Source: Abditibacterium sp. (GTDB lineage: Bacteria; Armatimonadota; Abditibacteriia; Abditibacteriales; Abditibacteriaceae). From it: a stretch of DNA of 64,000 bases. Under the pieces are notes generated by a model. The model did not search any database, was not told the DNA's origin, and saw nothing but the letters and a program-made list of their open reading frames with translations. Below are positions 1 through 64,000 of the stretch, piece after piece; the stretch's first letter is position 1, and each line of letters begins with the position of its first letter. The DNA is taken from NCBI GenBank assembly GCA_965199495.1, contig CBDASK010000003.1, positions 2,624,001-2,688,000 on the forward strand, read 5' to 3'. A program made the translations under genes and the position numbers.

Positions 1-479
1 ATAATCAACGCGCGGGGGGCGTGGCTGCTCCGGCGTTCGATAGTGCGAGCGGGCGCCTTTACTGGAATAATGACGAAGGCGAAATCGCCTGTTTAGATGC
101 TATTACCGGACGCGTTGTCTGGCAAAGTGCTTTGATGTCCAACGCGACGATGAGCGTGATGCTGCGCGCGCGCCCGGTTATTTTTGGCGAAAGCGTGATC
201 GTCGGCGGCAACGACGGCGCCCTGCGCTCGCTCAGCACGAGCGACGGCAAACGCCGTTGGACGACGCTTCTGGACGCGCCGATTCGCGCGCTGGACGCGG
301 CCAAAGTCGGCGGGCAACCCGCGATTTTGGCGACGACCGCACGCGAAATCGTGCTGGTTGATGCAGCCACCGGCACCATTATCGGGCGCGACAAAGGTCA
401 AATGGCGTGGCCGATGCCCAATGGGCAAGGTGGCGTTATCGTCGGCAAAAATGGTAAATGGCGTCGCGTGATTTGGTGA
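1..479 (+). CDS. PQQ-binding-like beta-propeller repeat protein (BamB-like), 5'-truncated by window edge
   Basis: Repeated propeller motifs (CLDAITGRVVWQ, LSTSDGKRRWT, LVDAATG); frame is open back to the window start. Confidence 0.7.
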   Translation, partial: NQRAGGVAAPAFDSASGRLYWNNDEGEIACLDAITGRVVWQSALMSNATMSVMLRARPVIFGESVIVGGNDGALRSLSTSDGKRRWTTLLDAPIRALDAAKVGGQPAILATTAREIVLVDAATGTIIGRDKGQMAWPMPNGQGGVIVGKNGKWRRVIW

Positions 480-501
480 AAATAAATCGGGTCGAAATAA
501 A

Positions 502-533
502 AAAGAATAGAACCGATACCGGTTCTATTCTTT
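502..533. terminator. Probable bidirectional intrinsic terminator
   Basis: AAAGAATAGAACCG-ATAC-CGGTTCTATTCTTT perfect hairpin between convergent genes. Confidence 0.75.
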
Positions 534-542
534 CGCTTTGGA

Positions 543-878
543 TTACGCGTTTTTACTCTCTAATTCGGCGCGCATTTTTTCGATTTCCAATAGTAATTTG
601 AAAACTACCTCGACGCCCGCCAGATTAACACCCAAATCCTGCGTTAAATGTTGAATTTTGCGCACACGTTCGATGTCGGCTTCGGTGAATAAGCGCACGT
701 TGTTATCGGTGCGTTGCGGCGCGATTAACCCCATTTTTTCGTAGGTTCGCAGCGTCTGCGGATGGGTTTCGACCATCTCGGCCACGACCGAAATATAATA
801 AAAAGCGCTTTCTTCCTGCGCGTTTGCTTTTGCTTGCGCTGTGCCCTTTTCGTCGGAGTTTGTGTTGGCTTCGCGCAT
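543..878 (-). CDS. hspR: Heat-shock repressor HspR (MerR family)
   Basis: YYISVVAEMVETHPQTLRTYEKMGLIAPQRT...LTQDLGVNLAGV; last gene of dnaK-dnaJ run; GAGGTG RBS. Confidence 0.9.
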   Translation of the reverse strand: MREANTNSDEKGTAQAKANAQEESAFYYISVVAEMVETHPQTLRTYEKMGLIAPQRTDNNVRLFTEADIERVRKIQHLTQDLGVNLAGVEVVFKLLLEIEKMRAELESKNA

Positions 879-905
879 AATTTATCACCTCTGGGGAATT
901 AAAAA

Positions 906-1979
906 TTAGTTCAGACTTTTCGGCAAATGCGAGCGCACATCGTCGGGGCGGAGCGCCGTTAATTCTTCGATTAACTCGGTTTCACGCTCGGTCAAATCTT
1001 TGGGCACGGCGATTTTAATTGTCACCATTTCGTCGCCCGCGTTGCCGCTTTTGGGTTGAATTCCGCGTCCGCTCAACCGAAAGGTTTGGCCGCTTTGCGT
1101 GCCCGCCGGGATTTTCAAAGTGACAGTTCCATCCATCGTCGGCACGGGAATTTGCGCTCCCAGCGCGGCTTCGGCAAACGAAACCGGCACCTCGATTTTG
1201 AGGTTGTTGCCGTCGCGCTTCCAAAACGGATCGGAGCGCACGTTGACGGCCAAATACATATCGCCGTTTGGCCCGCCGCTCGAAGACGACGCGCCCTTGC
1301 CGCTGACTTTTACGCGCGTGCCGCTCGAAACTCCGGCGGGAATTTTTACCGTGACATCACGTTTTTCTTCGCGCCCGTCGTCGCTGCGGATAATCAAGTT
1401 CAAACGTCTTTGCGTGCCCTTGACCGATTCAGCGAACGAAATATCCACCGGTTGCTCGACATCGCCGCCTTTTTGTGGGCCGCGCCGCGCGTTGTTGCCG
1501 CCGCCACGAAAATTGCCGAACAATTCGTTGAACAAATTGCCGCCTTCGCCCTGACTTTGCTGTCCGCGCGCCCCACCGAAACCGCCCGGCATGCCGCCGC
1601 CACGCCCGCCGCTCTGCGCCTGTTGCGCCTGGCGTAGCAATTCTTCGATATCAATGCCGCCCGCGAAACCGCCAGCGCCGGGTTGTCCGCCGGGGTAGCC
1701 ACCGCCATAACCGCCGCCCGATGATGGGCCGGGGCCGCCGGTGTAGCCGGGCGGAATTTTGTCGAAATCTTCGCCCCACTGGTCGTAGAGTTTGCGTTTG
1801 TCGGGGTCGGATAAGACCTGAAACGCTGCGCTAATCTCTTTGAATTTGGCCTCGGCGTTGGGATTATTGGGGTTCACGTCCGGGTGAAACTCGCGCGCCA
1901 ATTTCCGATAAGCGCTTTTAATCGCCTTTTCGTCCACGTCGCGCGCCACTCCGAGCGTCTTGTAAAAATCTTTGGCCAT
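906..1979 (-). CDS. dnaJ: DnaJ-class co-chaperone without zinc finger (type II/CbpA-like)
   Basis: J-domain with HPD, G/F-rich linker, C-terminal domain, no CxxCxGxG repeats; start placed at MAKDFY. Confidence 0.9.
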   Translation of the reverse strand: MAKDFYKTLGVARDVDEKAIKSAYRKLAREFHPDVNPNNPNAEAKFKEISAAFQVLSDPDKRKLYDQWGEDFDKIPPGYTGGPGPSSGGGYGGGYPGGQPGAGGFAGGIDIEELLRQAQQAQSGGRGGGMPGGFGGARGQQSQGEGGNLFNELFGNFRGGGNNARRGPQKGGDVEQPVDISFAESVKGTQRRLNLIIRSDDGREEKRDVTVKIPAGVSSGTRVKVSGKGASSSSGGPNGDMYLAVNVRSDPFWKRDGNNLKIEVPVSFAEAALGAQIPVPTMDGTVTLKIPAGTQSGQTFRLSGRGIQPKSGNAGDEMVTIKIAVPKDLTERETELIEELTALRPDDVRSHLPKSLN

Positions 1980-1985
1980 TTTAGT

Positions 1986-2089
1986 AAGTAGCAAGGGACA
2001 AGGAGCAGGGGACAAGGTGGGGCGAATGAAGCGAACTCATAAAGTTGCGATTTCCATTCCTGTTCCCTGCTCCTTGTCCCTTGCTACTT
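1986..2089. repeat. Intergenic palindrome with heptamer-repeat arms
   Basis: 25-bp perfect inverted repeat (1986-2010 / 2065-2089) built of AGCAAGG/GACAAGG/AGCAGGG units. Confidence 0.85.
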
Positions 2090-2094
2090 GCGCC

Positions 2095-3966
<1,872 letters not shown>

Positions 3967-4058
3967 TTATTTTTCATTTCTCCCGTTGATTTTGAGTCTG
4001 AGTGACACGCCTGTTCAACCAGCCACGCGCACCTCAAACCAGCAGCTTTCGCCTTGTC

Positions 4059-4074
4059 GCAAGAGCAGTGCCGA
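4059..4074 (-). promoter_or_regulatory. Possible sigma-54 -24/-12 element (or degenerate CIRCE half-site) upstream of dnaK
   Basis: Minus strand TCGGCAC-TGCTC-TTGC: GG-N10-GC spacing, oriented toward dnaK. Confidence 0.35.
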
Positions 4075-4100
4075 TTTATTTTTATAAAGGTGTGGTCGAG

Positions 4101-4121
4101 GTTGAGTGTAATGCACTTAAC
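4101..4121. promoter_or_regulatory. HAIR operator (HspR-associated inverted repeat)
   Basis: GTTGAGT-GTAATGC-ACTTAAC versus consensus CTTGAGT-N7-ACTCAAG, upstream of an operon encoding HspR. Confidence 0.8.
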
Positions 4122-4123
4122 TA

Positions 4124-4149
4124 AACGACTGGTTTGTGTGAGCGGTTCC
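4124..4149 (-). promoter_or_regulatory. ECF-sigma-type promoter for dnaK
   Basis: Minus strand GGAAC-N17-CGTT directly upstream of the HAIR. Confidence 0.65.
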
Positions 4150-4160
4150 AACGTTTATTA

Positions 4161-4305
4161 GCCACCAAGAGCACCAAGAAGACACCAAGGGCCACTAAAG
4201 AAGAGAAATGAAATTTAGAACGGAATCGCTTGAAATATGCTTTGTGGTTTGAGTTGCTTCGTTCTTCTTTGTGCCCCTTGGTGTCTTCTTGGTGTTCTTC
4301 TTGGC
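4161..4305. repeat. Intergenic long palindrome with CACCAAG-repeat arms
   Basis: About 44-bp imperfect inverted arms (4161-4204 / 4263-4305). Confidence 0.8.
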
Positions 4306-4314
4306 CAAAAACAA

Positions 4315-4348
4315 AAACCGCGCTTTTCAGTGAAGAAAAGCGCGGTTT
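4315..4348 (-). terminator. Intrinsic terminator of the small Zn-ribbon gene
   Basis: AAACCGCGCTTTTC-N6-GAAAAGCGCGGTTT, T-tract on minus strand. Confidence 0.75.
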
Positions 4349-4372
4349 GAGGTCAAACTCGTAAATTTAAAT

Positions 4373-4558
4373 TTACGAATCGCTGGACGCGGAATCGGGC
4401 AAACCGACGTTTTGCGACCAGACGGGCACGACATTATAGGTGGTCTCGCCGAAGCAACGGCGGCATACCAGGGGGGCTTTACGCATGGCGATGGCGCCGA
4501 ACGCGGTTTTCACCGGCTGGCCGCACATCGAGCAGTTTTGTTGGGTTTTTGTTGACAT
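4373..4558 (-). CDS. Small putative zinc-ribbon protein (61 aa)
   Basis: CSMC...CRRC; GAGGTG RBS before ATG; own terminator. Confidence 0.65.
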   Translation of the reverse strand: MSTKTQQNCSMCGQPVKTAFGAIAMRKAPLVCRRCFGETTYNVVPVWSQNVGLPDSASSDS

Positions 4559-4597
4559 CTCACACCTCGCTTGCATTGGGTTGGGGTTGCACAGCAG

Positions 4598-4622
4598 GAC
4601 GGAAAGGCTAACGCGACGTTCC
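4598..4622 (-). promoter_or_regulatory. Possible ECF-sigma promoter
   Basis: Minus strand GGAAC-N16-CGTC about 40 nt upstream of the small ORF start. Confidence 0.45.
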
Positions 4623-4787
4623 GGGCGCGGCAAGGTTTAGCAGGGTCAAATTTTGTGGTTAGAGTTCTCATATTGGCTCGAAAACTCGGTTTTTTTGCCA
4701 ATGCGCCGCGTAATTACGGTAATATCAGGGGTGTTTCGCGCTTTGCTTTGGCCGTTTTCGGCGAGCTTTTCGCCCGAAATTTTTCTT

Positions 4788-6095
4788 ATGAGAATCGTCT
4801 CAATCACTCGCTATTTGTTTTGCGTTGCGCTTTTGATGTGTTTGTGTTTTGCGCCCGCAACTCTGGCCCAAACTGCCGCACCGGCGACAAATGCAGCCAC
4901 GCCGCCTTCAACATCCGCTTCGGCGTCGGTTCAGATTGGCGGACGCGAACTCTTCAGCGTGACGGGCGCCGATCAGACCGAAGCCTTGCAGCGCGCCGAT
5001 TTGATCAATGGGCGTTTGCAGCGTTTGATCGAGCGCGCCGATAAAGTGCCGCGTTGGAACGCCACGGACTTGCAAACGCGCAATGGCGCGCCGACGATTA
5101 TTCTGGGCGGCGAAGAGATTCTCTCGATTTCGCCCTCGGACGCCGCCGCCAACGACATGACCGTCCCGCAACTCGCGCAGGAGTGGGGCTACTCGCTTTC
5201 GAGCGCGGTGCGCGCCACGCGCGTCACGCACGGCAGCCCATTTTCGGGCATCGCCGTGACGGTGGCTGGTTCGATTACACAGCTCATTTTAAATATTGTC
5301 GCGTGGTTTCCCCGCTTGTTGGGCGCGCTGTTGCTGGCGATTCTGTTCTGGTTTTTCGCGCGCGGCGTGCGCGCTTTGGCCCGGCGCGCGACACGCAATT
5401 CGCACTTCGATCCCAACTTGCAACAGCTCGTTCTGGCGCTGTCGTTTTATGGCGTGTGGGCGCTGGGTTTCTTGGCGATTTTGTCGGCGCTGGGCGTGGA
5501 TAGTTCCAGCATCGCGGCGACCGTCGGCGTTTCGGGTTTCGTGCTGGGTTTCGCCTTTAAAGACGTGTTGTCCCACTTTTTCGCCGGTTTGATGCTATTG
5601 TCCAGTCGCCAACTGACGATTGGCGGGCAAATCGTGATTAAAGATTTCGAGGGCACCGTCGAGGCGATAGACCTGCGCGCGACGCGTTTGCGCCTGTTCG
5701 ACGGGCGCATGGTCACGATTCCCAACGGCGACGTTTTCAATTCGGCGGTCATTTCCAACACGGCCAGCCCGATGCGGCGCCGCGAATTTCACGTCTCGAT
5801 TGGCCTCGAAGACGACGCGCGCGAGGCGATTGAACTCGCCACCAAAACCGTCGAAGGCGTCGAGGGCGTGCTGAGCGAACCCGCCGTCAAAGTCGTCGCC
5901 AGCGATTTGAACGCGCCCGTCGGCATGGGCGTTTCGTCGGTCGAATTGCAAATCATGTTTCACGTCGCCAGCGACAATCCGCGCTACTTCGATATTTTGA
6001 GCGAGTGCATTCTGCGCGTCAAAAGCGAATTCGAGAAAGCGGGCATTACCATGCCCAGCAACGCCGCCGCGCCGAGTAGCGCGGCGAAAGATTGA
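4788..6095 (+). CDS. mscS: Small-conductance mechanosensitive channel (MscS family) with N-terminal periplasmic domain
   Basis: Signal peptide; GFVLGFAFKDVLSHFFAG; GTVEAIDLRATRLRLFDGRMVTIPN. Confidence 0.9.
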   Translation: MRIVSITRYLFCVALLMCLCFAPATLAQTAAPATNAATPPSTSASASVQIGGRELFSVTGADQTEALQRADLINGRLQRLIERADKVPRWNATDLQTRNGAPTIILGGEEILSISPSDAAANDMTVPQLAQEWGYSLSSAVRATRVTHGSPFSGIAVTVAGSITQLILNIVAWFPRLLGALLLAILFWFFARGVRALARRATRNSHFDPNLQQLVLALSFYGVWALGFLAILSALGVDSSSIAATVGVSGFVLGFAFKDVLSHFFAGLMLLSSRQLTIGGQIVIKDFEGTVEAIDLRATRLRLFDGRMVTIPNGDVFNSAVISNTASPMRRREFHVSIGLEDDAREAIELATKTVEGVEGVLSEPAVKVVASDLNAPVGMGVSSVELQIMFHVASDNPRYFDILSECILRVKSEFEKAGITMPSNAAAPSSAAKD

Positions 6096-6120
6096 AATTC
6101 CGTTCTCAAGCGGGCACTTC

Positions 6121-6451
6121 GCTTCGAGCGGGGCTGGCGCCCAATGGCATTGCATTAAAGTGGAGGGCACTATGACTCACACCCGTGAAGGTTTGGCCGG
6201 AATGAGTCAGTTGGTGGCCATTAAAGTGGAGGGCAGTATGACTCACACCCCCACTGCCTTCGGCATCTCCCCCTCCGAGAGGGGAAGAATGCCTCATAAA
6301 GTAAAAGAGCTTGCTTAGTCAATGCGAAGTGGCGAAATAACTGAGGCATTCTTCCCCTCTCGGAGGGGGAGATGCCGAAGGCAGTGGGGGTGTGAGTCAT
6401 ACTGCCCTCCACTTTAATGCAATGCCATTGGGCGCCAGCCCCGCTCGAAGC
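6121..6451. repeat. Nested REPIN-like palindrome (family A core inside an outer GCGGGGCTGGCGCCC arm)
   Basis: Arm 6219-6296 pairs with 6342-6419; outer arm 6121-6152 pairs with 6420-6451; a 32-bp segment is directly duplicated on the left. Confidence 0.9.
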
Positions 6452-6454
6452 AAT

Positions 6455-7459
6455 TTACACCGCGCTCAACCAAGCGCGATAAACCACGCCGTCTTCGCGT
6501 AATTTGAGCGTCGCTCCCAACGCGTGCAAACCCGCATCGAGCGCGATTTGCGCTTCGGGCGTGCCGATAATTTCCGGTTCCAACAAACGCTGCAAATTGA
6601 ATTCGAGCCAGATAATCCATTTGCCCAGAACGCCGTCAACCGCCGTTTCCAATGCAGCTACGTCGAGCGCATTGGCGCTGCGATAGCCGTCGAAAAACGC
6701 CGCGAAGCTGGCTTTGTCGGGCGCGCCCGCCGATTGTCCGGCCCAACTCAAACCTGCGCCCATCGCTTCCAATGCCGGATGAATCGGTTTGGCGTTTTCC
6801 CAATCCAAAATCGTCGGGTTTTCGTTCTGCCACAACACGTTTTTCTGGTCGAAATCCAAATGGCCCGTCACCCAATTTTCGCGCAGTTGACACTGCGCGC
6901 GCATCGCCAAATCGTTGGCCTCTTCGATTTCGTTCAACGCGTTTGCGAGCGGTTCGGCAAACGGCGCGTTTTGTTCTTTGGCGCGCGTTAAAATCGCGCG
7001 GAAATGCCCGCGCTCGAACGCTTCGGGCGTCGGCTCGTTTTGGCCCGCAAAACGGATTTTGAGCGCGTGCAACGCGCCCAAATGCGCCCCCATTTGTTTG
7101 CAACGCGGCGGCGTGGCTGGAGTGGGCGGCAAAGTTTGACCGTCAATCCACGGATACAGCGAAATCCACTGCGCGCCGACGTTTTGCAAAAATTGGCCGT
7201 TCATGCCGCGCATCGCCGCTAACGCCGGAATGCCGTGTTGCGCGGCCATGCTCGCCAGCGTTTCGGCTTGCTCCAGGCGCGCGCGCGCGTCCGCCGTGGC
7301 TGTTGCGCGCGGCGACCACAATTTCAACGCGTAAATTGAATCGGCGGTTTGCACGCGCAGCAAACGGTGCGTCAAACCGCCCGCGACAAATTCGGCGTTT
7401 TGGGGCGCTTCGATGTCGAAGAGCGGCAGGGCAGAGCGGGCAATTTCAAGGGTTGTCAT
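6455..7459 (-). CDS. Aminoglycoside phosphotransferase/homoserine kinase type II family kinase
   Basis: YALK, HLDFDQKNVL (HxDxxxxN) and ILDWE motifs. Confidence 0.8.
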   Translation of the reverse strand: MTTLEIARSALPLFDIEAPQNAEFVAGGLTHRLLRVQTADSIYALKLWSPRATATADARARLEQAETLASMAAQHGIPALAAMRGMNGQFLQNVGAQWISLYPWIDGQTLPPTPATPPRCKQMGAHLGALHALKIRFAGQNEPTPEAFERGHFRAILTRAKEQNAPFAEPLANALNEIEEANDLAMRAQCQLRENWVTGHLDFDQKNVLWQNENPTILDWENAKPIHPALEAMGAGLSWAGQSAGAPDKASFAAFFDGYRSANALDVAALETAVDGVLGKWIIWLEFNLQRLLEPEIIGTPEAQIALDAGLHALGATLKLREDGVVYRAWLSAV

Positions 7460-7549
7460 GGGTAGAAAAGCGCCGAGTTTTAAGGCAAACTGAAACGCGA
7501 AAAGCCCGCCCTTATACGCAGATTAGAAACCGCGAGCGCCGTAAACCCA

Positions 7550-8653
7550 GTGAATTCCCCTTTATTTTATTCGACTCCGGCGCGCGCCCTCAAAGCCAGC
7601 GTAATTATCCCCGCGCGCGATGAAGCCACCGGCCTCTGCGCCACGCTCGACGCCCTCGCCGCGCAACGCGATTTGAACGACGAACCGCTCGCGCCCGATA
7701 GCTTTGAAATTTTATTGTTGGCCAACAATTGCCGCGACAACACGGCACATTTGGCGCGCGCGTGGGCGGCGCGCCATCCGCAAATTCGAGTTGAAATCGC
7801 CGAAATCGAATGGGATGCCGAGCGCGCTTGCGTCGGCCACGCGCGCCGTACTTTGATGGACGCGGCGTGTGCGCGCTTCCAATCTTTGCCCGCCACCGAA
7901 GCGCCGCGCGCGATTTGTTCGACCGACGCCGACACGCGCGTTTCGCCGTTTTGGATCGCGCACACGCTCGAAGAACTGCGCATCGGCGCCGATGCCGTGG
8001 GCGGTCGCATTTTGCTCCGTCGCGAACCGCGCGATGCAACGCGCCAAACGTATCTGTTCGATACCGCTTATCGTCTGTTGCGCGCGCGTTTGGAAAGCGC
8101 CATTGACCCGCAAATCGGCGATTTATGGCCGCGTCACTTTCAGTTTTTCGGCGCCTCGCTGGCGATTCGCCCCGAAATTTACGCGCACATCGGCGGCTTG
8201 CCCGCCGTGCGCTGTCTCGAAGATATGGCGCTCGAAACCGAGTTGATTAAGCGCGATTTGGTCGTGCGCCATTCGCCCAACGTCGTGGCGCTGACCTCGG
8301 CGCGGCGCAGTGGCCGCGTCGAAACCGGGCTTTCGACGCAACTGCAAGAATGGGAACAGTCCAACGGGTTTTGGCTGGTGCCATCGGGCGGCGAAATCGC
8401 CGCGCGCGCCCGACTCAAACGCTCGCTGCGCGCGCCGTTCGCTGCCAAACGTAATGTTTCGATTCAGCTCGCCGATGATTTGAACTTGACGGTTTTCGAT
8501 TTGAATGCGCGCATCGAAGCGGCCCCAACTTTCGGAGTTCTCTGGCTTTCTATCGAGGAACATTTAAATCACAGCGTGTCGCAATTGCCCGTCGAAGTCG
8601 CTGTTGCGTTGGCGCAACTGCGCGCGATGTTGGGCGGGCGCGCGGAAAAATAG
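7550..8653 (+). CDS. Glycosyltransferase family 2
   Basis: VIIPARDE, NNCRDNT, STDADT (DxD), GGLP..RCLED. Confidence 0.85.
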   Translation: MNSPLFYSTPARALKASVIIPARDEATGLCATLDALAAQRDLNDEPLAPDSFEILLLANNCRDNTAHLARAWAARHPQIRVEIAEIEWDAERACVGHARRTLMDAACARFQSLPATEAPRAICSTDADTRVSPFWIAHTLEELRIGADAVGGRILLRREPRDATRQTYLFDTAYRLLRARLESAIDPQIGDLWPRHFQFFGASLAIRPEIYAHIGGLPAVRCLEDMALETELIKRDLVVRHSPNVVALTSARRSGRVETGLSTQLQEWEQSNGFWLVPSGGEIAARARLKRSLRAPFAAKRNVSIQLADDLNLTVFDLNARIEAAPTFGVLWLSIEEHLNHSVSQLPVEVAVALAQLRAMLGGRAEK

Positions 8654-8657
8654 AGTT

Positions 8658-9230
8658 TTAAACGCGCCGAAAACAATCCAAACGATAACGCTCCGCGCGC
8701 AAACCGCGCAAATGTTCTAATTCCGGCAATTGCAAAAAGAACTCGTGAACCTCGTCGCCCGTAAGCGGATAATCGGGCACATTGGGCAGATAATGCACGA
8801 GCATCAAATCGCCGCCGCTTTCGAGCGCATCCAACACGCGCTCGCTTAACCGTTTCAAATCGGGCAAAGCGAAATAATAGCCGACTTCGCTCATCAAAAT
8901 CAAATCGAATTTTCTACCGGGAAATTCGTCCGGCAAAGTCGCGCGCTCGATTTCAACGTTCGCCAAATCGGCGCACCTCGCGCGCGCGGCGTCTACGGCG
9001 ATTTGCGCGGCGTCCACGCTCAGCAATTGGTCGGCGCGCGCCGCTAACAATCGCGTCAATACACCAATCGAGCCGCCCAGTTCGAGCGCGTTTCGATAAC
9101 GCTCGCGCGGCAAATTTTCGAGCGTGACGGCGTATTTTTGGTGTTCGTAGTCTTTGGTCGCGAAGTGCCACGGATCGGCATCGCGCTGGTAAAGTTCGTC
9201 GAAATAAGCGCGCGGTAAAGTCGGTTTCAT
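8658..9230 (-). CDS. NodS-like SAM-dependent methyltransferase
   Basis: YFDELY..DADPW, YE..KY, LELGGSIG, FDLILMSEVGYY. Confidence 0.85.
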   Translation of the reverse strand: MKPTLPRAYFDELYQRDADPWHFATKDYEHQKYAVTLENLPRERYRNALELGGSIGVLTRLLAARADQLLSVDAAQIAVDAARARCADLANVEIERATLPDEFPGRKFDLILMSEVGYYFALPDLKRLSERVLDALESGGDLMLVHYLPNVPDYPLTGDEVHEFFLQLPELEHLRGLRAERYRLDCFRRV

Positions 9231-9233
9231 CGA

Positions 9234-9998
9234 TTAATCCTCGAACTCTGGTTTGTCCGCTAATCCCTGTTCGGGCGCGTTATCGAATGGACGAATCCAG
9301 TTCTCGAATGGGCCAGCGAAGTGACTCAAAACTTCGGACGACAATCGAAACGCCGTCGGATCGTCGTCAATTAAATCCGAAATCTGCGATTGATGCGCTT
9401 CAATCGCCGCGCGCTTGCGAGCAGCCACGGCCCCGATGTCCACGCGAAACGCGGTGGCTTCGTCGGCGCGCGGCCACTCGTTTTGCGTGGCGCGCTCGAA
9501 CGCCCACACCAAATATTCGTAGCGCTGCAACGTGTGATTACGCGCGGCAGTTGACCAAAGGAGCCAACTCGCGCGATGGTCGCGATGCGGGTCGCGGCGC
9601 CACGGCAGCAACAGCGTTTGCGGCGCGAACTCGACCAAAATATCATGCGCCGACTTCACGGCTTCATCGAACCCGTCGTCGCCGGGAAACGGCAACGCGC
9701 CATCGGGCAATCGTTGAAAAAATGTTTGTTTCGCGCCCAAAACCTGCGCCGAATTGCGCGCCTCTGTTTCGCGCAACTCCGCCAACTTCGCGCGCGGGTG
9801 CGACGGCGAATTGGGATGCGACAACCCGCCATCTGAAACCCACGCGATGCCAACGCGCGCGCCATTTCGTGACAATTGCGCCAACGTGCCGCCGCAACCC
9901 AACGCCTCGTCGTCGGGATGGGGCGCGACGCATAAAGTCGCGCCCCAATTGTCAATGGTTTCGAGGGGCGCGTTGAAAATTTCGAGCGGTTTCATCAT
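9234..9998 (-). CDS. PIG-L/LmbE family deacetylase
   Basis: APHPDDEALGCGG, DPHRDH, K..AI.AH.SQ. Confidence 0.9.
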   Translation of the reverse strand: MMKPLEIFNAPLETIDNWGATLCVAPHPDDEALGCGGTLAQLSRNGARVGIAWVSDGGLSHPNSPSHPRAKLAELRETEARNSAQVLGAKQTFFQRLPDGALPFPGDDGFDEAVKSAHDILVEFAPQTLLLPWRRDPHRDHRASWLLWSTAARNHTLQRYEYLVWAFERATQNEWPRADEATAFRVDIGAVAARKRAAIEAHQSQISDLIDDDPTAFRLSSEVLSHFAGPFENWIRPFDNAPEQGLADKPEFED

Positions 9999-10007
9999 TT
10001 GATGCGG

Positions 10008-10101
10008 CTTTCAGCGTTTGCGGGGCTGACGCCCTCTTCCAATCTTTATCCAGTAAAATCCTGAGATTGGAAGAGGGCGTCAGCCCCGCAAACGCTGAAA
10101 G
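10008..10101. repeat. REP-like palindrome, family D
   Basis: 38-bp perfect inverted repeat with 18-nt spacer; related copy at 32429-32503. Confidence 0.9.
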
Positions 10102-10111
10102 TACCAAAAAT

Positions 10112-11224
10112 CTACACCACTGTCTCCTTCCACAATTCATCCGCGCGCGCGTCCGATTCAAGCGCGAAACGTCCGACACGACCGGGGATTTCGTCGAGAT
10201 GCGGTTGTTTCAAATACATCGTTAGATCGCGCGTCATCCGCTCGAACGATTCGGTTTTCATCAATCCGCGCGCGCCCACGCTTTGTTCGCACAACTGCAT
10301 TGTTTCGAGGCAAATTTCTTCGGTCGCCAGCCGCATCATCGCCGCGAACGCCACCATTTGGCTCGCCGTGGCTGCATCGCACGCCCAAAGGTTTTCGCCC
10401 AAATCGTCCCACATCTGCGCCGCGCTACGGAGCCATTGCCAGCCGCTTTGCACTTTCATCGTCATACGCCCGACGCGCGCTTGCTGCCATACATCATCGG
10501 CCCGCCCAGCATCGCGCAGAAAACGCCGCGTTTGTTCGGCAATCGCCGCCGCGCCGCCCAACTGCACCGCGCAAAACCGGATCGCGCCGCCCGAAAACGC
10601 CGGTTGGCGATAATAATCGTCCGCCGCGCCCAGCAAATCATCGGCTTGTAAAGTCGTGCCGCCGAAATCAACGGCAAACGAAGCCGAGGCGCGCATTCCC
10701 ATCGGTTGCCACCAACTGCGATCAATTTCCATGTGCGCGTTTTCCGTCGGCACGACCGCCATTTGCCAGCCGCCATCGGCTAATTCGCCCGTCACAATCG
10801 GACGCGTGACGTTGCCCGCGCCCGAACAGAACGTTTTGGCGCCGCGCATTTCGATGCTGTTTTCCTTCGCGTCGAAATGGATACCGTCATTCGCCTGCGT
10901 ATTCCAGACGGCGAAAATTCGCCCGGCATCCGCTTCGGCGAAATAGCGCGATTTTTGTTGCGGCGTGCCGAACCACTGAACCAACTGCAGCGCGTTGATG
11001 TGGCCTTCATACAAACGTCCGACGGCCAGATTGCCGCGTCCGACGTGCCACAAAGTTTGAAGCAAATCGAGCGTTGGTAATTGGATAACTTCGGCTTTCA
11101 ATAATCCGGCTTCGGTCAAATAACGGAATTCTTGGGTGGGAAAAGCGCCTTCGTGGTCAATAGCGGCGGCGTTTTCGAGCAGACACGGCGCGAGAGCGGC
11201 GGCGCGCGCGGGCAAATCAAACAT
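10112..11224 (-). CDS. Acyl-CoA dehydrogenase-like protein
   Basis: GRLYEGH.NA, GAKTFCSGA, W..MGMRASAS, ER..RDL..YL; start placed at MFDLP. Confidence 0.85.
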   Translation of the reverse strand: MFDLPARAAALAPCLLENAAAIDHEGAFPTQEFRYLTEAGLLKAEVIQLPTLDLLQTLWHVGRGNLAVGRLYEGHINALQLVQWFGTPQQKSRYFAEADAGRIFAVWNTQANDGIHFDAKENSIEMRGAKTFCSGAGNVTRPIVTGELADGGWQMAVVPTENAHMEIDRSWWQPMGMRASASFAVDFGGTTLQADDLLGAADDYYRQPAFSGGAIRFCAVQLGGAAAIAEQTRRFLRDAGRADDVWQQARVGRMTMKVQSGWQWLRSAAQMWDDLGENLWACDAATASQMVAFAAMMRLATEEICLETMQLCEQSVGARGLMKTESFERMTRDLTMYLKQPHLDEIPGRVGRFALESDARADELWKETVV

Positions 11225-11331
11225 CGCGGCGCGTGTTGGCAATTGGCGCGCCACAATGCGCGCGGGGAAAACCCGCCAAATGCGGTTTCTGCGCCGCCGT
11301 GGCTTGGGTCTTGCCCGTTGACCCGGCTCCT

Positions 11332-12303
11332 ATGGAAACACCCCAAATGCAATTTCGATACACCGGCCACAGCGGGCTGCAACTGCCGCTGATTTCGCTG
11401 GGTTTGTGGAACAACTTCGGCCACAAAGATGATTACGGCAAAGCGCGCGAAATCGTCAAAACCGCGTTCGACGCGGGCATCACGCACTTCGATTTGGCCA
11501 ACAATTACGGCCCGCCCGCCGGAAGCGCCGAAACCAATTTCGGTAAAATGCTCAAGAGCGATTTGGCCGGACATCGCGACGAATTAGTCATTTCGAGCAA
11601 AGCCGGTTACCGCATGTGGGACGGCGTTTACGGCGATGGCGGCTCGCGCAAATATCTCATCGCCAGTTGCGACCAAAGCCTGAAACGCATGGGTTTGGAA
11701 TACGTGGACATTTTTTATTCTCACCGCTACGACGACAAAACGCCGCTCGAAGAGACGATGGGCGCGCTCGACACTCTGGTGCGTAGCGGCAAGGCGCTTT
11801 ACGTCGGAATTTCGAGTTACAATCCTGAAAAGACGCAACAGGCCGCCGATATTTTGAAAGAGTTGGGCACGCCCTGTCTGATTCATCAGCCGAGTTATAG
11901 TTTGCTCAATCGTGGCATCGAAGACGGATTGTTGCAAACGCTCGAAAAAAACGGCATCGGTTGCATCGCGTTTTGCCCGCTTCATCAGGGCTTGCTGACC
12001 GATAAATATCTGAACGGCATTCCCGCCGATTCGCGCGCCGCCAACCCGCACGGCAGCCTGAGCGAAAGCAGCGTCAAGCCCGCCGAAATCGAGAAAGTCC
12101 GCCAACTCAACGAAATGGCGAAAGAGCGCGGACAGTCAATGGCACAAATGGCACTCGCGTGGGTTTTGCGCCATCCGGCCATGACGAGCGCCCTCATCGG
12201 CGCGTCGAAACCAAGTCAAATCACCGATAGCGTCGGTGCCATCAGCAATCTCGAATTTTCCGACGACGAATTGAAGCGAATTGACGCGATAACGAAGGGT
12301 TAG
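11332..12303 (+). CDS. Aldo/keto reductase, L-glyceraldehyde-3-phosphate reductase (YghZ/Gpr type)
   Basis: SLGLWNNFG, GITHFDLANNYGPPAGSAE, ELVISSKAGY, LIHQPSYS. Confidence 0.9.
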   Translation: METPQMQFRYTGHSGLQLPLISLGLWNNFGHKDDYGKAREIVKTAFDAGITHFDLANNYGPPAGSAETNFGKMLKSDLAGHRDELVISSKAGYRMWDGVYGDGGSRKYLIASCDQSLKRMGLEYVDIFYSHRYDDKTPLEETMGALDTLVRSGKALYVGISSYNPEKTQQAADILKELGTPCLIHQPSYSLLNRGIEDGLLQTLEKNGIGCIAFCPLHQGLLTDKYLNGIPADSRAANPHGSLSESSVKPAEIEKVRQLNEMAKERGQSMAQMALAWVLRHPAMTSALIGASKPSQITDSVGAISNLEFSDDELKRIDAITKG

Positions 12304-12317
12304 ATTTTCGGTTTTAC

Positions 12318-12446
12318 ACCAACGCGAAACGCCCCGTAGAGACACCGATTTATCGTGTCTAAAACGTAAGAACGTTTTTTCAATGAAGCGATTCCAATGT
12401 TTTAGACACGATAAATCGGTGTCTCTACAGGGCGTTTCGCGTTGGT
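12318..12446. repeat. GTAG-type REP doublet (REPIN), family C
   Basis: GTAGAGACACCGATTTATCGTGTCT and its inverted copy; arms extended outward by ACCAACGCGAAACGCCC. Confidence 0.9.
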
Positions 12447-12447
12447 A

Positions 12448-13452
12448 TTATTTCTTGCGTAACAAAAGCGCCAACGCGCCCAACGCCGCGCCCCAGCCCA
12501 ATGCGGTGCGAACCGACGGATGCGTTTCCAGCCACGTCCCGACGCTGCTGCCGCGCGCGCCCTCGAAATCGCCCTGCACGCGCGTATCGCCGGTATCCGA
12601 CGAGAACAGATTATCGGGCGCATTTTCCGATTTTGGTTCTTCGGTTTTCTGCATTTGGAACGACGTTTTACGCAACGCCAAATCCACCAAATGCGGCGCG
12701 ATGCGATTCATCAGCGCCAGCATCACGCCGCCGCCACCAACGATAATTTCGGGAATCGGTTTTTGTGCCGCCGCCGCAATTGCATGGGCCACGATTTCGG
12801 GCTGATACATCGGCGGCACCGCGACCGGCTTCACGCCGATTTTGGTGCGCGCGTTGCTAAAAAACGGCGTGTTAATGCCGCTTGGCATAATGTTGGTCAC
12901 GCTCACGGGGATGTCGTCGTGATCGAGTTCGATGCGCAATACATCGAGATAGGCTTTCATGCCGTGCTTGGCCGAACCATACGCCGCCTGAAACGGAATG
13001 CCGACCAGAGCTTCGACCGACGAGACCTGAATCAGGGCGCCGTGGCTGCTCTTGAGGTGCGGCAGCGCCACCATCGCGCCCCACGCGGCGCCGATTTGCG
13101 TCACTTGAATCACGCGCTGGTATTCTTCGGGCGTCGTATCGTCAAAACGCGCATACATCGCGGCGGCGGCGGTGTGAATCCATGTGTCAATGCGGCCCCA
13201 CTTCTCGACAGCGACGCGCGCCACGTTTTCGATTTGGTCGTAATGCGTCACATCCGCAGCCACGGCGAGCGCCTGTCCACCCGCGCGCTCGATTTCTTCG
13301 ACGAGTTCGTCCAATGCCTCTTGGCGGCGTGCGGCGACAACAACGCGCGCGCCCTGTTTTGCCATCAATAAAGCCGTCGCGCGCCCGATGCCCGAAGTCG
13401 CGCCCATCACGACGGCGACCTGTTCTTCGATTGGTTTGAGTTGGAGTTTCAT
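12448..13452 (-). CDS. Short-chain dehydrogenase/reductase
   Basis: GATSGIG and YGSAK motifs. Confidence 0.9.
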   Translation of the reverse strand: MKLQLKPIEEQVAVVMGATSGIGRATALLMAKQGARVVVAARRQEALDELVEEIERAGGQALAVAADVTHYDQIENVARVAVEKWGRIDTWIHTAAAAMYARFDDTTPEEYQRVIQVTQIGAAWGAMVALPHLKSSHGALIQVSSVEALVGIPFQAAYGSAKHGMKAYLDVLRIELDHDDIPVSVTNIMPSGINTPFFSNARTKIGVKPVAVPPMYQPEIVAHAIAAAAQKPIPEIIVGGGGVMLALMNRIAPHLVDLALRKTSFQMQKTEEPKSENAPDNLFSSDTGDTRVQGDFEGARGSSVGTWLETHPSVRTALGWGAALGALALLLRKK

Positions 13453-13497
13453 CTGCGCGCGGTCAAGGCAAAGGCGAGGCCGAACCCGCGCCACTTT

Positions 13498-16400
13498 CTA
13501 CCACTCTTCGTCGCCCGGCGACCAAGTGTCGGTCGCGCCCCAACGATCAAAGGGCCAATCGCGGCGTTCTGCTTTATCGGCGATCAGATATTGTCCGATT
13601 TTGCGGCGCACTTCGAGCGACCAGAAATTGTCTTCGCCGCGCGGAATCTGGCGCGCCATTTCGAGCGCGCGCGAACCGTCGGCGGCGCTCATGGCGCGCG
13701 CGATGGGCGCCAGACTTTGGCCATCGTTGCTGGCCAAACGCGAACTCCATTCGCGTTCGAGTTCGAGGCGCGCCGCGCTCGCATCGGCGCGCGCCAGATA
13801 AAACGCGTAGGGCGGCCAAAAACCGCTGCGATTATAATTATCCGAGTTGGCGCCCCGCACTCGCGCGAGTTCAAACAGTTCGCGGCCCAATTTTGGGTCG
13901 CTCTCGAACGCCTGCGCTGCGAAACGCGGCGTGGCGTTGACATCGCCAATCGTGACGGCTTCGCGCCACAAATCAGCAGCCACGGCGGGCGTTTGGAACG
14001 GCGCCACGAGCGCCAAAGCGCGTGCGCGGTCACTGTTAGCCGAAATGCGCCGCACTAATTCCAGCGCACTCGCCGGGTCTTTGGCCGCCAACAACGGCGC
14101 GATGCGGCGCGCGCTCACGTCAAAAGCGTATTGCGGCACGTTTTGCATCGAGTGATCGTTATCATTGCCGAAATCGGGTGTGGGTTTTTGGGCCAACTGT
14201 TCCAATAGCGCCAGCGCCGCCTCGACGCCGCGTTTGCGCGCGACAACGGGAATCGCTTTGCCCAAAGCCGCCACGTCGTCGCCCACTTCGGGCGAGATGT
14301 TGACCAGCAAATGCTGCAACAACGCCAGGTTACCCTGCGCCACGATTTCCGCCGCGCTCGCCAGACTTCCATCGCGGCCCGTGGTGTAATAACCGTCTTT
14401 GGTGTAATTTTTGGGGCCGTGACTTTTGAGCGTCAGCGCAATCGCTTTGTCCAGCGCCGCCGCGCCCGCCGCTTCGCCGCGCGCTTGTTCGGTTGCGACC
14501 GCCACGCGATACAAATTCCATTCGCGCGATTGAATATCGGTCGCCGTGCGCGCCATGATTTCGTCGGCGACGCTCAAAGCGCGCTCGCTGACCGCTTTAT
14601 CGTCGCCAACCGCGATGGCGGCGTCGAGCCACGCGCTCAGACGCACTTCGGGGTCTTGAATGCCGCGCGCGACCGATTCGATTTGCCCACTGCGGTTGTC
14701 GGCGCCAAGTTTGGGCGCCCATTTCATCAACTGTGTGTAAAGCGAATAATCGTGATTGGGCGTCGGTGGCTCCTGCGCCGCGCCTTGCAATTGGGCGAAA
14801 GTCTCGCCTTCGGCTGCGTTGAGTTGTCCCAAAACCCAACTGCGCGCGTAAAACTTGTCGTCGTTACCCGTTTCGTTGATAATCTCGCGCCACGCGTCGC
14901 GCCCCAGTTCGACATCCGTCGTCTGCGCCTTCATCGGCGCCAATTCGATTTTGATCGGCGCGTCATCCGCCGCAATCGCGCTGCCAAAATTTCCGTCGCG
15001 GGCCGCGTAAACCGTCACTGCGCCCGCAGGCAAATTTTTGAAACTGAACTGGCCCGTCGCATCAGCCACGGCGTCGCGGCCCGCCGCGACTACGCGCGCG
15101 CCGGGCGAAGTCGTGCCTTCGATTTTGCGGTCGAGCGCCGTCAAGACGATGTCGCTGGCCTTCCAATTGGCGCCGTCCGCCGCAATCTCGCCGCCTTCGA
15201 CGAACGAGTAACCAGCGGCCTTGATCGTGATTTTCAAGCCGCGCGCCATTTCGCTCGGTTTTTCGCCCGCGCGAATGCGGTCGAACTGGTAATTTCCGTT
15301 TGTATCGGTCGTGGCCGTCAGCGAACTGTCGAGCAAGCCGTTATCGCCCGCCTTGAAATAAAAATCGGCCTTGACTTCGACGCCCGCGCGCGGCGTGCCA
15401 TCGGGCGCCACGACGCGCCCCCGAAGCGTGTGCCACGGGCGCAGTTCCACTTGAACGACATACAGTTCTTTCGATGGCACTTCCAAATTGGCGCCCGACG
15501 TAATCTCGTAATAGCCCGCGTCGCTGTCGCCGCCCGCCAGATTAACCGTGCGTAACGATTCGGGTTCATAGCTCCATTTGCCCTGCGCGTCGCTCTGGAT
15601 ATTTTCCTGAAAGCCGCCCCAAACGCGCAGTTGCGCTTGCACCGGCTGATTTTTCTCATTCACGATAACGCCGGTCAACACCGGTTTGGCGGGCAAATCG
15701 AAGATAACATCGGGCGTTTTTTCGTCAACGTTCAGCGTTTGTTGAATGCCGCTCGAAACGTAAGCATCGGGCGTTGTCCAAAACTGAAACGTGTTCTGCC
15801 CCGGCAAAACGCGCACGGAAAAACGGCCATCGGCGCCAGTCAATTCGCTCTGACTACGCGTGTCGCCGCCGCCGTCCGGCCCGAAAATTCCGCCGATTTG
15901 CGCGCCCTGAAGCGGCTTTTGCGTCGCGGCGTCGCGCACCAGACCTTTGACGACCAATGTTTCGACGGCCTGCAAAGTTGGCACGGGATTGGTCTGACCG
16001 ACCTGCGCCAAAACGTTCTTTTGCGCGGGCACCAAATAATCGGCGTCATCGGGAATGCTGGCGCCCACGTTGTAAGTGCCCGCGCTCAGGTTATCAATGG
16101 TGAATTTGCCTTCGTCGTCGGTTTCTCCGTCGCCGCCGCCCACGCTCATGCGGTCGGAACTGCGCGCATAAACGCGCGTTTTGGGAATTGGTTTGCCATT
16201 CAATCCCAGCAATTGTCCGCTCAAAAGCGCGCCCGGCTTCAAAACGAGCGTCGCGGGCGTTTCGGCGTTCAGGTCTTGACCGCTAATTGCCGCGAACCGT
16301 GGCGCCGTGGCTGAGTAAGAGAACGTGCCGCCAACGGGCAAACCCGCGATTTCAAAACCGCCATCGGCGCCCGCTGTGGCGCTATAAATCTCGCTCAATT

Positions 16401-16836
16401 TTTTGCCAGACGGATAAATATAATCTTCTCGCGATGCCCCTTTCGCGCGCATCACGCCGACTTGAATTTTCGCGCCAGCCACCGGTTTTTCGGCCTCGTC
16501 CACGACTTTGCCGCGCCATGTCATGCCCGGCGGCAACGCGAAATCGAGTGTCGCCGCGTCTATCGCGTGCGATTGCAAGCTAAAACCGGGCGCATAAGCC
16601 GTCACGTTGCCGACCGGTTTTTTCGGATCGAGCGATTGCTGTAACTCGAACTTGAGCGCGCCATCGTCGCCAGTTTGGAGCGTTTCTTCGCGATAAGACT
16701 TTTCGCCCCAAATGCGCAATGCCACAGTTGCGTTCGCGATAGGCGCCTTTTTCGTATCGGTCACGCGAACCGTAATGGTGTTTTGCGCCCACGCCGGAAC
16801 GCAGAGCAAAGCGAGCAATAATGCCGAAAATTTCAC
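13498..16836 (-). CDS. Large secreted protein with carboxypeptidase-regulatory-like repeats and helical C-terminus
   Basis: Signal peptide; repeated G.V.D...P..GA...TD.DG.F modules. Confidence 0.75.
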   Translation of the reverse strand: MKFSALLLALLCVPAWAQNTITVRVTDTKKAPIANATVALRIWGEKSYREETLQTGDDGALKFELQQSLDPKKPVGNVTAYAPGFSLQSHAIDAATLDFALPPGMTWRGKVVDEAEKPVAGAKIQVGVMRAKGASREDYIYPSGKKLSEIYSATAGADGGFEIAGLPVGGTFSYSATAPRFAAISGQDLNAETPATLVLKPGALLSGQLLGLNGKPIPKTRVYARSSDRMSVGGGDGETDDEGKFTIDNLSAGTYNVGASIPDDADYLVPAQKNVLAQVGQTNPVPTLQAVETLVVKGLVRDAATQKPLQGAQIGGIFGPDGGGDTRSQSELTGADGRFSVRVLPGQNTFQFWTTPDAYVSSGIQQTLNVDEKTPDVIFDLPAKPVLTGVIVNEKNQPVQAQLRVWGGFQENIQSDAQGKWSYEPESLRTVNLAGGDSDAGYYEITSGANLEVPSKELYVVQVELRPWHTLRGRVVAPDGTPRAGVEVKADFYFKAGDNGLLDSSLTATTDTNGNYQFDRIRAGEKPSEMARGLKITIKAAGYSFVEGGEIAADGANWKASDIVLTALDRKIEGTTSPGARVVAAGRDAVADATGQFSFKNLPAGAVTVYAARDGNFGSAIAADDAPIKIELAPMKAQTTDVELGRDAWREIINETGNDDKFYARSWVLGQLNAAEGETFAQLQGAAQEPPTPNHDYSLYTQLMKWAPKLGADNRSGQIESVARGIQDPEVRLSAWLDAAIAVGDDKAVSERALSVADEIMARTATDIQSREWNLYRVAVATEQARGEAAGAAALDKAIALTLKSHGPKNYTKDGYYTTGRDGSLASAAEIVAQGNLALLQHLLVNISPEVGDDVAALGKAIPVVARKRGVEAALALLEQLAQKPTPDFGNDNDHSMQNVPQYAFDVSARRIAPLLAAKDPASALELVRRISANSDRARALALVAPFQTPAVAADLWREAVTIGDVNATPRFAAQAFESDPKLGRELFELARVRGANSDNYNRSGFWPPYAFYLARADASAARLELEREWSSRLASNDGQSLAPIARAMSAADGSRALEMARQIPRGEDNFWSLEVRRKIGQYLIADKAERRDWPFDRWGATDTWSPGDEEW

Positions 16837-16986
16837 GGGCGCAGTTTAACAGTTTGCAGTGATAAATTGGCAATAATGTGGTTCTGGGAGCGCGCGGAGC
16901 GCGCAACTATCCGCCTGCGTGGACACGGAAAAATTTAATTCGACGGAAATTGCGCTCGCTTTCATGCGTCAGAGAAACTCTCACCG

Positions 16987-18240
16987 ATGTCCGCTTCACC
17001 GCTTCGCGCGTTTGGTTCGCGCCAACGCAAAAATCCTTACGAAGGTCGCGGCGATACGCGCAAGCGCCGCAAATTCAAAGAGCAAACGCGCGAATTGCCG
17101 CACTTGCCCGGCGTCTACTTCTTCTACGGTCACGACGACCGTTTGCTTTACATCGGCAAAGCCAAGCGCTTGCGCGAACGCGTGCGCAGTTACTTCTCCG
17201 ACACATCGTTGCCGCGCCCGCCGAAAATTCGGCGTTTGTTGGCCGAAATCACGCGCTTCGAGACGCATCGCGTCGGCTCCGATTTGGAAGCGCTCTTACT
17301 CGAACGCCGCTTGATCGCCGAGCGCCAACCGCTTTTGAATCGGCAACACAAACGGTTCGAGGTTTATCCGTATTTGTTGTTATCGGACGAAGAATTCCCG
17401 CGATTGACCATCACGCGCGCGCAACCGATTGAAGGTGAAACCGATAAAGAAACCAACTTGATTTTGCGCGAAATCAGCGAAGGAATGCGCGAAACGCGCC
17501 CGCTCGAAACGCCGCGCGCGGGCGACGTGGCTGGCTTGTATCTCGGCCCATTCACCACGCCGCGCCACGCGTATTGGGCGTTGGATGCCGTCGTCAAACT
17601 GTTTCCTCTCCGTTCGTGCGCCGAGTTTTCGGTGAGCGAGAAAAACGTCGGCTGTTTCTATCGCGAAATTGGGCGTTGTTGCGGCCCGTGTATCGGCCAG
17701 ACTTCGCGCGAACAATACGGCGCGTTGTGCGACGATTTGGTCAAGTTGCTCGAAACCGGCGAAGCGCCGCAGTTGGACGCATTGAAACTGCGCATGGCGA
17801 AGTTGGCCGAAGACTGGAAGTTTGAGGAAGCTGCTGTCGTCAAAGAACAGATTGGGGCATTGGAACAAGTCGCCACGCGTTTGCGCCGACTGGCGCGGAT
17901 GCGGCGCGAGAACAACGCGGTCATCGCGCAACCGGGATTAATCGAGAACACGACGGCGCTGTTTTTGGTGCGCGGCGGCGCGGTGCGGCGCCATTTGGTT
18001 GTTGGCGCCGATGATGCAGCCACGGCGCGGCGGGCGATTCGCGAAACCTTTGAAGGCGCGTGGGAAGCGCGCCAATTCACCGCCAAAACCGAGTTGGACG
18101 AAATGATGATCATTGACCGGTGGCTGCGTTCGCACGGCGATGAAATGGGCGTCGCGTGGATGAACGATTTGAGTTCGCGCAACTGGGTCAGCAACGCGAT
18201 GCGGCGCGTTTTGACGGCGAATTTCGAGGATGGGAAATGA
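16987..18240 (+). CDS. UvrC/Cho-like GIY-YIG nuclease with UVR domain
   Basis: PGVYFF..LLYIGKAKRLRERVRSYF, ALLLE..LI....P.LN, Cys cluster, M..LAE...FEEAA; no recognisable RNaseH/HhH C-terminus. Confidence 0.85.
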   Translation: MSASPLRAFGSRQRKNPYEGRGDTRKRRKFKEQTRELPHLPGVYFFYGHDDRLLYIGKAKRLRERVRSYFSDTSLPRPPKIRRLLAEITRFETHRVGSDLEALLLERRLIAERQPLLNRQHKRFEVYPYLLLSDEEFPRLTITRAQPIEGETDKETNLILREISEGMRETRPLETPRAGDVAGLYLGPFTTPRHAYWALDAVVKLFPLRSCAEFSVSEKNVGCFYREIGRCCGPCIGQTSREQYGALCDDLVKLLETGEAPQLDALKLRMAKLAEDWKFEEAAVVKEQIGALEQVATRLRRLARMRRENNAVIAQPGLIENTTALFLVRGGAVRRHLVVGADDAATARRAIRETFEGAWEARQFTAKTELDEMMIIDRWLRSHGDEMGVAWMNDLSSRNWVSNAMRRVLTANFEDGK

Positions 18241-18449
18241 AACGATATGAATTGTGGCGCAGTAGAGCCGATGGCTTACGCGAATCTTTCTTCCCCGCAG
18301 ATAATGATTCCGCGCGCAATTCGCTCGAACCCGATGCGCGCTTAATTTGGACTTGCGAAGCGAGTTCGTGGAACGAAGCGCAGCAAAAACGCACCGATTT
18401 CATGGATTGGGGACGTTACCGCACCATCGAAGAAGAGGTTGCTGAATAA
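18237..18449 (+). CDS. Small hypothetical protein (70 aa)
   Basis: ATGA overlap with the upstream stop; protein-like sequence. Confidence 0.6.
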   Translation: MKRYELWRSRADGLRESFFPADNDSARNSLEPDARLIWTCEASSWNEAQQKRTDFMDWGRYRTIEEEVAE

Positions 18450-18576
18450 ATCGGTCTTCACACCAGCGAAAGTTGGCCGATGTGGAAATCAACCGTGAGC
18501 AGATGGCCTCACATGACACTGGCGCCAGCACTGTGGACGGAGAACGTCAGCTTGTTTTCATCGCAACTTGGGTTAG

Positions 18577-18831
18577 TTACGATTCTCGGCAACCAGATAA
18601 CCAAAATTTTATGCCCTCGGCTATTTCGTCAACGTAGAACGATGCCCAACTCTGAATTGACCCATCTCGTTGGGCCAAAGCGTAAGCGTCCATTTCGTCG
18701 CGGTCGAAGCTGTGAAAAACAACGGTGCCTTGAGTCACCCGGTCGTATTGGTCGGTTTCGGGGTCGGCGATTAAAACCCATTGACCGTCGAATTGCGCCT
18801 CAATCTCTTCAATCGTCATTTCTTGTGGCAT
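18577..18831 (-). CDS. Small hypothetical protein (DUF5678-like)
   Basis: MTIEEIEAQFDGQWVLI...VVFHSFDRDE pattern. Confidence 0.6.
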   Translation of the reverse strand: MPQEMTIEEIEAQFDGQWVLIADPETDQYDRVTQGTVVFHSFDRDEMDAYALAQRDGSIQSWASFYVDEIAEGIKFWLSGCRES

Positions 18832-18887
18832 GATGTTTTGAGTTTACCCCGCGCGCGCTAATTATTCTAAACTGGCGTTTTCCCATT

Positions 18888-20801
18888 ATGTCCGATCAAA
18901 ATCTCGATTCTCTGCAAAAAGATAGCGAAATCTTTTATCCGTCGCAAAAGGCGTTGGATGCCGCCATCGTCACCGATTTCGACGCGTTACGCGAAGAGGC
19001 CAACGCCGATCCCGCCGCGTTTTGGGACAAGCAGGCGCGCGAACTCAAATGGTTTCGGCAGTGGAAAAAGACCGTCGAATGGCAAACCGATCCGCCCAAA
19101 GTCGAATGGTTTGTTGGCGCCGAATGTAATATCACGCTGAACGCTTTGGATCGCCACGTCGAAGGCGGCAAGCGCAACAAAGTCGCGTTTATCTGGGCCG
19201 CCGAAGAGGGCGATGCCAAAGTTAAAGAGCGCAAAATGACCTACGGCGAACTATTGCGCCGCGTCAATCAATGCGCCAACGCTTTGAAAAATATGGGCGT
19301 CCAAAAGGGTGACCGCGTTACGCTTTACATGGCGCTGACGCCCGAACTGCCGATCGCGATGCTCGCGTGCGCGCGCATCGGCGCGATTCACTGCGTGGTT
19401 TACGCCGGGTTTTCGGCGCCCGCGCTGCGACAGCGCATCGAAGATTCGGGTTCTAAAGTCGTGATTTGCACCGATTTGAGTTATCGGCGCGGCAAACGCG
19501 TGGATTTGAAGGGCATCGTGGACGAAGCCACGCGCGGTTTGAACATGGTCGAGGATATTTTAGTTTTCCGCCGTGGCCATACTCCGCTCGAACTCGTCGA
19601 GCCGCGCGAGAAAGATTGGGACGAGACGTTAGATGCGCAATCGGACAAGTGCGCCCCGGAAGTTTTGGATTCGGAAGCGCCCCTGTTTTATCTTTATACG
19701 TCGGGCACGACCGGCAAGCCCAAAGGCATCGTTCACGTTCACGGCGGCTACATGGTCGGCACCAGCTACACCCAGCGCATCGCGTTCGATATGAACGACG
19801 ATGATATATTTTTCTGCACCGCCGATCCGGGCTGGATTACCGGGCATTCTTATGTCGTTTACGGCCCGCTCATTAACGGCGGCACGGTTTTATTGGCCGA
19901 AGGCGCATTGGATTATCCCGACGCCGGGCGTTGGTGGAGTTTGATTCAAAAATACGGCGTGACGATTTTCTATTCGACGCCAACCGCGATTCGCGCCTTG
20001 ATGCGTTTCGGCGAAGAGTTTCCGGCCAAATACGATTTAAGTTCGTTGCGCGTTTTGGGCACCGTCGGCGAGCCGATTAACCCCGAAGCGTGGCTGTGGT
20101 TTCATAAAAATATCGGCAACGGTGAATGTCCAATTATTGATACGTGGTGGCAAACCGAAACCGGCCAGTTCATGCTGGGCACGGTGCCTTCTTATCCGGC
20201 CAAACCGGGCAGTCCGGGCAAACCGTTTCCCGGCATCGTCGCCGATGTCGTGGACAAACAGGGCAACTCGGTCGAAGACGGCAAAGGCGGATTTCTGGTC
20301 ATCAAAAGCGTGTGGCCCGCGATGATGCGCACGATTTCGGGCGACGTAGATCGCTATAACAACTATTGGGAATTGATTCCCGGTATGTATGCGGCGGGCG
20401 ACGTGGCCACGCGCGATGCCGATGGCTATTTCCGCGTCATGGGCCGCGCCGACGACGTGTTGAACGTGTCGGGCTACCGCATCGGCACCGCCGATGTCGA
20501 AAGCGCTTTGGTTTCGCATCCCGCCGTGGCCGAAGCCGCCGTCGTGGGCAAACCCGACGAGTTGAAGGGCGAAAGCATCAAAGCGTTCATCATTTTGCGC
20601 GAAGGACAAAGCGGCGACGATAAATTGGTCGCGGCCCTGCGCGCGCACGTTCGCGCCGAACTGTCGCCAATTGCGATGCCGTCGGAAATCGAGTTCGTCG
20701 AGAGTTTGCCCAAAACGCGTTCGGGCAAAATCATGCGCCGCGTTTTGAAAGCGAAAGAGTTGGGCGTCGAACCGGGCGATGTTTCGACGCTGGAGGATTA
20801 G
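18888..20801 (+). CDS. acs: Acetyl-CoA synthetase
   Basis: YTSGTTGKPKG, WITGHSY, DTWWQTETG, LPKTRSGKIMRR. Confidence 0.97.
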   Translation: MSDQNLDSLQKDSEIFYPSQKALDAAIVTDFDALREEANADPAAFWDKQARELKWFRQWKKTVEWQTDPPKVEWFVGAECNITLNALDRHVEGGKRNKVAFIWAAEEGDAKVKERKMTYGELLRRVNQCANALKNMGVQKGDRVTLYMALTPELPIAMLACARIGAIHCVVYAGFSAPALRQRIEDSGSKVVICTDLSYRRGKRVDLKGIVDEATRGLNMVEDILVFRRGHTPLELVEPREKDWDETLDAQSDKCAPEVLDSEAPLFYLYTSGTTGKPKGIVHVHGGYMVGTSYTQRIAFDMNDDDIFFCTADPGWITGHSYVVYGPLINGGTVLLAEGALDYPDAGRWWSLIQKYGVTIFYSTPTAIRALMRFGEEFPAKYDLSSLRVLGTVGEPINPEAWLWFHKNIGNGECPIIDTWWQTETGQFMLGTVPSYPAKPGSPGKPFPGIVADVVDKQGNSVEDGKGGFLVIKSVWPAMMRTISGDVDRYNNYWELIPGMYAAGDVATRDADGYFRVMGRADDVLNVSGYRIGTADVESALVSHPAVAEAAVVGKPDELKGESIKAFIILREGQSGDDKLVAALRAHVRAELSPIAMPSEIEFVESLPKTRSGKIMRRVLKAKELGVEPGDVSTLED

Positions 20802-20812
20802 CGAGTAAGTGC

Positions 20813-20858
20813 GACAAAATTTTTGTTCTTGATTCAAAACAGGAACGAAAATTTTGTC
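20813..20858. terminator. AT-rich hairpin after acs
   Basis: 19-bp inverted arms with two G-U pairs. Confidence 0.55.
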
Positions 20859-20869
20859 TCTCATTAATA

Positions 20870-21385
20870 ATGAAAAATACTGCGCTCACGAAGACAACCC
20901 ATCTTTTCGAGGCTAAATATTTCTTGGTGTTGCTGACTTTTTTACTGGTTGTTGTGATGGCGGCGAATTATGAGGAATGGCGCGGTAGTTTCTTTCCGCC
21001 CGCTTATGCAACTGTTCGGGGAGAAATCGTCAAACGGGGAGTGAGACACGGCCACAAATCGGTTTATGTGCCTCACCTCAAATATCGATATGAAGTCGGT
21101 GGCAAATCTTACGAGAACGACCGAATCAGTTTTGCTCCCCAAGGTGGTAAACGAAAAGACGCGCGTTTGGCTTTGGCACATTATGCCGAACAAAGCTCTG
21201 TTCAGGTCTATTACGATCCAGATAATCCTCAATTTGCGGTTTTAAAACCCGAATCGAGATTGGCCGGTTGGCAGATTATTTCGCTCGGTGGTTTGATAGG
21301 CGCTGATATTTTTCTCCTCCTCTATATTATAGTAATGAGTTGTAAAGCATATCTCCGAAGAGAAGTGGGGCAAGGGCGCGTTTGA
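20870..21385 (+). CDS. DUF3592-like membrane protein
   Basis: TM - Y.Y.V.GK.Y...V.VYYDP.NP..AVL - TM; lower GC. Confidence 0.75.
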   Translation: MKNTALTKTTHLFEAKYFLVLLTFLLVVVMAANYEEWRGSFFPPAYATVRGEIVKRGVRHGHKSVYVPHLKYRYEVGGKSYENDRISFAPQGGKRKDARLALAHYAEQSSVQVYYDPDNPQFAVLKPESRLAGWQIISLGGLIGADIFLLLYIIVMSCKAYLRREVGQGRV

Positions 21386-21430
21386 CGAGCATCTCGAAGA
21401 TATTAATGAGTTGTAAAGCGTATCTCCGAA
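21333..21430 (+). repeat. 27-bp direct repeat spanning the 3' end of the DUF3592 gene
   Basis: TAATGAGTTGTAAAGC(A/G)TATCTCCGAA at 21333-21359 and 21404-21430. Confidence 0.85.
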
Positions 21431-21474
21431 ACCGACCAAAACATAAAAGTCGTCCTTGATCGTCTATTCAATAA

Positions 21475-22389
21475 TCACGACACCATAACGGGCGTCGCGC
21501 TTGTGCGCTGCGAATTCATCGCGTAAATCGTCGCGCCCAGAATAATCGCGCCACCGAATAAAGTGCGCGGGCCGGGAATTTCGTGGAGAATAATCGCGGC
21601 CAAAATCAGGCCGTAAATCACTTCCATGCCCGAATTGATGAGGCTCGCCAAGCGCGCCGAAACTCCGCGCATGCCGCGCAAGAACAGCAGTTGCGCGCCG
21701 CCGGTGAAAACGATGCCCAACCACGCCAACAACGTTAAATCGTGCGGCGTGACTTTGGGGCGCATTATCCAGACGGCGGGCAACAACAAGAGCGCGACGA
21801 TGCCCATCTGGTAAAACGTGATGATAAGCGGCGAATAGTGCGCGACTTGCTGGCGATTGAGTAAGGTCAAAAACGCCAGCGCCAGACCCGACGCCAAGCC
21901 CCACAAAATGCCCTGCGTTGCCGAATTATCCAAATTCCATGACGGCGTGGCTACAGCCACGCCGACCGTGACGATGATGGCGACGAGGACATTGCGCGCT
22001 TTGAGCGATTCGGCGGGGAAGAAAAGCGGCTCCAATAACGCGATGAGAACGGGCGCGGTTGAGAACGAAATCAAGCAAATCGCGACGTTCGAGACCTGAA
22101 TCGAAGTGAAAAACGCGATCCAGTGCGCGGCCAACAAAATTCCCAGTAATAAAAGCGGCCCGAAATCGCGGTGACGTTTTAATTTGACGTTGCGGCGCGA
22201 GAAAAACATCAGCAACGCGACGCCGACGAAAGCGAACGAGACGCGCCCAAACACGATGACGAGCGGCGAAAGCGAGAGCCATTTTCCAAACAATCCGGTG
22301 AAGCCGAACAGCAAAACCGCCAGATTGAGTTGCAGCAAACTTTGTTTATATGCGCCCGAAACGTGAATTTTCACGCTTCGTAGTCTCAC
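21475..22389 (-). CDS. EamA/DMT family transporter
   Basis: About 10 TM helices in two EamA repeats; start uncertain. Confidence 0.85.
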   Translation of the reverse strand: MRLRSVKIHVSGAYKQSLLQLNLAVLLFGFTGLFGKWLSLSPLVIVFGRVSFAFVGVALLMFFSRRNVKLKRHRDFGPLLLLGILLAAHWIAFFTSIQVSNVAICLISFSTAPVLIALLEPLFFPAESLKARNVLVAIIVTVGVAVATPSWNLDNSATQGILWGLASGLALAFLTLLNRQQVAHYSPLIITFYQMGIVALLLLPAVWIMRPKVTPHDLTLLAWLGIVFTGGAQLLFLRGMRGVSARLASLINSGMEVIYGLILAAIILHEIPGPRTLFGGAIILGATIYAMNSQRTSATPVMVS

Positions 22390-22468
22390 CTATCCGCGCT
22401 TTTTTGCCGCTTCCTGTCAAACTGAGGCGCGCCCGCACGCGTCTCGCGTTGTCAACCCTTTTTCTCTT

Positions 22469-23515
22469 ATGCGCCATTTATCAAAACCTCTTGTCGCCTC
22501 CGCCTTACTTTTGGCGCTGTCCACGCCAATTTGGGCGCAGACGGTGCCCGGTAAAACGACGCTCACTTACTCCAAACTGGAATATCGCAATAACATGGTG
22601 CATATTGAGGGTGAGCCGGGCAAACCGGCGCGCGTCAAATCGCCGGACATCGAAGTTTCGGCCAACACCATTGACATCGATAGAAAAGGCGATTCATTTA
22701 GCGAGATACGTGCGATCAAAAACGTGGTTTTGAAAGCCGATATCAAATCCGAAAAAGCGGGCGGTGAGACCGTTCACATCGAATCGAAGTCGGACAACGC
22801 GACTTTAATCAAAGCCAGTCGCACACTAATTTTGTCCGGCAATTTGTCGGGTTTTTATCGCGTCGGTTCTGGCCCGCAAACCATGCTTTCGGGCAATAAA
22901 GCGACATTCAATTACAGCGGCGACACTCTCGACGCTTTAATCGAAAGCGGCGCGGGTTCGCAGGTCGAATTGCTCTTGCCCGCCGAATCTGGCAAGGCCG
23001 ACGCGCTCGGCCCGGTGACGCTGCGCGCCGATTCGCTGCGCATTGACCAGAAAAATAACGCGGCCTATTTCGTTGGAAACGCGCGCGCGTTTTCGACGGG
23101 CGGCGCCAACAAAATTGATGTAACGGCGCCATCGTTCACCGTGCAACGCGCCGCCGACGGCACCATCGGTTTGCTCACGACCAAAGGAAAAACCGTTACC
23201 AAACTCGACGTGCCGCCCGACGTGGCTGCTGCGGGCGCCGATGCCAAAGGCGTGGGCAAACCGACGCATTTGGAAGTGACGGCAGATCAAGCTACCATCA
23301 ATCGCGCGACTTCGACCGGCGTTTTCGATGGCCATGTCATCGGATTTTACACGCTGCAAAGTGGCAATGCGCCGGGCCAGAAGTTCAACTTCAACGGCGA
23401 AATTGCAACTGTGACTTACGATGCGCAAGCCGCCAAAACCGGCGATGGCTTGAGTGTTGTTGTTACGGGCGCGCCCGTCGAAGTCGAAGTACCAAACTTT
23501 AATTTGAGTTTTTAG
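22469..23515 (+). CDS. LptA/OstA-like periplasmic beta-jellyroll protein
   Basis: Signal peptide, beta-rich repeats, directly upstream of lptB. Confidence 0.65.
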   Translation: MRHLSKPLVASALLLALSTPIWAQTVPGKTTLTYSKLEYRNNMVHIEGEPGKPARVKSPDIEVSANTIDIDRKGDSFSEIRAIKNVVLKADIKSEKAGGETVHIESKSDNATLIKASRTLILSGNLSGFYRVGSGPQTMLSGNKATFNYSGDTLDALIESGAGSQVELLLPAESGKADALGPVTLRADSLRIDQKNNAAYFVGNARAFSTGGANKIDVTAPSFTVQRAADGTIGLLTTKGKTVTKLDVPPDVAAAGADAKGVGKPTHLEVTADQATINRATSTGVFDGHVIGFYTLQSGNAPGQKFNFNGEIATVTYDAQAAKTGDGLSVVVTGAPVEVEVPNFNLSF

Positions 23516-23519
23516 CTTC

Positions 23520-23615
23520 GTAGAGACACCGACTTGTCGTGTCTAAAAACGTCGGAGTTGTTTTATGCTCAAGCAATTTCTACCTTCATTAGACACGACA
23601 AGTCGGTGTCTCTAC
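23520..23615. repeat. GTAG-type REP doublet (REPIN), family C
   Basis: 27-bp perfect inverted arms GTAGAGACACCGACTTGTCGTGTCTAA. Confidence 0.9.
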
Positions 23616-23625
23616 ATATTTCCCT

Positions 23626-24381
23626 ATGACACTTCAAGGCCCACAAAACATTGTCGCCACCGATTTATTCAAGAAATACGGCGAGCGCACCGTTGTCGAA
23701 AAATTCTCGACGACCGTGGCGCGCGGCGAAATCGTCGGTTTGCTGGGGCCAAATGGCGCGGGCAAAACCACGTCGTTCTATATGATTATGGGTTTGGTCA
23801 AGCCCGATAGCGGGAGGGTGAAACTGGACGAAACCGACATCACGCGCTGGCCGATGCACCAACGCGCGCGCGCGGGCGTCGGCTATCTGGCGCAAGATGC
23901 GTCGGTATTTCGCAAACTCACCGTCGAAGAAAATCTGCTGGCGATTTTGCAACTAATGCCGCTTTCCAAAGCCGAACGTCGCGAACGCTGCGAAAAATTG
24001 TTGGAAGAATTTGAACTGACGGCGCGCCGTCACGCGGTCGGCGCGGCTCTGTCGGGCGGCGAACGGCGGCGGACGGAAATCGCGCGCGCGTTGGCGGCTG
24101 ACCCGCATTTTATTTTGTTGGACGAACCGTTTTCCGGCATTGACCCGCGTCAGGTTCAGGAAATTCAGAGCATCGTGAAGAGTTTGAAAGAGCGCGGCAT
24201 CGGCATTTTGATTACCGATCACGATGTCGAAGATACTTTGGCCGTGATTGATCGGGGCATGATTTTGCATAACGGGCGCATCGAATTTGAGGGCACGCCC
24301 GCCGAACTGCTCGCCAACCCGCGCGCGCGCGATATCTACTTTGGAGACCGCATTGGCCGTCGCGACCAAAACCAAAACTAA
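23626..24381 (+). CDS. lptB: LPS export ABC transporter ATPase
   Basis: GLLGPNGAGKTT, GYLAQDASVFRKL, LSGGERRRTEIARAL, LLDEPFSGIDP, ITDH. Confidence 0.95.
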   Translation: MTLQGPQNIVATDLFKKYGERTVVEKFSTTVARGEIVGLLGPNGAGKTTSFYMIMGLVKPDSGRVKLDETDITRWPMHQRARAGVGYLAQDASVFRKLTVEENLLAILQLMPLSKAERRERCEKLLEEFELTARRHAVGAALSGGERRRTEIARALAADPHFILLDEPFSGIDPRQVQEIQSIVKSLKERGIGILITDHDVEDTLAVIDRGMILHNGRIEFEGTPAELLANPRARDIYFGDRIGRRDQNQN

Positions 24382-25606
24382 GTTGTCCCAACCAACAGCC
24401 ACGCCGCCCGAACAGAAATTTCGGCGTTCGCGCGCCAAGTTGTTGCCGCTCGCCGATGGCTTCGTCGTCGGCTCGATTGCGGGCGCGACTTTGCGTTCCA
24501 TCGGCTGGTTCGCCGGACTGTTTCTGGCGTTCGCGTTCGTGCAGGCCGCGCGCACCGTCGCAGTTTCGGACGTGCCGATGATCATCGCGCTGCAAAGTCT
24601 GGCGCTGCAACTGCCGCGCATCGTTTTGTTCACCATTCCAGCGTCGCTACTTTATGGCACCGTCGCGACGTTTAGCGAAATGTCGAGCCGGGGCGAAGTG
24701 ACCGCTTTAATGTGCGGAGGCATGAGTTTGCGCCGTATGTTGCGCTGGCCGCTCGTTTTCGCGGTCGGGCTGACGTTTTTGGCGTTCTGGCTGCAAGAAG
24801 TCGTCGTGCCCGCCTTTGAACTGCGCAAGAGCAATTTGACCGCGCAGGTCGCCGTGGCTGTTTTGCAAAACCAGAAGTTCAAGCCGTTAGTGGATTATCG
24901 CGACGACGGTTCGCTCGAACGCATCGTGCAGGCCGAAAAATTCGATATTAAAAATAAAACCGTCATCAATCCGGTGATTCAATTGTTTCGGCCCGATGGC
25001 ACCATCGAAACCGAAATTAAAGCGCAGAGCGGCGCGTGGGATCCGGTCGCAAAAGCGTGGAGCTTCACCGATGGCAGCATGCGCACTCCGCGCGAGAAAG
25101 GTTCGACGGCGACGGTGCTGAACGAATATGGCAAGTTCACCGTGCCGACCGATCAGATGCCCGCGCCCGATGGGTTTGACCAAGGCGAAAAATCGGCGCG
25201 CGACCAACTGGCCAAACAAAACTACGAAATGGTTTCGTGGCGCCAATTGTCGGCGTTTCGCGCCGAAGAGGTCGCGCGTCTGCCCGCCGTGGCTGGTAGC
25301 GAACAGAAGCAATTGAAGAAAGAGATTCGCCGCGAAACCTACGGCATCCACGATAAATTCGCGACGCCTCTGGTTGTCATCGCGATGTTGATTATCGGCG
25401 CGCCTTTGGGCGTGCGTCCGCAACGCACGGCGTCGGCGGGTTTGGCGATGGGCATTTCGCTCGTCGTGATTTTGGGTTATTACTTGTTGTGGACGTTTTG
25501 CACGCAGTGGGGCAAAGGCGGCGGTCAATGGCCAATTTTCGCGGCGTATTTGCCCGTCGGCGTGTTCGCGATGATCGGCGTAATTTTATTGGTTCGCAAA
25601 CGTTAA
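24341..25606 (+). CDS. LptF/LptG family permease
   Basis: 3 TM + periplasmic domain + 3 TM; GEVTALMCGGMS; start uncertain (TTG overlapping lptB). Confidence 0.85.
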   Translation: METALAVATKTKTKLSQPTATPPEQKFRRSRAKLLPLADGFVVGSIAGATLRSIGWFAGLFLAFAFVQAARTVAVSDVPMIIALQSLALQLPRIVLFTIPASLLYGTVATFSEMSSRGEVTALMCGGMSLRRMLRWPLVFAVGLTFLAFWLQEVVVPAFELRKSNLTAQVAVAVLQNQKFKPLVDYRDDGSLERIVQAEKFDIKNKTVINPVIQLFRPDGTIETEIKAQSGAWDPVAKAWSFTDGSMRTPREKGSTATVLNEYGKFTVPTDQMPAPDGFDQGEKSARDQLAKQNYEMVSWRQLSAFRAEEVARLPAVAGSEQKQLKKEIRRETYGIHDKFATPLVVIAMLIIGAPLGVRPQRTASAGLAMGISLVVILGYYLLWTFCTQWGKGGGQWPIFAAYLPVGVFAMIGVILLVRKR

Positions 25607-25683
25607 TTATCCCTGCGCGCCCGACTTATTGGCAAACGTCGCGCGTTTTGGCGCGTCTTTAATCTGGCTTTTACGCCCCTCTC

Positions 25684-27378
25684 ATGCTCACAATTTTTGT
25701 GCTTTTCGTCGGCTTAACTTTGGCCACGGCGGTCATCGCCTACTGGTCGGATAATCTGGGCAAAAAACTGGGCAAAAAACGCGTTTCGCTGTGGGGCATG
25801 AGGCCGCGCACGACGGCGACGTTTCTCACTATCGCGTCGAGCTGGCTGATTATGCTGTTCACATTGGGCGTGATGTTAGGTATTTTCCCGCCGCTACGTC
25901 ACGCGCTGTTGCGCTTCGATGAAGTCAAAGCGCAGGAACAGGGATTGCGCAAATCAACGACGAAGCTGAGCAGACAACTGATCGAATTGCAATCGCAATC
26001 ACAATTGCTCCGAGATCAGGTTTCTTCGGTAGCGGGCACGTTGGCGAATGTGCGAGGTCAGTTATCGCAATCGCGCGCGGCGGCAACACAGGCGCGCCAA
26101 GCCCGCGACGAAGCGCAGAAAGCCGCCGACGAAGCGCGCAAAAACGCGACTGCGGCGCAAAACCGTCAGCGAAAAGCGGTTGAGCGTGAACAAGCGGCGC
26201 GCGATAATTTGGGTAAAGTCATCGGTCAACTCAGTGCCACCAAACAGCAACGCGAAACGGCGCAGCAGCAACTACGCGCGGCGCAAACCGAATTAGAGAA
26301 AGCCAACGCCGACGTTCAAAGTGCCAATGCCCGCGTGAAAATCGCAACTGGCAAAGTGGCGAAAGCCCAGAATGATTTAGCGACGGCTCAGCGAAGTGAG
26401 AAAATCTCTAAATCCAATGCAGAGCGAGCCGATGCGCGTGCAATTGATGCAAATCAGAAGCGAATCGAGGCCGATGCAGGCGCTCTTGTATCTTTCGGAG
26501 AGAGAATTAAAGCCCAAGCCGAAGTCATTCAGGCAAAGAAAAAAGTAGACGAATTGGAAGAGCAAAGCAAAAAACTCATAGAAGACAATAAAACGCTGTT
26601 GACGGAAAATGACAACTTGATCGATGCTCTGCTTTTAAGCGATGTGCGCGTGCCCGTTGGAACCGTTTTGGCCGCCCAGAATTTTGCGCAGGGCACTTCG
26701 TTTTATCAGGCGAAAGACGATTTGAATGCGCTTTTTGCGCGCGCCGACGAAATCGTGAGCGGCTACAAAGACAATGATAAAAATGTTCCGCCGTTGTTGC
26801 CGGGCGCGAAATTAACGCTATCGCCTCGTTTGGTGCCCGCGCCCGACCTTGATGAGAGCGAGACGCAACAGTTCGTTTCCGTCGAGGGCGAAGAAATTTA
26901 TAACGGTCTGGCAGAAGCGATTTCGCGCAGCCAAAACCCGCTTTCGGTGCGGCTCGTCTCCGAGCGCAATCATTTGCTGGGCGACAGCACATTGTCGGTT
27001 CGCTTTGTTGTCGTGCCCATTCGCTCGGCGTTGCCCGCCAATGAATTGTTGGTGAGCGCGCGCATTGACGGCGCGGCGAACGACGCCAGAATATTCAAAA
27101 ATTTGACGGATTTGGCCGATGCCGCGCGCGATATCGCGACACAACAAGGCGTGGCGCCGCCTTTGTGGCGCGACTCGCGCAACTTCTACGCGCCCGGCTC
27201 TAATGAACAAGTCTTCGATACTTTGCGCGAAATCAAAGCGGTTAACGGCCCGGCGCGCGTGCGCATCATCACCGCGCGCCCCATCTCGACTGCCGATTTA
27301 TTGAGTGTTCGTTTTGAAGTCGAACCGTTGAGTTCGGTGACAACACAAGCCACGGCGCGCATGGCGCCTCGCAAATGA
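25684..27378 (+). CDS. DUF3084-type coiled-coil membrane protein
   Basis: IAY..D.LG.K.GKKRVSLWG.RPR.TA N-terminus followed by long coiled coil. Confidence 0.85.
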   Translation: MLTIFVLFVGLTLATAVIAYWSDNLGKKLGKKRVSLWGMRPRTTATFLTIASSWLIMLFTLGVMLGIFPPLRHALLRFDEVKAQEQGLRKSTTKLSRQLIELQSQSQLLRDQVSSVAGTLANVRGQLSQSRAAATQARQARDEAQKAADEARKNATAAQNRQRKAVEREQAARDNLGKVIGQLSATKQQRETAQQQLRAAQTELEKANADVQSANARVKIATGKVAKAQNDLATAQRSEKISKSNAERADARAIDANQKRIEADAGALVSFGERIKAQAEVIQAKKKVDELEEQSKKLIEDNKTLLTENDNLIDALLLSDVRVPVGTVLAAQNFAQGTSFYQAKDDLNALFARADEIVSGYKDNDKNVPPLLPGAKLTLSPRLVPAPDLDESETQQFVSVEGEEIYNGLAEAISRSQNPLSVRLVSERNHLLGDSTLSVRFVVVPIRSALPANELLVSARIDGAANDARIFKNLTDLADAARDIATQQGVAPPLWRDSRNFYAPGSNEQVFDTLREIKAVNGPARVRIITARPISTADLLSVRFEVEPLSSVTTQATARMAPRK

Positions 27379-27767
27379 ACGTTTTAGGCATCGATCCGGG
27401 ACGCCGCAAGACCGGCGTGGCTGCACTCAACGCGCGGGGCGAAATTCTGTGGCGCGAAATCATCGCGCCCAATACGCTCCAAGCGCGTTTGCCCGATTTA
27501 ATCAATCAATGGCAAATCGAACGCATCGCACTGGGCGATTCGACGGCTTCGGACGACGCGCGCGCCCAAATCGAACGCGCGATTGTTGATTTGATAATTG
27601 AACTTCGGGTTGTAGACGAAACCGGTTCGACATTGGAAGCGCGCGCGCTTTACTGGGCCGATAATCCGCGCGCGGGTTGGCGCAAGTGGGTGCCGCTTTC
27701 GTTGCAAGAGCCGCCAACACCGATTGACGATTATGCCGCCGCCATCGTCGCGCGGCGCGGATTATGA
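27375..27767 (+). CDS. YqgF/RuvX-like RNase H-fold nuclease
   Basis: VLGIDPG..KTG.A, VDE..STLEAR, DD.AA; ATGA overlap. Confidence 0.85.
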   Translation: MNVLGIDPGRRKTGVAALNARGEILWREIIAPNTLQARLPDLINQWQIERIALGDSTASDDARAQIERAIVDLIIELRVVDETGSTLEARALYWADNPRAGWRKWVPLSLQEPPTPIDDYAAAIVARRGL

Positions 27768-27858
27768 AACAGCAAAACCAGAATTGGGCCGTTTCGTAAT
27801 TTTCCCGAAACACACTGCGCCCACTCAGTCAATTAAAATAATAGAGGCTCGATTTTCT

Positions 27859-29322
27859 ATGAACATTCTCGCTTCTACTTCTTCCGCGCTCGATTTTTCG
27901 ACGCCCTGTCTGCTCGTTCCGATTTGGAGCGATGCGCCGCTTTCCGGTTTCGCCGCCGACCTCAACGAATTGCTCGACGGTCTGATTTCCGACATCGTCG
28001 AAAACGATGGTTTCAAAGCCAAAGTCGGCGACACGCGCACGCTTTATACATCCGGCAAATCCGCCGCGCGCGTGGTTTTGTTTGGTTTGGGCAAACAAGA
28101 CAAGTTCAGCGACGAGCATTTGCGTAAAGCTCTCAGCAAAGCCGCGCGAGTGGCGCGCGGCCTCAAGAAAACGCAAATCGCCGTCGCTTTGGGCGACTTG
28201 AATGCGCAAGCCGCGACCGAGGCGCTGGTTTTGGGATTGGCGCGTTTTTCCGAGTTTAAAGAAGACAAAGACGCCACCGAAATCGAGACCGTGACTTTGC
28301 TGACCGATGATGCAGCCACGGCGGGCGCGGCCATCGAGCGCGGGCAGATTATCGCCGCCGCGACGCTGAAATGTCGGCATTTGGTGAATTTGCCGTCGAA
28401 TAAAAAATCGCCCGAATTTTTGGCGCAAACCGCGCGCGAAATCGGCGAATCGGGCGCCGTCAAAGTCACCGTTTGGGACGAAGATAAAATTCAAGAAGAA
28501 AAGATGGGCGCGCTTTACGCCGTCGGCATGGGCAGCGATAATCCGTCGCGTTTCATCGTGATGGAATACGCGCCAGAGGGAACCGAAAACGAGGCGCCGA
28601 TTTGTCTGGTGGGCAAGGGCATCACTTTCGATTCGGGCGGTTATTCGATTAAATCGGCAGCCGGAATGGAAGATATGAAAGGCGATATGGGCGGCGCGGG
28701 CATCGTTATCGCCTCGATGTCGGCCCTCGAAAAATTGGGCGTCAAAAAGCGCGTTTTTGGTATTGTCGCGTCGGCGGAAAATATGGTTTCGGGCGGCGCA
28801 CAACGCCCCGGCGACATCATCACCGCGCGCGACGGCACGACTATCGAAGTTTTGAACACCGATGCCGAAGGTCGTTTGGTTTTGGCCGATGCCTTGGTGT
28901 GGGCGAGCGAACAGAAGCCCGCCGCGATTGTGGATTTTGCCACGCTGACCGGCGCAATCGTCGTTGCGCTGGGCCAAGAAGGCGCCGGTTTGTTTTCCAA
29001 CGATGACGATTTGAGCGCGCAATTGACGCAAAGCGGCCTCACTTCGGGCGAACTGATCTGGCGTTTGCCGCTGTGGGAAGGTTTGGACGATTCGATGAAA
29101 GGTAAAATCTCCGATTTGAGAAACATCAGCGGCGACCGTTACGCGGGCAGCATCACGGCGGCGATTTTCCTGCGCCATTTCGTGGGCGAAGATATTCCGT
29201 GGGCGCACCTCGATGTGGCTGCTGTTGACCAGGTGAAATCGGAGAAACATCTGACGACCTTCGGCGCCACCGGTTTTGGCGTGCGTTTGGTGTTGGATTA
29301 TTTGTCGAAAGCTAATGCTTAA
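27859..29322 (+). CDS. pepA: Leucyl aminopeptidase (M17)
   Basis: VGKGITFDSGG, MKGDMGG, NTDAEGRL, ATLTGA, WAHLD. Confidence 0.95.
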   Translation: MNILASTSSALDFSTPCLLVPIWSDAPLSGFAADLNELLDGLISDIVENDGFKAKVGDTRTLYTSGKSAARVVLFGLGKQDKFSDEHLRKALSKAARVARGLKKTQIAVALGDLNAQAATEALVLGLARFSEFKEDKDATEIETVTLLTDDAATAGAAIERGQIIAAATLKCRHLVNLPSNKKSPEFLAQTAREIGESGAVKVTVWDEDKIQEEKMGALYAVGMGSDNPSRFIVMEYAPEGTENEAPICLVGKGITFDSGGYSIKSAAGMEDMKGDMGGAGIVIASMSALEKLGVKKRVFGIVASAENMVSGGAQRPGDIITARDGTTIEVLNTDAEGRLVLADALVWASEQKPAAIVDFATLTGAIVVALGQEGAGLFSNDDDLSAQLTQSGLTSGELIWRLPLWEGLDDSMKGKISDLRNISGDRYAGSITAAIFLRHFVGEDIPWAHLDVAAVDQVKSEKHLTTFGATGFGVRLVLDYLSKANA

Positions 29323-29330
29323 ATTGGTGG

Positions 29331-29504
29331 GATTATAACTCACACCCCCTCTGTCCTTCGGACATCTCCCCCTCCGAAAGGGGGAGAATGCGCTTTTACT
29401 GTTCATTACTCGCGTAAGTTCTGGCGATGTCAAGGGTAAAGCCGCATTCTCCCCCTTTCGGAGGGGGAGATGTCCGAAGGACAGAGGGGGTGTGAGTTAT
29501 AATC
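29331..29504. repeat. REPIN-like palindrome, family A variant
   Basis: 62-bp perfect inverted arms (29331-29392 / 29443-29504). Confidence 0.9.
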
Positions 29505-29535
29505 GCGACAATCTCCTTCTAAAACCCCAAAAATT

Positions 29536-30405
29536 ATGCGCTCTTACTGGGATGAAGACCTCGCGATTCTATCCGCCGAAAACGTTTCGTTTTCGTTGGA
29601 AACCGCCGGACTCGGCTCGCGTCTGGCGGCGCTGTCCATTGATACCGCCATTCAACTTTTAGTCGCGTTTTTGGGCACGATAACGGTTCTCGGTCTGGAA
29701 AGTTATCTGAGTCTGTCGAGCTATGTGCCGCCCTTTTTGGAATCGGTCGGCGATGCGGTTTTGATCATATTGGGATTTTTGCTGTTTTTCGGCTACTACT
29801 TTTTCTTCGAGTGGTTGTGGGAAGGCCAGACTCCCGGCAAACGTTGGTTCGGTCTGCGCGTGACGATGACCGATGGTTTGCCGCTTTCGCTGTGGCCCGC
29901 GATGATTCGTAATATCGTGCGATTAGTAGATTTCCTGCCGGTGGGCTACGGTTTTGGCGCCGTCGTTTGTCTGGCCAGCGAACTCAACCAGCGCGGCGGC
30001 GACTTGGCGGCGGGCACGGTTGTTGTCGTCGAGGGCAAGCGCGAGAAAGCACGCAAAAAAGTCACCATGCGCGAAGCCGTTGACAGCTTTTTGCAAGCCG
30101 CCACAACCGTGCCGGGGATGGAGCAGGCCACGCCGTATCAGGACGAAGAGTTGCAAATCGAAGCCGCGCGCACCGTTGACCCCGAAGCGATTGCCCTCGC
30201 GCAAACGCTCAACCGCGAAGATTACGAACTGGCCCGCGACTTTTTGGTGCGCCGCGAAAATTTACCGGTCGTCGCGCGCCAACGTCTGGCGAAATCGCTG
30301 GCCGCGCGTTTGGCGACCAAGATGAAAGTCGAAACGCCGACAATTGAAGTCGAAACGTTCATTGCCGATGTCGTCGCCACGCTGACGCGGGCGTATGCGG
30401 GCTGA
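29536..30405 (+). CDS. RDD family protein
   Basis: AGLGSRLAA..ID, GQTPGKR..GLRV, RN..R..D, QR.GD.AAGT.VV. Confidence 0.9.
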   Translation: MRSYWDEDLAILSAENVSFSLETAGLGSRLAALSIDTAIQLLVAFLGTITVLGLESYLSLSSYVPPFLESVGDAVLIILGFLLFFGYYFFFEWLWEGQTPGKRWFGLRVTMTDGLPLSLWPAMIRNIVRLVDFLPVGYGFGAVVCLASELNQRGGDLAAGTVVVVEGKREKARKKVTMREAVDSFLQAATTVPGMEQATPYQDEELQIEAARTVDPEAIALAQTLNREDYELARDFLVRRENLPVVARQRLAKSLAARLATKMKVETPTIEVETFIADVVATLTRAYAG

Positions 30406-30460
30406 GTTTTGATTTTCAGAGCGGGCGAATTGCCGCCACATTTAATTCCCCAAACCGTTC

Positions 30461-32389
30461 ATGAACCCGCTTTTTGCCCGCGAACTCCGCGCGCGCTGGC
30501 GCGACCGCCGCGCGTGGTGGCTGTCGCTCGCGCTCGCCATTGGGCTGGCGCTTTTGGCGAACACGATGTTTGGGAGCGGCGTTTCGCAGCAAGACCCGCA
30601 AATCATGGTGCGCACGCGCAACGGTTCGTATGTGATGCGCACCGAGCAGATCACGCCGACGGCCAAAGCCGCGCGCGCCGGGCGCGAACTTTTCATGGCG
30701 CTGGCGCTGGGCAACGCGGTCGCCGGGCTTTTCGTCGCGCCGATATTGGCCGCGACGCCCATCGCGCGCGAACGCGAACGCGGATTGCTCGAAAGTCTGC
30801 AACTCTCGCACATGAGGCCGCTTTCGCAAATCGCGGCGCGCACCGGGGCGGCGTTGGTGTTTTTGCTGGTTTTGCAACTCGCCATCACGCCGATTTACGC
30901 GATTATTCTGTGGCTGGGCGGCGTCTCGCCGGGCGAATTTGGTCTGGCCGCGCTCATTCTGGTGTGCATTGCGATTGGCGGCGTGGCCGTGGGAACTTTC
31001 ATTTCGGCGCGCTCGCACCGGCCCTCGACCGCGCTGTTTTCGGCGTTGGGCTTCGTCGTTTTGTGGACGCTTTCGCTGTGGCCCGCCGCCTATGGCGCGT
31101 TCGGCACCACATGGGGTTGGTGGTCTTATCCGGCATCCGCGTTGATGTGGTCGCATCCGTTGCCGCTTATTTGGAGTGTGACCGATGCTTCGGGCCAAAT
31201 TTCCACATATTTGCCCACGCCTTTCGGCTGGGAAGACGGGACATTCGTCGCCGCGCTATGCGGGTGTTGGCTGCTGGCGAGTTTAATTTTGCTGGCGCTT
31301 GCGACGCGATTGATTCATAAGCCACTGGCTCCGGCTTCGTGGGAAAGCACGGCGAGCGCACCAGTGCAGTGGTGGCGCCGCTCGATTGAACGGCGCGACG
31401 CGGCGGCGCGGCAACGCGAACTTCAACGCAAAAACAAAAGCGCGCGGCGCGTCGAAAACGCGTTGGTGGCCGATGTGCCGATTGACAAGTGGATTCGGTT
31501 CGCCAACCCGTTATTGGAGCGCGAGGTGCGCTCGCGTTTTCGGTTGCGCCGCGCCGGTTGGGCGTTGATGCTGGGGCGTTTTCTATTGTTTGGCGCGGGC
31601 GTTTTCAGTTGGATGGCCTCGGTTTACCAGCTCACCGATCCGACGGGGCGCAAAGACGTGGATTCGTGGTTGATTTACGTTCTGTGGGGTTTGGGCGCGC
31701 TCGCCGTGGCTGCGTTGTCGTCGGCGAGTCTGGCGCGCGAACGCGAAAGCGGAACATGGGAATCGCTCAAGTTATCCTTGCTGCGTCCGCCGGAAATCGT
31801 GCGCGCCAAATGGATGGCGCCCCTGTGGGCCTTCGCGATTTACTCGGCGCCTTTGTGGTTGCTGCTGCCGTTTGGTATGAAATGGGGCGGGCGAGCGGGC
31901 ATGGAGCCGCTCACCTTGTTGCTCAGTGTCGCCATCGTCTGGCTGTCGTATGGCACAATTTCGATGATCGGTTTGCTGATTTCGTGGCGCGCGCGTCAGC
32001 CCAATACGGCGCTGGGCTGGGTTCTGGGATTGGGCCTGATTTTGTTCATCGCCGTCCCGATTCTGCGCGAAGCCACCGATGTAGATAACAAAGTCACCGT
32101 CTACCTTTATGGCGCTTCTGTGCCGCGCTATCGCGGTTGGAGTTATGGAGGCAATATCGCCAGCGAGTGGAGCGCTGTTAATTTCATGCGCTGGACGACG
32201 CTGTGGCATCCGATTTCGGCGCTTAACTACGTGCAAGAGCCAGCCAATCGCGATTTTAATGCGGCGCGCGGCGATGTTTCGACGGGCTTCTTGGTTCAAT
32301 TAGTGGTTTTCGCTTTGATTGTCGGCGGCGGCTTCTGGCGATTGACGCGCGATGTCGGTCGCGACAAAGAAGTCAGCGTCGGCGGATAG
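30461..32389 (+). CDS. Tandem ABC-2-type permease
   Basis: Two repeats of NP....E.R.R.R ... IA.ERE.G..E.L.L. Confidence 0.8.
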   Translation: MNPLFARELRARWRDRRAWWLSLALAIGLALLANTMFGSGVSQQDPQIMVRTRNGSYVMRTEQITPTAKAARAGRELFMALALGNAVAGLFVAPILAATPIARERERGLLESLQLSHMRPLSQIAARTGAALVFLLVLQLAITPIYAIILWLGGVSPGEFGLAALILVCIAIGGVAVGTFISARSHRPSTALFSALGFVVLWTLSLWPAAYGAFGTTWGWWSYPASALMWSHPLPLIWSVTDASGQISTYLPTPFGWEDGTFVAALCGCWLLASLILLALATRLIHKPLAPASWESTASAPVQWWRRSIERRDAAARQRELQRKNKSARRVENALVADVPIDKWIRFANPLLEREVRSRFRLRRAGWALMLGRFLLFGAGVFSWMASVYQLTDPTGRKDVDSWLIYVLWGLGALAVAALSSASLARERESGTWESLKLSLLRPPEIVRAKWMAPLWAFAIYSAPLWLLLPFGMKWGGRAGMEPLTLLLSVAIVWLSYGTISMIGLLISWRARQPNTALGWVLGLGLILFIAVPILREATDVDNKVTVYLYGASVPRYRGWSYGGNIASEWSAVNFMRWTTLWHPISALNYVQEPANRDFNAARGDVSTGFLVQLVVFALIVGGGFWRLTRDVGRDKEVSVGG

Positions 32390-32428
32390 CGTGATAAAGT
32401 TGCCCTTTCTAAAGCGCAGGCCACTCCA

Positions 32429-32503
32429 GCGGGGCTGACGGCCTCTTCCAATCTTGCGGTCTTTCGAGGAACTCCGCCGATTGGAAGAGGGCGTCAGCCC
32501 CGC
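32429..32503. repeat. REP-like palindrome, family D
   Basis: 25-bp arms, one mismatch, same core as 10008-10101. Confidence 0.85.
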
Positions 32504-32617
32504 ATGAAGCGAAGCGCCAACTTCACAAGAGACCTATTGTGTAAAAACCCGCTGACCTCGTCCTAAACTCACGAAAAGGCGCGCGTCTGCCACACTTGTC
32601 AATCGTCAATTTTACCA

Positions 32618-35200
32618 ATGCGAAAATTCATTCCTCTTCTGGCGTTCGTCGCCATCGTGCTTCCGGCGCGCGCGCAGACCGTTCTCAAGCAAACTTTGCC
32701 CAACGGCCTCACCGTTTTGGCGACGCCAGATCACGCCGCGCCCGTCGTGGCTGTGCGCGTTTATGTGCGCACCGGCTCGATTTACGAAGGCAAATATTTG
32801 GGCGCCGGTCTGTCGCATTTGTTTGAACACACGCTGTTCGAGGGCACGAAAACCCGCGATAAAGTCGTCATCAACGACGAGTTGCAGGCGATTGGCGGCC
32901 AATCGAACGCTTACACTTCTTACGATGTGACGGCTTACCACGTCACGACAGCCAAGCCTTATTTCGCGCGCGCGACCGGCATCTTAGCCGACATGATGCG
33001 CAACGCGACCTTTCCCGAAGCCGAAGTCAAAGTGCAGCAGGGCGTCATTCACAACGAGATGAACTTGGGCGAGGACAACCCGGATCGTGCCGTTTCAGAA
33101 CTGTTCGACCAGACCGCGTTTCGCGTGCATCCGGCGCGCTATCCGGTCATCGGTTATCCGGCACAATTCGATGCGCTTACGCGCGACGACATCCTGAGTT
33201 ATTACAAATCGCATTACACGCCCGATAACGCCATTGTTTCGGTTGCGGGCGATGTGGACGCCAAAACGATTTTTGCTACGGTGAATAAAGAGTTCGGCGA
33301 CTGGCAACGCGGCGCCGCGCAAACGCCGGTTTTGCCGACAGAACCGCCGCAAAGTTCGCCGCGCACTGCGACCGAGCAGATGCCGGTGAACCTGACTTAT
33401 CTGCAAATGGGCTGGCACACGATTCCCTTGCAAAACCCCGATTTGTATGCGCTCGATACGCTCTCGCAAATCTTTGGCGGCGGCGATTCGAGTCGCCTGC
33501 AACTCGAAATTTTGCAGCGCCGCAATTTGGTCAATTCCATCTCGTCGTATTCGGCTACGCCCAACTACGATGCTGGCGTTTTCGCGGTTTCGGCGACGAT
33601 GCCGCCCGCCAACTTGGCTAAAGTCGAAGCGGCTATCAAAACTCAAGTCGCGCTGATTAAGAAAAATGGCGTGACCGACGCCGAATTGGCGCGCGCCAAA
33701 CGGCAAATCAAAACCGCGTTCGCCTTTGGCAAAGAGGATGTCGAAAGCCTCGCCGAGCAGGCCGCCTTCGACGAAATGGGAACCGGCGATCCCAACTATT
33801 CCAAACGCTACGTCGCCAATATCGAGAAAGTCAGCGCCGCGCAGGTCAAGCAAATGGCGCTCAAATACTTAAAAGATGACGGTTTAACGACGGCTGTTGT
33901 CGAGCCGAAAACGGAAAACAAGCCAGCGGCAGTAGCAGCCACGGCGCCCAAACAAACAATTGGCGCGCCGACTTTGACGGTCTTGCCCAACGGCGTAAAG
34001 TTATTAGTGCGCCCCAATCCGCTCAATCCAACGGTTTCGATTGTCGCGGCGGGGCTAGGCGGTTTGCGCCTCGAACCCGCCGACAAAGCGGGCCTCGCCT
34101 CGCTGACGGCGAGTCTGCTGACGCGCGGCACGACAAAGCGCAGCGCCGAACAAATCGCCGAATTGGTGGACGATTTGGGCGGCAGTTTTGATAGCATTTC
34201 GGGCCAAAACTCGTGGGTGATGCAGAGCCAGTGGCTCAAAGAAGATTGGCAGCGCGGCCTAAACCTAACCGCCGAATCGTTGCTGACGCCAACATTTCCG
34301 GCTGATGAGTTTGCCAAAGAAAAAGCGCAATTCGTCAGCGCGATTGGCGCGCAGGAAGACGACCCGATGGACGCCGCCGCGCTCGAAATGCGCCGCCTCT
34401 ATTTTGGCGATCATCCCTATGGTCGCCCGACGACCGGCACTTTAAAAACCATCGAGAAATTGACGCCTGCCGATGCGGCCAATTATTGGAAGCGCGTTTT
34501 GCAGCCGCAAAATACCGTCGTCGCGGTTTATGGCGATGTCAAACCCGCCGATGTCGAGAAGTTGACGGCTTATCTGCTGGGCAACTTCAAGGCGCGGGGC
34601 GAGAAATTAGCCGCGCCGCCCGCACCCAAAATTCCGGCCAAAATGCTCGAACGCGACATCAGCAAAATGGGCGTCACGCAAACCGCGATGTGGTATGGTT
34701 TTCCGGCGATTAACATCGCTAATCCCGACCGCTACGCCATTGACGTGTTGGACGCGGCGATGTCGGGCGCCGATTTGCCGGGCGGACGCGTCTTCGCCAA
34801 ACTGCGTGACGCCGAATTGGTTTACGTTTATCACGCCTACGATGCGCCCGGCCTCGATCCCGGCGTCTTCGTGATGTATGCGGCCACGACCAAGGAAAAC
34901 GCGCCCAAAGCGCGCGCGGTTATTGACGAAGAAATCCAGAAAGTGCGCGATACTCAGATTTCACCCGCCGAATTGGAACGCGCCAAATCGATGATGATTT
35001 CGGAGCAAGCCATTGACCTGCAAAGCAACTCTTCTCAGGCGCTGAGTGACGCGACCAACGAGTTATATGGTTTGGGCTATCGCAAAGACGAAGATTACGC
35101 CGCGAAAATCAACGCGGTTTCGTTGGCGGATGTGCAACGCGTCGCGCAGAAATATCTGACGCCAGAACATAGCGTTTTGGCGATTGTCGGACCGAAATAA
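32618..35200 (+). CDS. Secreted M16 (pitrilysin-type) zinc peptidase
   Basis: Signal peptide; HLFEH inverted zincin motif; duplicated M16 halves. Confidence 0.92.
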   Translation: MRKFIPLLAFVAIVLPARAQTVLKQTLPNGLTVLATPDHAAPVVAVRVYVRTGSIYEGKYLGAGLSHLFEHTLFEGTKTRDKVVINDELQAIGGQSNAYTSYDVTAYHVTTAKPYFARATGILADMMRNATFPEAEVKVQQGVIHNEMNLGEDNPDRAVSELFDQTAFRVHPARYPVIGYPAQFDALTRDDILSYYKSHYTPDNAIVSVAGDVDAKTIFATVNKEFGDWQRGAAQTPVLPTEPPQSSPRTATEQMPVNLTYLQMGWHTIPLQNPDLYALDTLSQIFGGGDSSRLQLEILQRRNLVNSISSYSATPNYDAGVFAVSATMPPANLAKVEAAIKTQVALIKKNGVTDAELARAKRQIKTAFAFGKEDVESLAEQAAFDEMGTGDPNYSKRYVANIEKVSAAQVKQMALKYLKDDGLTTAVVEPKTENKPAAVAATAPKQTIGAPTLTVLPNGVKLLVRPNPLNPTVSIVAAGLGGLRLEPADKAGLASLTASLLTRGTTKRSAEQIAELVDDLGGSFDSISGQNSWVMQSQWLKEDWQRGLNLTAESLLTPTFPADEFAKEKAQFVSAIGAQEDDPMDAAALEMRRLYFGDHPYGRPTTGTLKTIEKLTPADAANYWKRVLQPQNTVVAVYGDVKPADVEKLTAYLLGNFKARGEKLAAPPAPKIPAKMLERDISKMGVTQTAMWYGFPAINIANPDRYAIDVLDAAMSGADLPGGRVFAKLRDAELVYVYHAYDAPGLDPGVFVMYAATTKENAPKARAVIDEEIQKVRDTQISPAELERAKSMMISEQAIDLQSNSSQALSDATNELYGLGYRKDEDYAAKINAVSLADVQRVAQKYLTPEHSVLAIVGPK

Positions 35201-35246
35201 ATTTGAGATTTTATTCAATGTTACGGCGTTGAATTGAATCAAGAAC

Positions 35247-35427
35247 GAATGGATTATGACTCCCACCCCCACTGCCTTCGGCATCTCCCCCTCCGAGAGG
35301 GGAAGAATGCCTCAGTTATCTTGCGGCTTCGCATTTACAAAGTAAGTTCTGAAACGCAATTCGGCATTCTTCCCCTCTCGGAGGGGGAGATACCGAAGGC
35401 AGTGGGGGTGGGAGTCATAATCCATTC
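35247..35427. repeat. REPIN-like palindrome, family A
   Basis: 65-bp arms with one mismatch (35247-35311 / 35363-35427). Confidence 0.9.
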
Positions 35428-35552
35428 AAACTTCAGTTGATACCATGAAGTTGATTTTCGATGAAATCGCGCCCAACGCCAAACCAACCGCGTTTGTATC
35501 GTAAAATTAAATGGTCGCCGCGAATAATCCCGAATTCCCGCGACTTTTGCTG

Positions 35553-37808
35553 ATGCCGTTGACCTTTTTGCAATATATTACGCCCTCTCGATTGGCGGGC
35601 GCCGAATATTTTTTCCTGCGCGTCATTTCCCATCTGGCCAACTGCGGACATCGCGTCATCGTCGTCACCAAGCGCGATACGCCGCTCCGCGCCGAAATCG
35701 AGAAGATTAATCATCCCAATATCGTTTTGCACGCCTGGCACACGCACGGCAAAATTGATCCGGCGACGCTGGGCAAACTCTGCCGATTAATCCGCGACGA
35801 GCGCGTGGACATCATCAACACGCATTTGACGACGGCTTCGTGGCAGGGCGCACTGGCGGGCAAAATCACCGGCGTGCCCACCGTGGCTGTTGTTCACGCG
35901 ACCGACCGCAAAACTTGGTTTCAATATGCCGATTACCTCATCGCGGTTTCGGCGGGCGTCAAAAAAGCGCTCATCGAACAGGGCATCGAACCGGCGAAAA
36001 TCGAGGTTTTGTATCACGGCATTGACCTCGACGAATACATCGCACCGCTCGATGGCGCGGCGGCCAAAGTCGCTCTGGGTTTGCCCGCCGAGGCGCGCAC
36101 CGTGGGCGTCGTCGCGTCGCTGATTCCGCGCAAAGGTCACCGGTTTTTGCTGGAAGCACTGAAAAATTTGGAGACCAAAGTCGGCTCGGTTCACGCCTTA
36201 TTTGCGGGCGAAGGCGAATTAGAAGCCGAACTACGCGCCCAAGCGCGCGAAATGGGATTGGGCGCGCGCGTGCATTTCTTGGGGTTTCGCCGCGATATTC
36301 CCGAAATCGTGTGCGCGATGGACGCGTTCGTTTTGCCCTCGCTCAAAGAGGGTTTATCTATCGCCGTAATGGAAGCAATGGCGCTGGAAAAGCCGGTTGT
36401 CTGTTCGGCCATCGCCGGGTTGCCCGAAGTCGTGCGCGATGGGCAAACCGGGTTTCTGGTGCCGCCCGGCGACAGCGCCGCTTTGTGTAACGCGCTCGAA
36501 CGTTTGTTCGCCGACGAAAATCTGTGCCAGCAACTGGGCCACAACGCGCGCTGTTTTCTGGAAGAACACTTCGAGCAAACCGCCTGTCTCGACGCGATGG
36601 AAGCCTATTTTCGCCGCACTGTCGCCGCGCACAACTTGCAACAAACGCCTGTTCGCGTTGCGCCCGCGTTTGGCGCGGCGCCCTCAGACGACGCTAAACA
36701 TCTCGAATTGGGCGACCAACCATTGCGCATTGTGCAACTCATCGCGCCCTCGAAAATCGCGGGCGCCGAGCGGTTGACGGTTTCGCTGTGCGGCGGGCTG
36801 TCGCAGGGCAGCCACGTCGTGTGGTTGCTAATCAAGCAAAACCACGAATTAGTCGAAATCGCGCGCCACGAAGGTGTGGACGCGCGCCCTTTGCGGTTCG
36901 CGGGCAAGCTCAATTTGCTGGCGGTTGGCCGTCTGGCGCGCTGGTTCAGGCGGCACAATGTGGACATCGTCGCGACGCAACTTTCGACGGCGAGTCTGTG
37001 GGGCACGCTCGCCGCGCGTTGCGTGGGCGTGCCGAGCGTGGCGACGGTTCACGCGCTCAACTCGAAAACGTGTTACGTTTACGCCAATCGCATCATCGCG
37101 GTTTCGCACGCGGTCAAAGCGCATTTGGTCGGGCAGGGCATCGCCGCCGATAAAATTCGCGTGGTCTATAACGGCATAGATTTCACCCCGTTTGTTCCGC
37201 CCGCCGACGCCCACGCGGTCAAAATCGCCAAACTCGCCGCCGGTCTGCGCGCTGATGCTTTGGTCGTTGGCGTCGTGGCGCATCTGACGGCGAAAAAAGG
37301 CCACAAATGGTTCATCAACGCCGTCGCGCCTTTATTAAAAACCTTCCCGAATTTGCAAATTTTGTTCTTGGGCGAGGGCGCTCAACTCGAAAATTTACAA
37401 CAACAAATCCGCGATTTAAATCTCGAAAAACGTTTTGTTTTCGCGGGTTTTCACGCCGATGTCGTGCCGTGGATGAGCGCGCTCGATGTTCTGGTTTTGC
37501 CGCCTTTGTCCAAAGAAGGTTTTGGCCGCGTTTTGGTCGAAGGCGGCGCGATGGGTTTGCCGGTTATCGGCACCGATATCGGCGGTATCGGCGAAGTGAT
37601 CGTTCATGGCGAAACCGGCTTTGTCATCGCGCCCGAAGATGCGAACGGTCTGCAAACCGCGCTTTCGGCGCTGTTGGACGACGCGAATTTGCGTAAACAA
37701 ATGGGCGCTGCCGGGCGCGCGCGCGCGCTAAGCGAATTTAGCCGCGAGAAAATGATCGAGCAGACCGAGCGGGTTTACCGCGAACTTCTGGCGCAAACCA
37801 AAGTTTAA
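35553..37808 (+). CDS. Fused double glycosyltransferase family 4
   Basis: Two complete GT-B units, each with GAE, KGH and E-x7-E motifs. Confidence 0.9.
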   Translation: MPLTFLQYITPSRLAGAEYFFLRVISHLANCGHRVIVVTKRDTPLRAEIEKINHPNIVLHAWHTHGKIDPATLGKLCRLIRDERVDIINTHLTTASWQGALAGKITGVPTVAVVHATDRKTWFQYADYLIAVSAGVKKALIEQGIEPAKIEVLYHGIDLDEYIAPLDGAAAKVALGLPAEARTVGVVASLIPRKGHRFLLEALKNLETKVGSVHALFAGEGELEAELRAQAREMGLGARVHFLGFRRDIPEIVCAMDAFVLPSLKEGLSIAVMEAMALEKPVVCSAIAGLPEVVRDGQTGFLVPPGDSAALCNALERLFADENLCQQLGHNARCFLEEHFEQTACLDAMEAYFRRTVAAHNLQQTPVRVAPAFGAAPSDDAKHLELGDQPLRIVQLIAPSKIAGAERLTVSLCGGLSQGSHVVWLLIKQNHELVEIARHEGVDARPLRFAGKLNLLAVGRLARWFRRHNVDIVATQLSTASLWGTLAARCVGVPSVATVHALNSKTCYVYANRIIAVSHAVKAHLVGQGIAADKIRVVYNGIDFTPFVPPADAHAVKIAKLAAGLRADALVVGVVAHLTAKKGHKWFINAVAPLLKTFPNLQILFLGEGAQLENLQQQIRDLNLEKRFVFAGFHADVVPWMSALDVLVLPPLSKEGFGRVLVEGGAMGLPVIGTDIGGIGEVIVHGETGFVIAPEDANGLQTALSALLDDANLRKQMGAAGRARALSEFSREKMIEQTERVYRELLAQTKV

Positions 37809-37811
37809 ATT

Positions 37812-38885
37812 ATGAATTCCCCTCGTCCCCGCATTCTCATCGTTCGCCTGAGCGCCATCGGCGACTGCGTGATGGCCTCGCCCATCGCGCAGTCGTTGCG
37901 CGCGCATTTTCCCGATGCCTATATCGCGTGGGTCGTGCGCGATAAGTGCCGCGCCGTCGTCGAAAATAATCCGTATATCGACGAAATTATCCCGTGGCAC
38001 GGCGGTTTCGGCGGTTTGTGGGGCGCGCTTCGCATCGTGCACGCGCGCCGTTTTGACGTGGTTTTGGAAACGCAGGGTTTGCTCAAATCCACGCTTTTGA
38101 TGGCGCTTTCGGGGGCGCGCCAAAAGCTGGTTTCCCCGCGCTTTGGCCGCTTGGCCCGTTTGCTTTCGACACAAATTATCGAACATCCGCCCGGTTGGAT
38201 TTATCCGCCCGACCGCTATCTTTACTGGGCCAAAGCGTTGGGCGCTCCGCTCCCAGAGCGCACTAAATTGACGGTTCCGATTCAAGACGCCGACGAAAAA
38301 GCCGCTGCTGAATTTCTGCTTAAACAGAATATCGCCCCAGAAACTTTGCTCATCGGCATCAACGCTGGCTGTTCGGCGCAAAACCGCAAATGGAGCGTGG
38401 CAAACTTCGCCCAATCCGCGCAACTGCTGCGCGCCGACTTTCCCGACGCGCGTTTCGTCTTGTTCGGCGGCCCGCAAGATATTGAAGATACGGCGCAATT
38501 AATGGAACTCTTGCCCGGCGTGGCTGTTGATGCCGCCGGGCGACTTTCGCTACGCGCCAGCGCCGCTCTCATCGAAAGGTGCGCGGTTTTGCTGACCAAC
38601 GATACCGGCCCCATGCACATTTCTGTCGCCGTCGAAACGCCGGTTGTGGCGGTGTGCGGCCCCATCGCCGCCGCGCACCGTCTGCCGCTCCACGATCCTC
38701 AAACGATTCATATCGGCATCGAAGCCAACGCGGGTTGCCGTCCGCCCAACCGGCGCAAATGCGACAAAAACCAGAGTTGCGCCTGTCTGGCGGCGATTGC
38801 GCCCGCGACGGTCGCCCTCGCGGCGCGGCGCGCCATCGAAAGTTCGCTCGAATCCAAAATGGCGCCCGCCCCAAGCCAGACATAA
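37812..38885 (+). CDS. Glycosyltransferase family 9 (heptosyltransferase-like)
   Basis: ILIVRLSAIGD, NDTGPMH. Confidence 0.9.
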   Translation: MNSPRPRILIVRLSAIGDCVMASPIAQSLRAHFPDAYIAWVVRDKCRAVVENNPYIDEIIPWHGGFGGLWGALRIVHARRFDVVLETQGLLKSTLLMALSGARQKLVSPRFGRLARLLSTQIIEHPPGWIYPPDRYLYWAKALGAPLPERTKLTVPIQDADEKAAAEFLLKQNIAPETLLIGINAGCSAQNRKWSVANFAQSAQLLRADFPDARFVLFGGPQDIEDTAQLMELLPGVAVDAAGRLSLRASAALIERCAVLLTNDTGPMHISVAVETPVVAVCGPIAAAHRLPLHDPQTIHIGIEANAGCRPPNRRKCDKNQSCACLAAIAPATVALAARRAIESSLESKMAPAPSQT

Positions 38886-38950
38886 ATAAACTTCGCGGCG
38901 CCTAAAACTCGCCGCGCAAATAAACTGACGAGCGCGCTTCCATTGCATTA

Positions 38951-40327
38951 ATGTCCCTCATTCCTTCTTCCCTTCAAATTCGCGGCAAAACCCTGCTCAA
39001 AGAAGTCGCGCGTCTGGAGTGGCCGTTTGTCAGGCGCGCTTCAAACGCGGATGAATTTGATACAGCAGAGTTAGCAGCTCCAAAACGCCACTTCATCCGA
39101 GCCGATGCCCACCCGGATGAATTTGATACAGCAGAGTTAGCAGCCACGCCCAACCGGTTGTCACACAGTTTTCAGTTGTTTTCCAAACGCCACAACAATC
39201 GAATCAAATCTCACAGCGCGCCCGATGCTGCGCTCGAATTGGATGAGAAACCGCTCCGCATCGTGCAATTGATCGCGCCCTCGAAAATCGCGGGCGCCGA
39301 GCGTTCGACGGTTTCGCTCTGTCGCGGCCTGAGCGCGCGCGGTCATCGCGTTTCGCTGTTGGTGAAATATAGCCACAACTTGCTGGAAACCGCGCGCGAC
39401 GAAGGCGTGGACGCCAGTTCGATGCGCTTTGCGGGCAAGCTCAATCTGCTGGCGGTCAGTCGTCTGGCGCGCTGGTTTCGGCGTAACGATGTGGACATCG
39501 TGGCAACGCAACTTTCGACGGCGAGTTTGTGGGGGACTCTGGCCGCGCGCTATATTGGCGTGCCTTCTGTGGCGACGGTGCGCGCGCTCAACTCGAAAAC
39601 TTGTTACGTTTACGCCGACCGCATCATCGCGGTTTCGCACGCCGTGAAAGAGCATTTGGTCGAGCAGGGCGTTGAGCGGGGCAAAATTCGCGTGGTTTAT
39701 AACGGCGTTGACCTACAAAAATTCGTGCCGCCCGCCGATAGAAACGCTTGCAAAAACGCGTTGGGTTTGTCAGTCGAAACGTTGTTAATCGGCGTTGTCG
39801 CGCATTTAACGGCGAAAAAAGGCCACAAATGGTTTTTGGATTCCGTCGCGCCATTATTCGCTCAATTCCCCGATTTGCGCGTCGTTTTTTTGGGCGAAGG
39901 CGAAGAACGCGCCAATTTGCAGCAGCAGTTGCACGCATTGGGCTGCGAAAACCGCGTGATTTTCGCGGGTTTTCACGGCGACGTGATTCCGTGGATGGCC
40001 GCGATGGACGCCTTGGTTTTGCCGCCGATTGCCAAAGAAGGCTTTGGTCGCGTGTTGGTCGAAGCGGGCGCGATGAGCATTCCCGTTATCGGCAGCGACA
40101 TCGGCGGCATCAACGAAGTGATCGTGCCGGGCGAAACCGGATTTTTGGTCGCGCCCGGCGATGAAAATGCGTTGCGACACGCGGTGAAATCGTTATTGGA
40201 CGCCGCCGATTTGCGTGAAAAAATGGGCGCGTGCGGACGCAAACGCGCGCTGAGCGAATTCAGCCAAGAGTGCATGGTCGCCAACACCGAACGAGTTTAT
40301 CGCGAATTGTTGGCGGAGCGCGCGTGA
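38951..40327 (+). CDS. Glycosyltransferase family 4, paralog of the C-terminal half of 35553-37808
   Basis: Long near-identical peptide blocks (PLRIVQLIAPSKIAGAER...); N-terminal extension with an internal repeat. Confidence 0.9.
   Translation: MSLIPSSLQIRGKTLLKEVARLEWPFVRRASNADEFDTAELAAPKRHFIRADAHPDEFDTAELAATPNRLSHSFQLFSKRHNNRIKSHSAPDAALELDEKPLRIVQLIAPSKIAGAERSTVSLCRGLSARGHRVSLLVKYSHNLLETARDEGVDASSMRFAGKLNLLAVSRLARWFRRNDVDIVATQLSTASLWGTLAARYIGVPSVATVRALNSKTCYVYADRIIAVSHAVKEHLVEQGVERGKIRVVYNGVDLQKFVPPADRNACKNALGLSVETLLIGVVAHLTAKKGHKWFLDSVAPLFAQFPDLRVVFLGEGEERANLQQQLHALGCENRVIFAGFHGDVIPWMAAMDALVLPPIAKEGFGRVLVEAGAMSIPVIGSDIGGINEVIVPGETGFLVAPGDENALRHAVKSLLDAADLREKMGACGRKRALSEFSQECMVANTERVYRELLAERA
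39048..39144 (+). repeat. 31-bp in-frame direct repeat, period 66 bp
   Basis: CGGATGAATTTGATACAGCAGAGTTAGCAGC twice (DEFDTAELAA). Confidence 0.9.
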
Positions 40328-40707
40328 ATTCGCCGCCGAAACAACTGGGGAAACGCGAAATAAAACAAAACCGCGAACGCAATTGTCGGAGCCACGACAC
40401 AAACCATCACCGAAGCGACGATGTAGTTCCAACCCACAAACCCAAATGAATTTAAAAACACGACCGAAGCATCGAATAAACGGTCGGAAAAGCGGCTGAA
40501 ATTGGGAATGAAAAATAATCCTAAAATCCAAATTAGAATAAATCCAATCGAGAGAATATATTTTTTGATAATTCGATCAACGAGAAGTAAAAGCACGAGC
40601 GGAATGATAAAATAATAAACGACGATATTAATTTCGTTGTAGGTCAAACCTGTTGTTGCCGAAATTGCTTTGAGGATCAGGTAAATAACGCGAAATATAA
40701 AGTTCAT
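40297..40707 (-). CDS. AT-rich hypothetical membrane protein
   Basis: Hydrophobic ORF immediately after rsmB; markedly low GC. Confidence 0.7.
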   Translation of the reverse strand: MNFIFRVIYLILKAISATTGLTYNEINIVVYYFIIPLVLLLLVDRIIKKYILSIGFILIWILGLFFIPNFSRFSDRLFDASVVFLNSFGFVGWNYIVASVMVCVVAPTIAFAVLFYFAFPQLFRRRIHARSANNSR

Positions 40708-40711
40708 CGAT

Positions 40712-41998
40712 TTATTTCGTTGGGCGCCGCCATTTGGCCGCGAACATTCCATCGGCGCCGTCGCGATGCGGCCACGTCTGCAACCAACCTTCTTCTGTTT
40801 GAACGTCTTTCATCCAATCCGGTGCGCGCTCGATTGTCCAACCGCTGCGCTGCGTAAACGCTCGCGCTTGCTCGACGTTTTCTTCGGGTTCGAGCGAACA
40901 CGTCGAATAAATTAGAGCGCCGCCGGGCACAACCAATTTTGCGGCGGCGTCCAATAGTTCGCGTTGCAATTCGACCAATTCGGCCAAGGCTTGCGGCGTT
41001 TTGCGCCATTTCGCGTCGGGGCGACGGCGCAAAGTTCCCGTTCCCAGACACGGCGCGTCGAGCAACACCAAATCGGCGGGTTCGCCGTGGCTGCTCGTGT
41101 CGCGGACATCGGCGGTTTGAACGCGCATGATCGAAATGCCCAAACGCGCCGCGTTTTCGCGCACCAATTTCAGCCGTCCCGGCGCGATGTCCACGCATTC
41201 GATGCGCCCGCGATTCTCCATCAACTGCGCGCAGTGCGTCGCTTTGCCGCCGGGCGCTCCGGCCAAATCCAATATGCGTTCGCCCGCAAGGGGCGCGGCG
41301 TAATATGCGACCAACTGCGCGGCTTCGTCCTGCACGAAAAACTCGCCGTCGTTCCAGCCGGGTAACTGCGTCGGGGCGCCGCCATCGAGCGTTATCGCGT
41401 CGGGCGATAATTGGCCCGCGCGCGCATTGGGCAAACGCGCGAGCAATGCGTCGCGCGAAATTTTCAGCGTATTGGCGCGCAAACACAAAGGCGCGCGCTG
41501 ATTATTGGCGTCCAACAATTGTCGCGTTTGCTCGGCGCCCAAATTTTTAATGTAGCGTTGCACCAGCCACTGCGGATGCGAAAATTCAATCGCCAACTGT
41601 TGCGGCAAATCGGCGGGCGCCGCGCGCCATTGCGCGGGAATGCGCCGCGCGACGGCGTTGACGAAACCGACCGCCGATTCCTTGCGCTCGTCACGCATCA
41701 AGCCCGCGTATTCGCCGACAAATCCGTGCGGCGGCGTGTTTAACACTAACTTTTCGTAAGCCGCCAAACGCAAAGCCGCGCGCACGGACGCATCGAGTTT
41801 GGCGATTGGTTTGGATAAAAGCGGTTGCAGCGTCCAGTCCAATTTGGCGCGATTGCGTTGCGTGCCCGAATAGATTTCGCGTGCAAAAGGGCGCACACCC
41901 GCGTTCAAATCGCGAAAATCGGGCGCGACCATATCGTTACTTTCGGAGCGCATCAGCGCGCGGAGCGCCATTTGTCGCGCGGCAGTTTTTGGGTGCAT
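40712..41998 (-). CDS. rsmB: 16S rRNA m5C967 methyltransferase
   Basis: NusB-like N-terminus; VQDEAAQ, APGGK, LLDAPC, YSTCS...EEN. Confidence 0.95.
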   Translation of the reverse strand: MHPKTAARQMALRALMRSESNDMVAPDFRDLNAGVRPFAREIYSGTQRNRAKLDWTLQPLLSKPIAKLDASVRAALRLAAYEKLVLNTPPHGFVGEYAGLMRDERKESAVGFVNAVARRIPAQWRAAPADLPQQLAIEFSHPQWLVQRYIKNLGAEQTRQLLDANNQRAPLCLRANTLKISRDALLARLPNARAGQLSPDAITLDGGAPTQLPGWNDGEFFVQDEAAQLVAYYAAPLAGERILDLAGAPGGKATHCAQLMENRGRIECVDIAPGRLKLVRENAARLGISIMRVQTADVRDTSSHGEPADLVLLDAPCLGTGTLRRRPDAKWRKTPQALAELVELQRELLDAAAKLVVPGGALIYSTCSLEPEENVEQARAFTQRSGWTIERAPDWMKDVQTEEGWLQTWPHRDGADGMFAAKWRRPTK

Positions 41999-42015
41999 AA
42001 ATCGGAGAACTTTGT

Positions 42016-42246
42016 TTAAGCGTTACTCTCGCGCTGGCTTTGCGCTTGCGCCGCTTCGATTTCAGCAGCCACGTCGCCTTGCAACGCGTGTTCGGCGCCA
42101 CTTCTGAGCGTGATATAAGTGACTTTGTATTTGCCGCGTAGAAACAGAGTTAAAGTTTTTTGTTCAATCAAAATCACATCGTTCGAATCGAATTCGACAT
42201 CATTATCGGAGTGGTAGAAAGGATCGTTAAAAACTTTATATCGCAT
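42016..42246 (-). CDS. Small hypothetical protein (76 aa)
   Basis: ORF fills the gap upstream of rsmB on the same strand. Confidence 0.55.
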   Translation of the reverse strand: MRYKVFNDPFYHSDNDVEFDSNDVILIEQKTLTLFLRGKYKVTYITLRSGAEHALQGDVAAEIEAAQAQSQRESNA

Positions 42247-42374
42247 TGTTTGGCTTAGGTTTGTAAAGTTGATTTTAAAAGTGCGTAATCCGAATTATCT
42301 CTTTCTATGATCGAGATTAAAGCAAAAATATTTAACCAAGGCGAAATTTTTTACCGCGTAGATAATCTTCGATT

Positions 42375-43232
42375 CTACGGAGTTACAGCAGGAGTAACGC
42401 CATTCGCTTTCAGGATTTTATCGAAGAATAAAACGTGATAAGGCAGGGAATTCTGCCAGTAGTCCCAGGTGTGTTCGCCCGGTCGCTCGGAGTAGTCGTG
42501 CGGAATTTTGTTGGCGACTAAACGTTGGTGCAAGTCGCGGTTGTAGCTGATCAAAAAATCGTCCACGCCACAATCAATGATAAGGGGCAAGCCGTTGGTT
42601 TTCATTTTATCAACCATGTTAATGACGGCGTTGGCGGCGTAATAGTCGGGAGTAGCGCCCCTTGGGCCAAGCACGGTTTTAAATTCGTCCGTGTAGCCGG
42701 TCATGCTGCCGATGTCTACGGCGCCGCTCATGCTGCCCGCCGCGCAAAAGAGATCGGGATGGCGCGTCGCCAAATATAGCGCGCCATGACCGCCCATCGA
42801 AAGGCCCGTTATCACGCGACCTTTTTTGTTGGCCACGGTGCGATAAGAGGCGTCTATTTTAGGAATGACTTCTTGGATAATATGCGTTTCAAATTGGCTT
42901 GCTTTGTTGACCGGGCTATCCAGATAAAACCCGAAAGTTTCGCCTTCGGGCATGACAATAATGAGATTATATTGATCGGCCAAATGGGGCACGAGCCTTT
43001 TATCGGGCGTTTTGTTCAACCAGTCATCGTAGTGGCCGTAGGCTCCGTGCAACAAATACAAAACCGGATAAGACGCCTGATTTTTCGCATAAGAATCGGG
43101 CAACACCACGTTCGCCCGGTAGGTCTTGTTCATCGAAGCGCTGGGAATATCCAGCGTTTCGACGCGGGCCGCCATGCTGGGAAGCTGAACCAAAAGGGCC
43201 ATGACAAAACAAAGGAAAAAGCGCATATTCAT
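42375..43232 (-). CDS. Secreted esterase (CE1/tributyrin esterase-like alpha/beta hydrolase)
   Basis: YPVLYLLHG, GLSMGG, DCG.DD, GEHTWDYW; signal peptide. Confidence 0.88.
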   Translation of the reverse strand: MNMRFFLCFVMALLVQLPSMAARVETLDIPSASMNKTYRANVVLPDSYAKNQASYPVLYLLHGAYGHYDDWLNKTPDKRLVPHLADQYNLIIVMPEGETFGFYLDSPVNKASQFETHIIQEVIPKIDASYRTVANKKGRVITGLSMGGHGALYLATRHPDLFCAAGSMSGAVDIGSMTGYTDEFKTVLGPRGATPDYYAANAVINMVDKMKTNGLPLIIDCGVDDFLISYNRDLHQRLVANKIPHDYSERPGEHTWDYWQNSLPYHVLFFDKILKANGVTPAVTP

Positions 43233-43293
43233 AGTATGGCAGCAAATTATTTGGAGTGAGAGAAGAGCGCCATCAATTGCCAGCGCCGCGTGT

Positions 43294-44226
43294 TTAATTT
43301 TCACCAAGTCCAAACTTTCCGCCAACTTCTAATCTCGCGCCGCGTGCCCAATCTGCCGCGTTCATACGCGGTTTGCCGGGCGCTTGCACTTCCAACAGTT
43401 GAACCGACCCAGCCGCCGTGGCTACTATCGGCCCGGCCTTATCCAATTCTAAAATCGTGCCCGTTTCACCCACTTTATCGGCGATTCGCGCGCGATATAT
43501 TCTGAGCGGCGCGCCGCCAAACTCACAAAACGCGACAGGCCACGCGCTCCACGCGCGCGCAGTGTTGACGATGCACTCGGCGCTCATCGTCCACTCTATT
43601 TTGGCGTCGTCTTTCTCGATTTGCGGCGCCAGCGTCACTTCACTTTCATTCTGTGGCACGCGCGGCGCGGTTCCGCTTTCGAGCATCGCGAACGTTTCGA
43701 CCAAAACGCGCGCGCCGATTTCGTTCAAGCGCGGAAACAGTTCGTCGGCGGTTTCGCCGTTTTCAATCGGAACTTCGACTTGCTGGATAACATCGCCCGC
43801 GTCCAACTTCGCCGCCATCCATTGCGTCGTCACGCCAGTTACGGTGTCGCCGTTCCAAATCGCGTATTGGACGGGCGCGGCGCCGCGCCAACGCGGCAAA
43901 AGCGAATAATGCAAGTTGACGCAGCCACGCGGCGCCATGTCCAAAATCGCTTGCGGCAAAATCTGGCCGAACGCCACAACGGCAATCGCATCGGGCGCAA
44001 ACGCGGCGAGTTCTTCGATAAATTCTTCATCGCGCGCGCGCCGTGGCTGCAAGACGGGCACGCCGATTTCGAGCGCGCGTTGTTTAACCGGCGGCGCGAT
44101 AAGTTTATGGCCGCGCCCGCCGATTTTATCGGGCTGACTCACAGCCACGGCGATCTGGTGATGCTGCGCGAGCGCGTCCAGACACGGCATGGCGAGGGCG
44201 GGCGTGCCCATAAATGCGATTTTCAT
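43294..44226 (-). CDS. fmt: Methionyl-tRNA formyltransferase
   Basis: MKIAFMGTP, SQPD, NLHYSLLPRWRGAAP, LDAGD. Confidence 0.95.
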   Translation of the reverse strand: MKIAFMGTPALAMPCLDALAQHHQIAVAVSQPDKIGGRGHKLIAPPVKQRALEIGVPVLQPRRARDEEFIEELAAFAPDAIAVVAFGQILPQAILDMAPRGCVNLHYSLLPRWRGAAPVQYAIWNGDTVTGVTTQWMAAKLDAGDVIQQVEVPIENGETADELFPRLNEIGARVLVETFAMLESGTAPRVPQNESEVTLAPQIEKDDAKIEWTMSAECIVNTARAWSAWPVAFCEFGGAPLRIYRARIADKVGETGTILELDKAGPIVATAAGSVQLLEVQAPGKPRMNAADWARGARLEVGGKFGLGEN

Positions 44227-44322
44227 AAAGCGAATCGATGAGTTTGGCACAACGGCGGTGCAGACTCTATTGCGGGACGTGCGCGCCCTGACTTTTTGGT
44301 CGAATTGCAGTAAATTAACTGG

Positions 44323-45528
44323 ATGTCTTTGCGTTCTTTCTTTTCTCGTGCGCGCCCTTCCGATGCCGACCCAACAGCAGCCACGGCGTCTCCGTTGAGC
44401 GGCGAATGTCACGCCCTCGCCGCTGCTTACAATGCTTTGGGCTGGGATGTGCTTGAGCGTTTGGTCGCGGCAGATAGCCGGAAGAACTGCTTGATTTCGC
44501 CTTTGAGCATCGCCGTTTGTTTGATGATGGTGCAAGTCGGTGCGGCGCGCGAAACTCGCAACGAAATGACGCAACTCTTGCGCGTCGGCGATTTGAGTGA
44601 GGCGGCGATAGATCAGGCGACGCCACTTTTTTTGGCTTCGTTGCGCGCGCCCAACGAAATCGAACTGCGCGTCGCCAACTCGTTGTGGGTCAACAAAAAC
44701 ATTCAACTGGCGGCGCCGTTTGCGCGCCGTTGTCAGCAGATTTTCGAGGCCCGCGCCTCCTCGCTCGACTTCGCGGCGCCCGCATCGGTCGCGCGCATCA
44801 ACGATTGGGTGAGCGCGGCTACGCACGGCAAAATTGATCGCATCGTCGAAAAATTGGAGCCACTCGATTTTCTGTTTTTGATTAACGCCGTTTATTTTCG
44901 CGGCGATTGGCTCGATCCCTTCGAGAAACGAAACACCAAGGCCGAGACTTTTCACGCTCCGTCGGGCGCAACGCCAGTCGAGATGATGAACCGGCGCGCC
45001 CATTTTCGTTATCTGGAAAACGCGGTCTGCCAGATGGTCGCGTTGCCCTACGGCGGCAAACGCTTCGCGCTTTATCTGTTGTTGCCGCGCCCGAATTCAA
45101 GCGTCGCCGCAGTGCTTCAACGCATCAGGCCAAACGATTTGAATTCTGACATCACCAAAATGCAGCGGTGCGAAGGCCGCGTGAGTTTGCCGCGCTTCAA
45201 GATGAACTACGACGTAGATTTATCCAAATGTCTTCAGGCGTTGGGAATGCGCGAGGCTTTCGATGAACGCCGCGCCGATTTCTCGCCGATGAGCGCCGAA
45301 CCGCTCTTCGTCGGCGCGGTGATTCACAAAACCGTGTTCGATCTGGACGAAACCGGAACCGAAGCCGCCGCCGTCACCGCCGCCAAAATTGTGGGGAGTA
45401 TGGCGCCAGCGACTCCGCCGCAACCGTTTGAGTTCATCGCCAATCACCCGTTTGCGCTGATATTGCGGGACGATTGGAGCGGAGCCTGGCTGTTCGCGGG
45501 CCTGTTGAACGCGCCATCGAGCGACTAA
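44323..45528 (+). CDS. Serpin
   Basis: N..ISPLSI, INDWV...T.GKI, NAVYFRG.W, LPRFK, DETGTEAAA hinge, F.ANHPF. Confidence 0.95.
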   Translation: MSLRSFFSRARPSDADPTAATASPLSGECHALAAAYNALGWDVLERLVAADSRKNCLISPLSIAVCLMMVQVGAARETRNEMTQLLRVGDLSEAAIDQATPLFLASLRAPNEIELRVANSLWVNKNIQLAAPFARRCQQIFEARASSLDFAAPASVARINDWVSAATHGKIDRIVEKLEPLDFLFLINAVYFRGDWLDPFEKRNTKAETFHAPSGATPVEMMNRRAHFRYLENAVCQMVALPYGGKRFALYLLLPRPNSSVAAVLQRIRPNDLNSDITKMQRCEGRVSLPRFKMNYDVDLSKCLQALGMREAFDERRADFSPMSAEPLFVGAVIHKTVFDLDETGTEAAAVTAAKIVGSMAPATPPQPFEFIANHPFALILRDDWSGAWLFAGLLNAPSSD

Positions 45529-45534
45529 TGTTTT

Positions 45535-46155
45535 CTATCTCTTGCCGCGTTCGATGCGTTCGGCCAACGCTTCCGAAATATGCAAATTCTCTGGCAATCG
45601 CTTCGATTTGTAGGCGTCCTTGATTTTGTCGCGCGTGGTGCGGCGCAGCAAAACGGTTTCTTCGCCTTCGTCGTCCAAACCTTCGATAAGCCAGACGATG
45701 GACTCGACTTCGGCGCGCTCCAGATACATGATGCCATCCAAATGATCGGTTTCGTGCTGAATACAGGTCGCGGCGCGCCCGGTGTCCTCTGAATCTTCCA
45801 AAGTCCATTCGACGGGCTTATTATTTTCGTCGCGGCCCATCACCGTTACGCGTTTGGCGCGTTTGACTTGCGCTTGCACGCCGGGAATCGAAAGGCAACC
45901 TTCGTCGTTTTTGACTTCGCCCGAACGTTTGACGATTTTTGGATTGATCAACGCGTGCTTGTCGTCGCCGACGCGAAACACGAAAATACGCTTGGAAACG
46001 CCGACTTGCGGCGCGGCCAAACCGGCGCCGTCGGCGGCTTCCATCGTCTCGAACATGTCTTTGATCAGTTTCTTGTCGGCGGGCGTCAGCCGGTCAACGG
46101 CGGCGGCTTTCTTGCGCAAAATTGGGTCGCCCCAAATGCGAATCGGTAAAATCAT
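45535..46155 (-). CDS. def: Peptide deformylase
   Basis: GAGLAAPQVG, EGCLS, QHETDHLDG. Confidence 0.95.
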   Translation of the reverse strand: MILPIRIWGDPILRKKAAAVDRLTPADKKLIKDMFETMEAADGAGLAAPQVGVSKRIFVFRVGDDKHALINPKIVKRSGEVKNDEGCLSIPGVQAQVKRAKRVTVMGRDENNKPVEWTLEDSEDTGRAATCIQHETDHLDGIMYLERAEVESIVWLIEGLDDEGEETVLLRRTTRDKIKDAYKSKRLPENLHISEALAERIERGKR

Positions 46156-46209
46156 AATGAGGAAAGGATAAAGGCTAAAGGTCAACGCATAAAGGGGCGA
46201 GTGCGGATT

Positions 46210-47418
46210 TTAGTTTTTCGCGTCGCTTTCGGCCCCAGTCGTTTCACGGCTTTGATGCCATGCCTTTTCGAGTTCGTCCAACCGATTGGTCTCATATTCG
46301 GGGGCGCCCAGTTTCGCGACTTTTTCGCGCGCGGCGGCGATGTCGCTGGTTTCGAGCGTGCCCAGCACCAACTTGAAGTGGCACGTCTGACGCGCCAAAC
46401 GCGCTTCGCGCGCGAGTTGGCCGTTGCCCTCGATCCATTTCGTCTCGTTCTCGACCAATTTCAACGCTTGGTCGGGCGAACCCAGACGCCAATAAGTCAT
46501 CATCCAGGTGCGAAAGAAGTATTCGTTGGGGAAACGCGCGTGCGCGAAAAACTCGTCAATGGCGCGCTTAAAATTATCGCCCGCGTCCTCGCGATTCAGC
46601 AGAAATCCCGTGTGAGCCAGCCACATCCGAATTTCTGGCTCGAACTCGTCTTGCTTGATTTCTGCGGAAATTTCTTGCGCACGCTTCGCCAACGCCTCGA
46701 CTTCGCGGGCGCGATCCAGAAAATCTTCGACGCCCACGAAACCTTGTTGAACCGGCACGACCTCTGATTCTTCGGTCAAAGTCGCCGCGTCAATCAACTT
46801 TTCGGCGGGCCACTCCGCCTGCATTTCGACTTCGCACTGCGACAACAGCGACTGAAATAAATGATGTTTGTTGTCGGCGCGCTCGCACTCAGCCACGTCG
46901 CGGCGGCCCAACTCCAACGCTTCGTCGTCGCGCCCGCAATCGAACAGAAAATCGCGCCTCAAACCCTGAATGCACAAATAACACTCGGTTTCGCGCGAAG
47001 TTTCACGCTCCATATAATCCAACGCCTCTTCGATAATGCGGGCGTGGCCGCGCGCGTCAATGCCGACGAACGACGAAATCAAATCTTCCTGCAAGCAGAC
47101 GCGCTGCGGCAACGTGGCGTAAGCGGGTTTGCGCGCCTCGACGGCCACGCGCGCGGCCAAATCGCGCGCCTTGTTATAATCGCGCTGTTTGTTGAGCAGA
47201 TTTTGCAACTTCCAATGCTCGAAGAACAGCGTCCACCAACCGTCGCCCAGCGCGTGCGCGCGCATCCGGCCTTCTTCGAGGGCGGCGAACGCGGCCTGCG
47301 GGTTATCGTCGTCCACTTTCATCGCGTGACGGTGCAGCCAATAAAGTTCGAGGCGCGAATCGTCGCCCTTTTCGCGATGTTCTTCGACGGAGTCGTAAAG
47401 CCAATTCCAGATATTCAT
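46210..47418 (-). CDS. Hypothetical all-helical (TPR-like) protein
   Basis: Long ORF with host-like codon usage, co-oriented with neighbours. Confidence 0.7.
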   Translation of the reverse strand: MNIWNWLYDSVEEHREKGDDSRLELYWLHRHAMKVDDDNPQAAFAALEEGRMRAHALGDGWWTLFFEHWKLQNLLNKQRDYNKARDLAARVAVEARKPAYATLPQRVCLQEDLISSFVGIDARGHARIIEEALDYMERETSRETECYLCIQGLRRDFLFDCGRDDEALELGRRDVAECERADNKHHLFQSLLSQCEVEMQAEWPAEKLIDAATLTEESEVVPVQQGFVGVEDFLDRAREVEALAKRAQEISAEIKQDEFEPEIRMWLAHTGFLLNREDAGDNFKRAIDEFFAHARFPNEYFFRTWMMTYWRLGSPDQALKLVENETKWIEGNGQLAREARLARQTCHFKLVLGTLETSDIAAAREKVAKLGAPEYETNRLDELEKAWHQSRETTGAESDAKN

Positions 47419-47448
47419 AGAGTTCACGATTGGCAAGCAATTAACCAC

Positions 47449-49479
47449 TCATTGAATGCCCTCGCGCGCCCAGCGATTCCACAGTTCCTGCTGGCCGATG
47501 CCCAGCACGCTACGAAACGCGGTTTCGGGCGGCAGATCGCGCCCGATCTGGCGCAGAATTTCTAAAACCGCGTTTTTGCCCCACTTCGCCACGATGTAAT
47601 CCACAATCGAGTTGGCCTGCGAATACGCTAAAAACGCGCGCTCGCCGTCCACATTCCACGCCATCATTTCGTCCATGCCCAAAAGCGTGTTGTTATTGGC
47701 GGCGCGGCGCACGCGACTGATGTAACCATCGTAGCCGCCTTCGACGGCGGTCGCGATGCCTTCGTTGAACCAGACCGGAACCTGACGAGCGCGCGACAGG
47801 TTGCGCACGGCGACGTGGCCGTATTCGTGGGCGATAGTGCCAAACAGTGCGTCGGGATTGTCAGTGAAAGAATTAATCTCTTCGCCCAAAACGACTGGGC
47901 CATTGCGCGTCGAAACCAGTTTCGTCAGCGTTAAAGCGGCGACGAATTCATTGCCGCCCTGATCGGAAAATTGCGTGGTGTAGCGCGCGAATTCGTTCTG
48001 GTTGCGCCACAGCAAAACTTCGGTATTGCCCATCGGAATCCCAAAATCCGCATAAACCGTGTGTTGCGCTTCTTCGAGCGCCGCCAACATCGTCACGGCG
48101 TTGGGATCGCCGGGATAGAGCCGCACGGTGAAAAGTTCCGAACGCACGATGTTGGGTGGCTTGATGCGGCTCAGGCGATCACGCTCGCTCAAATGTTCGC
48201 TCAGCAGTTGCGCCCACGCCGCGTCGTCGCCGCGCGCGGGCGAAATCAGTTGCAATCGGTTCGCTTCGAGGGCCATCGCGCGCGCGTTATCGTCGTAGCC
48301 CCAGCGAGAGAATTCCAGTCCCAATCGCAGCGCCGTCAAAACTTCGGGTTGCGCCTGTTGCTGGGCTTGCAAGGCGTTAATCAAATAATTCGGATGATCC
48401 AGCCCCAACCCGATGCTTGTTTCCGATTGCTGCTGTTGCAGCACGATTTTTTCGGGATCGAGTGCGCGATTGGCTTCGGCCTCGCGCAGAGCAGGGGCGC
48501 CGACCAAGCCGGGTTGCAAAAGTTCGGCTTTGCGCAGTTCGTCGGCGGATTCGCCCCACAAGCCGACGTTTGACAGCGCCTGAGCGAACTCTTTGTGCGC
48601 ACCCGCGCGGCCAAACGAAAACTCGTTGGCGTCGTTCATGCGATCGCGCAAAAGCGTCGCACTGGCGTCGGCGGCGGGAGTGATGCGGCGCGCGCGGTCG
48701 AAGGCGCTACCGACGCCGCTCCAATCGCTGGCGCCGCGTTGCAACAGAAAATGGCCGGTCACCGTGCCCGTGCCGGGCGCACTGGCGAATTGCCGTTGCA
48801 ACCAATCGCGCGTTTCTGAAGGGTCGCGCGTCGAAACGCGGCTAAAACCGCCGACACGGTCGCGAATGATGCCGTTCCAACGTTGCGAACGCAGGGCAAT
48901 CCAGCGCCCGCCAACGCGCGAGGCCACCAAATCCAAAACCGCGTCGCCCCTGCCAACGCCCTCGTCCCATTCGGCGCCCGCGCGCTGCAACAGCGCTTCG
49001 ATGGCATCAGTCGGCGCGGGAAAGCGTTGACCGGGAATCGCGAAACCGCCGCCGGGCACGCGCGCCAACCACAACTCCTGCGTGCCGCTCGATAGAGCCA
49101 CCGGCACCGCGCGCACAATCGAAATCGCGTAACGCTCGCGCACGAGCGCGCCCACCGGGGAAATCGCGATTTGCACGATTTGCGTCTGCACCTGCACCGG
49201 CGAACTATCGGCGGGCAAACCCGCGCCAAACAGCGCCAGAGCATTGACATCGCGATTGCGCGCCGCCTCGTCGAGGCGGCTCAAGGTCGCGCGAATCGCG
49301 CTGACATCTTCGGCACTGCCGCCGGTTTGCGCCAACGGCAAGTTGACCGGAATATCGAGCGGTTGCGGCGCCTGTTGCGCGTGACCAATGCTCGCGATGC
49401 AAAGCAGCCAGCAAACGAGCAAAAGCCGCGCGAACTGTTCGCGCGGCTGAAATTGCGAGGATGAAAATGAACGACGCAT
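47449..49479 (-). CDS. Secreted peptidase MA-clan (gluzincin) metalloprotease-domain protein
   Basis: HEYGH...WFNEGIA...AY; signal peptide. Confidence 0.8.
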   Translation of the reverse strand: MRRSFSSSQFQPREQFARLLLVCWLLCIASIGHAQQAPQPLDIPVNLPLAQTGGSAEDVSAIRATLSRLDEAARNRDVNALALFGAGLPADSSPVQVQTQIVQIAISPVGALVRERYAISIVRAVPVALSSGTQELWLARVPGGGFAIPGQRFPAPTDAIEALLQRAGAEWDEGVGRGDAVLDLVASRVGGRWIALRSQRWNGIIRDRVGGFSRVSTRDPSETRDWLQRQFASAPGTGTVTGHFLLQRGASDWSGVGSAFDRARRITPAADASATLLRDRMNDANEFSFGRAGAHKEFAQALSNVGLWGESADELRKAELLQPGLVGAPALREAEANRALDPEKIVLQQQQSETSIGLGLDHPNYLINALQAQQQAQPEVLTALRLGLEFSRWGYDDNARAMALEANRLQLISPARGDDAAWAQLLSEHLSERDRLSRIKPPNIVRSELFTVRLYPGDPNAVTMLAALEEAQHTVYADFGIPMGNTEVLLWRNQNEFARYTTQFSDQGGNEFVAALTLTKLVSTRNGPVVLGEEINSFTDNPDALFGTIAHEYGHVAVRNLSRARQVPVWFNEGIATAVEGGYDGYISRVRRAANNNTLLGMDEMMAWNVDGERAFLAYSQANSIVDYIVAKWGKNAVLEILRQIGRDLPPETAFRSVLGIGQQELWNRWAREGIQ

Positions 49480-49597
49480 CAAAGGAAAACCAGAAGAAAA
49501 AAGCTCAATCTTTGACGAACGTCGCGGCCCAGAGTTGCCGGGGGAAACCGTCGGTTTTGTCAACGATCCCGACGTTTACCGACAGGTCGTTCCGTTA

Positions 49598-49840
49598 TCA
49601 GTTGTTCAGGAGCGGCATCACTCTACTGAGAGTTACGCAGTTGGCCCGCGTCTGTCATTTCGAGCGGAGCCGAGAAATCTTGTGCCCGCGCGGCAGCGCA
49701 GTTCAAGCGACTTTCACGTTTAGACTTATGCATCATCTCCGATGGCGCGGGGCCGCAAGATTTCTCGGCTCCGCTCAAAATGACAGACGCGAGCCAACTG
49801 CGTAACTCTCAGTAGAGTGATGCCGCTCCTGAACAACTGA
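49598..49840. repeat. Composite long palindrome, family E
   Basis: 85-bp arms with two mismatches (49598-49682 / 49756-49840). Confidence 0.9.
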
Positions 49841-49868
49841 AACACTGATAACTAAACCTTTGCCGACG

Positions 49869-51230
49869 CTACTCTTTGGATTTGGCGACTGTTTTGGCGA
49901 CTGTCTTTTCGTCGCCCTCTTCCGCCGTTTTGCGCCGTTTATTGCGCCGCAAACGCTTGCCGCGATGATAGGCCACGGTGCGCCGCGCGATAAAACATTC
50001 GTATTCGTCGCGCAACCGCATCACGACTTCTTGATCGGTCAGCGTCGGATGCTGCGCGATGAGGCGCGCCACAACGTCGGTTTTGCTCTGGCACAGGAAA
50101 ATCAGCTCGATTTTGCCCCATTGCGTTTCGACAAATTTCTTGCGAATCAAACGCGAAACCATCGAAGGATGCTCGCCCAGATCGCGCGCCAAAGCCGCTT
50201 GCGCCAAGGGCTTGAGTTTGCGCACATCGCCGGTTTCGAGATATTCGGTTTGCAATTCGCAAAGTTGCGTAATCAAACGCGAAAGCGCCGACAATCGTTG
50301 ATTGATATAGCGGGCGCGCATCAACAAATCGCGGGCGTCTTCGGGCGCATCTTTCTTGAGGTCTTTAATCGCGCCCGGCTTGATGCGATAACGCTGCGTG
50401 TAAACCGAATCGTGATGAAACTGAATTGACAGTTCGCCATCAACGACCTGCACGAAAGCCACCGGCTCATCGTTGGAGTTGACCGCGCGCGCGGGTTGGG
50501 CTTTACGGTCGGGCATTTGGCCCGAACCTTCGTAACCCTGCGCCAGATAAACGCGGTCGGCGGCCTCCAAAACTTCCTCGGCTTCCAATGCCGAACACTC
50601 GAAATGCTGCGCCAATGTCTCCGCCGTGGCTTCTCCGCTCAGCACCAAATCGAGAAATTCCTGTTCCGAAACATCATAACGCTCGACAAAGCGGCGCGTG
50701 GTCTCGATGATCTCGGTCAAATCCACCAGCGAAGCGCCTGACATCGTGTCGTCCATCGAAGGCCGCTCACCGCCGCCGCTATTACCGCCGCTCGACAAAA
50801 CGCCCGCCATATTGGAGGCGCCGGTTGAGGTTAAATAACGCAGAAAACGCAGCGTATCGCCGACGGGCGCGCCATACTTTTCGGCGATTTCGGGCGCGCG
50901 TTCCATCGCGTGCGGCGACAGAAAATCGCGCTCCCACTCGTCATGGTTGGTGATGCCGAAGAACTTCAAAAAGTCCATCATCTGCTCATCCATGAACGCT
51001 TCGTATTTCTCGCGCGGAATTTTGCCGCGCAACCGCACTTTGGCGATTACGCCGTCCGACATCAAGCGGTCGAAAGCCGGATGAGTTTCCAGCGAATCCA
51101 CGTAGGAACGAAACTCTTTCTCGCTCTGCGAAAGCAGCGAAACATATTCGGTCGGCGGACGGCGCATTCGCATCGCCATATCGTCGCGCATATCGCCCCG
51201 AAAAGAAGAGCGCATTGAAGCAGAAGCCAT
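49869..51230 (-). CDS. Divergent sigma-54 (RpoN)-like factor
   Basis: Q..YL.TG...LKPL...LA..LG.HPS.VSR....K...T..G HTH; TD..V...L.....IARRTVAYHR RpoN-box variant. Confidence 0.8.
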   Translation of the reverse strand: MASASMRSSFRGDMRDDMAMRMRRPPTEYVSLLSQSEKEFRSYVDSLETHPAFDRLMSDGVIAKVRLRGKIPREKYEAFMDEQMMDFLKFFGITNHDEWERDFLSPHAMERAPEIAEKYGAPVGDTLRFLRYLTSTGASNMAGVLSSGGNSGGGERPSMDDTMSGASLVDLTEIIETTRRFVERYDVSEQEFLDLVLSGEATAETLAQHFECSALEAEEVLEAADRVYLAQGYEGSGQMPDRKAQPARAVNSNDEPVAFVQVVDGELSIQFHHDSVYTQRYRIKPGAIKDLKKDAPEDARDLLMRARYINQRLSALSRLITQLCELQTEYLETGDVRKLKPLAQAALARDLGEHPSMVSRLIRKKFVETQWGKIELIFLCQSKTDVVARLIAQHPTLTDQEVVMRLRDEYECFIARRTVAYHRGKRLRRNKRRKTAEEGDEKTVAKTVAKSKE

Positions 51231-51452
51231 GATATTTTAGAAAGAAATTGAACGAGCTTTGCGCAAATTTAAGCCGTAAGGCTTCTCACTATTATAACAC
51301 ATTGGCCGAAAAAACGGCGAAGAGGTTGCGTTCTCATTTTCTTCAAAGTTAAACGCGCGATTGGCGAAGCGGTTGCCATAAGAAACGCAAGCTGCCTAAC
51401 TTTCAGTTTTTCTCTTTGCTGGGGCATTTCAAGTCGCTCTCCCTTTAGAACG

Positions 51453-51851
51453 ATGACGCAACGAACGCTCGATATTACTCTGCCAATGCAAAACATTTCC
51501 GTTTGGTTCGACAGTCTACATTTGGTCTTCAAATGTTTAATTATTTTCGCCTGTCTGCCAGCGTTATTTTTTATGATGGGAGTAGTGGTCTTTTTGCAAG
51601 AGCAGCCGGGCGAAAGTTTTTGGGGCACGGACAAACCCAAATTTTGGATCGTCGTATTTGGCACAACAATGATTGGCGCTATCGCGTCGCTGATACTTGG
51701 CGCCATCTTTGGACTTACGTTCTTACTTTTCGGATTCTTCGAGCGAATCGGTTTCGCGAGCGGTTGGAGTTGGGGTTTGGCTTTTACAACGAGTCTCATC
51801 GGCATTCTCGCGACTATTATTTATTTCATAGAAATTCGTTCTCACAAGTGA
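51453..51851 (+). CDS. Hypothetical membrane protein
   Basis: Three to four hydrophobic segments; AT-rich. Confidence 0.6.
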   Translation: MTQRTLDITLPMQNISVWFDSLHLVFKCLIIFACLPALFFMMGVVVFLQEQPGESFWGTDKPKFWIVVFGTTMIGAIASLILGAIFGLTFLLFGFFERIGFASGWSWGLAFTTSLIGILATIIYFIEIRSHK

Positions 51852-53788
51852 TTCTGTGCTTTTGAGTTCTGCGCTTCGCACCAACTCATTACTTCGACAA
51901 ACCGATAATTTTCCAGCGTGGCGAACAGTTCGTGTTTGGGCAACTTCGCGCGCGAGACGGCGGGCGAGGTTAAGCCGCACAGAAAGCGCGCCATCTGGCG
52001 CGGCGTGGCTAACGCTTGCGGATGAGAGTCGCGCAGACGCGCCAAAGTCTCGGCGTCAACGCGCGATTCCAGATTCGGCAATTCGCGCGCGGGGGGCAAA
52101 ATCGCGGCTTCTTGCGTCACGCAAAACGAGCAATGGCCGCACGGTTCGGGCCGTTTTTCGCCGAAATAGCGCACCAAAGCATTGGTCTGGCAACCTTGGT
52201 ATTCAACCAATTTCAGCACGTCGCCGACGCGTTTGATTTCGGCTTTTTCGCGCAACGCGAAGCGTTGCTGCAAGTCAGCCACGAGCGCATCGGCATCTTC
52301 TTCGTCGCGCAATCGCGTGTAACGTTGGCGCGCGTCGGCGGCGCGCACCTGGGCGACATTTTTCTGTTCCAACATTTCCATCGCGCGCACGATGCTTTCG
52401 CGCGAACAGCCCAATTTTTCCATCGCCTCGTCGGGATCGATTTTGAGCCAGATGCGGCCACGTTTGGCGGTTGCGAACAAATCGCGCAAAAATCGGCTCG
52501 CTTTTTCGCCAAACGCCGCGTAAATCGCGTTCAAACTTTCGTGGGGCCGCACTTCGTAACCGGCGTAATAAGGCGTGCCCTGCTTCAAAACGCCGCCTAA
52601 TTCCAGATAGGTTAGCGCCGTACGCATCACGAGGGAACGCAAATCGTGGCGCGTGCTCATGTCGTAATCTTTGATGGAAAATTCCGGCCCCAGCGACAAA
52701 ATCTCTTCGACAAAGCCGTGCAGACTTTCGGGCGTTGGCGTGTCGCCATAAACGAAGTTTTCTAAGGTCGGCACGTCGTCGGGACAGGCCAACATTTCGA
52801 CGACCGACGGCTCATTGTCGCGTCCGGCGCGCCCGATTTCCTGGCTGTAATTTTCCAGACCTTTGGGCAGATTAAAATGGTAGACGTAACGCACATCGGC
52901 CTTGTCAATGCCCATACCAAAGGCAATGGTCGCGACGACGATGCGCTCGCCCGCCATCCACCATTCCTGCGTCGTGCTGCGGTCAAGCGCCTCCATGCCC
53001 GCATGATAGGGCCGCGCTTCGATGCCGTTTTGATTGAGAAAATTGGAGACGGCGTGCGCGGTTTTTTGCAGCGTCACATAAATAATCGTCGCGCCCGTGC
53101 GCCGGTTTTGCAAACGTTTCAGCAAAACTTCCAGGCGCCGATTATCGGGCACCGGTGTCAGGCACAAACGCAAATTGGCGCGATAAAACCCGGTATTAAT
53201 AGCGGCGCCGTCTTCGATTTCAAAGCTCTGACAAATAGATTTCGCGACCTTGGGCGTCGCCGTGGCTGTTAAGGCCAAGATGCGCGGCACGTTCAATTCG
53301 CGCGCGAACTGCGCTAATTTTAAGTAATCGGGCCGAAAGTTATGGCCCCATTCCGAAATGCAATGAGCCTCGTCAACCGCGAATAACGACAGGTTGGCGC
53401 GCGCAATCATATCGCGAAACCGTTCGTTGTTGAAACGTTCGGGCGCCACATAAAGCAATTTGAGTTCGCCATTACGCAAGTCGTCGTTGACTTGTTTGGT
53501 CTGCTCGAAATCGAGAGTCGAATCCAAACTCGCCGCTTTAATTCCTTTGCTTCGCAAAAAGTCAATCTGATCTTTCATCAGCGCAATTAAAGGCGAAACG
53601 ACCAAAGTCGTGCCTTCGAGCGCGAGCGCGGGCAATTGGTAACACAATGATTTGCCGCCGCCCGTGGGAAAAACCGCGAGTGCCCGCCCGCTGCCATTGA
53701 TGAGTTCGTTGATGACCGCTTCCTGACCGGGCCGAAACTGCGAAAAACCGAAATTCTCTTCGAGCAGGGCGCAAAGGTCGGTGGACAT
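51842..53788 (-). CDS. recQ: RecQ family helicase
   Basis: PTGGGKSLCYQLP, VDEAHCISEWGHNFRPDY, ATIAFGMGIDK, QEIGRAGRD, Zn-binding Cys. Confidence 0.93.
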   Translation of the reverse strand: MSTDLCALLEENFGFSQFRPGQEAVINELINGSGRALAVFPTGGGKSLCYQLPALALEGTTLVVSPLIALMKDQIDFLRSKGIKAASLDSTLDFEQTKQVNDDLRNGELKLLYVAPERFNNERFRDMIARANLSLFAVDEAHCISEWGHNFRPDYLKLAQFARELNVPRILALTATATPKVAKSICQSFEIEDGAAINTGFYRANLRLCLTPVPDNRRLEVLLKRLQNRRTGATIIYVTLQKTAHAVSNFLNQNGIEARPYHAGMEALDRSTTQEWWMAGERIVVATIAFGMGIDKADVRYVYHFNLPKGLENYSQEIGRAGRDNEPSVVEMLACPDDVPTLENFVYGDTPTPESLHGFVEEILSLGPEFSIKDYDMSTRHDLRSLVMRTALTYLELGGVLKQGTPYYAGYEVRPHESLNAIYAAFGEKASRFLRDLFATAKRGRIWLKIDPDEAMEKLGCSRESIVRAMEMLEQKNVAQVRAADARQRYTRLRDEEDADALVADLQQRFALREKAEIKRVGDVLKLVEYQGCQTNALVRYFGEKRPEPCGHCSFCVTQEAAILPPARELPNLESRVDAETLARLRDSHPQALATPRQMARFLCGLTSPAVSRAKLPKHELFATLENYRFVEVMSWCEAQNSKAQNHL

Positions 53789-53871
53789 ACCGTAAAGTGT
53801 AATGGATGAACGGTGGCGCGTTGAAATTGGGGCGATTTCAACGCGTTTTTGTTATTCGAGTTTTCGCCCAC

Positions 53872-54100
53872 TGGCGTGGATTTAAGTTGGAAGCAACTCT
53901 GACTCTGACTCACACCCCCACTGCCTTCGGCATCTCCCCCTCCGAGAGGGGAAGAATGCCTCAGACGTTTCGGATCTTTCTTAGTCAATACGAAGCAGCA
54001 AAGGTAACAGAGGCATTCTTCCCCTCTCGGAGGGGGAGATGCCGAAGGCAGTGGGGGTGTGAGTCAGAGTCAGAGTTGCTTCCAACTTAAATCCACGCCA
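53872..54100. repeat. REPIN-like palindrome, family A core with extended outer arms
   Basis: 91-bp perfect inverted arms (53872-53962 / 54010-54100). Confidence 0.92.
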
Positions 54101-54145
54101 TTTTTAGGCGCAAGCCCCGCTACAAGCGATGCGCACAAATCAAAC

Positions 54146-55612
54146 TTACTCCGTCGCTTTTTCCTTAACACCCGCATCCGCCCGCTTATCGAAATAATCC
54201 GCCACGCGATAAATCCGCTCGTTGGTCTCTTTCACTACATCGAGCATCGGCGTATAAGGCTGATAATTCACGTCCAAAATGCCTTTGTTCGAGTCGGTAT
54301 GACTCGCGTCGCCCGGATTGGCCGGATCGTTATCCATATATTTGAACCAGTGCCAGCCCACGCAATTGCGGTTTTCCAGCAGACCAATGGCGAACTGCTC
54401 GTAGAACAAACCTCGGTCGTGCTGCGTGCGCACCGTCCAACCGGCCCCCGACGTGTTGGTCATGCCGGTGTCTGCGCCCTTGGTATAGAACTCCGAAACC
54501 AAAAACGGTTTGTCAGCGCTGCCCGCCCAATTGTTCATGCGCTCCTGCCGTGGCTCCCAGTTGCCGTAATAATTGATGCTGACGACATCGAGATATTTAC
54601 CCGCCGCCGCCATCAACTGTGGCTGATCCATTACGTTGGAATGGAAGCGCGTGCCCAAATACATATGGTTCGGATCGTATTTTTTGATCGCCTTCGAGAC
54701 AATCGAAAAATAACGGTCGGCGACGAAAGCCAGAAATTCGTCGCGGTCGGCATCGCTGATGTCTGTGGTCTTGGCTGTGGCGCCGTGCTTTTGGTGCAGC
54801 CACGCCGTCGCGGCTTGGTGGCCCGGATCGGTCGGTTCGAGCGACAAATAATCGTCAATCGCGCTTTTGTAGAGCGGCAATTCGTTATCGGAAAAATATC
54901 CGAGAAGATACGGATCGTTCTTCGCCTGTGCGAGTTGTTTGGCCTGCTCGTCGCAATACGTCATGAAATCTGGATCGAAAGCCAGAATGGCGTCGGCGGG
55001 ATACGTCGTTTTGCGGCCTTTCACTTTGCTACGCAATGGGCGGCTGTTTTTGTAGCTGCCCATCAAATTCAAGCGTGGCGCGAACGGCAAGCGGTCGGGC
55101 GCTTTCATTAAAGTGTCATCGTCCGACCAACAGCCAGTGCTGTTAAATCCGGCCTCGCGCAATAATTGCGCGGTTTGCTCGGCCCAATTTTGTGGCTCGC
55201 CACCAAACTTGGTCGCGAACGCCGTTTTCGATGTCGCCGAATCGGATGGCGTGACGGTGTTAACGCCACGATTGATGAAGCCATTGCCATCGGGGTCTAC
55301 CATCCACCAACGGCCATCGGCGGCTTTTTGCGCGTGGAAAAACCCGGTTTTGGTCATTATCTGCGATTTCAATCCACCATATTTGTCCAAATTGGTATCA
55401 ACGGGCGCGGCATCGAAGCCGGGCAAATCGGCGAGCAAACGCACGGTTTCAAAGCGCCATTTGGTCGAACGCCACGGCACGGTTTCGACGGTTTGCAACG
55501 GCTTGGCGGGCGCATCGGCAACAGCAGCCACGGCGACGGGCACGGCCTGTTGAGCAATGCAAGCCGTGGCGATAATTGGGAGTAGGGCGGGGATGAGAAA
55601 CAATGGTTTCAT
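54146..55612 (-). CDS. Secreted clan GH-A glycoside hydrolase (GH50/agarase-like)
   Basis: GRWWMVDPDG, GFNS.G.WS, LGYFSDNEL, P.LVSEF, VGWHWF. Confidence 0.75.
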   Translation of the reverse strand: MKPLFLIPALLPIIATACIAQQAVPVAVAAVADAPAKPLQTVETVPWRSTKWRFETVRLLADLPGFDAAPVDTNLDKYGGLKSQIMTKTGFFHAQKAADGRWWMVDPDGNGFINRGVNTVTPSDSATSKTAFATKFGGEPQNWAEQTAQLLREAGFNSTGCWSDDDTLMKAPDRLPFAPRLNLMGSYKNSRPLRSKVKGRKTTYPADAILAFDPDFMTYCDEQAKQLAQAKNDPYLLGYFSDNELPLYKSAIDDYLSLEPTDPGHQAATAWLHQKHGATAKTTDISDADRDEFLAFVADRYFSIVSKAIKKYDPNHMYLGTRFHSNVMDQPQLMAAAGKYLDVVSINYYGNWEPRQERMNNWAGSADKPFLVSEFYTKGADTGMTNTSGAGWTVRTQHDRGLFYEQFAIGLLENRNCVGWHWFKYMDNDPANPGDASHTDSNKGILDVNYQPYTPMLDVVKETNERIYRVADYFDKRADAGVKEKATE

Positions 55613-55631
55613 TGGGTTTTGATTTGTGGGG

Positions 55632-55813
55632 GATGCGTATATTTTCCCTCACCCTAACCCTCTCCCGGAGGGAGAAGGAACACCTTTTCGGAAGATAGAA
55701 TTTCGTTCAACTTGCTTATGAAGTCAGTTCATCACAACTAAAACTCGCTCGAAAGTAGTTCCTTCTCCCTCCGGGAGAGGGTTAGGGTGAGGGTGAGGGA
55801 AAATATACGCATC
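55632..55813. repeat. REP-like palindrome, family B (CCCTCACCCTAACCCTCTCCC)
   Basis: 50-bp arm 55632-55681 inverted at 55758-55813, with one extra GGGTGA unit. Confidence 0.9.
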
Positions 55814-55822
55814 GAAAAACAA

Positions 55823-58282
55823 TTATTGTGTCGCGGGCGCAAGCGTCGGCTCGCCCTGAAGATAACCCAATTTGGCCAGAAACTCGTCGGTCAAACGCAA
55901 CGCGCGGTTGGCGTCTTTCTTGGCCGGGCGATAGGCGAAGCCGTGTCCGACGCCGCGAAACGTGACGAGTTCGACCGCGTTGCCCGCGTCTTTCATCGCT
56001 TGCTCGAACGCGACGGCGTTGGCGTAAGGCACGGTTTTATCGGCGGTGCCGTGAAACACAATCGTGGGCGGATCGCCGGGTTTTACGTTTTGTAAGGGCG
56101 AGATAGATTGCCATTTCGGCCCGACGCGCTCGTTGCCATAACCAGACGGTGACAGGTCAATCACCGGATTATAGAGAATTAAAGCATCGGGCCTTGATGA
56201 GACTTTCGCGTTCTCGGTTGGCTCGTCGAAACTGGGGATAATCGCCGCCGTGGCTGCAATGTGGCCGCCCGCCGAACTGCCCGCCGCCGCGATGCGATTC
56301 GGGTCTATCCCCAAAGTCGCCGCGTTTTCGCGCACCCAGCGAATCGCCGATTTCGCGTCGGTCACGGCCTCGAATGGCGTCGTTTTCGCGCTGTTTTTGG
56401 TGCGATAACTCGGCACAAACGCTTCCATGCCGCGCGAGGCCAGATAAGTTGCGTGCGCGAAAAACAAATCGGGCGAGCCGCTGCTCCAGCCGCCGCCGTA
56501 AAACAAGACAATCGCCGGAGTTTTGTCGCCCACTTTGTGCCCGCTCGGCTCAAAAACGTTCATTTCTAAATCCATCGGCTGGCCAGCCGCGTCCACGGTT
56601 TTTTTATAAACCACGGTGCGCGTCGGTTTGCCGTCCTGCGCGGCGTCTCCCGCGTCGGGCGCGTCCAAAGCGGCGTCCGTAACTGCGGTTTTTGCTTCGC
56701 CAACGCCGGGCGTATCGGGAACGTTATTGTCAATCATCGTTGGATTTGAGGCGAGTGGCGCATCGTCAGTGCGAAAGGGCGCGGCGGGCAAATCCGCGCT
56801 ATTAACCAAATTGCCAATCGGATTGCTCGCCCAATCGTAACGCGCCTGCGTCGGTGCAGCCACGGCGGGGCTGGACAGAATTATATCGTCGCCATCAACG
56901 TGGGCGTTGGCCCACGAAAACTCATCGTCGGCGCCCGCGATGGCGAAACCTTTCAAATCGCCGCCTTTGGCTTTCATGCCCGCCGCGTGCGTGAAGTTCA
57001 GACGTAACGCGCCGCCCTCAACTTTCATATTTTGATATTGCGGCCCGGAATACTCGATTTTTTCGCTATATTGCTGGTTCAGCGCGACTAATGCCAGACG
57101 GCGCCCGACTTCTTGTTTGTTGGAATAATGAATCTCTTTGGCCTCGCCCAAATCAATAGCCACGGCGCGCCCAGTCTTGGGCAACGCCAGCGCTTTGTCC
57201 TGCGCCGCGCGGATGTCCTGCCAACCGTCGGCTTCAACCGGCTGCGTTTGCTGCGTCCGAAAATTCGCCAGTTGCACGTAATAAAACGGCAAATCATCGC
57301 CAAAATCGCGGCGCCAGCCTTGAATCAGCGCGGGGAACAATTTGCCATAAAGTGCCGCATCGTGGTCGGATTCGCCCTGATACCAAATCACGCCGCGCAC
57401 CGCGAATGGAGTAAGGGGTGCGATCATGCCGTTGTAAAGTCCCGATGGCCTCTGTTTAGTGCCCGGCCCGGCGGGCGCGTAGGGTTTTTGTGGCTCGGTT
57501 TTCCCCGCTTTTTTGGCGGCGTCCGCGCGCTCCTGCCAGCGCGCAAGTTGCTCGTCGTATTTTTTCGTCGCTTCGGGATAACCATCCAAAGTTTTTTGCC
57601 ACTCTTGGTTGATCAATTGCAAGTCGGCATCAGTCGCCAAAGTCTGCGCGGGCGTCCACGATTGCGCGGGCGTGCCGCCATACGACGCGTGAATAATTCC
57701 AATCGGCACATTCAATTTGTTATACAAATCGCGCGCGAAATAATAGCCGACGGCGCTAAATTGGTCAACGGTCGCGGGAACGGCTTCGACCCAATCGCCT
57801 TTGAGTTGCGTTTGCGGCGTTTGGGCTATATTGCGCGCCACGCGAAACTGGCGGATGAGCGGATAATGCGCGTCGGCGATTTCTTGGTCAGCGTTAAGCG
57901 TGCGTGGCACGCGCAGTTCCATATTCGACTGCCCCGACGCGACCCAGACTTCGCCAACCGCGACATCTTGGATCGTGAGTTTATTTTTCCCCTGAACCGT
58001 CATTTGCAAACCCGAAGCGGCTTCGAGCGCGGGCAATTTCACGCTCCATTTGCCATCGGGGCCAGTCGTGGCGCTCCCTGTGGCTGCACCCAGCGTAACG
58101 GTGACTTTTTCGCCCGCATCGGCCATTCCCCAGACCGGAATCGCCATTTGACGTTGCACGATCAATCCATCGCTCCACAACGCCGACAGCTTTACATCGG
58201 CGCGCGCTGGGATTGTGACGGCGAGCGCGCACGAAGCGAGCATGGCGGTTGACAAGACAATGCGATTATGAAGAGATTTCAT
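55823..58282 (-). CDS. Sialate O-acetylesterase (SGNH) fused to an alpha/beta-hydrolase esterase
   Basis: GEVW..SGQSNM, WYQGES; C-terminal GGGW, GSSAGG, HGTAD, GHGF. Confidence 0.88.
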   Translation of the reverse strand: MKSLHNRIVLSTAMLASCALAVTIPARADVKLSALWSDGLIVQRQMAIPVWGMADAGEKVTVTLGAATGSATTGPDGKWSVKLPALEAASGLQMTVQGKNKLTIQDVAVGEVWVASGQSNMELRVPRTLNADQEIADAHYPLIRQFRVARNIAQTPQTQLKGDWVEAVPATVDQFSAVGYYFARDLYNKLNVPIGIIHASYGGTPAQSWTPAQTLATDADLQLINQEWQKTLDGYPEATKKYDEQLARWQERADAAKKAGKTEPQKPYAPAGPGTKQRPSGLYNGMIAPLTPFAVRGVIWYQGESDHDAALYGKLFPALIQGWRRDFGDDLPFYYVQLANFRTQQTQPVEADGWQDIRAAQDKALALPKTGRAVAIDLGEAKEIHYSNKQEVGRRLALVALNQQYSEKIEYSGPQYQNMKVEGGALRLNFTHAAGMKAKGGDLKGFAIAGADDEFSWANAHVDGDDIILSSPAVAAPTQARYDWASNPIGNLVNSADLPAAPFRTDDAPLASNPTMIDNNVPDTPGVGEAKTAVTDAALDAPDAGDAAQDGKPTRTVVYKKTVDAAGQPMDLEMNVFEPSGHKVGDKTPAIVLFYGGGWSSGSPDLFFAHATYLASRGMEAFVPSYRTKNSAKTTPFEAVTDAKSAIRWVRENAATLGIDPNRIAAAGSSAGGHIAATAAIIPSFDEPTENAKVSSRPDALILYNPVIDLSPSGYGNERVGPKWQSISPLQNVKPGDPPTIVFHGTADKTVPYANAVAFEQAMKDAGNAVELVTFRGVGHGFAYRPAKKDANRALRLTDEFLAKLGYLQGEPTLAPATQ

Positions 58283-58466
58283 GGGAAGGTTAGAAATGAG
58301 ACCAACATTCGTGTTGCTTGATTTGTAGTTAGCGAGCGACTGTGCCCAACGCGATTTTTTGCATTTACAACTTAAAAGGAGGGCGCAGCAAACATGAGAA
58401 TGTTTTGCGAAACGCGGAGAAGCGACCCTATTCGCAGCTCATTCAACCAGCGCCAGAGCGCTTTAT

Positions 58467-58503
58467 TATACCGGTATAGCAGCGAGTTTTTAATTATACC
58501 CGG
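58467..58503 (-). promoter_or_regulatory. TATAAT promoter plus LacI-type operator upstream of the esterase gene
   Basis: Minus strand CCGGGTATAATT followed by perfect palindrome TATACCGGTATA (58467-58478). Confidence 0.7.
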
Positions 58504-58553
58504 CTTGGAAGGATTTCAAACATTTACTGGAAAAAAGCGAAATTTGGGGCAAT

Positions 58554-59630
58554 TTATTGAATCGAGGTCGCCGCCGTGGCTGGTGTTGCGCTGCTCTGGC
58601 GCGCGATAAGTTGGCCGCACGCGGTGAAATTACGCGGCGCTCCATCGTATTCTCCGCTCAGGCGGCTGAGCAAAAATTGAGAGGCTCGTTCGGCAATAAT
58701 TCCCGACGGATGCGAGACGGTCGAGAGCGGGACGCGCGCGAATTGGCTCATGGAGTGGTCGTCGTGGCCGACGACGCTGACATCATCGGGACAACGCAAA
58801 CCGGCGCGATCCAGTTCGTTGATAAACACCATCGCGGCGTAATCGTTGACGATGCACAGCGCCGTGGGCCGGTCGCGCAGCGCCAAATACTGCGCGGCCA
58901 AAATGCGTCCGCCCTCAGCGTAATCGCGCGCACTGCGCGCTTCGAGCAGCCACGCCGGATTCAACGTCGCGCTCGCTTCTTCGATGGCGCGGCGAAATCC
59001 AACGACGCGCGGCCCGTCGGTGCGCACGAAACCGTGATCGGCGTAACCCAAATCGCGATGGCCCAAATCGGTCAAATGCTTGGCGGCCTGATAGGTATTG
59101 TTCACGCGGTCGAATAATACGGTGTCGCACTCCAAATCGGTGGGGTAATCGTAGGAAACCAGAATGCCGCCCTCGTCTTGATAGCGCCGCAGTTCGAGCA
59201 AGGCTTTGGGCTGCAAACCGCTGGTGAAGCAGATCAATCCGCGCGGCCTCTGGCGCCGAATCGAAGCGATGGCGCCCGCCTGCACGTCCTCGTTATAATG
59301 GTCGTGCAAACCAATTCCGTAAATCGGCACATCGAATCCGTTTCGGTTGAGCGCGCTTTGAATCAATTGGATTTTTTGGGTGCCCACGCCAAAATCGAAC
59401 CATAAACTAAATAATCCAATCGTGTTATTCGAGCGCCCGTTGGACAGGTTTTGCGCGTGTGGATTGGGTTCGTAACCTAACTGCGCCGCCGCTTCCATCA
59501 CGAGTTTGCGCGTCTTGTCCGAAACGCGTCCCGTGTTATTGAGCGCAAACGAAACCGTCATTTTGCTCACGCCCGCCGCACGAGCTACGTCGGACATCGT
59601 CGTTTGGCCATTTTTTCGTGTTGTTTCCAT
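58554..59630 (-). CDS. LacI family transcriptional regulator
   Basis: TMSDVARAAGVSKMTVS HTH, LGYEPN..A..L, P.DVSVVG.DD. Confidence 0.95.
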   Translation of the reverse strand: METTRKNGQTTMSDVARAAGVSKMTVSFALNNTGRVSDKTRKLVMEAAAQLGYEPNPHAQNLSNGRSNNTIGLFSLWFDFGVGTQKIQLIQSALNRNGFDVPIYGIGLHDHYNEDVQAGAIASIRRQRPRGLICFTSGLQPKALLELRRYQDEGGILVSYDYPTDLECDTVLFDRVNNTYQAAKHLTDLGHRDLGYADHGFVRTDGPRVVGFRRAIEEASATLNPAWLLEARSARDYAEGGRILAAQYLALRDRPTALCIVNDYAAMVFINELDRAGLRCPDDVSVVGHDDHSMSQFARVPLSTVSHPSGIIAERASQFLLSRLSGEYDGAPRNFTACGQLIARQSSATPATAATSIQ

Positions 59631-59661
59631 AACGCCAATTATCTCTAAATTTTCAACTTGG

Positions 59662-59700
59662 TTTACCGGTATATCTAATTTCTTTCTCAATTATACCCGG
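59662..59700 (-). promoter_or_regulatory. TATAAT promoter plus operator upstream of lacI (autoregulation)
   Basis: Minus strand CCGGGTATAATT then TATACCGGTAAA; same layout as 58467-58503. Confidence 0.7.
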
Positions 59701-59760
59701 ATTAAGTAGATTTTAAACATTGATGTAAAATCACTGCTTCGGTTCACTCGTGCCTAACGT

Positions 59761-60906
59761 TCACCTTAAATTTGCGGAAATCAACCCCGTAAAGCCGGTC
59801 TGGGTTTCGCGCCCAAAAAATTGGCGGTCGGCGAAATCGAGCAGGGTGCGCCAATCGTCGTCGTCAAACAAATGTTTGCCTTCGCGAAAGTGTAGGCCGA
59901 TGTGGTCGGGCACGCCCAAAAAATCGAAGGTCGCGCGGCTCGCCCGGAAAGTCTGGTCGGCGGCCTCAACGTTGGAATAAGGATCGTCGAACGCGTTGAG
60001 CAACAGCAGATTGCGCGGCGCAATCAATGCTAACAAATAATTTTGATCGAACGGCAGTTGCGCTTCGCGCCCGGCGAACGATTTCAGGCGCGGCCCAAAC
60101 CAATAATTGAAACGATTTGTCGCCTGTTCCAAACTTTCGCTATGTTTGCCCTGCAAACGAAACGGCGCCGCGCCACCCGTGCCCGATTGCGCGCCGACAG
60201 TTAAAGCGATGCGCCGGTCGTAAGCGCCCGCGACCAGCGCCGCTTTGCCGCCGCGCGAGTGTCCGACGACAATAATTTTATCAGCAGCCACGTCGGGCCG
60301 CGTCGTCAAGTAATCAATGACGCGCGCGTATCCCCATGCCCAACCGCCCAGCGTGCCGCAATCGGTATCGGGATAAATCGTGGTAATGCCGCCCTTGCGC
60401 GAATCGTCGTCGGGCGCGAACGCCGCACGGTCGAAGCGCGCCACGATAGTGCCGCGTTTGCTGATTTCTTCGGGAATTGCGAGCGGCAACGCGTCGCCAG
60501 TGAGAACCACCGGAAACGCGCCGGTTTGGTTTTTCGGAATCCGCAAATCGAGCGCGAATTGAATCGCGTTACCGGCGCCGCAGCTTAAAGTTATGCGTTG
60601 GCAATGCGCGCCATTTTCGTCGGGCAAATCTTCGGTTTTGATGACGCGCACGTTTGCGGCGGGCGGCAGATGGCCGTATTCATAAAACGCCAAAATCGTC
60701 TTGATTTCGTCGCGGCGCGTGGCCCATTGGCCCGGCGTGGCTACACGCTGGCCGTTGGGCAAAACGAACGGATCGGGCAACGTCTCGATATTCGGAATCA
60801 TGGGAGCGTTGGCTGTGGCTTGCTGAGCTTTCGATAGCGAACATCCGAAAATCGCCATCGAAAGTAGCGCGCCAAAAGCGAGAATAGGAGCCTCATAAAT
60901 CCGCAT
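59761..60906 (-). CDS. CE15/glucuronoyl-esterase-like hydrolase, possible lipoprotein
   Basis: W..RR.EI...EYG, WAWG..R..DYL, GHSRGGK, LPFDQ..L.ALIAPR. Confidence 0.85.
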   Translation of the reverse strand: MRIYEAPILAFGALLSMAIFGCSLSKAQQATANAPMIPNIETLPDPFVLPNGQRVATPGQWATRRDEIKTILAFYEYGHLPPAANVRVIKTEDLPDENGAHCQRITLSCGAGNAIQFALDLRIPKNQTGAFPVVLTGDALPLAIPEEISKRGTIVARFDRAAFAPDDDSRKGGITTIYPDTDCGTLGGWAWGYARVIDYLTTRPDVAADKIIVVGHSRGGKAALVAGAYDRRIALTVGAQSGTGGAAPFRLQGKHSESLEQATNRFNYWFGPRLKSFAGREAQLPFDQNYLLALIAPRNLLLLNAFDDPYSNVEAADQTFRASRATFDFLGVPDHIGLHFREGKHLFDDDDWRTLLDFADRQFFGRETQTGFTGLISANLR

Positions 60907-60918
60907 TGGGAATTGATT

Positions 60919-61350
60919 TTATTTGCTCGCGCCCGCGACGGCGATAACGAGCGCGCCAATCGTCATTAAACTCGCGCCGAAAATCGTTGGGCCGTTGACC
61001 TTATCTTGCAGAAATAAGACGGCGAACACAATCGCGAATACCAACGACAACCGGTCAACTGGCGCCACGCGCGAAACGTCGCCCGCTTTAATGGCGGCGA
61101 AATAAGCCAGATAAGCGCACGTCGTAATCACGCCCGATAAAATCAGCCAGCCCCACGCTTTGGGTTCGATTTCCGAAAGTTGTCGGCTTTTGCCACTCAC
61201 GCCAACGTAACCCCAGGTCAAAAGCAGAATAACCACCGATTGAATGGCGAAACCGACGTTGGAATCGACGTTTTTAAGTCCGATCTTAGAAACAGTAGCC
61301 GTCACTCCAGCGAAGAAAGCCGAGAGCAGAGAAAGGATAATCCAATTCAT
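60919..61350 (-). CDS. Single-domain EamA family transporter
   Basis: SA.FAG.....K.GL..VDS, YF.A...G.VS.VAPVD.LS. Confidence 0.88.
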   Translation of the reverse strand: MNWIILSLLSAFFAGVTATVSKIGLKNVDSNVGFAIQSVVILLLTWGYVGVSGKSRQLSEIEPKAWGWLILSGVITTCAYLAYFAAIKAGDVSRVAPVDRLSLVFAIVFAVLFLQDKVNGPTIFGASLMTIGALVIAVAGASK

Positions 61351-61461
61351 TTTGGCAACTTACGGCAAATTTGGGAGCGAATTTGATGAGTTGACACAAA
61401 ACGCCACGTTGTTTAAATAAAAGTGTATTGCGGTATGATTTCTGCCAATAAACCGGGCGTT

Positions 61462-61704
61462 ATGAATCCCGATCCGACCAAAGCAACCAACACGCAAGAT
61501 ACCGGCACCGACGGCCTGAAATTCGATTTGCCGCCCGGTCAAACGCCCGGCGAAGGTCTGGGCACCGGCCAAACCGGCATGAAAAATTTCAACGCCGACG
61601 AGCCAAAGAAAGAAGCCGACGAGTCCGACTGGAACGCAGCCACGGGCGACGGACAAAAGAGCGAAGAAGTCTCAACGCGCGATCAAGACAACTCGACGGT
61701 TTAA
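61462..61704 (+). CDS. Small acidic, low-complexity hypothetical protein (80 aa)
   Basis: Host-like codons; followed by a strong terminator. Confidence 0.6.
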   Translation: MNPDPTKATNTQDTGTDGLKFDLPPGQTPGEGLGTGQTGMKNFNADEPKKEADESDWNAATGDGQKSEEVSTRDQDNSTV

Positions 61705-61707
61705 AGG

Positions 61708-61746
61708 AAAAAGCGCGGATGCCGTGAAAAGCATCCGCGCTTTTTT
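61708..61746. terminator. Bidirectional intrinsic terminator
   Basis: AAAAAGCGCGGATGC-N8-GCATCCGCGCTTTTTT. Confidence 0.85.
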
Positions 61747-61770
61747 GTGTGAATCTCAATCGAGAACCAT

Positions 61771-61788
61771 TGGTGGAGAACGGCGGAC
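61771..61788 (-). other. Possible tRNA-Ala/tmRNA 3'-end fragment (att-like scar)
   Basis: Minus strand GT-CCGCC-GTTCTCC-A-CCA. Confidence 0.35.
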
Positions 61789-61846
61789 AACAAAGCAACA
61801 TCAGTCTTCCTTAGCCGCAACACTTCGAAAATATGCGAACGAAATT

Positions 61847-62344
61847 TCAGTTTGGCTCAAACGGCGCAAAATTCGGCTCCCAAGTGGCGATTTGGGCCAG
61901 AGATTCCTTCAATCGGCTGAAGAGTTTGCGATCTTTCTTGAGGATAAGTTCAGGTTTCGTGTAAATTAAAGCGTGAGCCGCGTTAGGCGGAATTCTTTTC
62001 AGAAGTGGATCGGCTCTGACATCAACGACGCGAATATCAGCGGCCTGTCCATCACTTATTCTCGTTACCGTTCCAATGGCACGCACGGCACGCGTTTGCA
62101 AACAGCAAATATAATCAGTCGTTTCGACTTGTGAGTGCGAGGCATCGTGAGCGCACTTACTCGCGCGGTCAACAGAAATTTGGTAGCTTGGATCTAAAAA
62201 AGCATCGGTCGTGGTTTTGAGTTGACCATCGCGCCATTCAATCCGTTTCAAACCATGCTTCACAGCACGATAAAGTAATTCGTCGTCGCCGACGTTTCCC
62301 TCATCAGTATGGGATTCATCCCCAGAAATCGCTGCTTTGCCCAT
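61847..62344 (-). CDS. Hypothetical protein, putative ADP-ribosyltransferase-fold toxin
   Basis: DDELLYR ... AF ... ISVDR ... DP ... NAAHALI pattern; last gene of the three-gene module. Confidence 0.6.
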   Translation of the reverse strand: MGKAAISGDESHTDEGNVGDDELLYRAVKHGLKRIEWRDGQLKTTTDAFLDPSYQISVDRASKCAHDASHSQVETTDYICCLQTRAVRAIGTVTRISDGQAADIRVVDVRADPLLKRIPPNAAHALIYTKPELILKKDRKLFSRLKESLAQIATWEPNFAPFEPN

Positions 62345-62375
62345 AGATAATAAACCTTCCGTTACTCAGGCGCTT

Positions 62376-62876
62376 TTATATGTGTAACCAATTCCACAAC
62401 AAGCGGACTTGATTGGTGTTTTCAATATCTCCGTCTTCCATTTCATCAATGAGATGTGGCCCCCAAACTTTGAGGTATTCAACAGCTTCGGGCGTGATAT
62501 AAAGCGTAAGTTTGTGCGTGCCCTGCCACCATTCGAGCGAAACATTGCCTTCTTCGTCGGAAGAAATATAAGGTTGGCGCCATTCATACCGCGTGGAATC
62601 CACCGTCGCAAACATTTGGGGAATCCAACGAATGGCCGCATCAATGGCATCGCCATTGGGAGCGGGTGCATTATGCCCATCCCATCCGGTTTGTCTTGCG
62701 CGCAAGTCGCGAATTTTGCGCAAAGTCGCCAGCAACGCACTCTGAAAATTACGTTGAATTGTCGCCGGTGTTTGCGGCTGGTAAGCGTAATTCTCCTGGC
62801 GGATGTTATAGCTAATGCGCGCGGGCGTCTGTTTGCGCGCGGGTTCTGGCGGCGTGGCTACAAATGATAAAAGCAT
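62376..62876 (-). CDS. Conserved hypothetical protein (GWDG...P.....G.V.LEW type), putative antitoxin
   Basis: TAATG overlap with the upstream gene. Confidence 0.7.
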   Translation of the reverse strand: MLLSFVATPPEPARKQTPARISYNIRQENYAYQPQTPATIQRNFQSALLATLRKIRDLRARQTGWDGHNAPAPNGDAIDAAIRWIPQMFATVDSTRYEWRQPYISSDEEGNVSLEWWQGTHKLTLYITPEAVEYLKVWGPHLIDEMEDGDIENTNQVRLLWNWLHI

Positions 62877-63640
62877 TAGCGGATGATCTCCCTGAGTTTT
62901 TCGGTGATGCTGCTTTCAAAAAGCAGATTCTTACGGACGCGCAACGCCTCCAGATACTCCCACATTTGCTCTTCTTGGCCGGATGGCCAGGGAGAAGCAG
63001 AGCGATCTTGCGATAAGTCGAAATCCAGAATAATTGAAGCCTCATTCTCGCTGGTTGGCGGAGATGCTGCTGTGTTGACAATCAAATCGCATTCCAAATC
63101 GGTTTGCCGCAGTTGCAACTGCATAAAGTAACCGTTCATTGCGCTGGTTGAAGCGTCGAAGGCGGCTCTTGGCATAATTTTCAGATAATCGTCGAGAACG
63201 ATATCTTTATGAAAGTCCATTGGCGTCGCGATTTGGTTGATGTAGCGCAGAGCCACGCGCGTCACGCCTTCAAAAGGGTAGAGCGCGCGGTAGTCGTTCC
63301 AAACGCGACGGGCTTCATCGCGGAACTGCGACCATCGTCCATAAGGCGCGCGCCGACTGAAAGTGAACCCGTCCAGACGCGCCTGAAAACGTTGATGCTC
63401 GTCTTTTTGAGTGAAGACGCAACCGGTGAAATCCTGATGATGCAGAATTTCGAGTTCGTCGCCCAATTCCCCCGCTTCAACGTCGAGTTGAAAACTAAAA
63501 GGTTTGACAATAGTTGATTCTCCTAACGCTTCGCTTAGAGAGTGAAACTTTTCTATGTCGAAATCATTCACGGGAGTTACACGCAAATCTATAACAGCCT
63601 CAATAATGGGCGCTTTGGTGTAGTGAAGTTCGGTGGACAT
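62876..63640 (-). CDS. TIGR04255-type sporadically distributed protein
   Basis: APIIEAVIDLR, PY.RW..F, RVALRYINQI, ILDFD, L..LR..KN..FE..IT. Confidence 0.8.
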   Translation of the reverse strand: MSTELHYTKAPIIEAVIDLRVTPVNDFDIEKFHSLSEALGESTIVKPFSFQLDVEAGELGDELEILHHQDFTGCVFTQKDEHQRFQARLDGFTFSRRAPYGRWSQFRDEARRVWNDYRALYPFEGVTRVALRYINQIATPMDFHKDIVLDDYLKIMPRAAFDASTSAMNGYFMQLQLRQTDLECDLIVNTAASPPTSENEASIILDFDLSQDRSASPWPSGQEEQMWEYLEALRVRKNLLFESSITEKLREIIR

Positions 63641-63926
63641 TGAAGAAATCGCGTGTCTTTAAAAATGCCAGTTCTCTCAGCAAATTCTGTCAACATTTCT
63701 GCCCTATGGAGAAACGGACGCGCTTCATGTCAATTTGACCTATCTTCGCGATTAGAGTTGTCTATTCGGGCGAGGACGCACTTGATAGCATAAAGCATGA
63801 CGCGAAAAGTCGCAATCGCGAATTCGTTCTTTTCGCCCTTCACGGGGTGAAAGTTTGCCCTAATTCGGCGCATCTGTTAAAATGAAAAGGCAAAATCTAA
63901 AGGAAAAACAACCGCAAGAGAAAATC

Positions 63927-64000
63927 ATGACAGTAGCTGAATTCGACAAAGGCGCAATCATGCGCGAACACCAGAAGCACGAAGGCGACACCGGCTCGCC
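63927..64000 (+). CDS. rpsO: 30S ribosomal protein S15, truncated by window edge
   Basis: MTVAEFDKGAIMREHQKHEGDTGS(P): the H..DTGS motif of S15; not in the ORF track. Confidence 0.85.
   Translation, partial: MTVAEFDKGAIMREHQKHEGDTGS

Follow-up and report, generated by a model that had tools for sequence, protein, structure and literature searches.

The chromosome of Abditibacterium sp. carries a hyper-abundant word of which copies on the same strand are redundant within approximately 1.8 kb, whereas copies on the opposite strand do not substitute for them. Each site keeps a constant helical phase relative to bendable DNA, which lies mainly 5′ of it. Together, this spacing and phasing suggest a self-recognition signal that has not been described before and that behaves unlike the known DNA-uptake words with which it was compared. 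Among bacteria, hyper-abundant self-words have been reported from Neisseriaceae, Pasteurellaceae and cyanobacteria; for the cyanobacterial HIP1, the function is still called elusive.

Selection maintains the word

The window, a 64-kb stretch of the genome designated G000, contains 62 copies of the core CGTGGCT, 30 on the forward and 32 on the reverse strand, compared with 8.3 ± 3.0 in 100 dinucleotide shuffles. The 10-mer GCCGTGGCTG occurs 23 times, with 0.20 copies expected. A preliminary description of the window had given the same core counts and approximately 23 full 10-mers, and the recount recovered every core start that it quoted. Its peptides are also correct: SHG at 13041 (SDR) and 41086 (rsmB), QPR at 44042 and RGC at 43923 (fmt), and AWL at 20089 (acs). 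Its consensus, GSCGTGGCTRYW, needs one correction: the real consensus begins one base earlier and allows A at position 3. The consensus derived from genome-wide counts of single-base mismatches and from base preferences corrected for context is (S)(S)G-CG[C>G>A]CGTGGCT-G-C-T. The full word is CG[C/G/A]CGTGGCT(GCT), of roughly 11 letters; it is non-palindromic, and its information spans 10–13 bp. CGNCGTGGCT fits 47 of the 62 window cores, compared with 30 for GSCGTGGCTRYW. The 4.8-Mb genome holds 4553 cores and 2916 copies of CGNCGTGGCT, a density of approximately one word per 1–1.6 kb, and its top over-represented hexamer is AGCCAC. The window is representative of this set (Table 1); as the preliminary description had stated, almost all of its copies (57 of 62) lie in predicted CDSs, and 91% of the genome-wide CGNCGTGGCT copies are within genes. 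An Rfam search of the window gave no match.

Table 1 Positions of the word in the window.
Feature	Position	Strand	Context
62 dispersed CGTGGCT cores (30 +, 32 -)	20..63257	both	47 are CGNCGTGGCT; 57 in CDSs
Full-consensus site CGCCGTGGCTGCT	13038..13050	+	antisense in SDR oxidoreductase gene, encodes SHG
Full-consensus site CGCCGTGGCTGCT	13975..13987	-	sense frame (AVA), gene of 1112-aa protein
Weak variant AAGCGTGGCTGTG	20086..20098	+	acs (AWL); core kept, CG-N prefix absent
Close inverted pair	21943..21964	cores 21946 + and 21955 -	within transporter gene
Full-consensus site CGCCGTGGCTGCT	33934..33946	-	antisense (AAT), pitrilysin-family peptidase gene
Full-consensus site CGCCGTGGCTGCT	41083..41095	+	antisense (SHG) in rsmB
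Four copies in fmt	43414..44152		four reading frames: VAT +, RGC -, QPR +, AVA -

In 3698 genes of G000 there are 2631 copies, compared with 131 after synonymous permutation and 344 after dicodon resampling; the enrichment is 20-fold over codon-preserving shuffles, and copies exceed the permutation level in all six frames. A codon or peptide artefact is ruled out by the persistence of the enrichment under codon- and dicodon-preserving shuffles, and the non-codon origin proposed in the preliminary description has thereby withstood a test that the description itself had named. The near-equal strand counts that it gave for the window hold genome-wide: copies on the two strands are balanced in every 100-kb bin, ruling out replichore skew, and there is no local strand excess. 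The word has no ori-to-ter polarity of the KOPS or AIMS kind, and G000 has no GC skew, even at fourfold sites.

Two checks that had been suggested at the outset, depletion in islands and conservation in related genomes, gave positive results. The word is scarce in islands, in the prophage of tens of kilobases, which is almost without sites, and in two small contigs with one and two copies (C1 and C2). In the sister genome G011, at 85% identity, 43 of 57 sites are retained in full, and the core is kept in 74 of 104 cases compared with 74 of 172 for control words. Conservation is equal by strand (35 of 51 and 35 of 48). A near neighbour on the same strand goes with lower conservation of a site (29 of 48 compared with 41 of 51), but so does one on the opposite strand (31 of 48 compared with 39 of 51); therefore, the conservation test did not set same-strand neighbours apart. 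No drop in divergence was seen around the sites, and there is no oriented mutational skew more than 60 bp from them.

Same-strand exclusion and helical phase

Pairs of same-strand copies separated by 60–600 bp number 139, compared with 314 ± 12 in 500 permutations of the strand labels, the lowest of which gave 276. The deficit increases in a roughly linear manner and levels off near 1.8 kb. It is seen for pairs inside genes, for pairs that span a gene boundary and for pairs in intergenic DNA, which rules out an effect of one site per gene. Close same-strand pairs are almost absent from the genome, and inverted pairs within 30 bp are enriched two- to threefold. When inverted pairs are dropped, G000 has 213 same-strand and 629 opposite-strand pairs at 60–800 bp, with 567 expected of each, and opposite-strand copies are independent of one another. 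The corresponding observed and expected numbers are 13 and 22 (same) and 24 and 22 (opposite) in G011, and 27 and 51 (same) and 50 and 51 (opposite) for single copies at 200–1500 bp in G004. By contrast, the controls lack same-strand-only exclusion: the DUS control (738 kb, 832 sites) has 264 same-strand and 285 opposite-strand pairs with 333 expected, and the USS prophage control (468 kb, 247 sites) has 36 of each with 47 expected. Four models of reading were simulated, and depletion restricted to the same strand arose solely from the per-strand and Chi-like polar models; orientation-blind and directional uptake models also depleted opposite or convergent pairs. The word of G001 shows no exclusion; therefore, the family words are not all one system.

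Every copy of the word is locked in phase to an A/T periodicity of 11 bp, with amplitudes of 0.062 on the 5′ side and 0.034 on the 3′ side compared with a median of 0.009 for 60 control 7-mers. The amplitude tracks site strength, from 0.069 to 0.030, and near-miss words have no phase lock. The signal persists at fourfold sites and in intergenic DNA, which rules out amphipathic helices as the origin of the flanks. Neighbouring sites showed no helical phasing relative to each other (Rayleigh p 0.62, 0.023, 0.91). The phase lock implies recognition of the word in bent duplex DNA.

Words and candidate readers in Abditibacteriaceae

The word is abundant in just three of 27 Abditibacteriaceae genomes, which belong to one clade. 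Other members of the family have different words, which are mutually unrelated; most of them read AG followed by about eight nucleotides. The words of G014, G018, G020, G022 and G024 are palindromic, and G004, G017, G001 and G009 carry intergenic inverted pairs. The inverted pairs of relatives sit in terminator-like hairpins; none of the viral contigs carries one, and in G000 there is no hairpin per copy. The listed sequencing runs included no RNA holder, which carries no weight in either direction. The relatives were sampled partially, at 12–436 kb each, with G041 and G042 outside the sample, and a genome without a word is one in which none was seen in its sample. The RpoB tree is a quick tree without G005, G025 and G033. 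Avoidance of restriction sites extends across the whole family and does not discriminate.

The competence genes, which the preliminary description had proposed to look for, are present in G000 as a full set of ComEC, ComEA, DprA, PilB, PilT, PilC, PilD and pilins with a type IV pilus operon; RecA is present as well. The ComP profile PF16732 matched none of five genomes, but the control genomes gave no match either. G000, G004 and G014 have a single UvrD-family helicase each and therefore no RecB or AddA; a RecB/AddA-type helicase, which would belong to RecBCD, AddAB or AdnAB, was not found in these three genomes, and NurA was not found in G000. Matches to PD-(D/E)xK nucleases comprise one island protein and one Dna2-like fusion. 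The latter, a native nuclease-helicase (G000:C3:4111365-4115630), is a weak candidate for a reader within the genus. It is present in three of 13 genus genomes, those of the word clade, and also in wordless G016, and it was not found in five of six word-bearing genomes of other genera; within the word clade, any gene of the clade would show such a match. No reader was found among the candidates profiled, and a search on RecQ yielded nothing of relevance. The Ssn-like GIY-YIG gene, Y1 transposases, the orphan beta-class, C5 and N6 methyltransferase families, NurA, Prim-Pol, DnaG, PriA, RecA, DprA, ComEC and ComEA do not separate word-bearing from wordless genomes.

Interpretation of the word

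We tentatively favour, with somewhat less than even confidence, a lineage-specific polar self-mark similar to Chi or HIP1, needed independently on each strand or in each direction of travel about every 2 kb for the processing of DNA in a strand-specific manner during recombination or transformation. A putative sequence-specific protein would bind the word in bent duplex DNA and act on one strand, which it may nick or mark, or on which it may load or stop a strand-tracking helicase-nuclease. Self DNA would be passed to RecA and word-free DNA would not, a role similar to that of Chi or HIP1 in break repair, the single-strand step of natural transformation, or both, without RecBCD or AddAB. The palindromic words and inverted pairs of relatives would serve both strands at once. 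The same-strand deficit, the simulations, the conservation in G011 and the phase lock support the self-mark, as do foreign DNA without the word and the presence of competence genes and RecA. Chi acts in a polar manner, with separate sites needed for each direction; the G000 spacing, in which the two directions appear independent, is reproduced by a polar-stop model. However, reading of Chi takes place on unwound DNA, which alone gives no reason to expect helical phasing and counts against the self-mark. The word also differs from Chi in its greater length and helically phased flanks, in the lack of a RecB/AddA helicase in G000, and in the absence of leading-strand skew, which the genome itself lacks. 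HIP1 (PMC5861425, 10.1101/2024.09.10.611283, PMC13756078) is likewise hyper-abundant and selected inside genes, and the palindromic words of the five relatives look HIP-like. One source (10.1101/2024.09.10.611283) reports that HIP1 raises transformation in a Chi-like, AddAB-independent manner, a further likeness to the role proposed for the word. By contrast, the G000 word is asymmetric, has no matching methyltransferase among the families profiled, and shows kilobase-scale exclusion, whereas the reported periodicity of HIP1 is approximately 40 kb.

The preliminary description had suggested an uptake sequence or a site for a nucleoid or repair protein. The latter fits better because of the per-strand spacing and the 11-bp helical phasing. 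A classic uptake sequence, recognized on duplex DNA by a protein of the pilus tip and propagated through molecular drive like the DUS of Neisseriaceae with its dialects (PMC3630211) or the USS of Pasteurellaceae (PMC7811141, PMC1939737), would account for a non-palindromic word without orientation bias at about one per kilobase, located in genes in several frames, scarce in foreign DNA, and accompanied by clade dialects, inverted pairs in terminators (in the present case chiefly those of relatives), and a pilus operon with com genes. In dialect-shifted G004, the counterparts of two minor pilins are 55–56% identical, below its 10th AAI percentile of 65%, but pilus genes evolve fast in G011 too (58–62% for two). 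ComEC is found in 40 of 41 genomes, wordless relatives included, and its nuclease domain in the clade has a degenerate motif without the metal-binding histidines. USS uptake is reported to be independent of orientation (PMC1939737), whereas the G000 spacing is not orientation-blind, unlike that of both controls and of the double-stranded-uptake models. The long phased arms (0.057 compared with 0.020 for DUS and 0.034 for USS 3′), whose period of 11.0–11.2 bp is that of the chromosome itself, the 91% coding location, and family words that are not one-letter dialects are further differences. The same-strand-only exclusion together with the helical phasing makes this explanation unlikely. The spacing would also follow if the word were the target of a Type IIG, Type III or MmeI-like methyltransferase, because an asymmetric site would be marked on one strand only; the mark would be read per strand by mismatch repair, methylation-dependent transformation or a self-sparing defence nuclease. 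The top hexamer, the many N6-methyltransferase fusions of G000, and the precedents of HIP1 and the methylation-dependent transformation of C. jejuni at RAATTY agree with such a target. However, typical methyltransferase sites are shorter than 10–13 bp, and no family profiled tracks the words: the orphan beta-class enzyme, present in 20 of 25 family genomes searched, including G000, is absent from G004, C5 enzymes are absent from G014, and PF02384 has no match in G017. We consider a methyltransferase target rather unlikely.

The helical phase could reflect an anchor of chromosome architecture, at which a word-bound protein positions wrapped DNA for gyrase or a nucleoid or SMC protein. G000 has a single GyrA-family gene, the 11-bp periodicity is higher within 250 bp of sites (0.040 compared with ~0.030), and the E. 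coli gyrase motif (matrix from PMC6379681 Table DS10) likewise has a central region and two periodic GC/AT arms, with which both flanks correlate at one register (r 0.71–0.86). Such a two-arm match is, by an estimate with one free phase, expected about once in four by chance; moreover, the gyrase motif is degenerate and symmetric with a period of 10.75 bp, whereas the word has a strict asymmetric core and a period of 11.0 bp. Wordless G005 and G008 have a periodicity of the same strength, and the handling of supercoils offers no obvious reason for an exclusion restricted to same-strand copies, except where the site acts as a polar barrier. These points make the anchor improbable. It is very improbable that the copies on the two strands are sites of priming or replication restart in a chromosome that lacks fixed replichores. 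The exclusion length is similar to that of Okazaki fragments (1–2 kb), GC skew is absent, and most family words match the DnaG primer-start rule of AG followed by about eight nucleotides. However, DnaG is single-copy and ordinary, with zinc-domain differences that do not follow the dialects, PriA is ordinary, Prim-Pol was not found in G000, G004, G014 or G020, the prophage is nearly site-free, and the phasing implies duplex recognition. A decayed or spreading mobile repeat of the REP/RAYT or Ssn/NTS type is largely refuted for G000 and barely credible. The intergenic inverted pairs of four relatives, and the Y1 transposase matches and Ssn-like gene of G000, are in its favour. The NTS of Neisseria resemble the proposed self-mark in their strand-specific reading by SsnA, which modulates transformation (PMC11893778). 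However, NTS are clustered intergenic hairpins, with 2% in genes (PMC11893778), whereas G000 copies are mostly coding singlets without hairpins and do not form intergenic clusters near a cognate nuclease gene. The Ssn-like genes have separate flanking hairpins unrelated to the word, and Y1 counts do not track the words (none in G017, 11 in G012).

The literature covered, which lay outside subscription journals and bioRxiv supplements, contains no report of such a word in Abditibacteriaceae or of strand-specific exclusion. It is possible, and we propose it with more reserve than the self-mark, that Abditibacteriaceae use a previously undescribed class of signal: a rapidly exchangeable word of 10–16 bp in wrapped duplex DNA with a putative one-strand reader, arranged in two independent lattices of approximately 2 kb without replichore polarity, which would replace RecBCD and Chi in self/non-self processing. 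The G000 dialect would then expose a per-strand logic that is hidden in palindromes such as HIP1. The strand logic of an asymmetric word can be read directly from its sequence. The comparison of same- and opposite-strand spacing is cheap, splits surface uptake from per-strand models, and can be used for any such word. The family is a natural experiment, because its close relatives include members with asymmetric, palindromic and paired words as well as members without a word; the self-mark, if true, would point to a new sequence-specific DNA-processing protein.

A selected, clade-specific word

The word around the core CGTGGCT is a real, selected, and clade-specific signal of the Abditibacterium sp. 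genome. The counts of the preliminary description are exact: the window contains 62 copies of CGTGGCT (30 on the + and 32 on the - strand) versus 8.3 ± 3.0 in shuffled sequences, and 23 copies of GCCGTGGCTG versus 0.20. As also described, the copies lie mostly within genes (57 of 62 in predicted coding sequences), and the peptides quoted for them are correct. The window corresponds to C3:2624001-2688000 of the 4.81-Mb genome, whose most frequent 10-, 11-, and 12-mers are CGCCGTGGCT (1374 copies), CGCCGTGGCTG (1051), and CGCCGTGGCTGC (690). Genome-wide, CGNCGTGGCTG has 2179 copies and most of its single-base mismatch variants fewer than 100; the mismatch counts indicate that position 3 accepts any base but T, and position 1 also accepts G. 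Context-corrected base preferences give the longer consensus (S)(S)G-CG[C>G>A]CGTGGCT-G-C-T. The enrichment exceeds codon effects: in 3698 genes predicted with a purpose-built hexamer model, CGNCGTGGCT occurs 2631 times versus 131 after synonymous-codon permutation, a level exceeded in six of six reading frames, and 344 after dicodon resampling. Coding sequences hold 2654 of the 2916 copies of CGNCGTGGCT in the genome.

The strand balance seen in the window extends to each 100-kb bin of the genome; the chromosome has no GC skew, 4-fold sites included, and is heavily rearranged relative to that of the related genome G004. Foreign DNA is depleted of the word, with one copy in the small contig C1, two in C2, and almost none in a prophage; 11 windows of 20 kb have at most four copies. 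In 92 kb aligned to the sister genome G011 at 85% identity, 43 of 57 sites are conserved in full, and cores are kept in 74 of 104 cases versus 74 of 172 for control words. Just 13 of 97 sites are kept in G004 (36 of 142 cores versus 86 of 261 control words). The sequence CGVCGTGGCTG is abundant in three of 27 family genomes (2113, 1776, and 720 copies), the remaining 24 having 12–94 copies, and is not enriched in any of 16 more distant genomes. The three word-rich genomes group as a single clade, with 97% RpoB identity and an SH-aLRT of 100 (quick tree, 26 rows). A literature search found no published account of the word or of such words in the lineage.

Spacing and helical phase of the sites

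Same-strand pairs of sites increase from 10 per 100-bp bin to about 95 at a distance of 1.8 kb, whereas opposite-strand pairs are steady at about 95. At 60–600 bp there are 139 same-strand pairs versus 314 ± 12 expected from 500 label permutations. At 60–500 bp, the ratio of same- to opposite-strand pairs is 62:283 for pairs inside a gene, 20:39 for pairs spanning co-directional genes, 4:21 for pairs spanning opposed genes, and 19:62 where a site is intergenic. Control words cluster, the opposite of this avoidance. The mean per-strand gap is 2.3 kb with a CV of 0.72 (15 of 236 windows, of low density, dropped). The sister genome agrees (observed/expected 13/22 same, 24/22 opposite), as do single sites of G004 (27/51 and 50/51) at 200–1500 bp, the range used because tandem arrays inflate shorter bins.

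The flanks of the word have A/T peaks at about -6, -16, -27, and -38 and at +30, +41, and +52, counted from its first C. The 11-bp amplitude is 0.062 on the 5' and 0.034 on the 3' side and has fallen to 0.012 and 0.009, respectively, at 200 bp. For comparison, 60 control 7-mers have a median of 0.009, the highest of them overlapping the word, and near-miss words have 0.005–0.013. The signal is kept at 4-fold sites (0.047), in intergenic DNA (0.076), and in G011 (0.068, n = 92), and stronger word variants are better phase-locked. A strong 11.2-bp A/T periodicity runs throughout the chromosome, somewhat higher within 250 bp of sites; it occurs in several genus relatives and in the wordless genomes G005 and G008, and is absent from C1, C2, and samples of genus g6. 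Since the locked amplitude is close to the total periodic amplitude and declines in the same manner as the genome autocorrelation, the long reach of the phasing is probably passive and the near lock close to complete.

Words and DNA-processing genes of the family

Words of relatives were taken from sampled DNA, with G041 and G042 outside the sample. G004 has a longer dialect, GGACGTGGCTGGTGTC, chiefly in intergenic inverted pairs. Other words are CTGCAAGTACTTGCAG in G014 (68 in 100 kb), CAAAGTACTTTG in G018, TCGAGTACTCGA in G020 and G024, GAGTACTC in G022, and AGTACGGTCGA in G017, as singles and pairs; exclusion reaches about 0.6–1 kb in G014 and G022, whose words are palindromic, and in G017. 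A family of hyper-abundant words is based on AGTAC; five genomes have it in palindromic form, and G017 has it as a half-site or an inverted pair. The 17-mer CTTCATTTTTTGTGGAA of G001, unrelated to the studied word, occurs 75 times in 93 kb (0.8 per kb) as singles and inverted pairs, without strand exclusion; its flanks look phased (n = 35), and it is absent from 61 kb of the close sister G008. Samples of G006 and G009 contain REP-like clusters only, and no word was seen in 20–100 kb of each of 13 other genomes.

The search for competence genes found pilB/T/C/D with minor pilins, comEA, comEC, and dprA, as well as recA, priA, and one gyrA. The comEC gene is intact; its nuclease domain has lost the metal-binding histidines in G000 (the studied genome), G011, and G004 (TRSDAAH versus THADADH in most relatives). 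The same loss occurs in wordless G003, and other aligned relatives keep the histidines. PMC12455585 gives the nuclease motif as H-X-H-X-D-H and reports that S. pneumoniae transforms despite an inactive domain. In G012, the comEC and comEA frames are shorter, and G012 alone among five genomes checked has an adjacent AddB/AddA-like pair. RecB/AddA-type helicases were not found in G000, G004, and G014, nor NurA in G000. A 1421-residue protein with PD-(D/E)xK and SF1 helicase domains has DNA2 as its best PDB match; family names stop at AAA_11/12 and PDDEXK_1. Its gene has native composition and five word sites, and its distribution is sporadic: in the genus it is a marker of the word clade, a correlation that fails across the family. 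Ssn-like small GIY-YIG nuclease genes have their own flanking hairpin repeats.

An orphan beta-class DNA methyltransferase (M.RsrI-like) occurs in 20 of 25 family genomes searched and in none outside. In the genus its presence largely coincides with strong GTAC depletion, G004 being the exception, which makes GTAC a possible target of the enzyme. Avoidance of restriction-type sites is family-wide and extreme in G000 (CGGCCG 30 versus 4733 expected, CTCGAG 40 versus 4101, GGACC 116 versus 3497); CTAG and GTAC are likewise avoided. About 131 copies of a repeat in 240 kb sampled are consistent with large CRISPR arrays. A second, shorter UvrC-like GIY-YIG protein (417 residues) accompanies full uvrC and is also present in four relatives checked.

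Locations of features in the studied genome and its relatives
Feature	Genome	Position	Locus
Prophage	G000	~4.22–4.26 Mb	
comEC	G000	C3:3065496-3068075	L120
Orphan methyltransferase	G000	C3:1807692-1808396	L189
Ssn-like nuclease	G000	C3:3607828-3608181	L151
Ssn-like nuclease	G004		L152
Dna2-like nuclease-helicase	G000	C3:4111365-4115630	L209
Dna2-like nuclease-helicase	G004	3611-7888	L035
UvrC-like protein	G000	window 16987-18240 (+)	
Repeat, sampled region	G000	C3 2.60–2.84 Mb	
CTTCATTTTTTGTGGAA	G001		L376, L437-L441
AGTAC-based words	G014		L056-L060
AGTAC-based words	G017		L066-L070
AGTAC-based words			L097, L100-L102, L105-L106

Possible readers of the word

The word is established as selected, restricted to a lineage, excluded from foreign DNA, saturated per strand, and set in a phased duplex context. 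General background on Chi, on the length of Okazaki fragments, on the primer rules of DnaG, and on the size of methyltransferase sites also entered the comparisons. The proposed uptake sequence holds insofar as the word is over-represented, unskewed, and depleted in foreign DNA of a genome with competence genes; its same-strand-only exclusion, however, departs from a defining behavior of DUS and USS, the controls for which are alike for same and opposite pairs. In DUS-bearing metagenome contigs totaling 738 kb after de-duplication, a partial set with loci chosen on inverted pairs, observed/expected pairs are 264/333 same and 285/333 opposite (singles only, 65/80 and 84/80). The partial USS set is prophage DNA, 468 kb drawn from 58 of the 80 viral loci with USS, and gives 36/47 for both pair classes. 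In toy simulations, per-strand and Chi-like models produce same-only depletion, orientation-blind uptake depletes every pair class, and directional uptake affects convergent pairs most. An uptake sequence read by the pilus is therefore unlikely. The literature used for comparison covers DUS and USS (PMC3630211, PMC1939737, PMC7811141), HIP1 (PMC5861425, PMC13756078, 10.1101/2024.09.10.611283), and NTS (PMC11893778), along with PMC7537859.

A methylation mark on one strand, partly compatible with a self-mark, is rather unlikely; none of the methyltransferase families profiled follows the distribution of words. An anchor for gyrase or a nucleoid protein appears improbable; the two flanking arms, offset by about 2 bp, match the E. 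coli gyrase motif (matrix in supplementary Table DS10 of PMC6379681) in one register (r 0.71–0.86), a fit that is suggestive only. It is very improbable that the copies are priming sites; the genome has one dnaG, and Prim-Pol was not found in G000, G004, G014, and G020. Least credible is a mobile repeat. The word would behave like a self-mark of the Chi or HIP1 kind, yet is a member of neither. It is quite conceivable, at somewhat short of an even chance, that some protein reads the word where duplex DNA is bent and acts on a single strand or in a single direction; the word would then be a self-mark of Abditibacterium for recombination, repair, or the post-uptake step of transformation.
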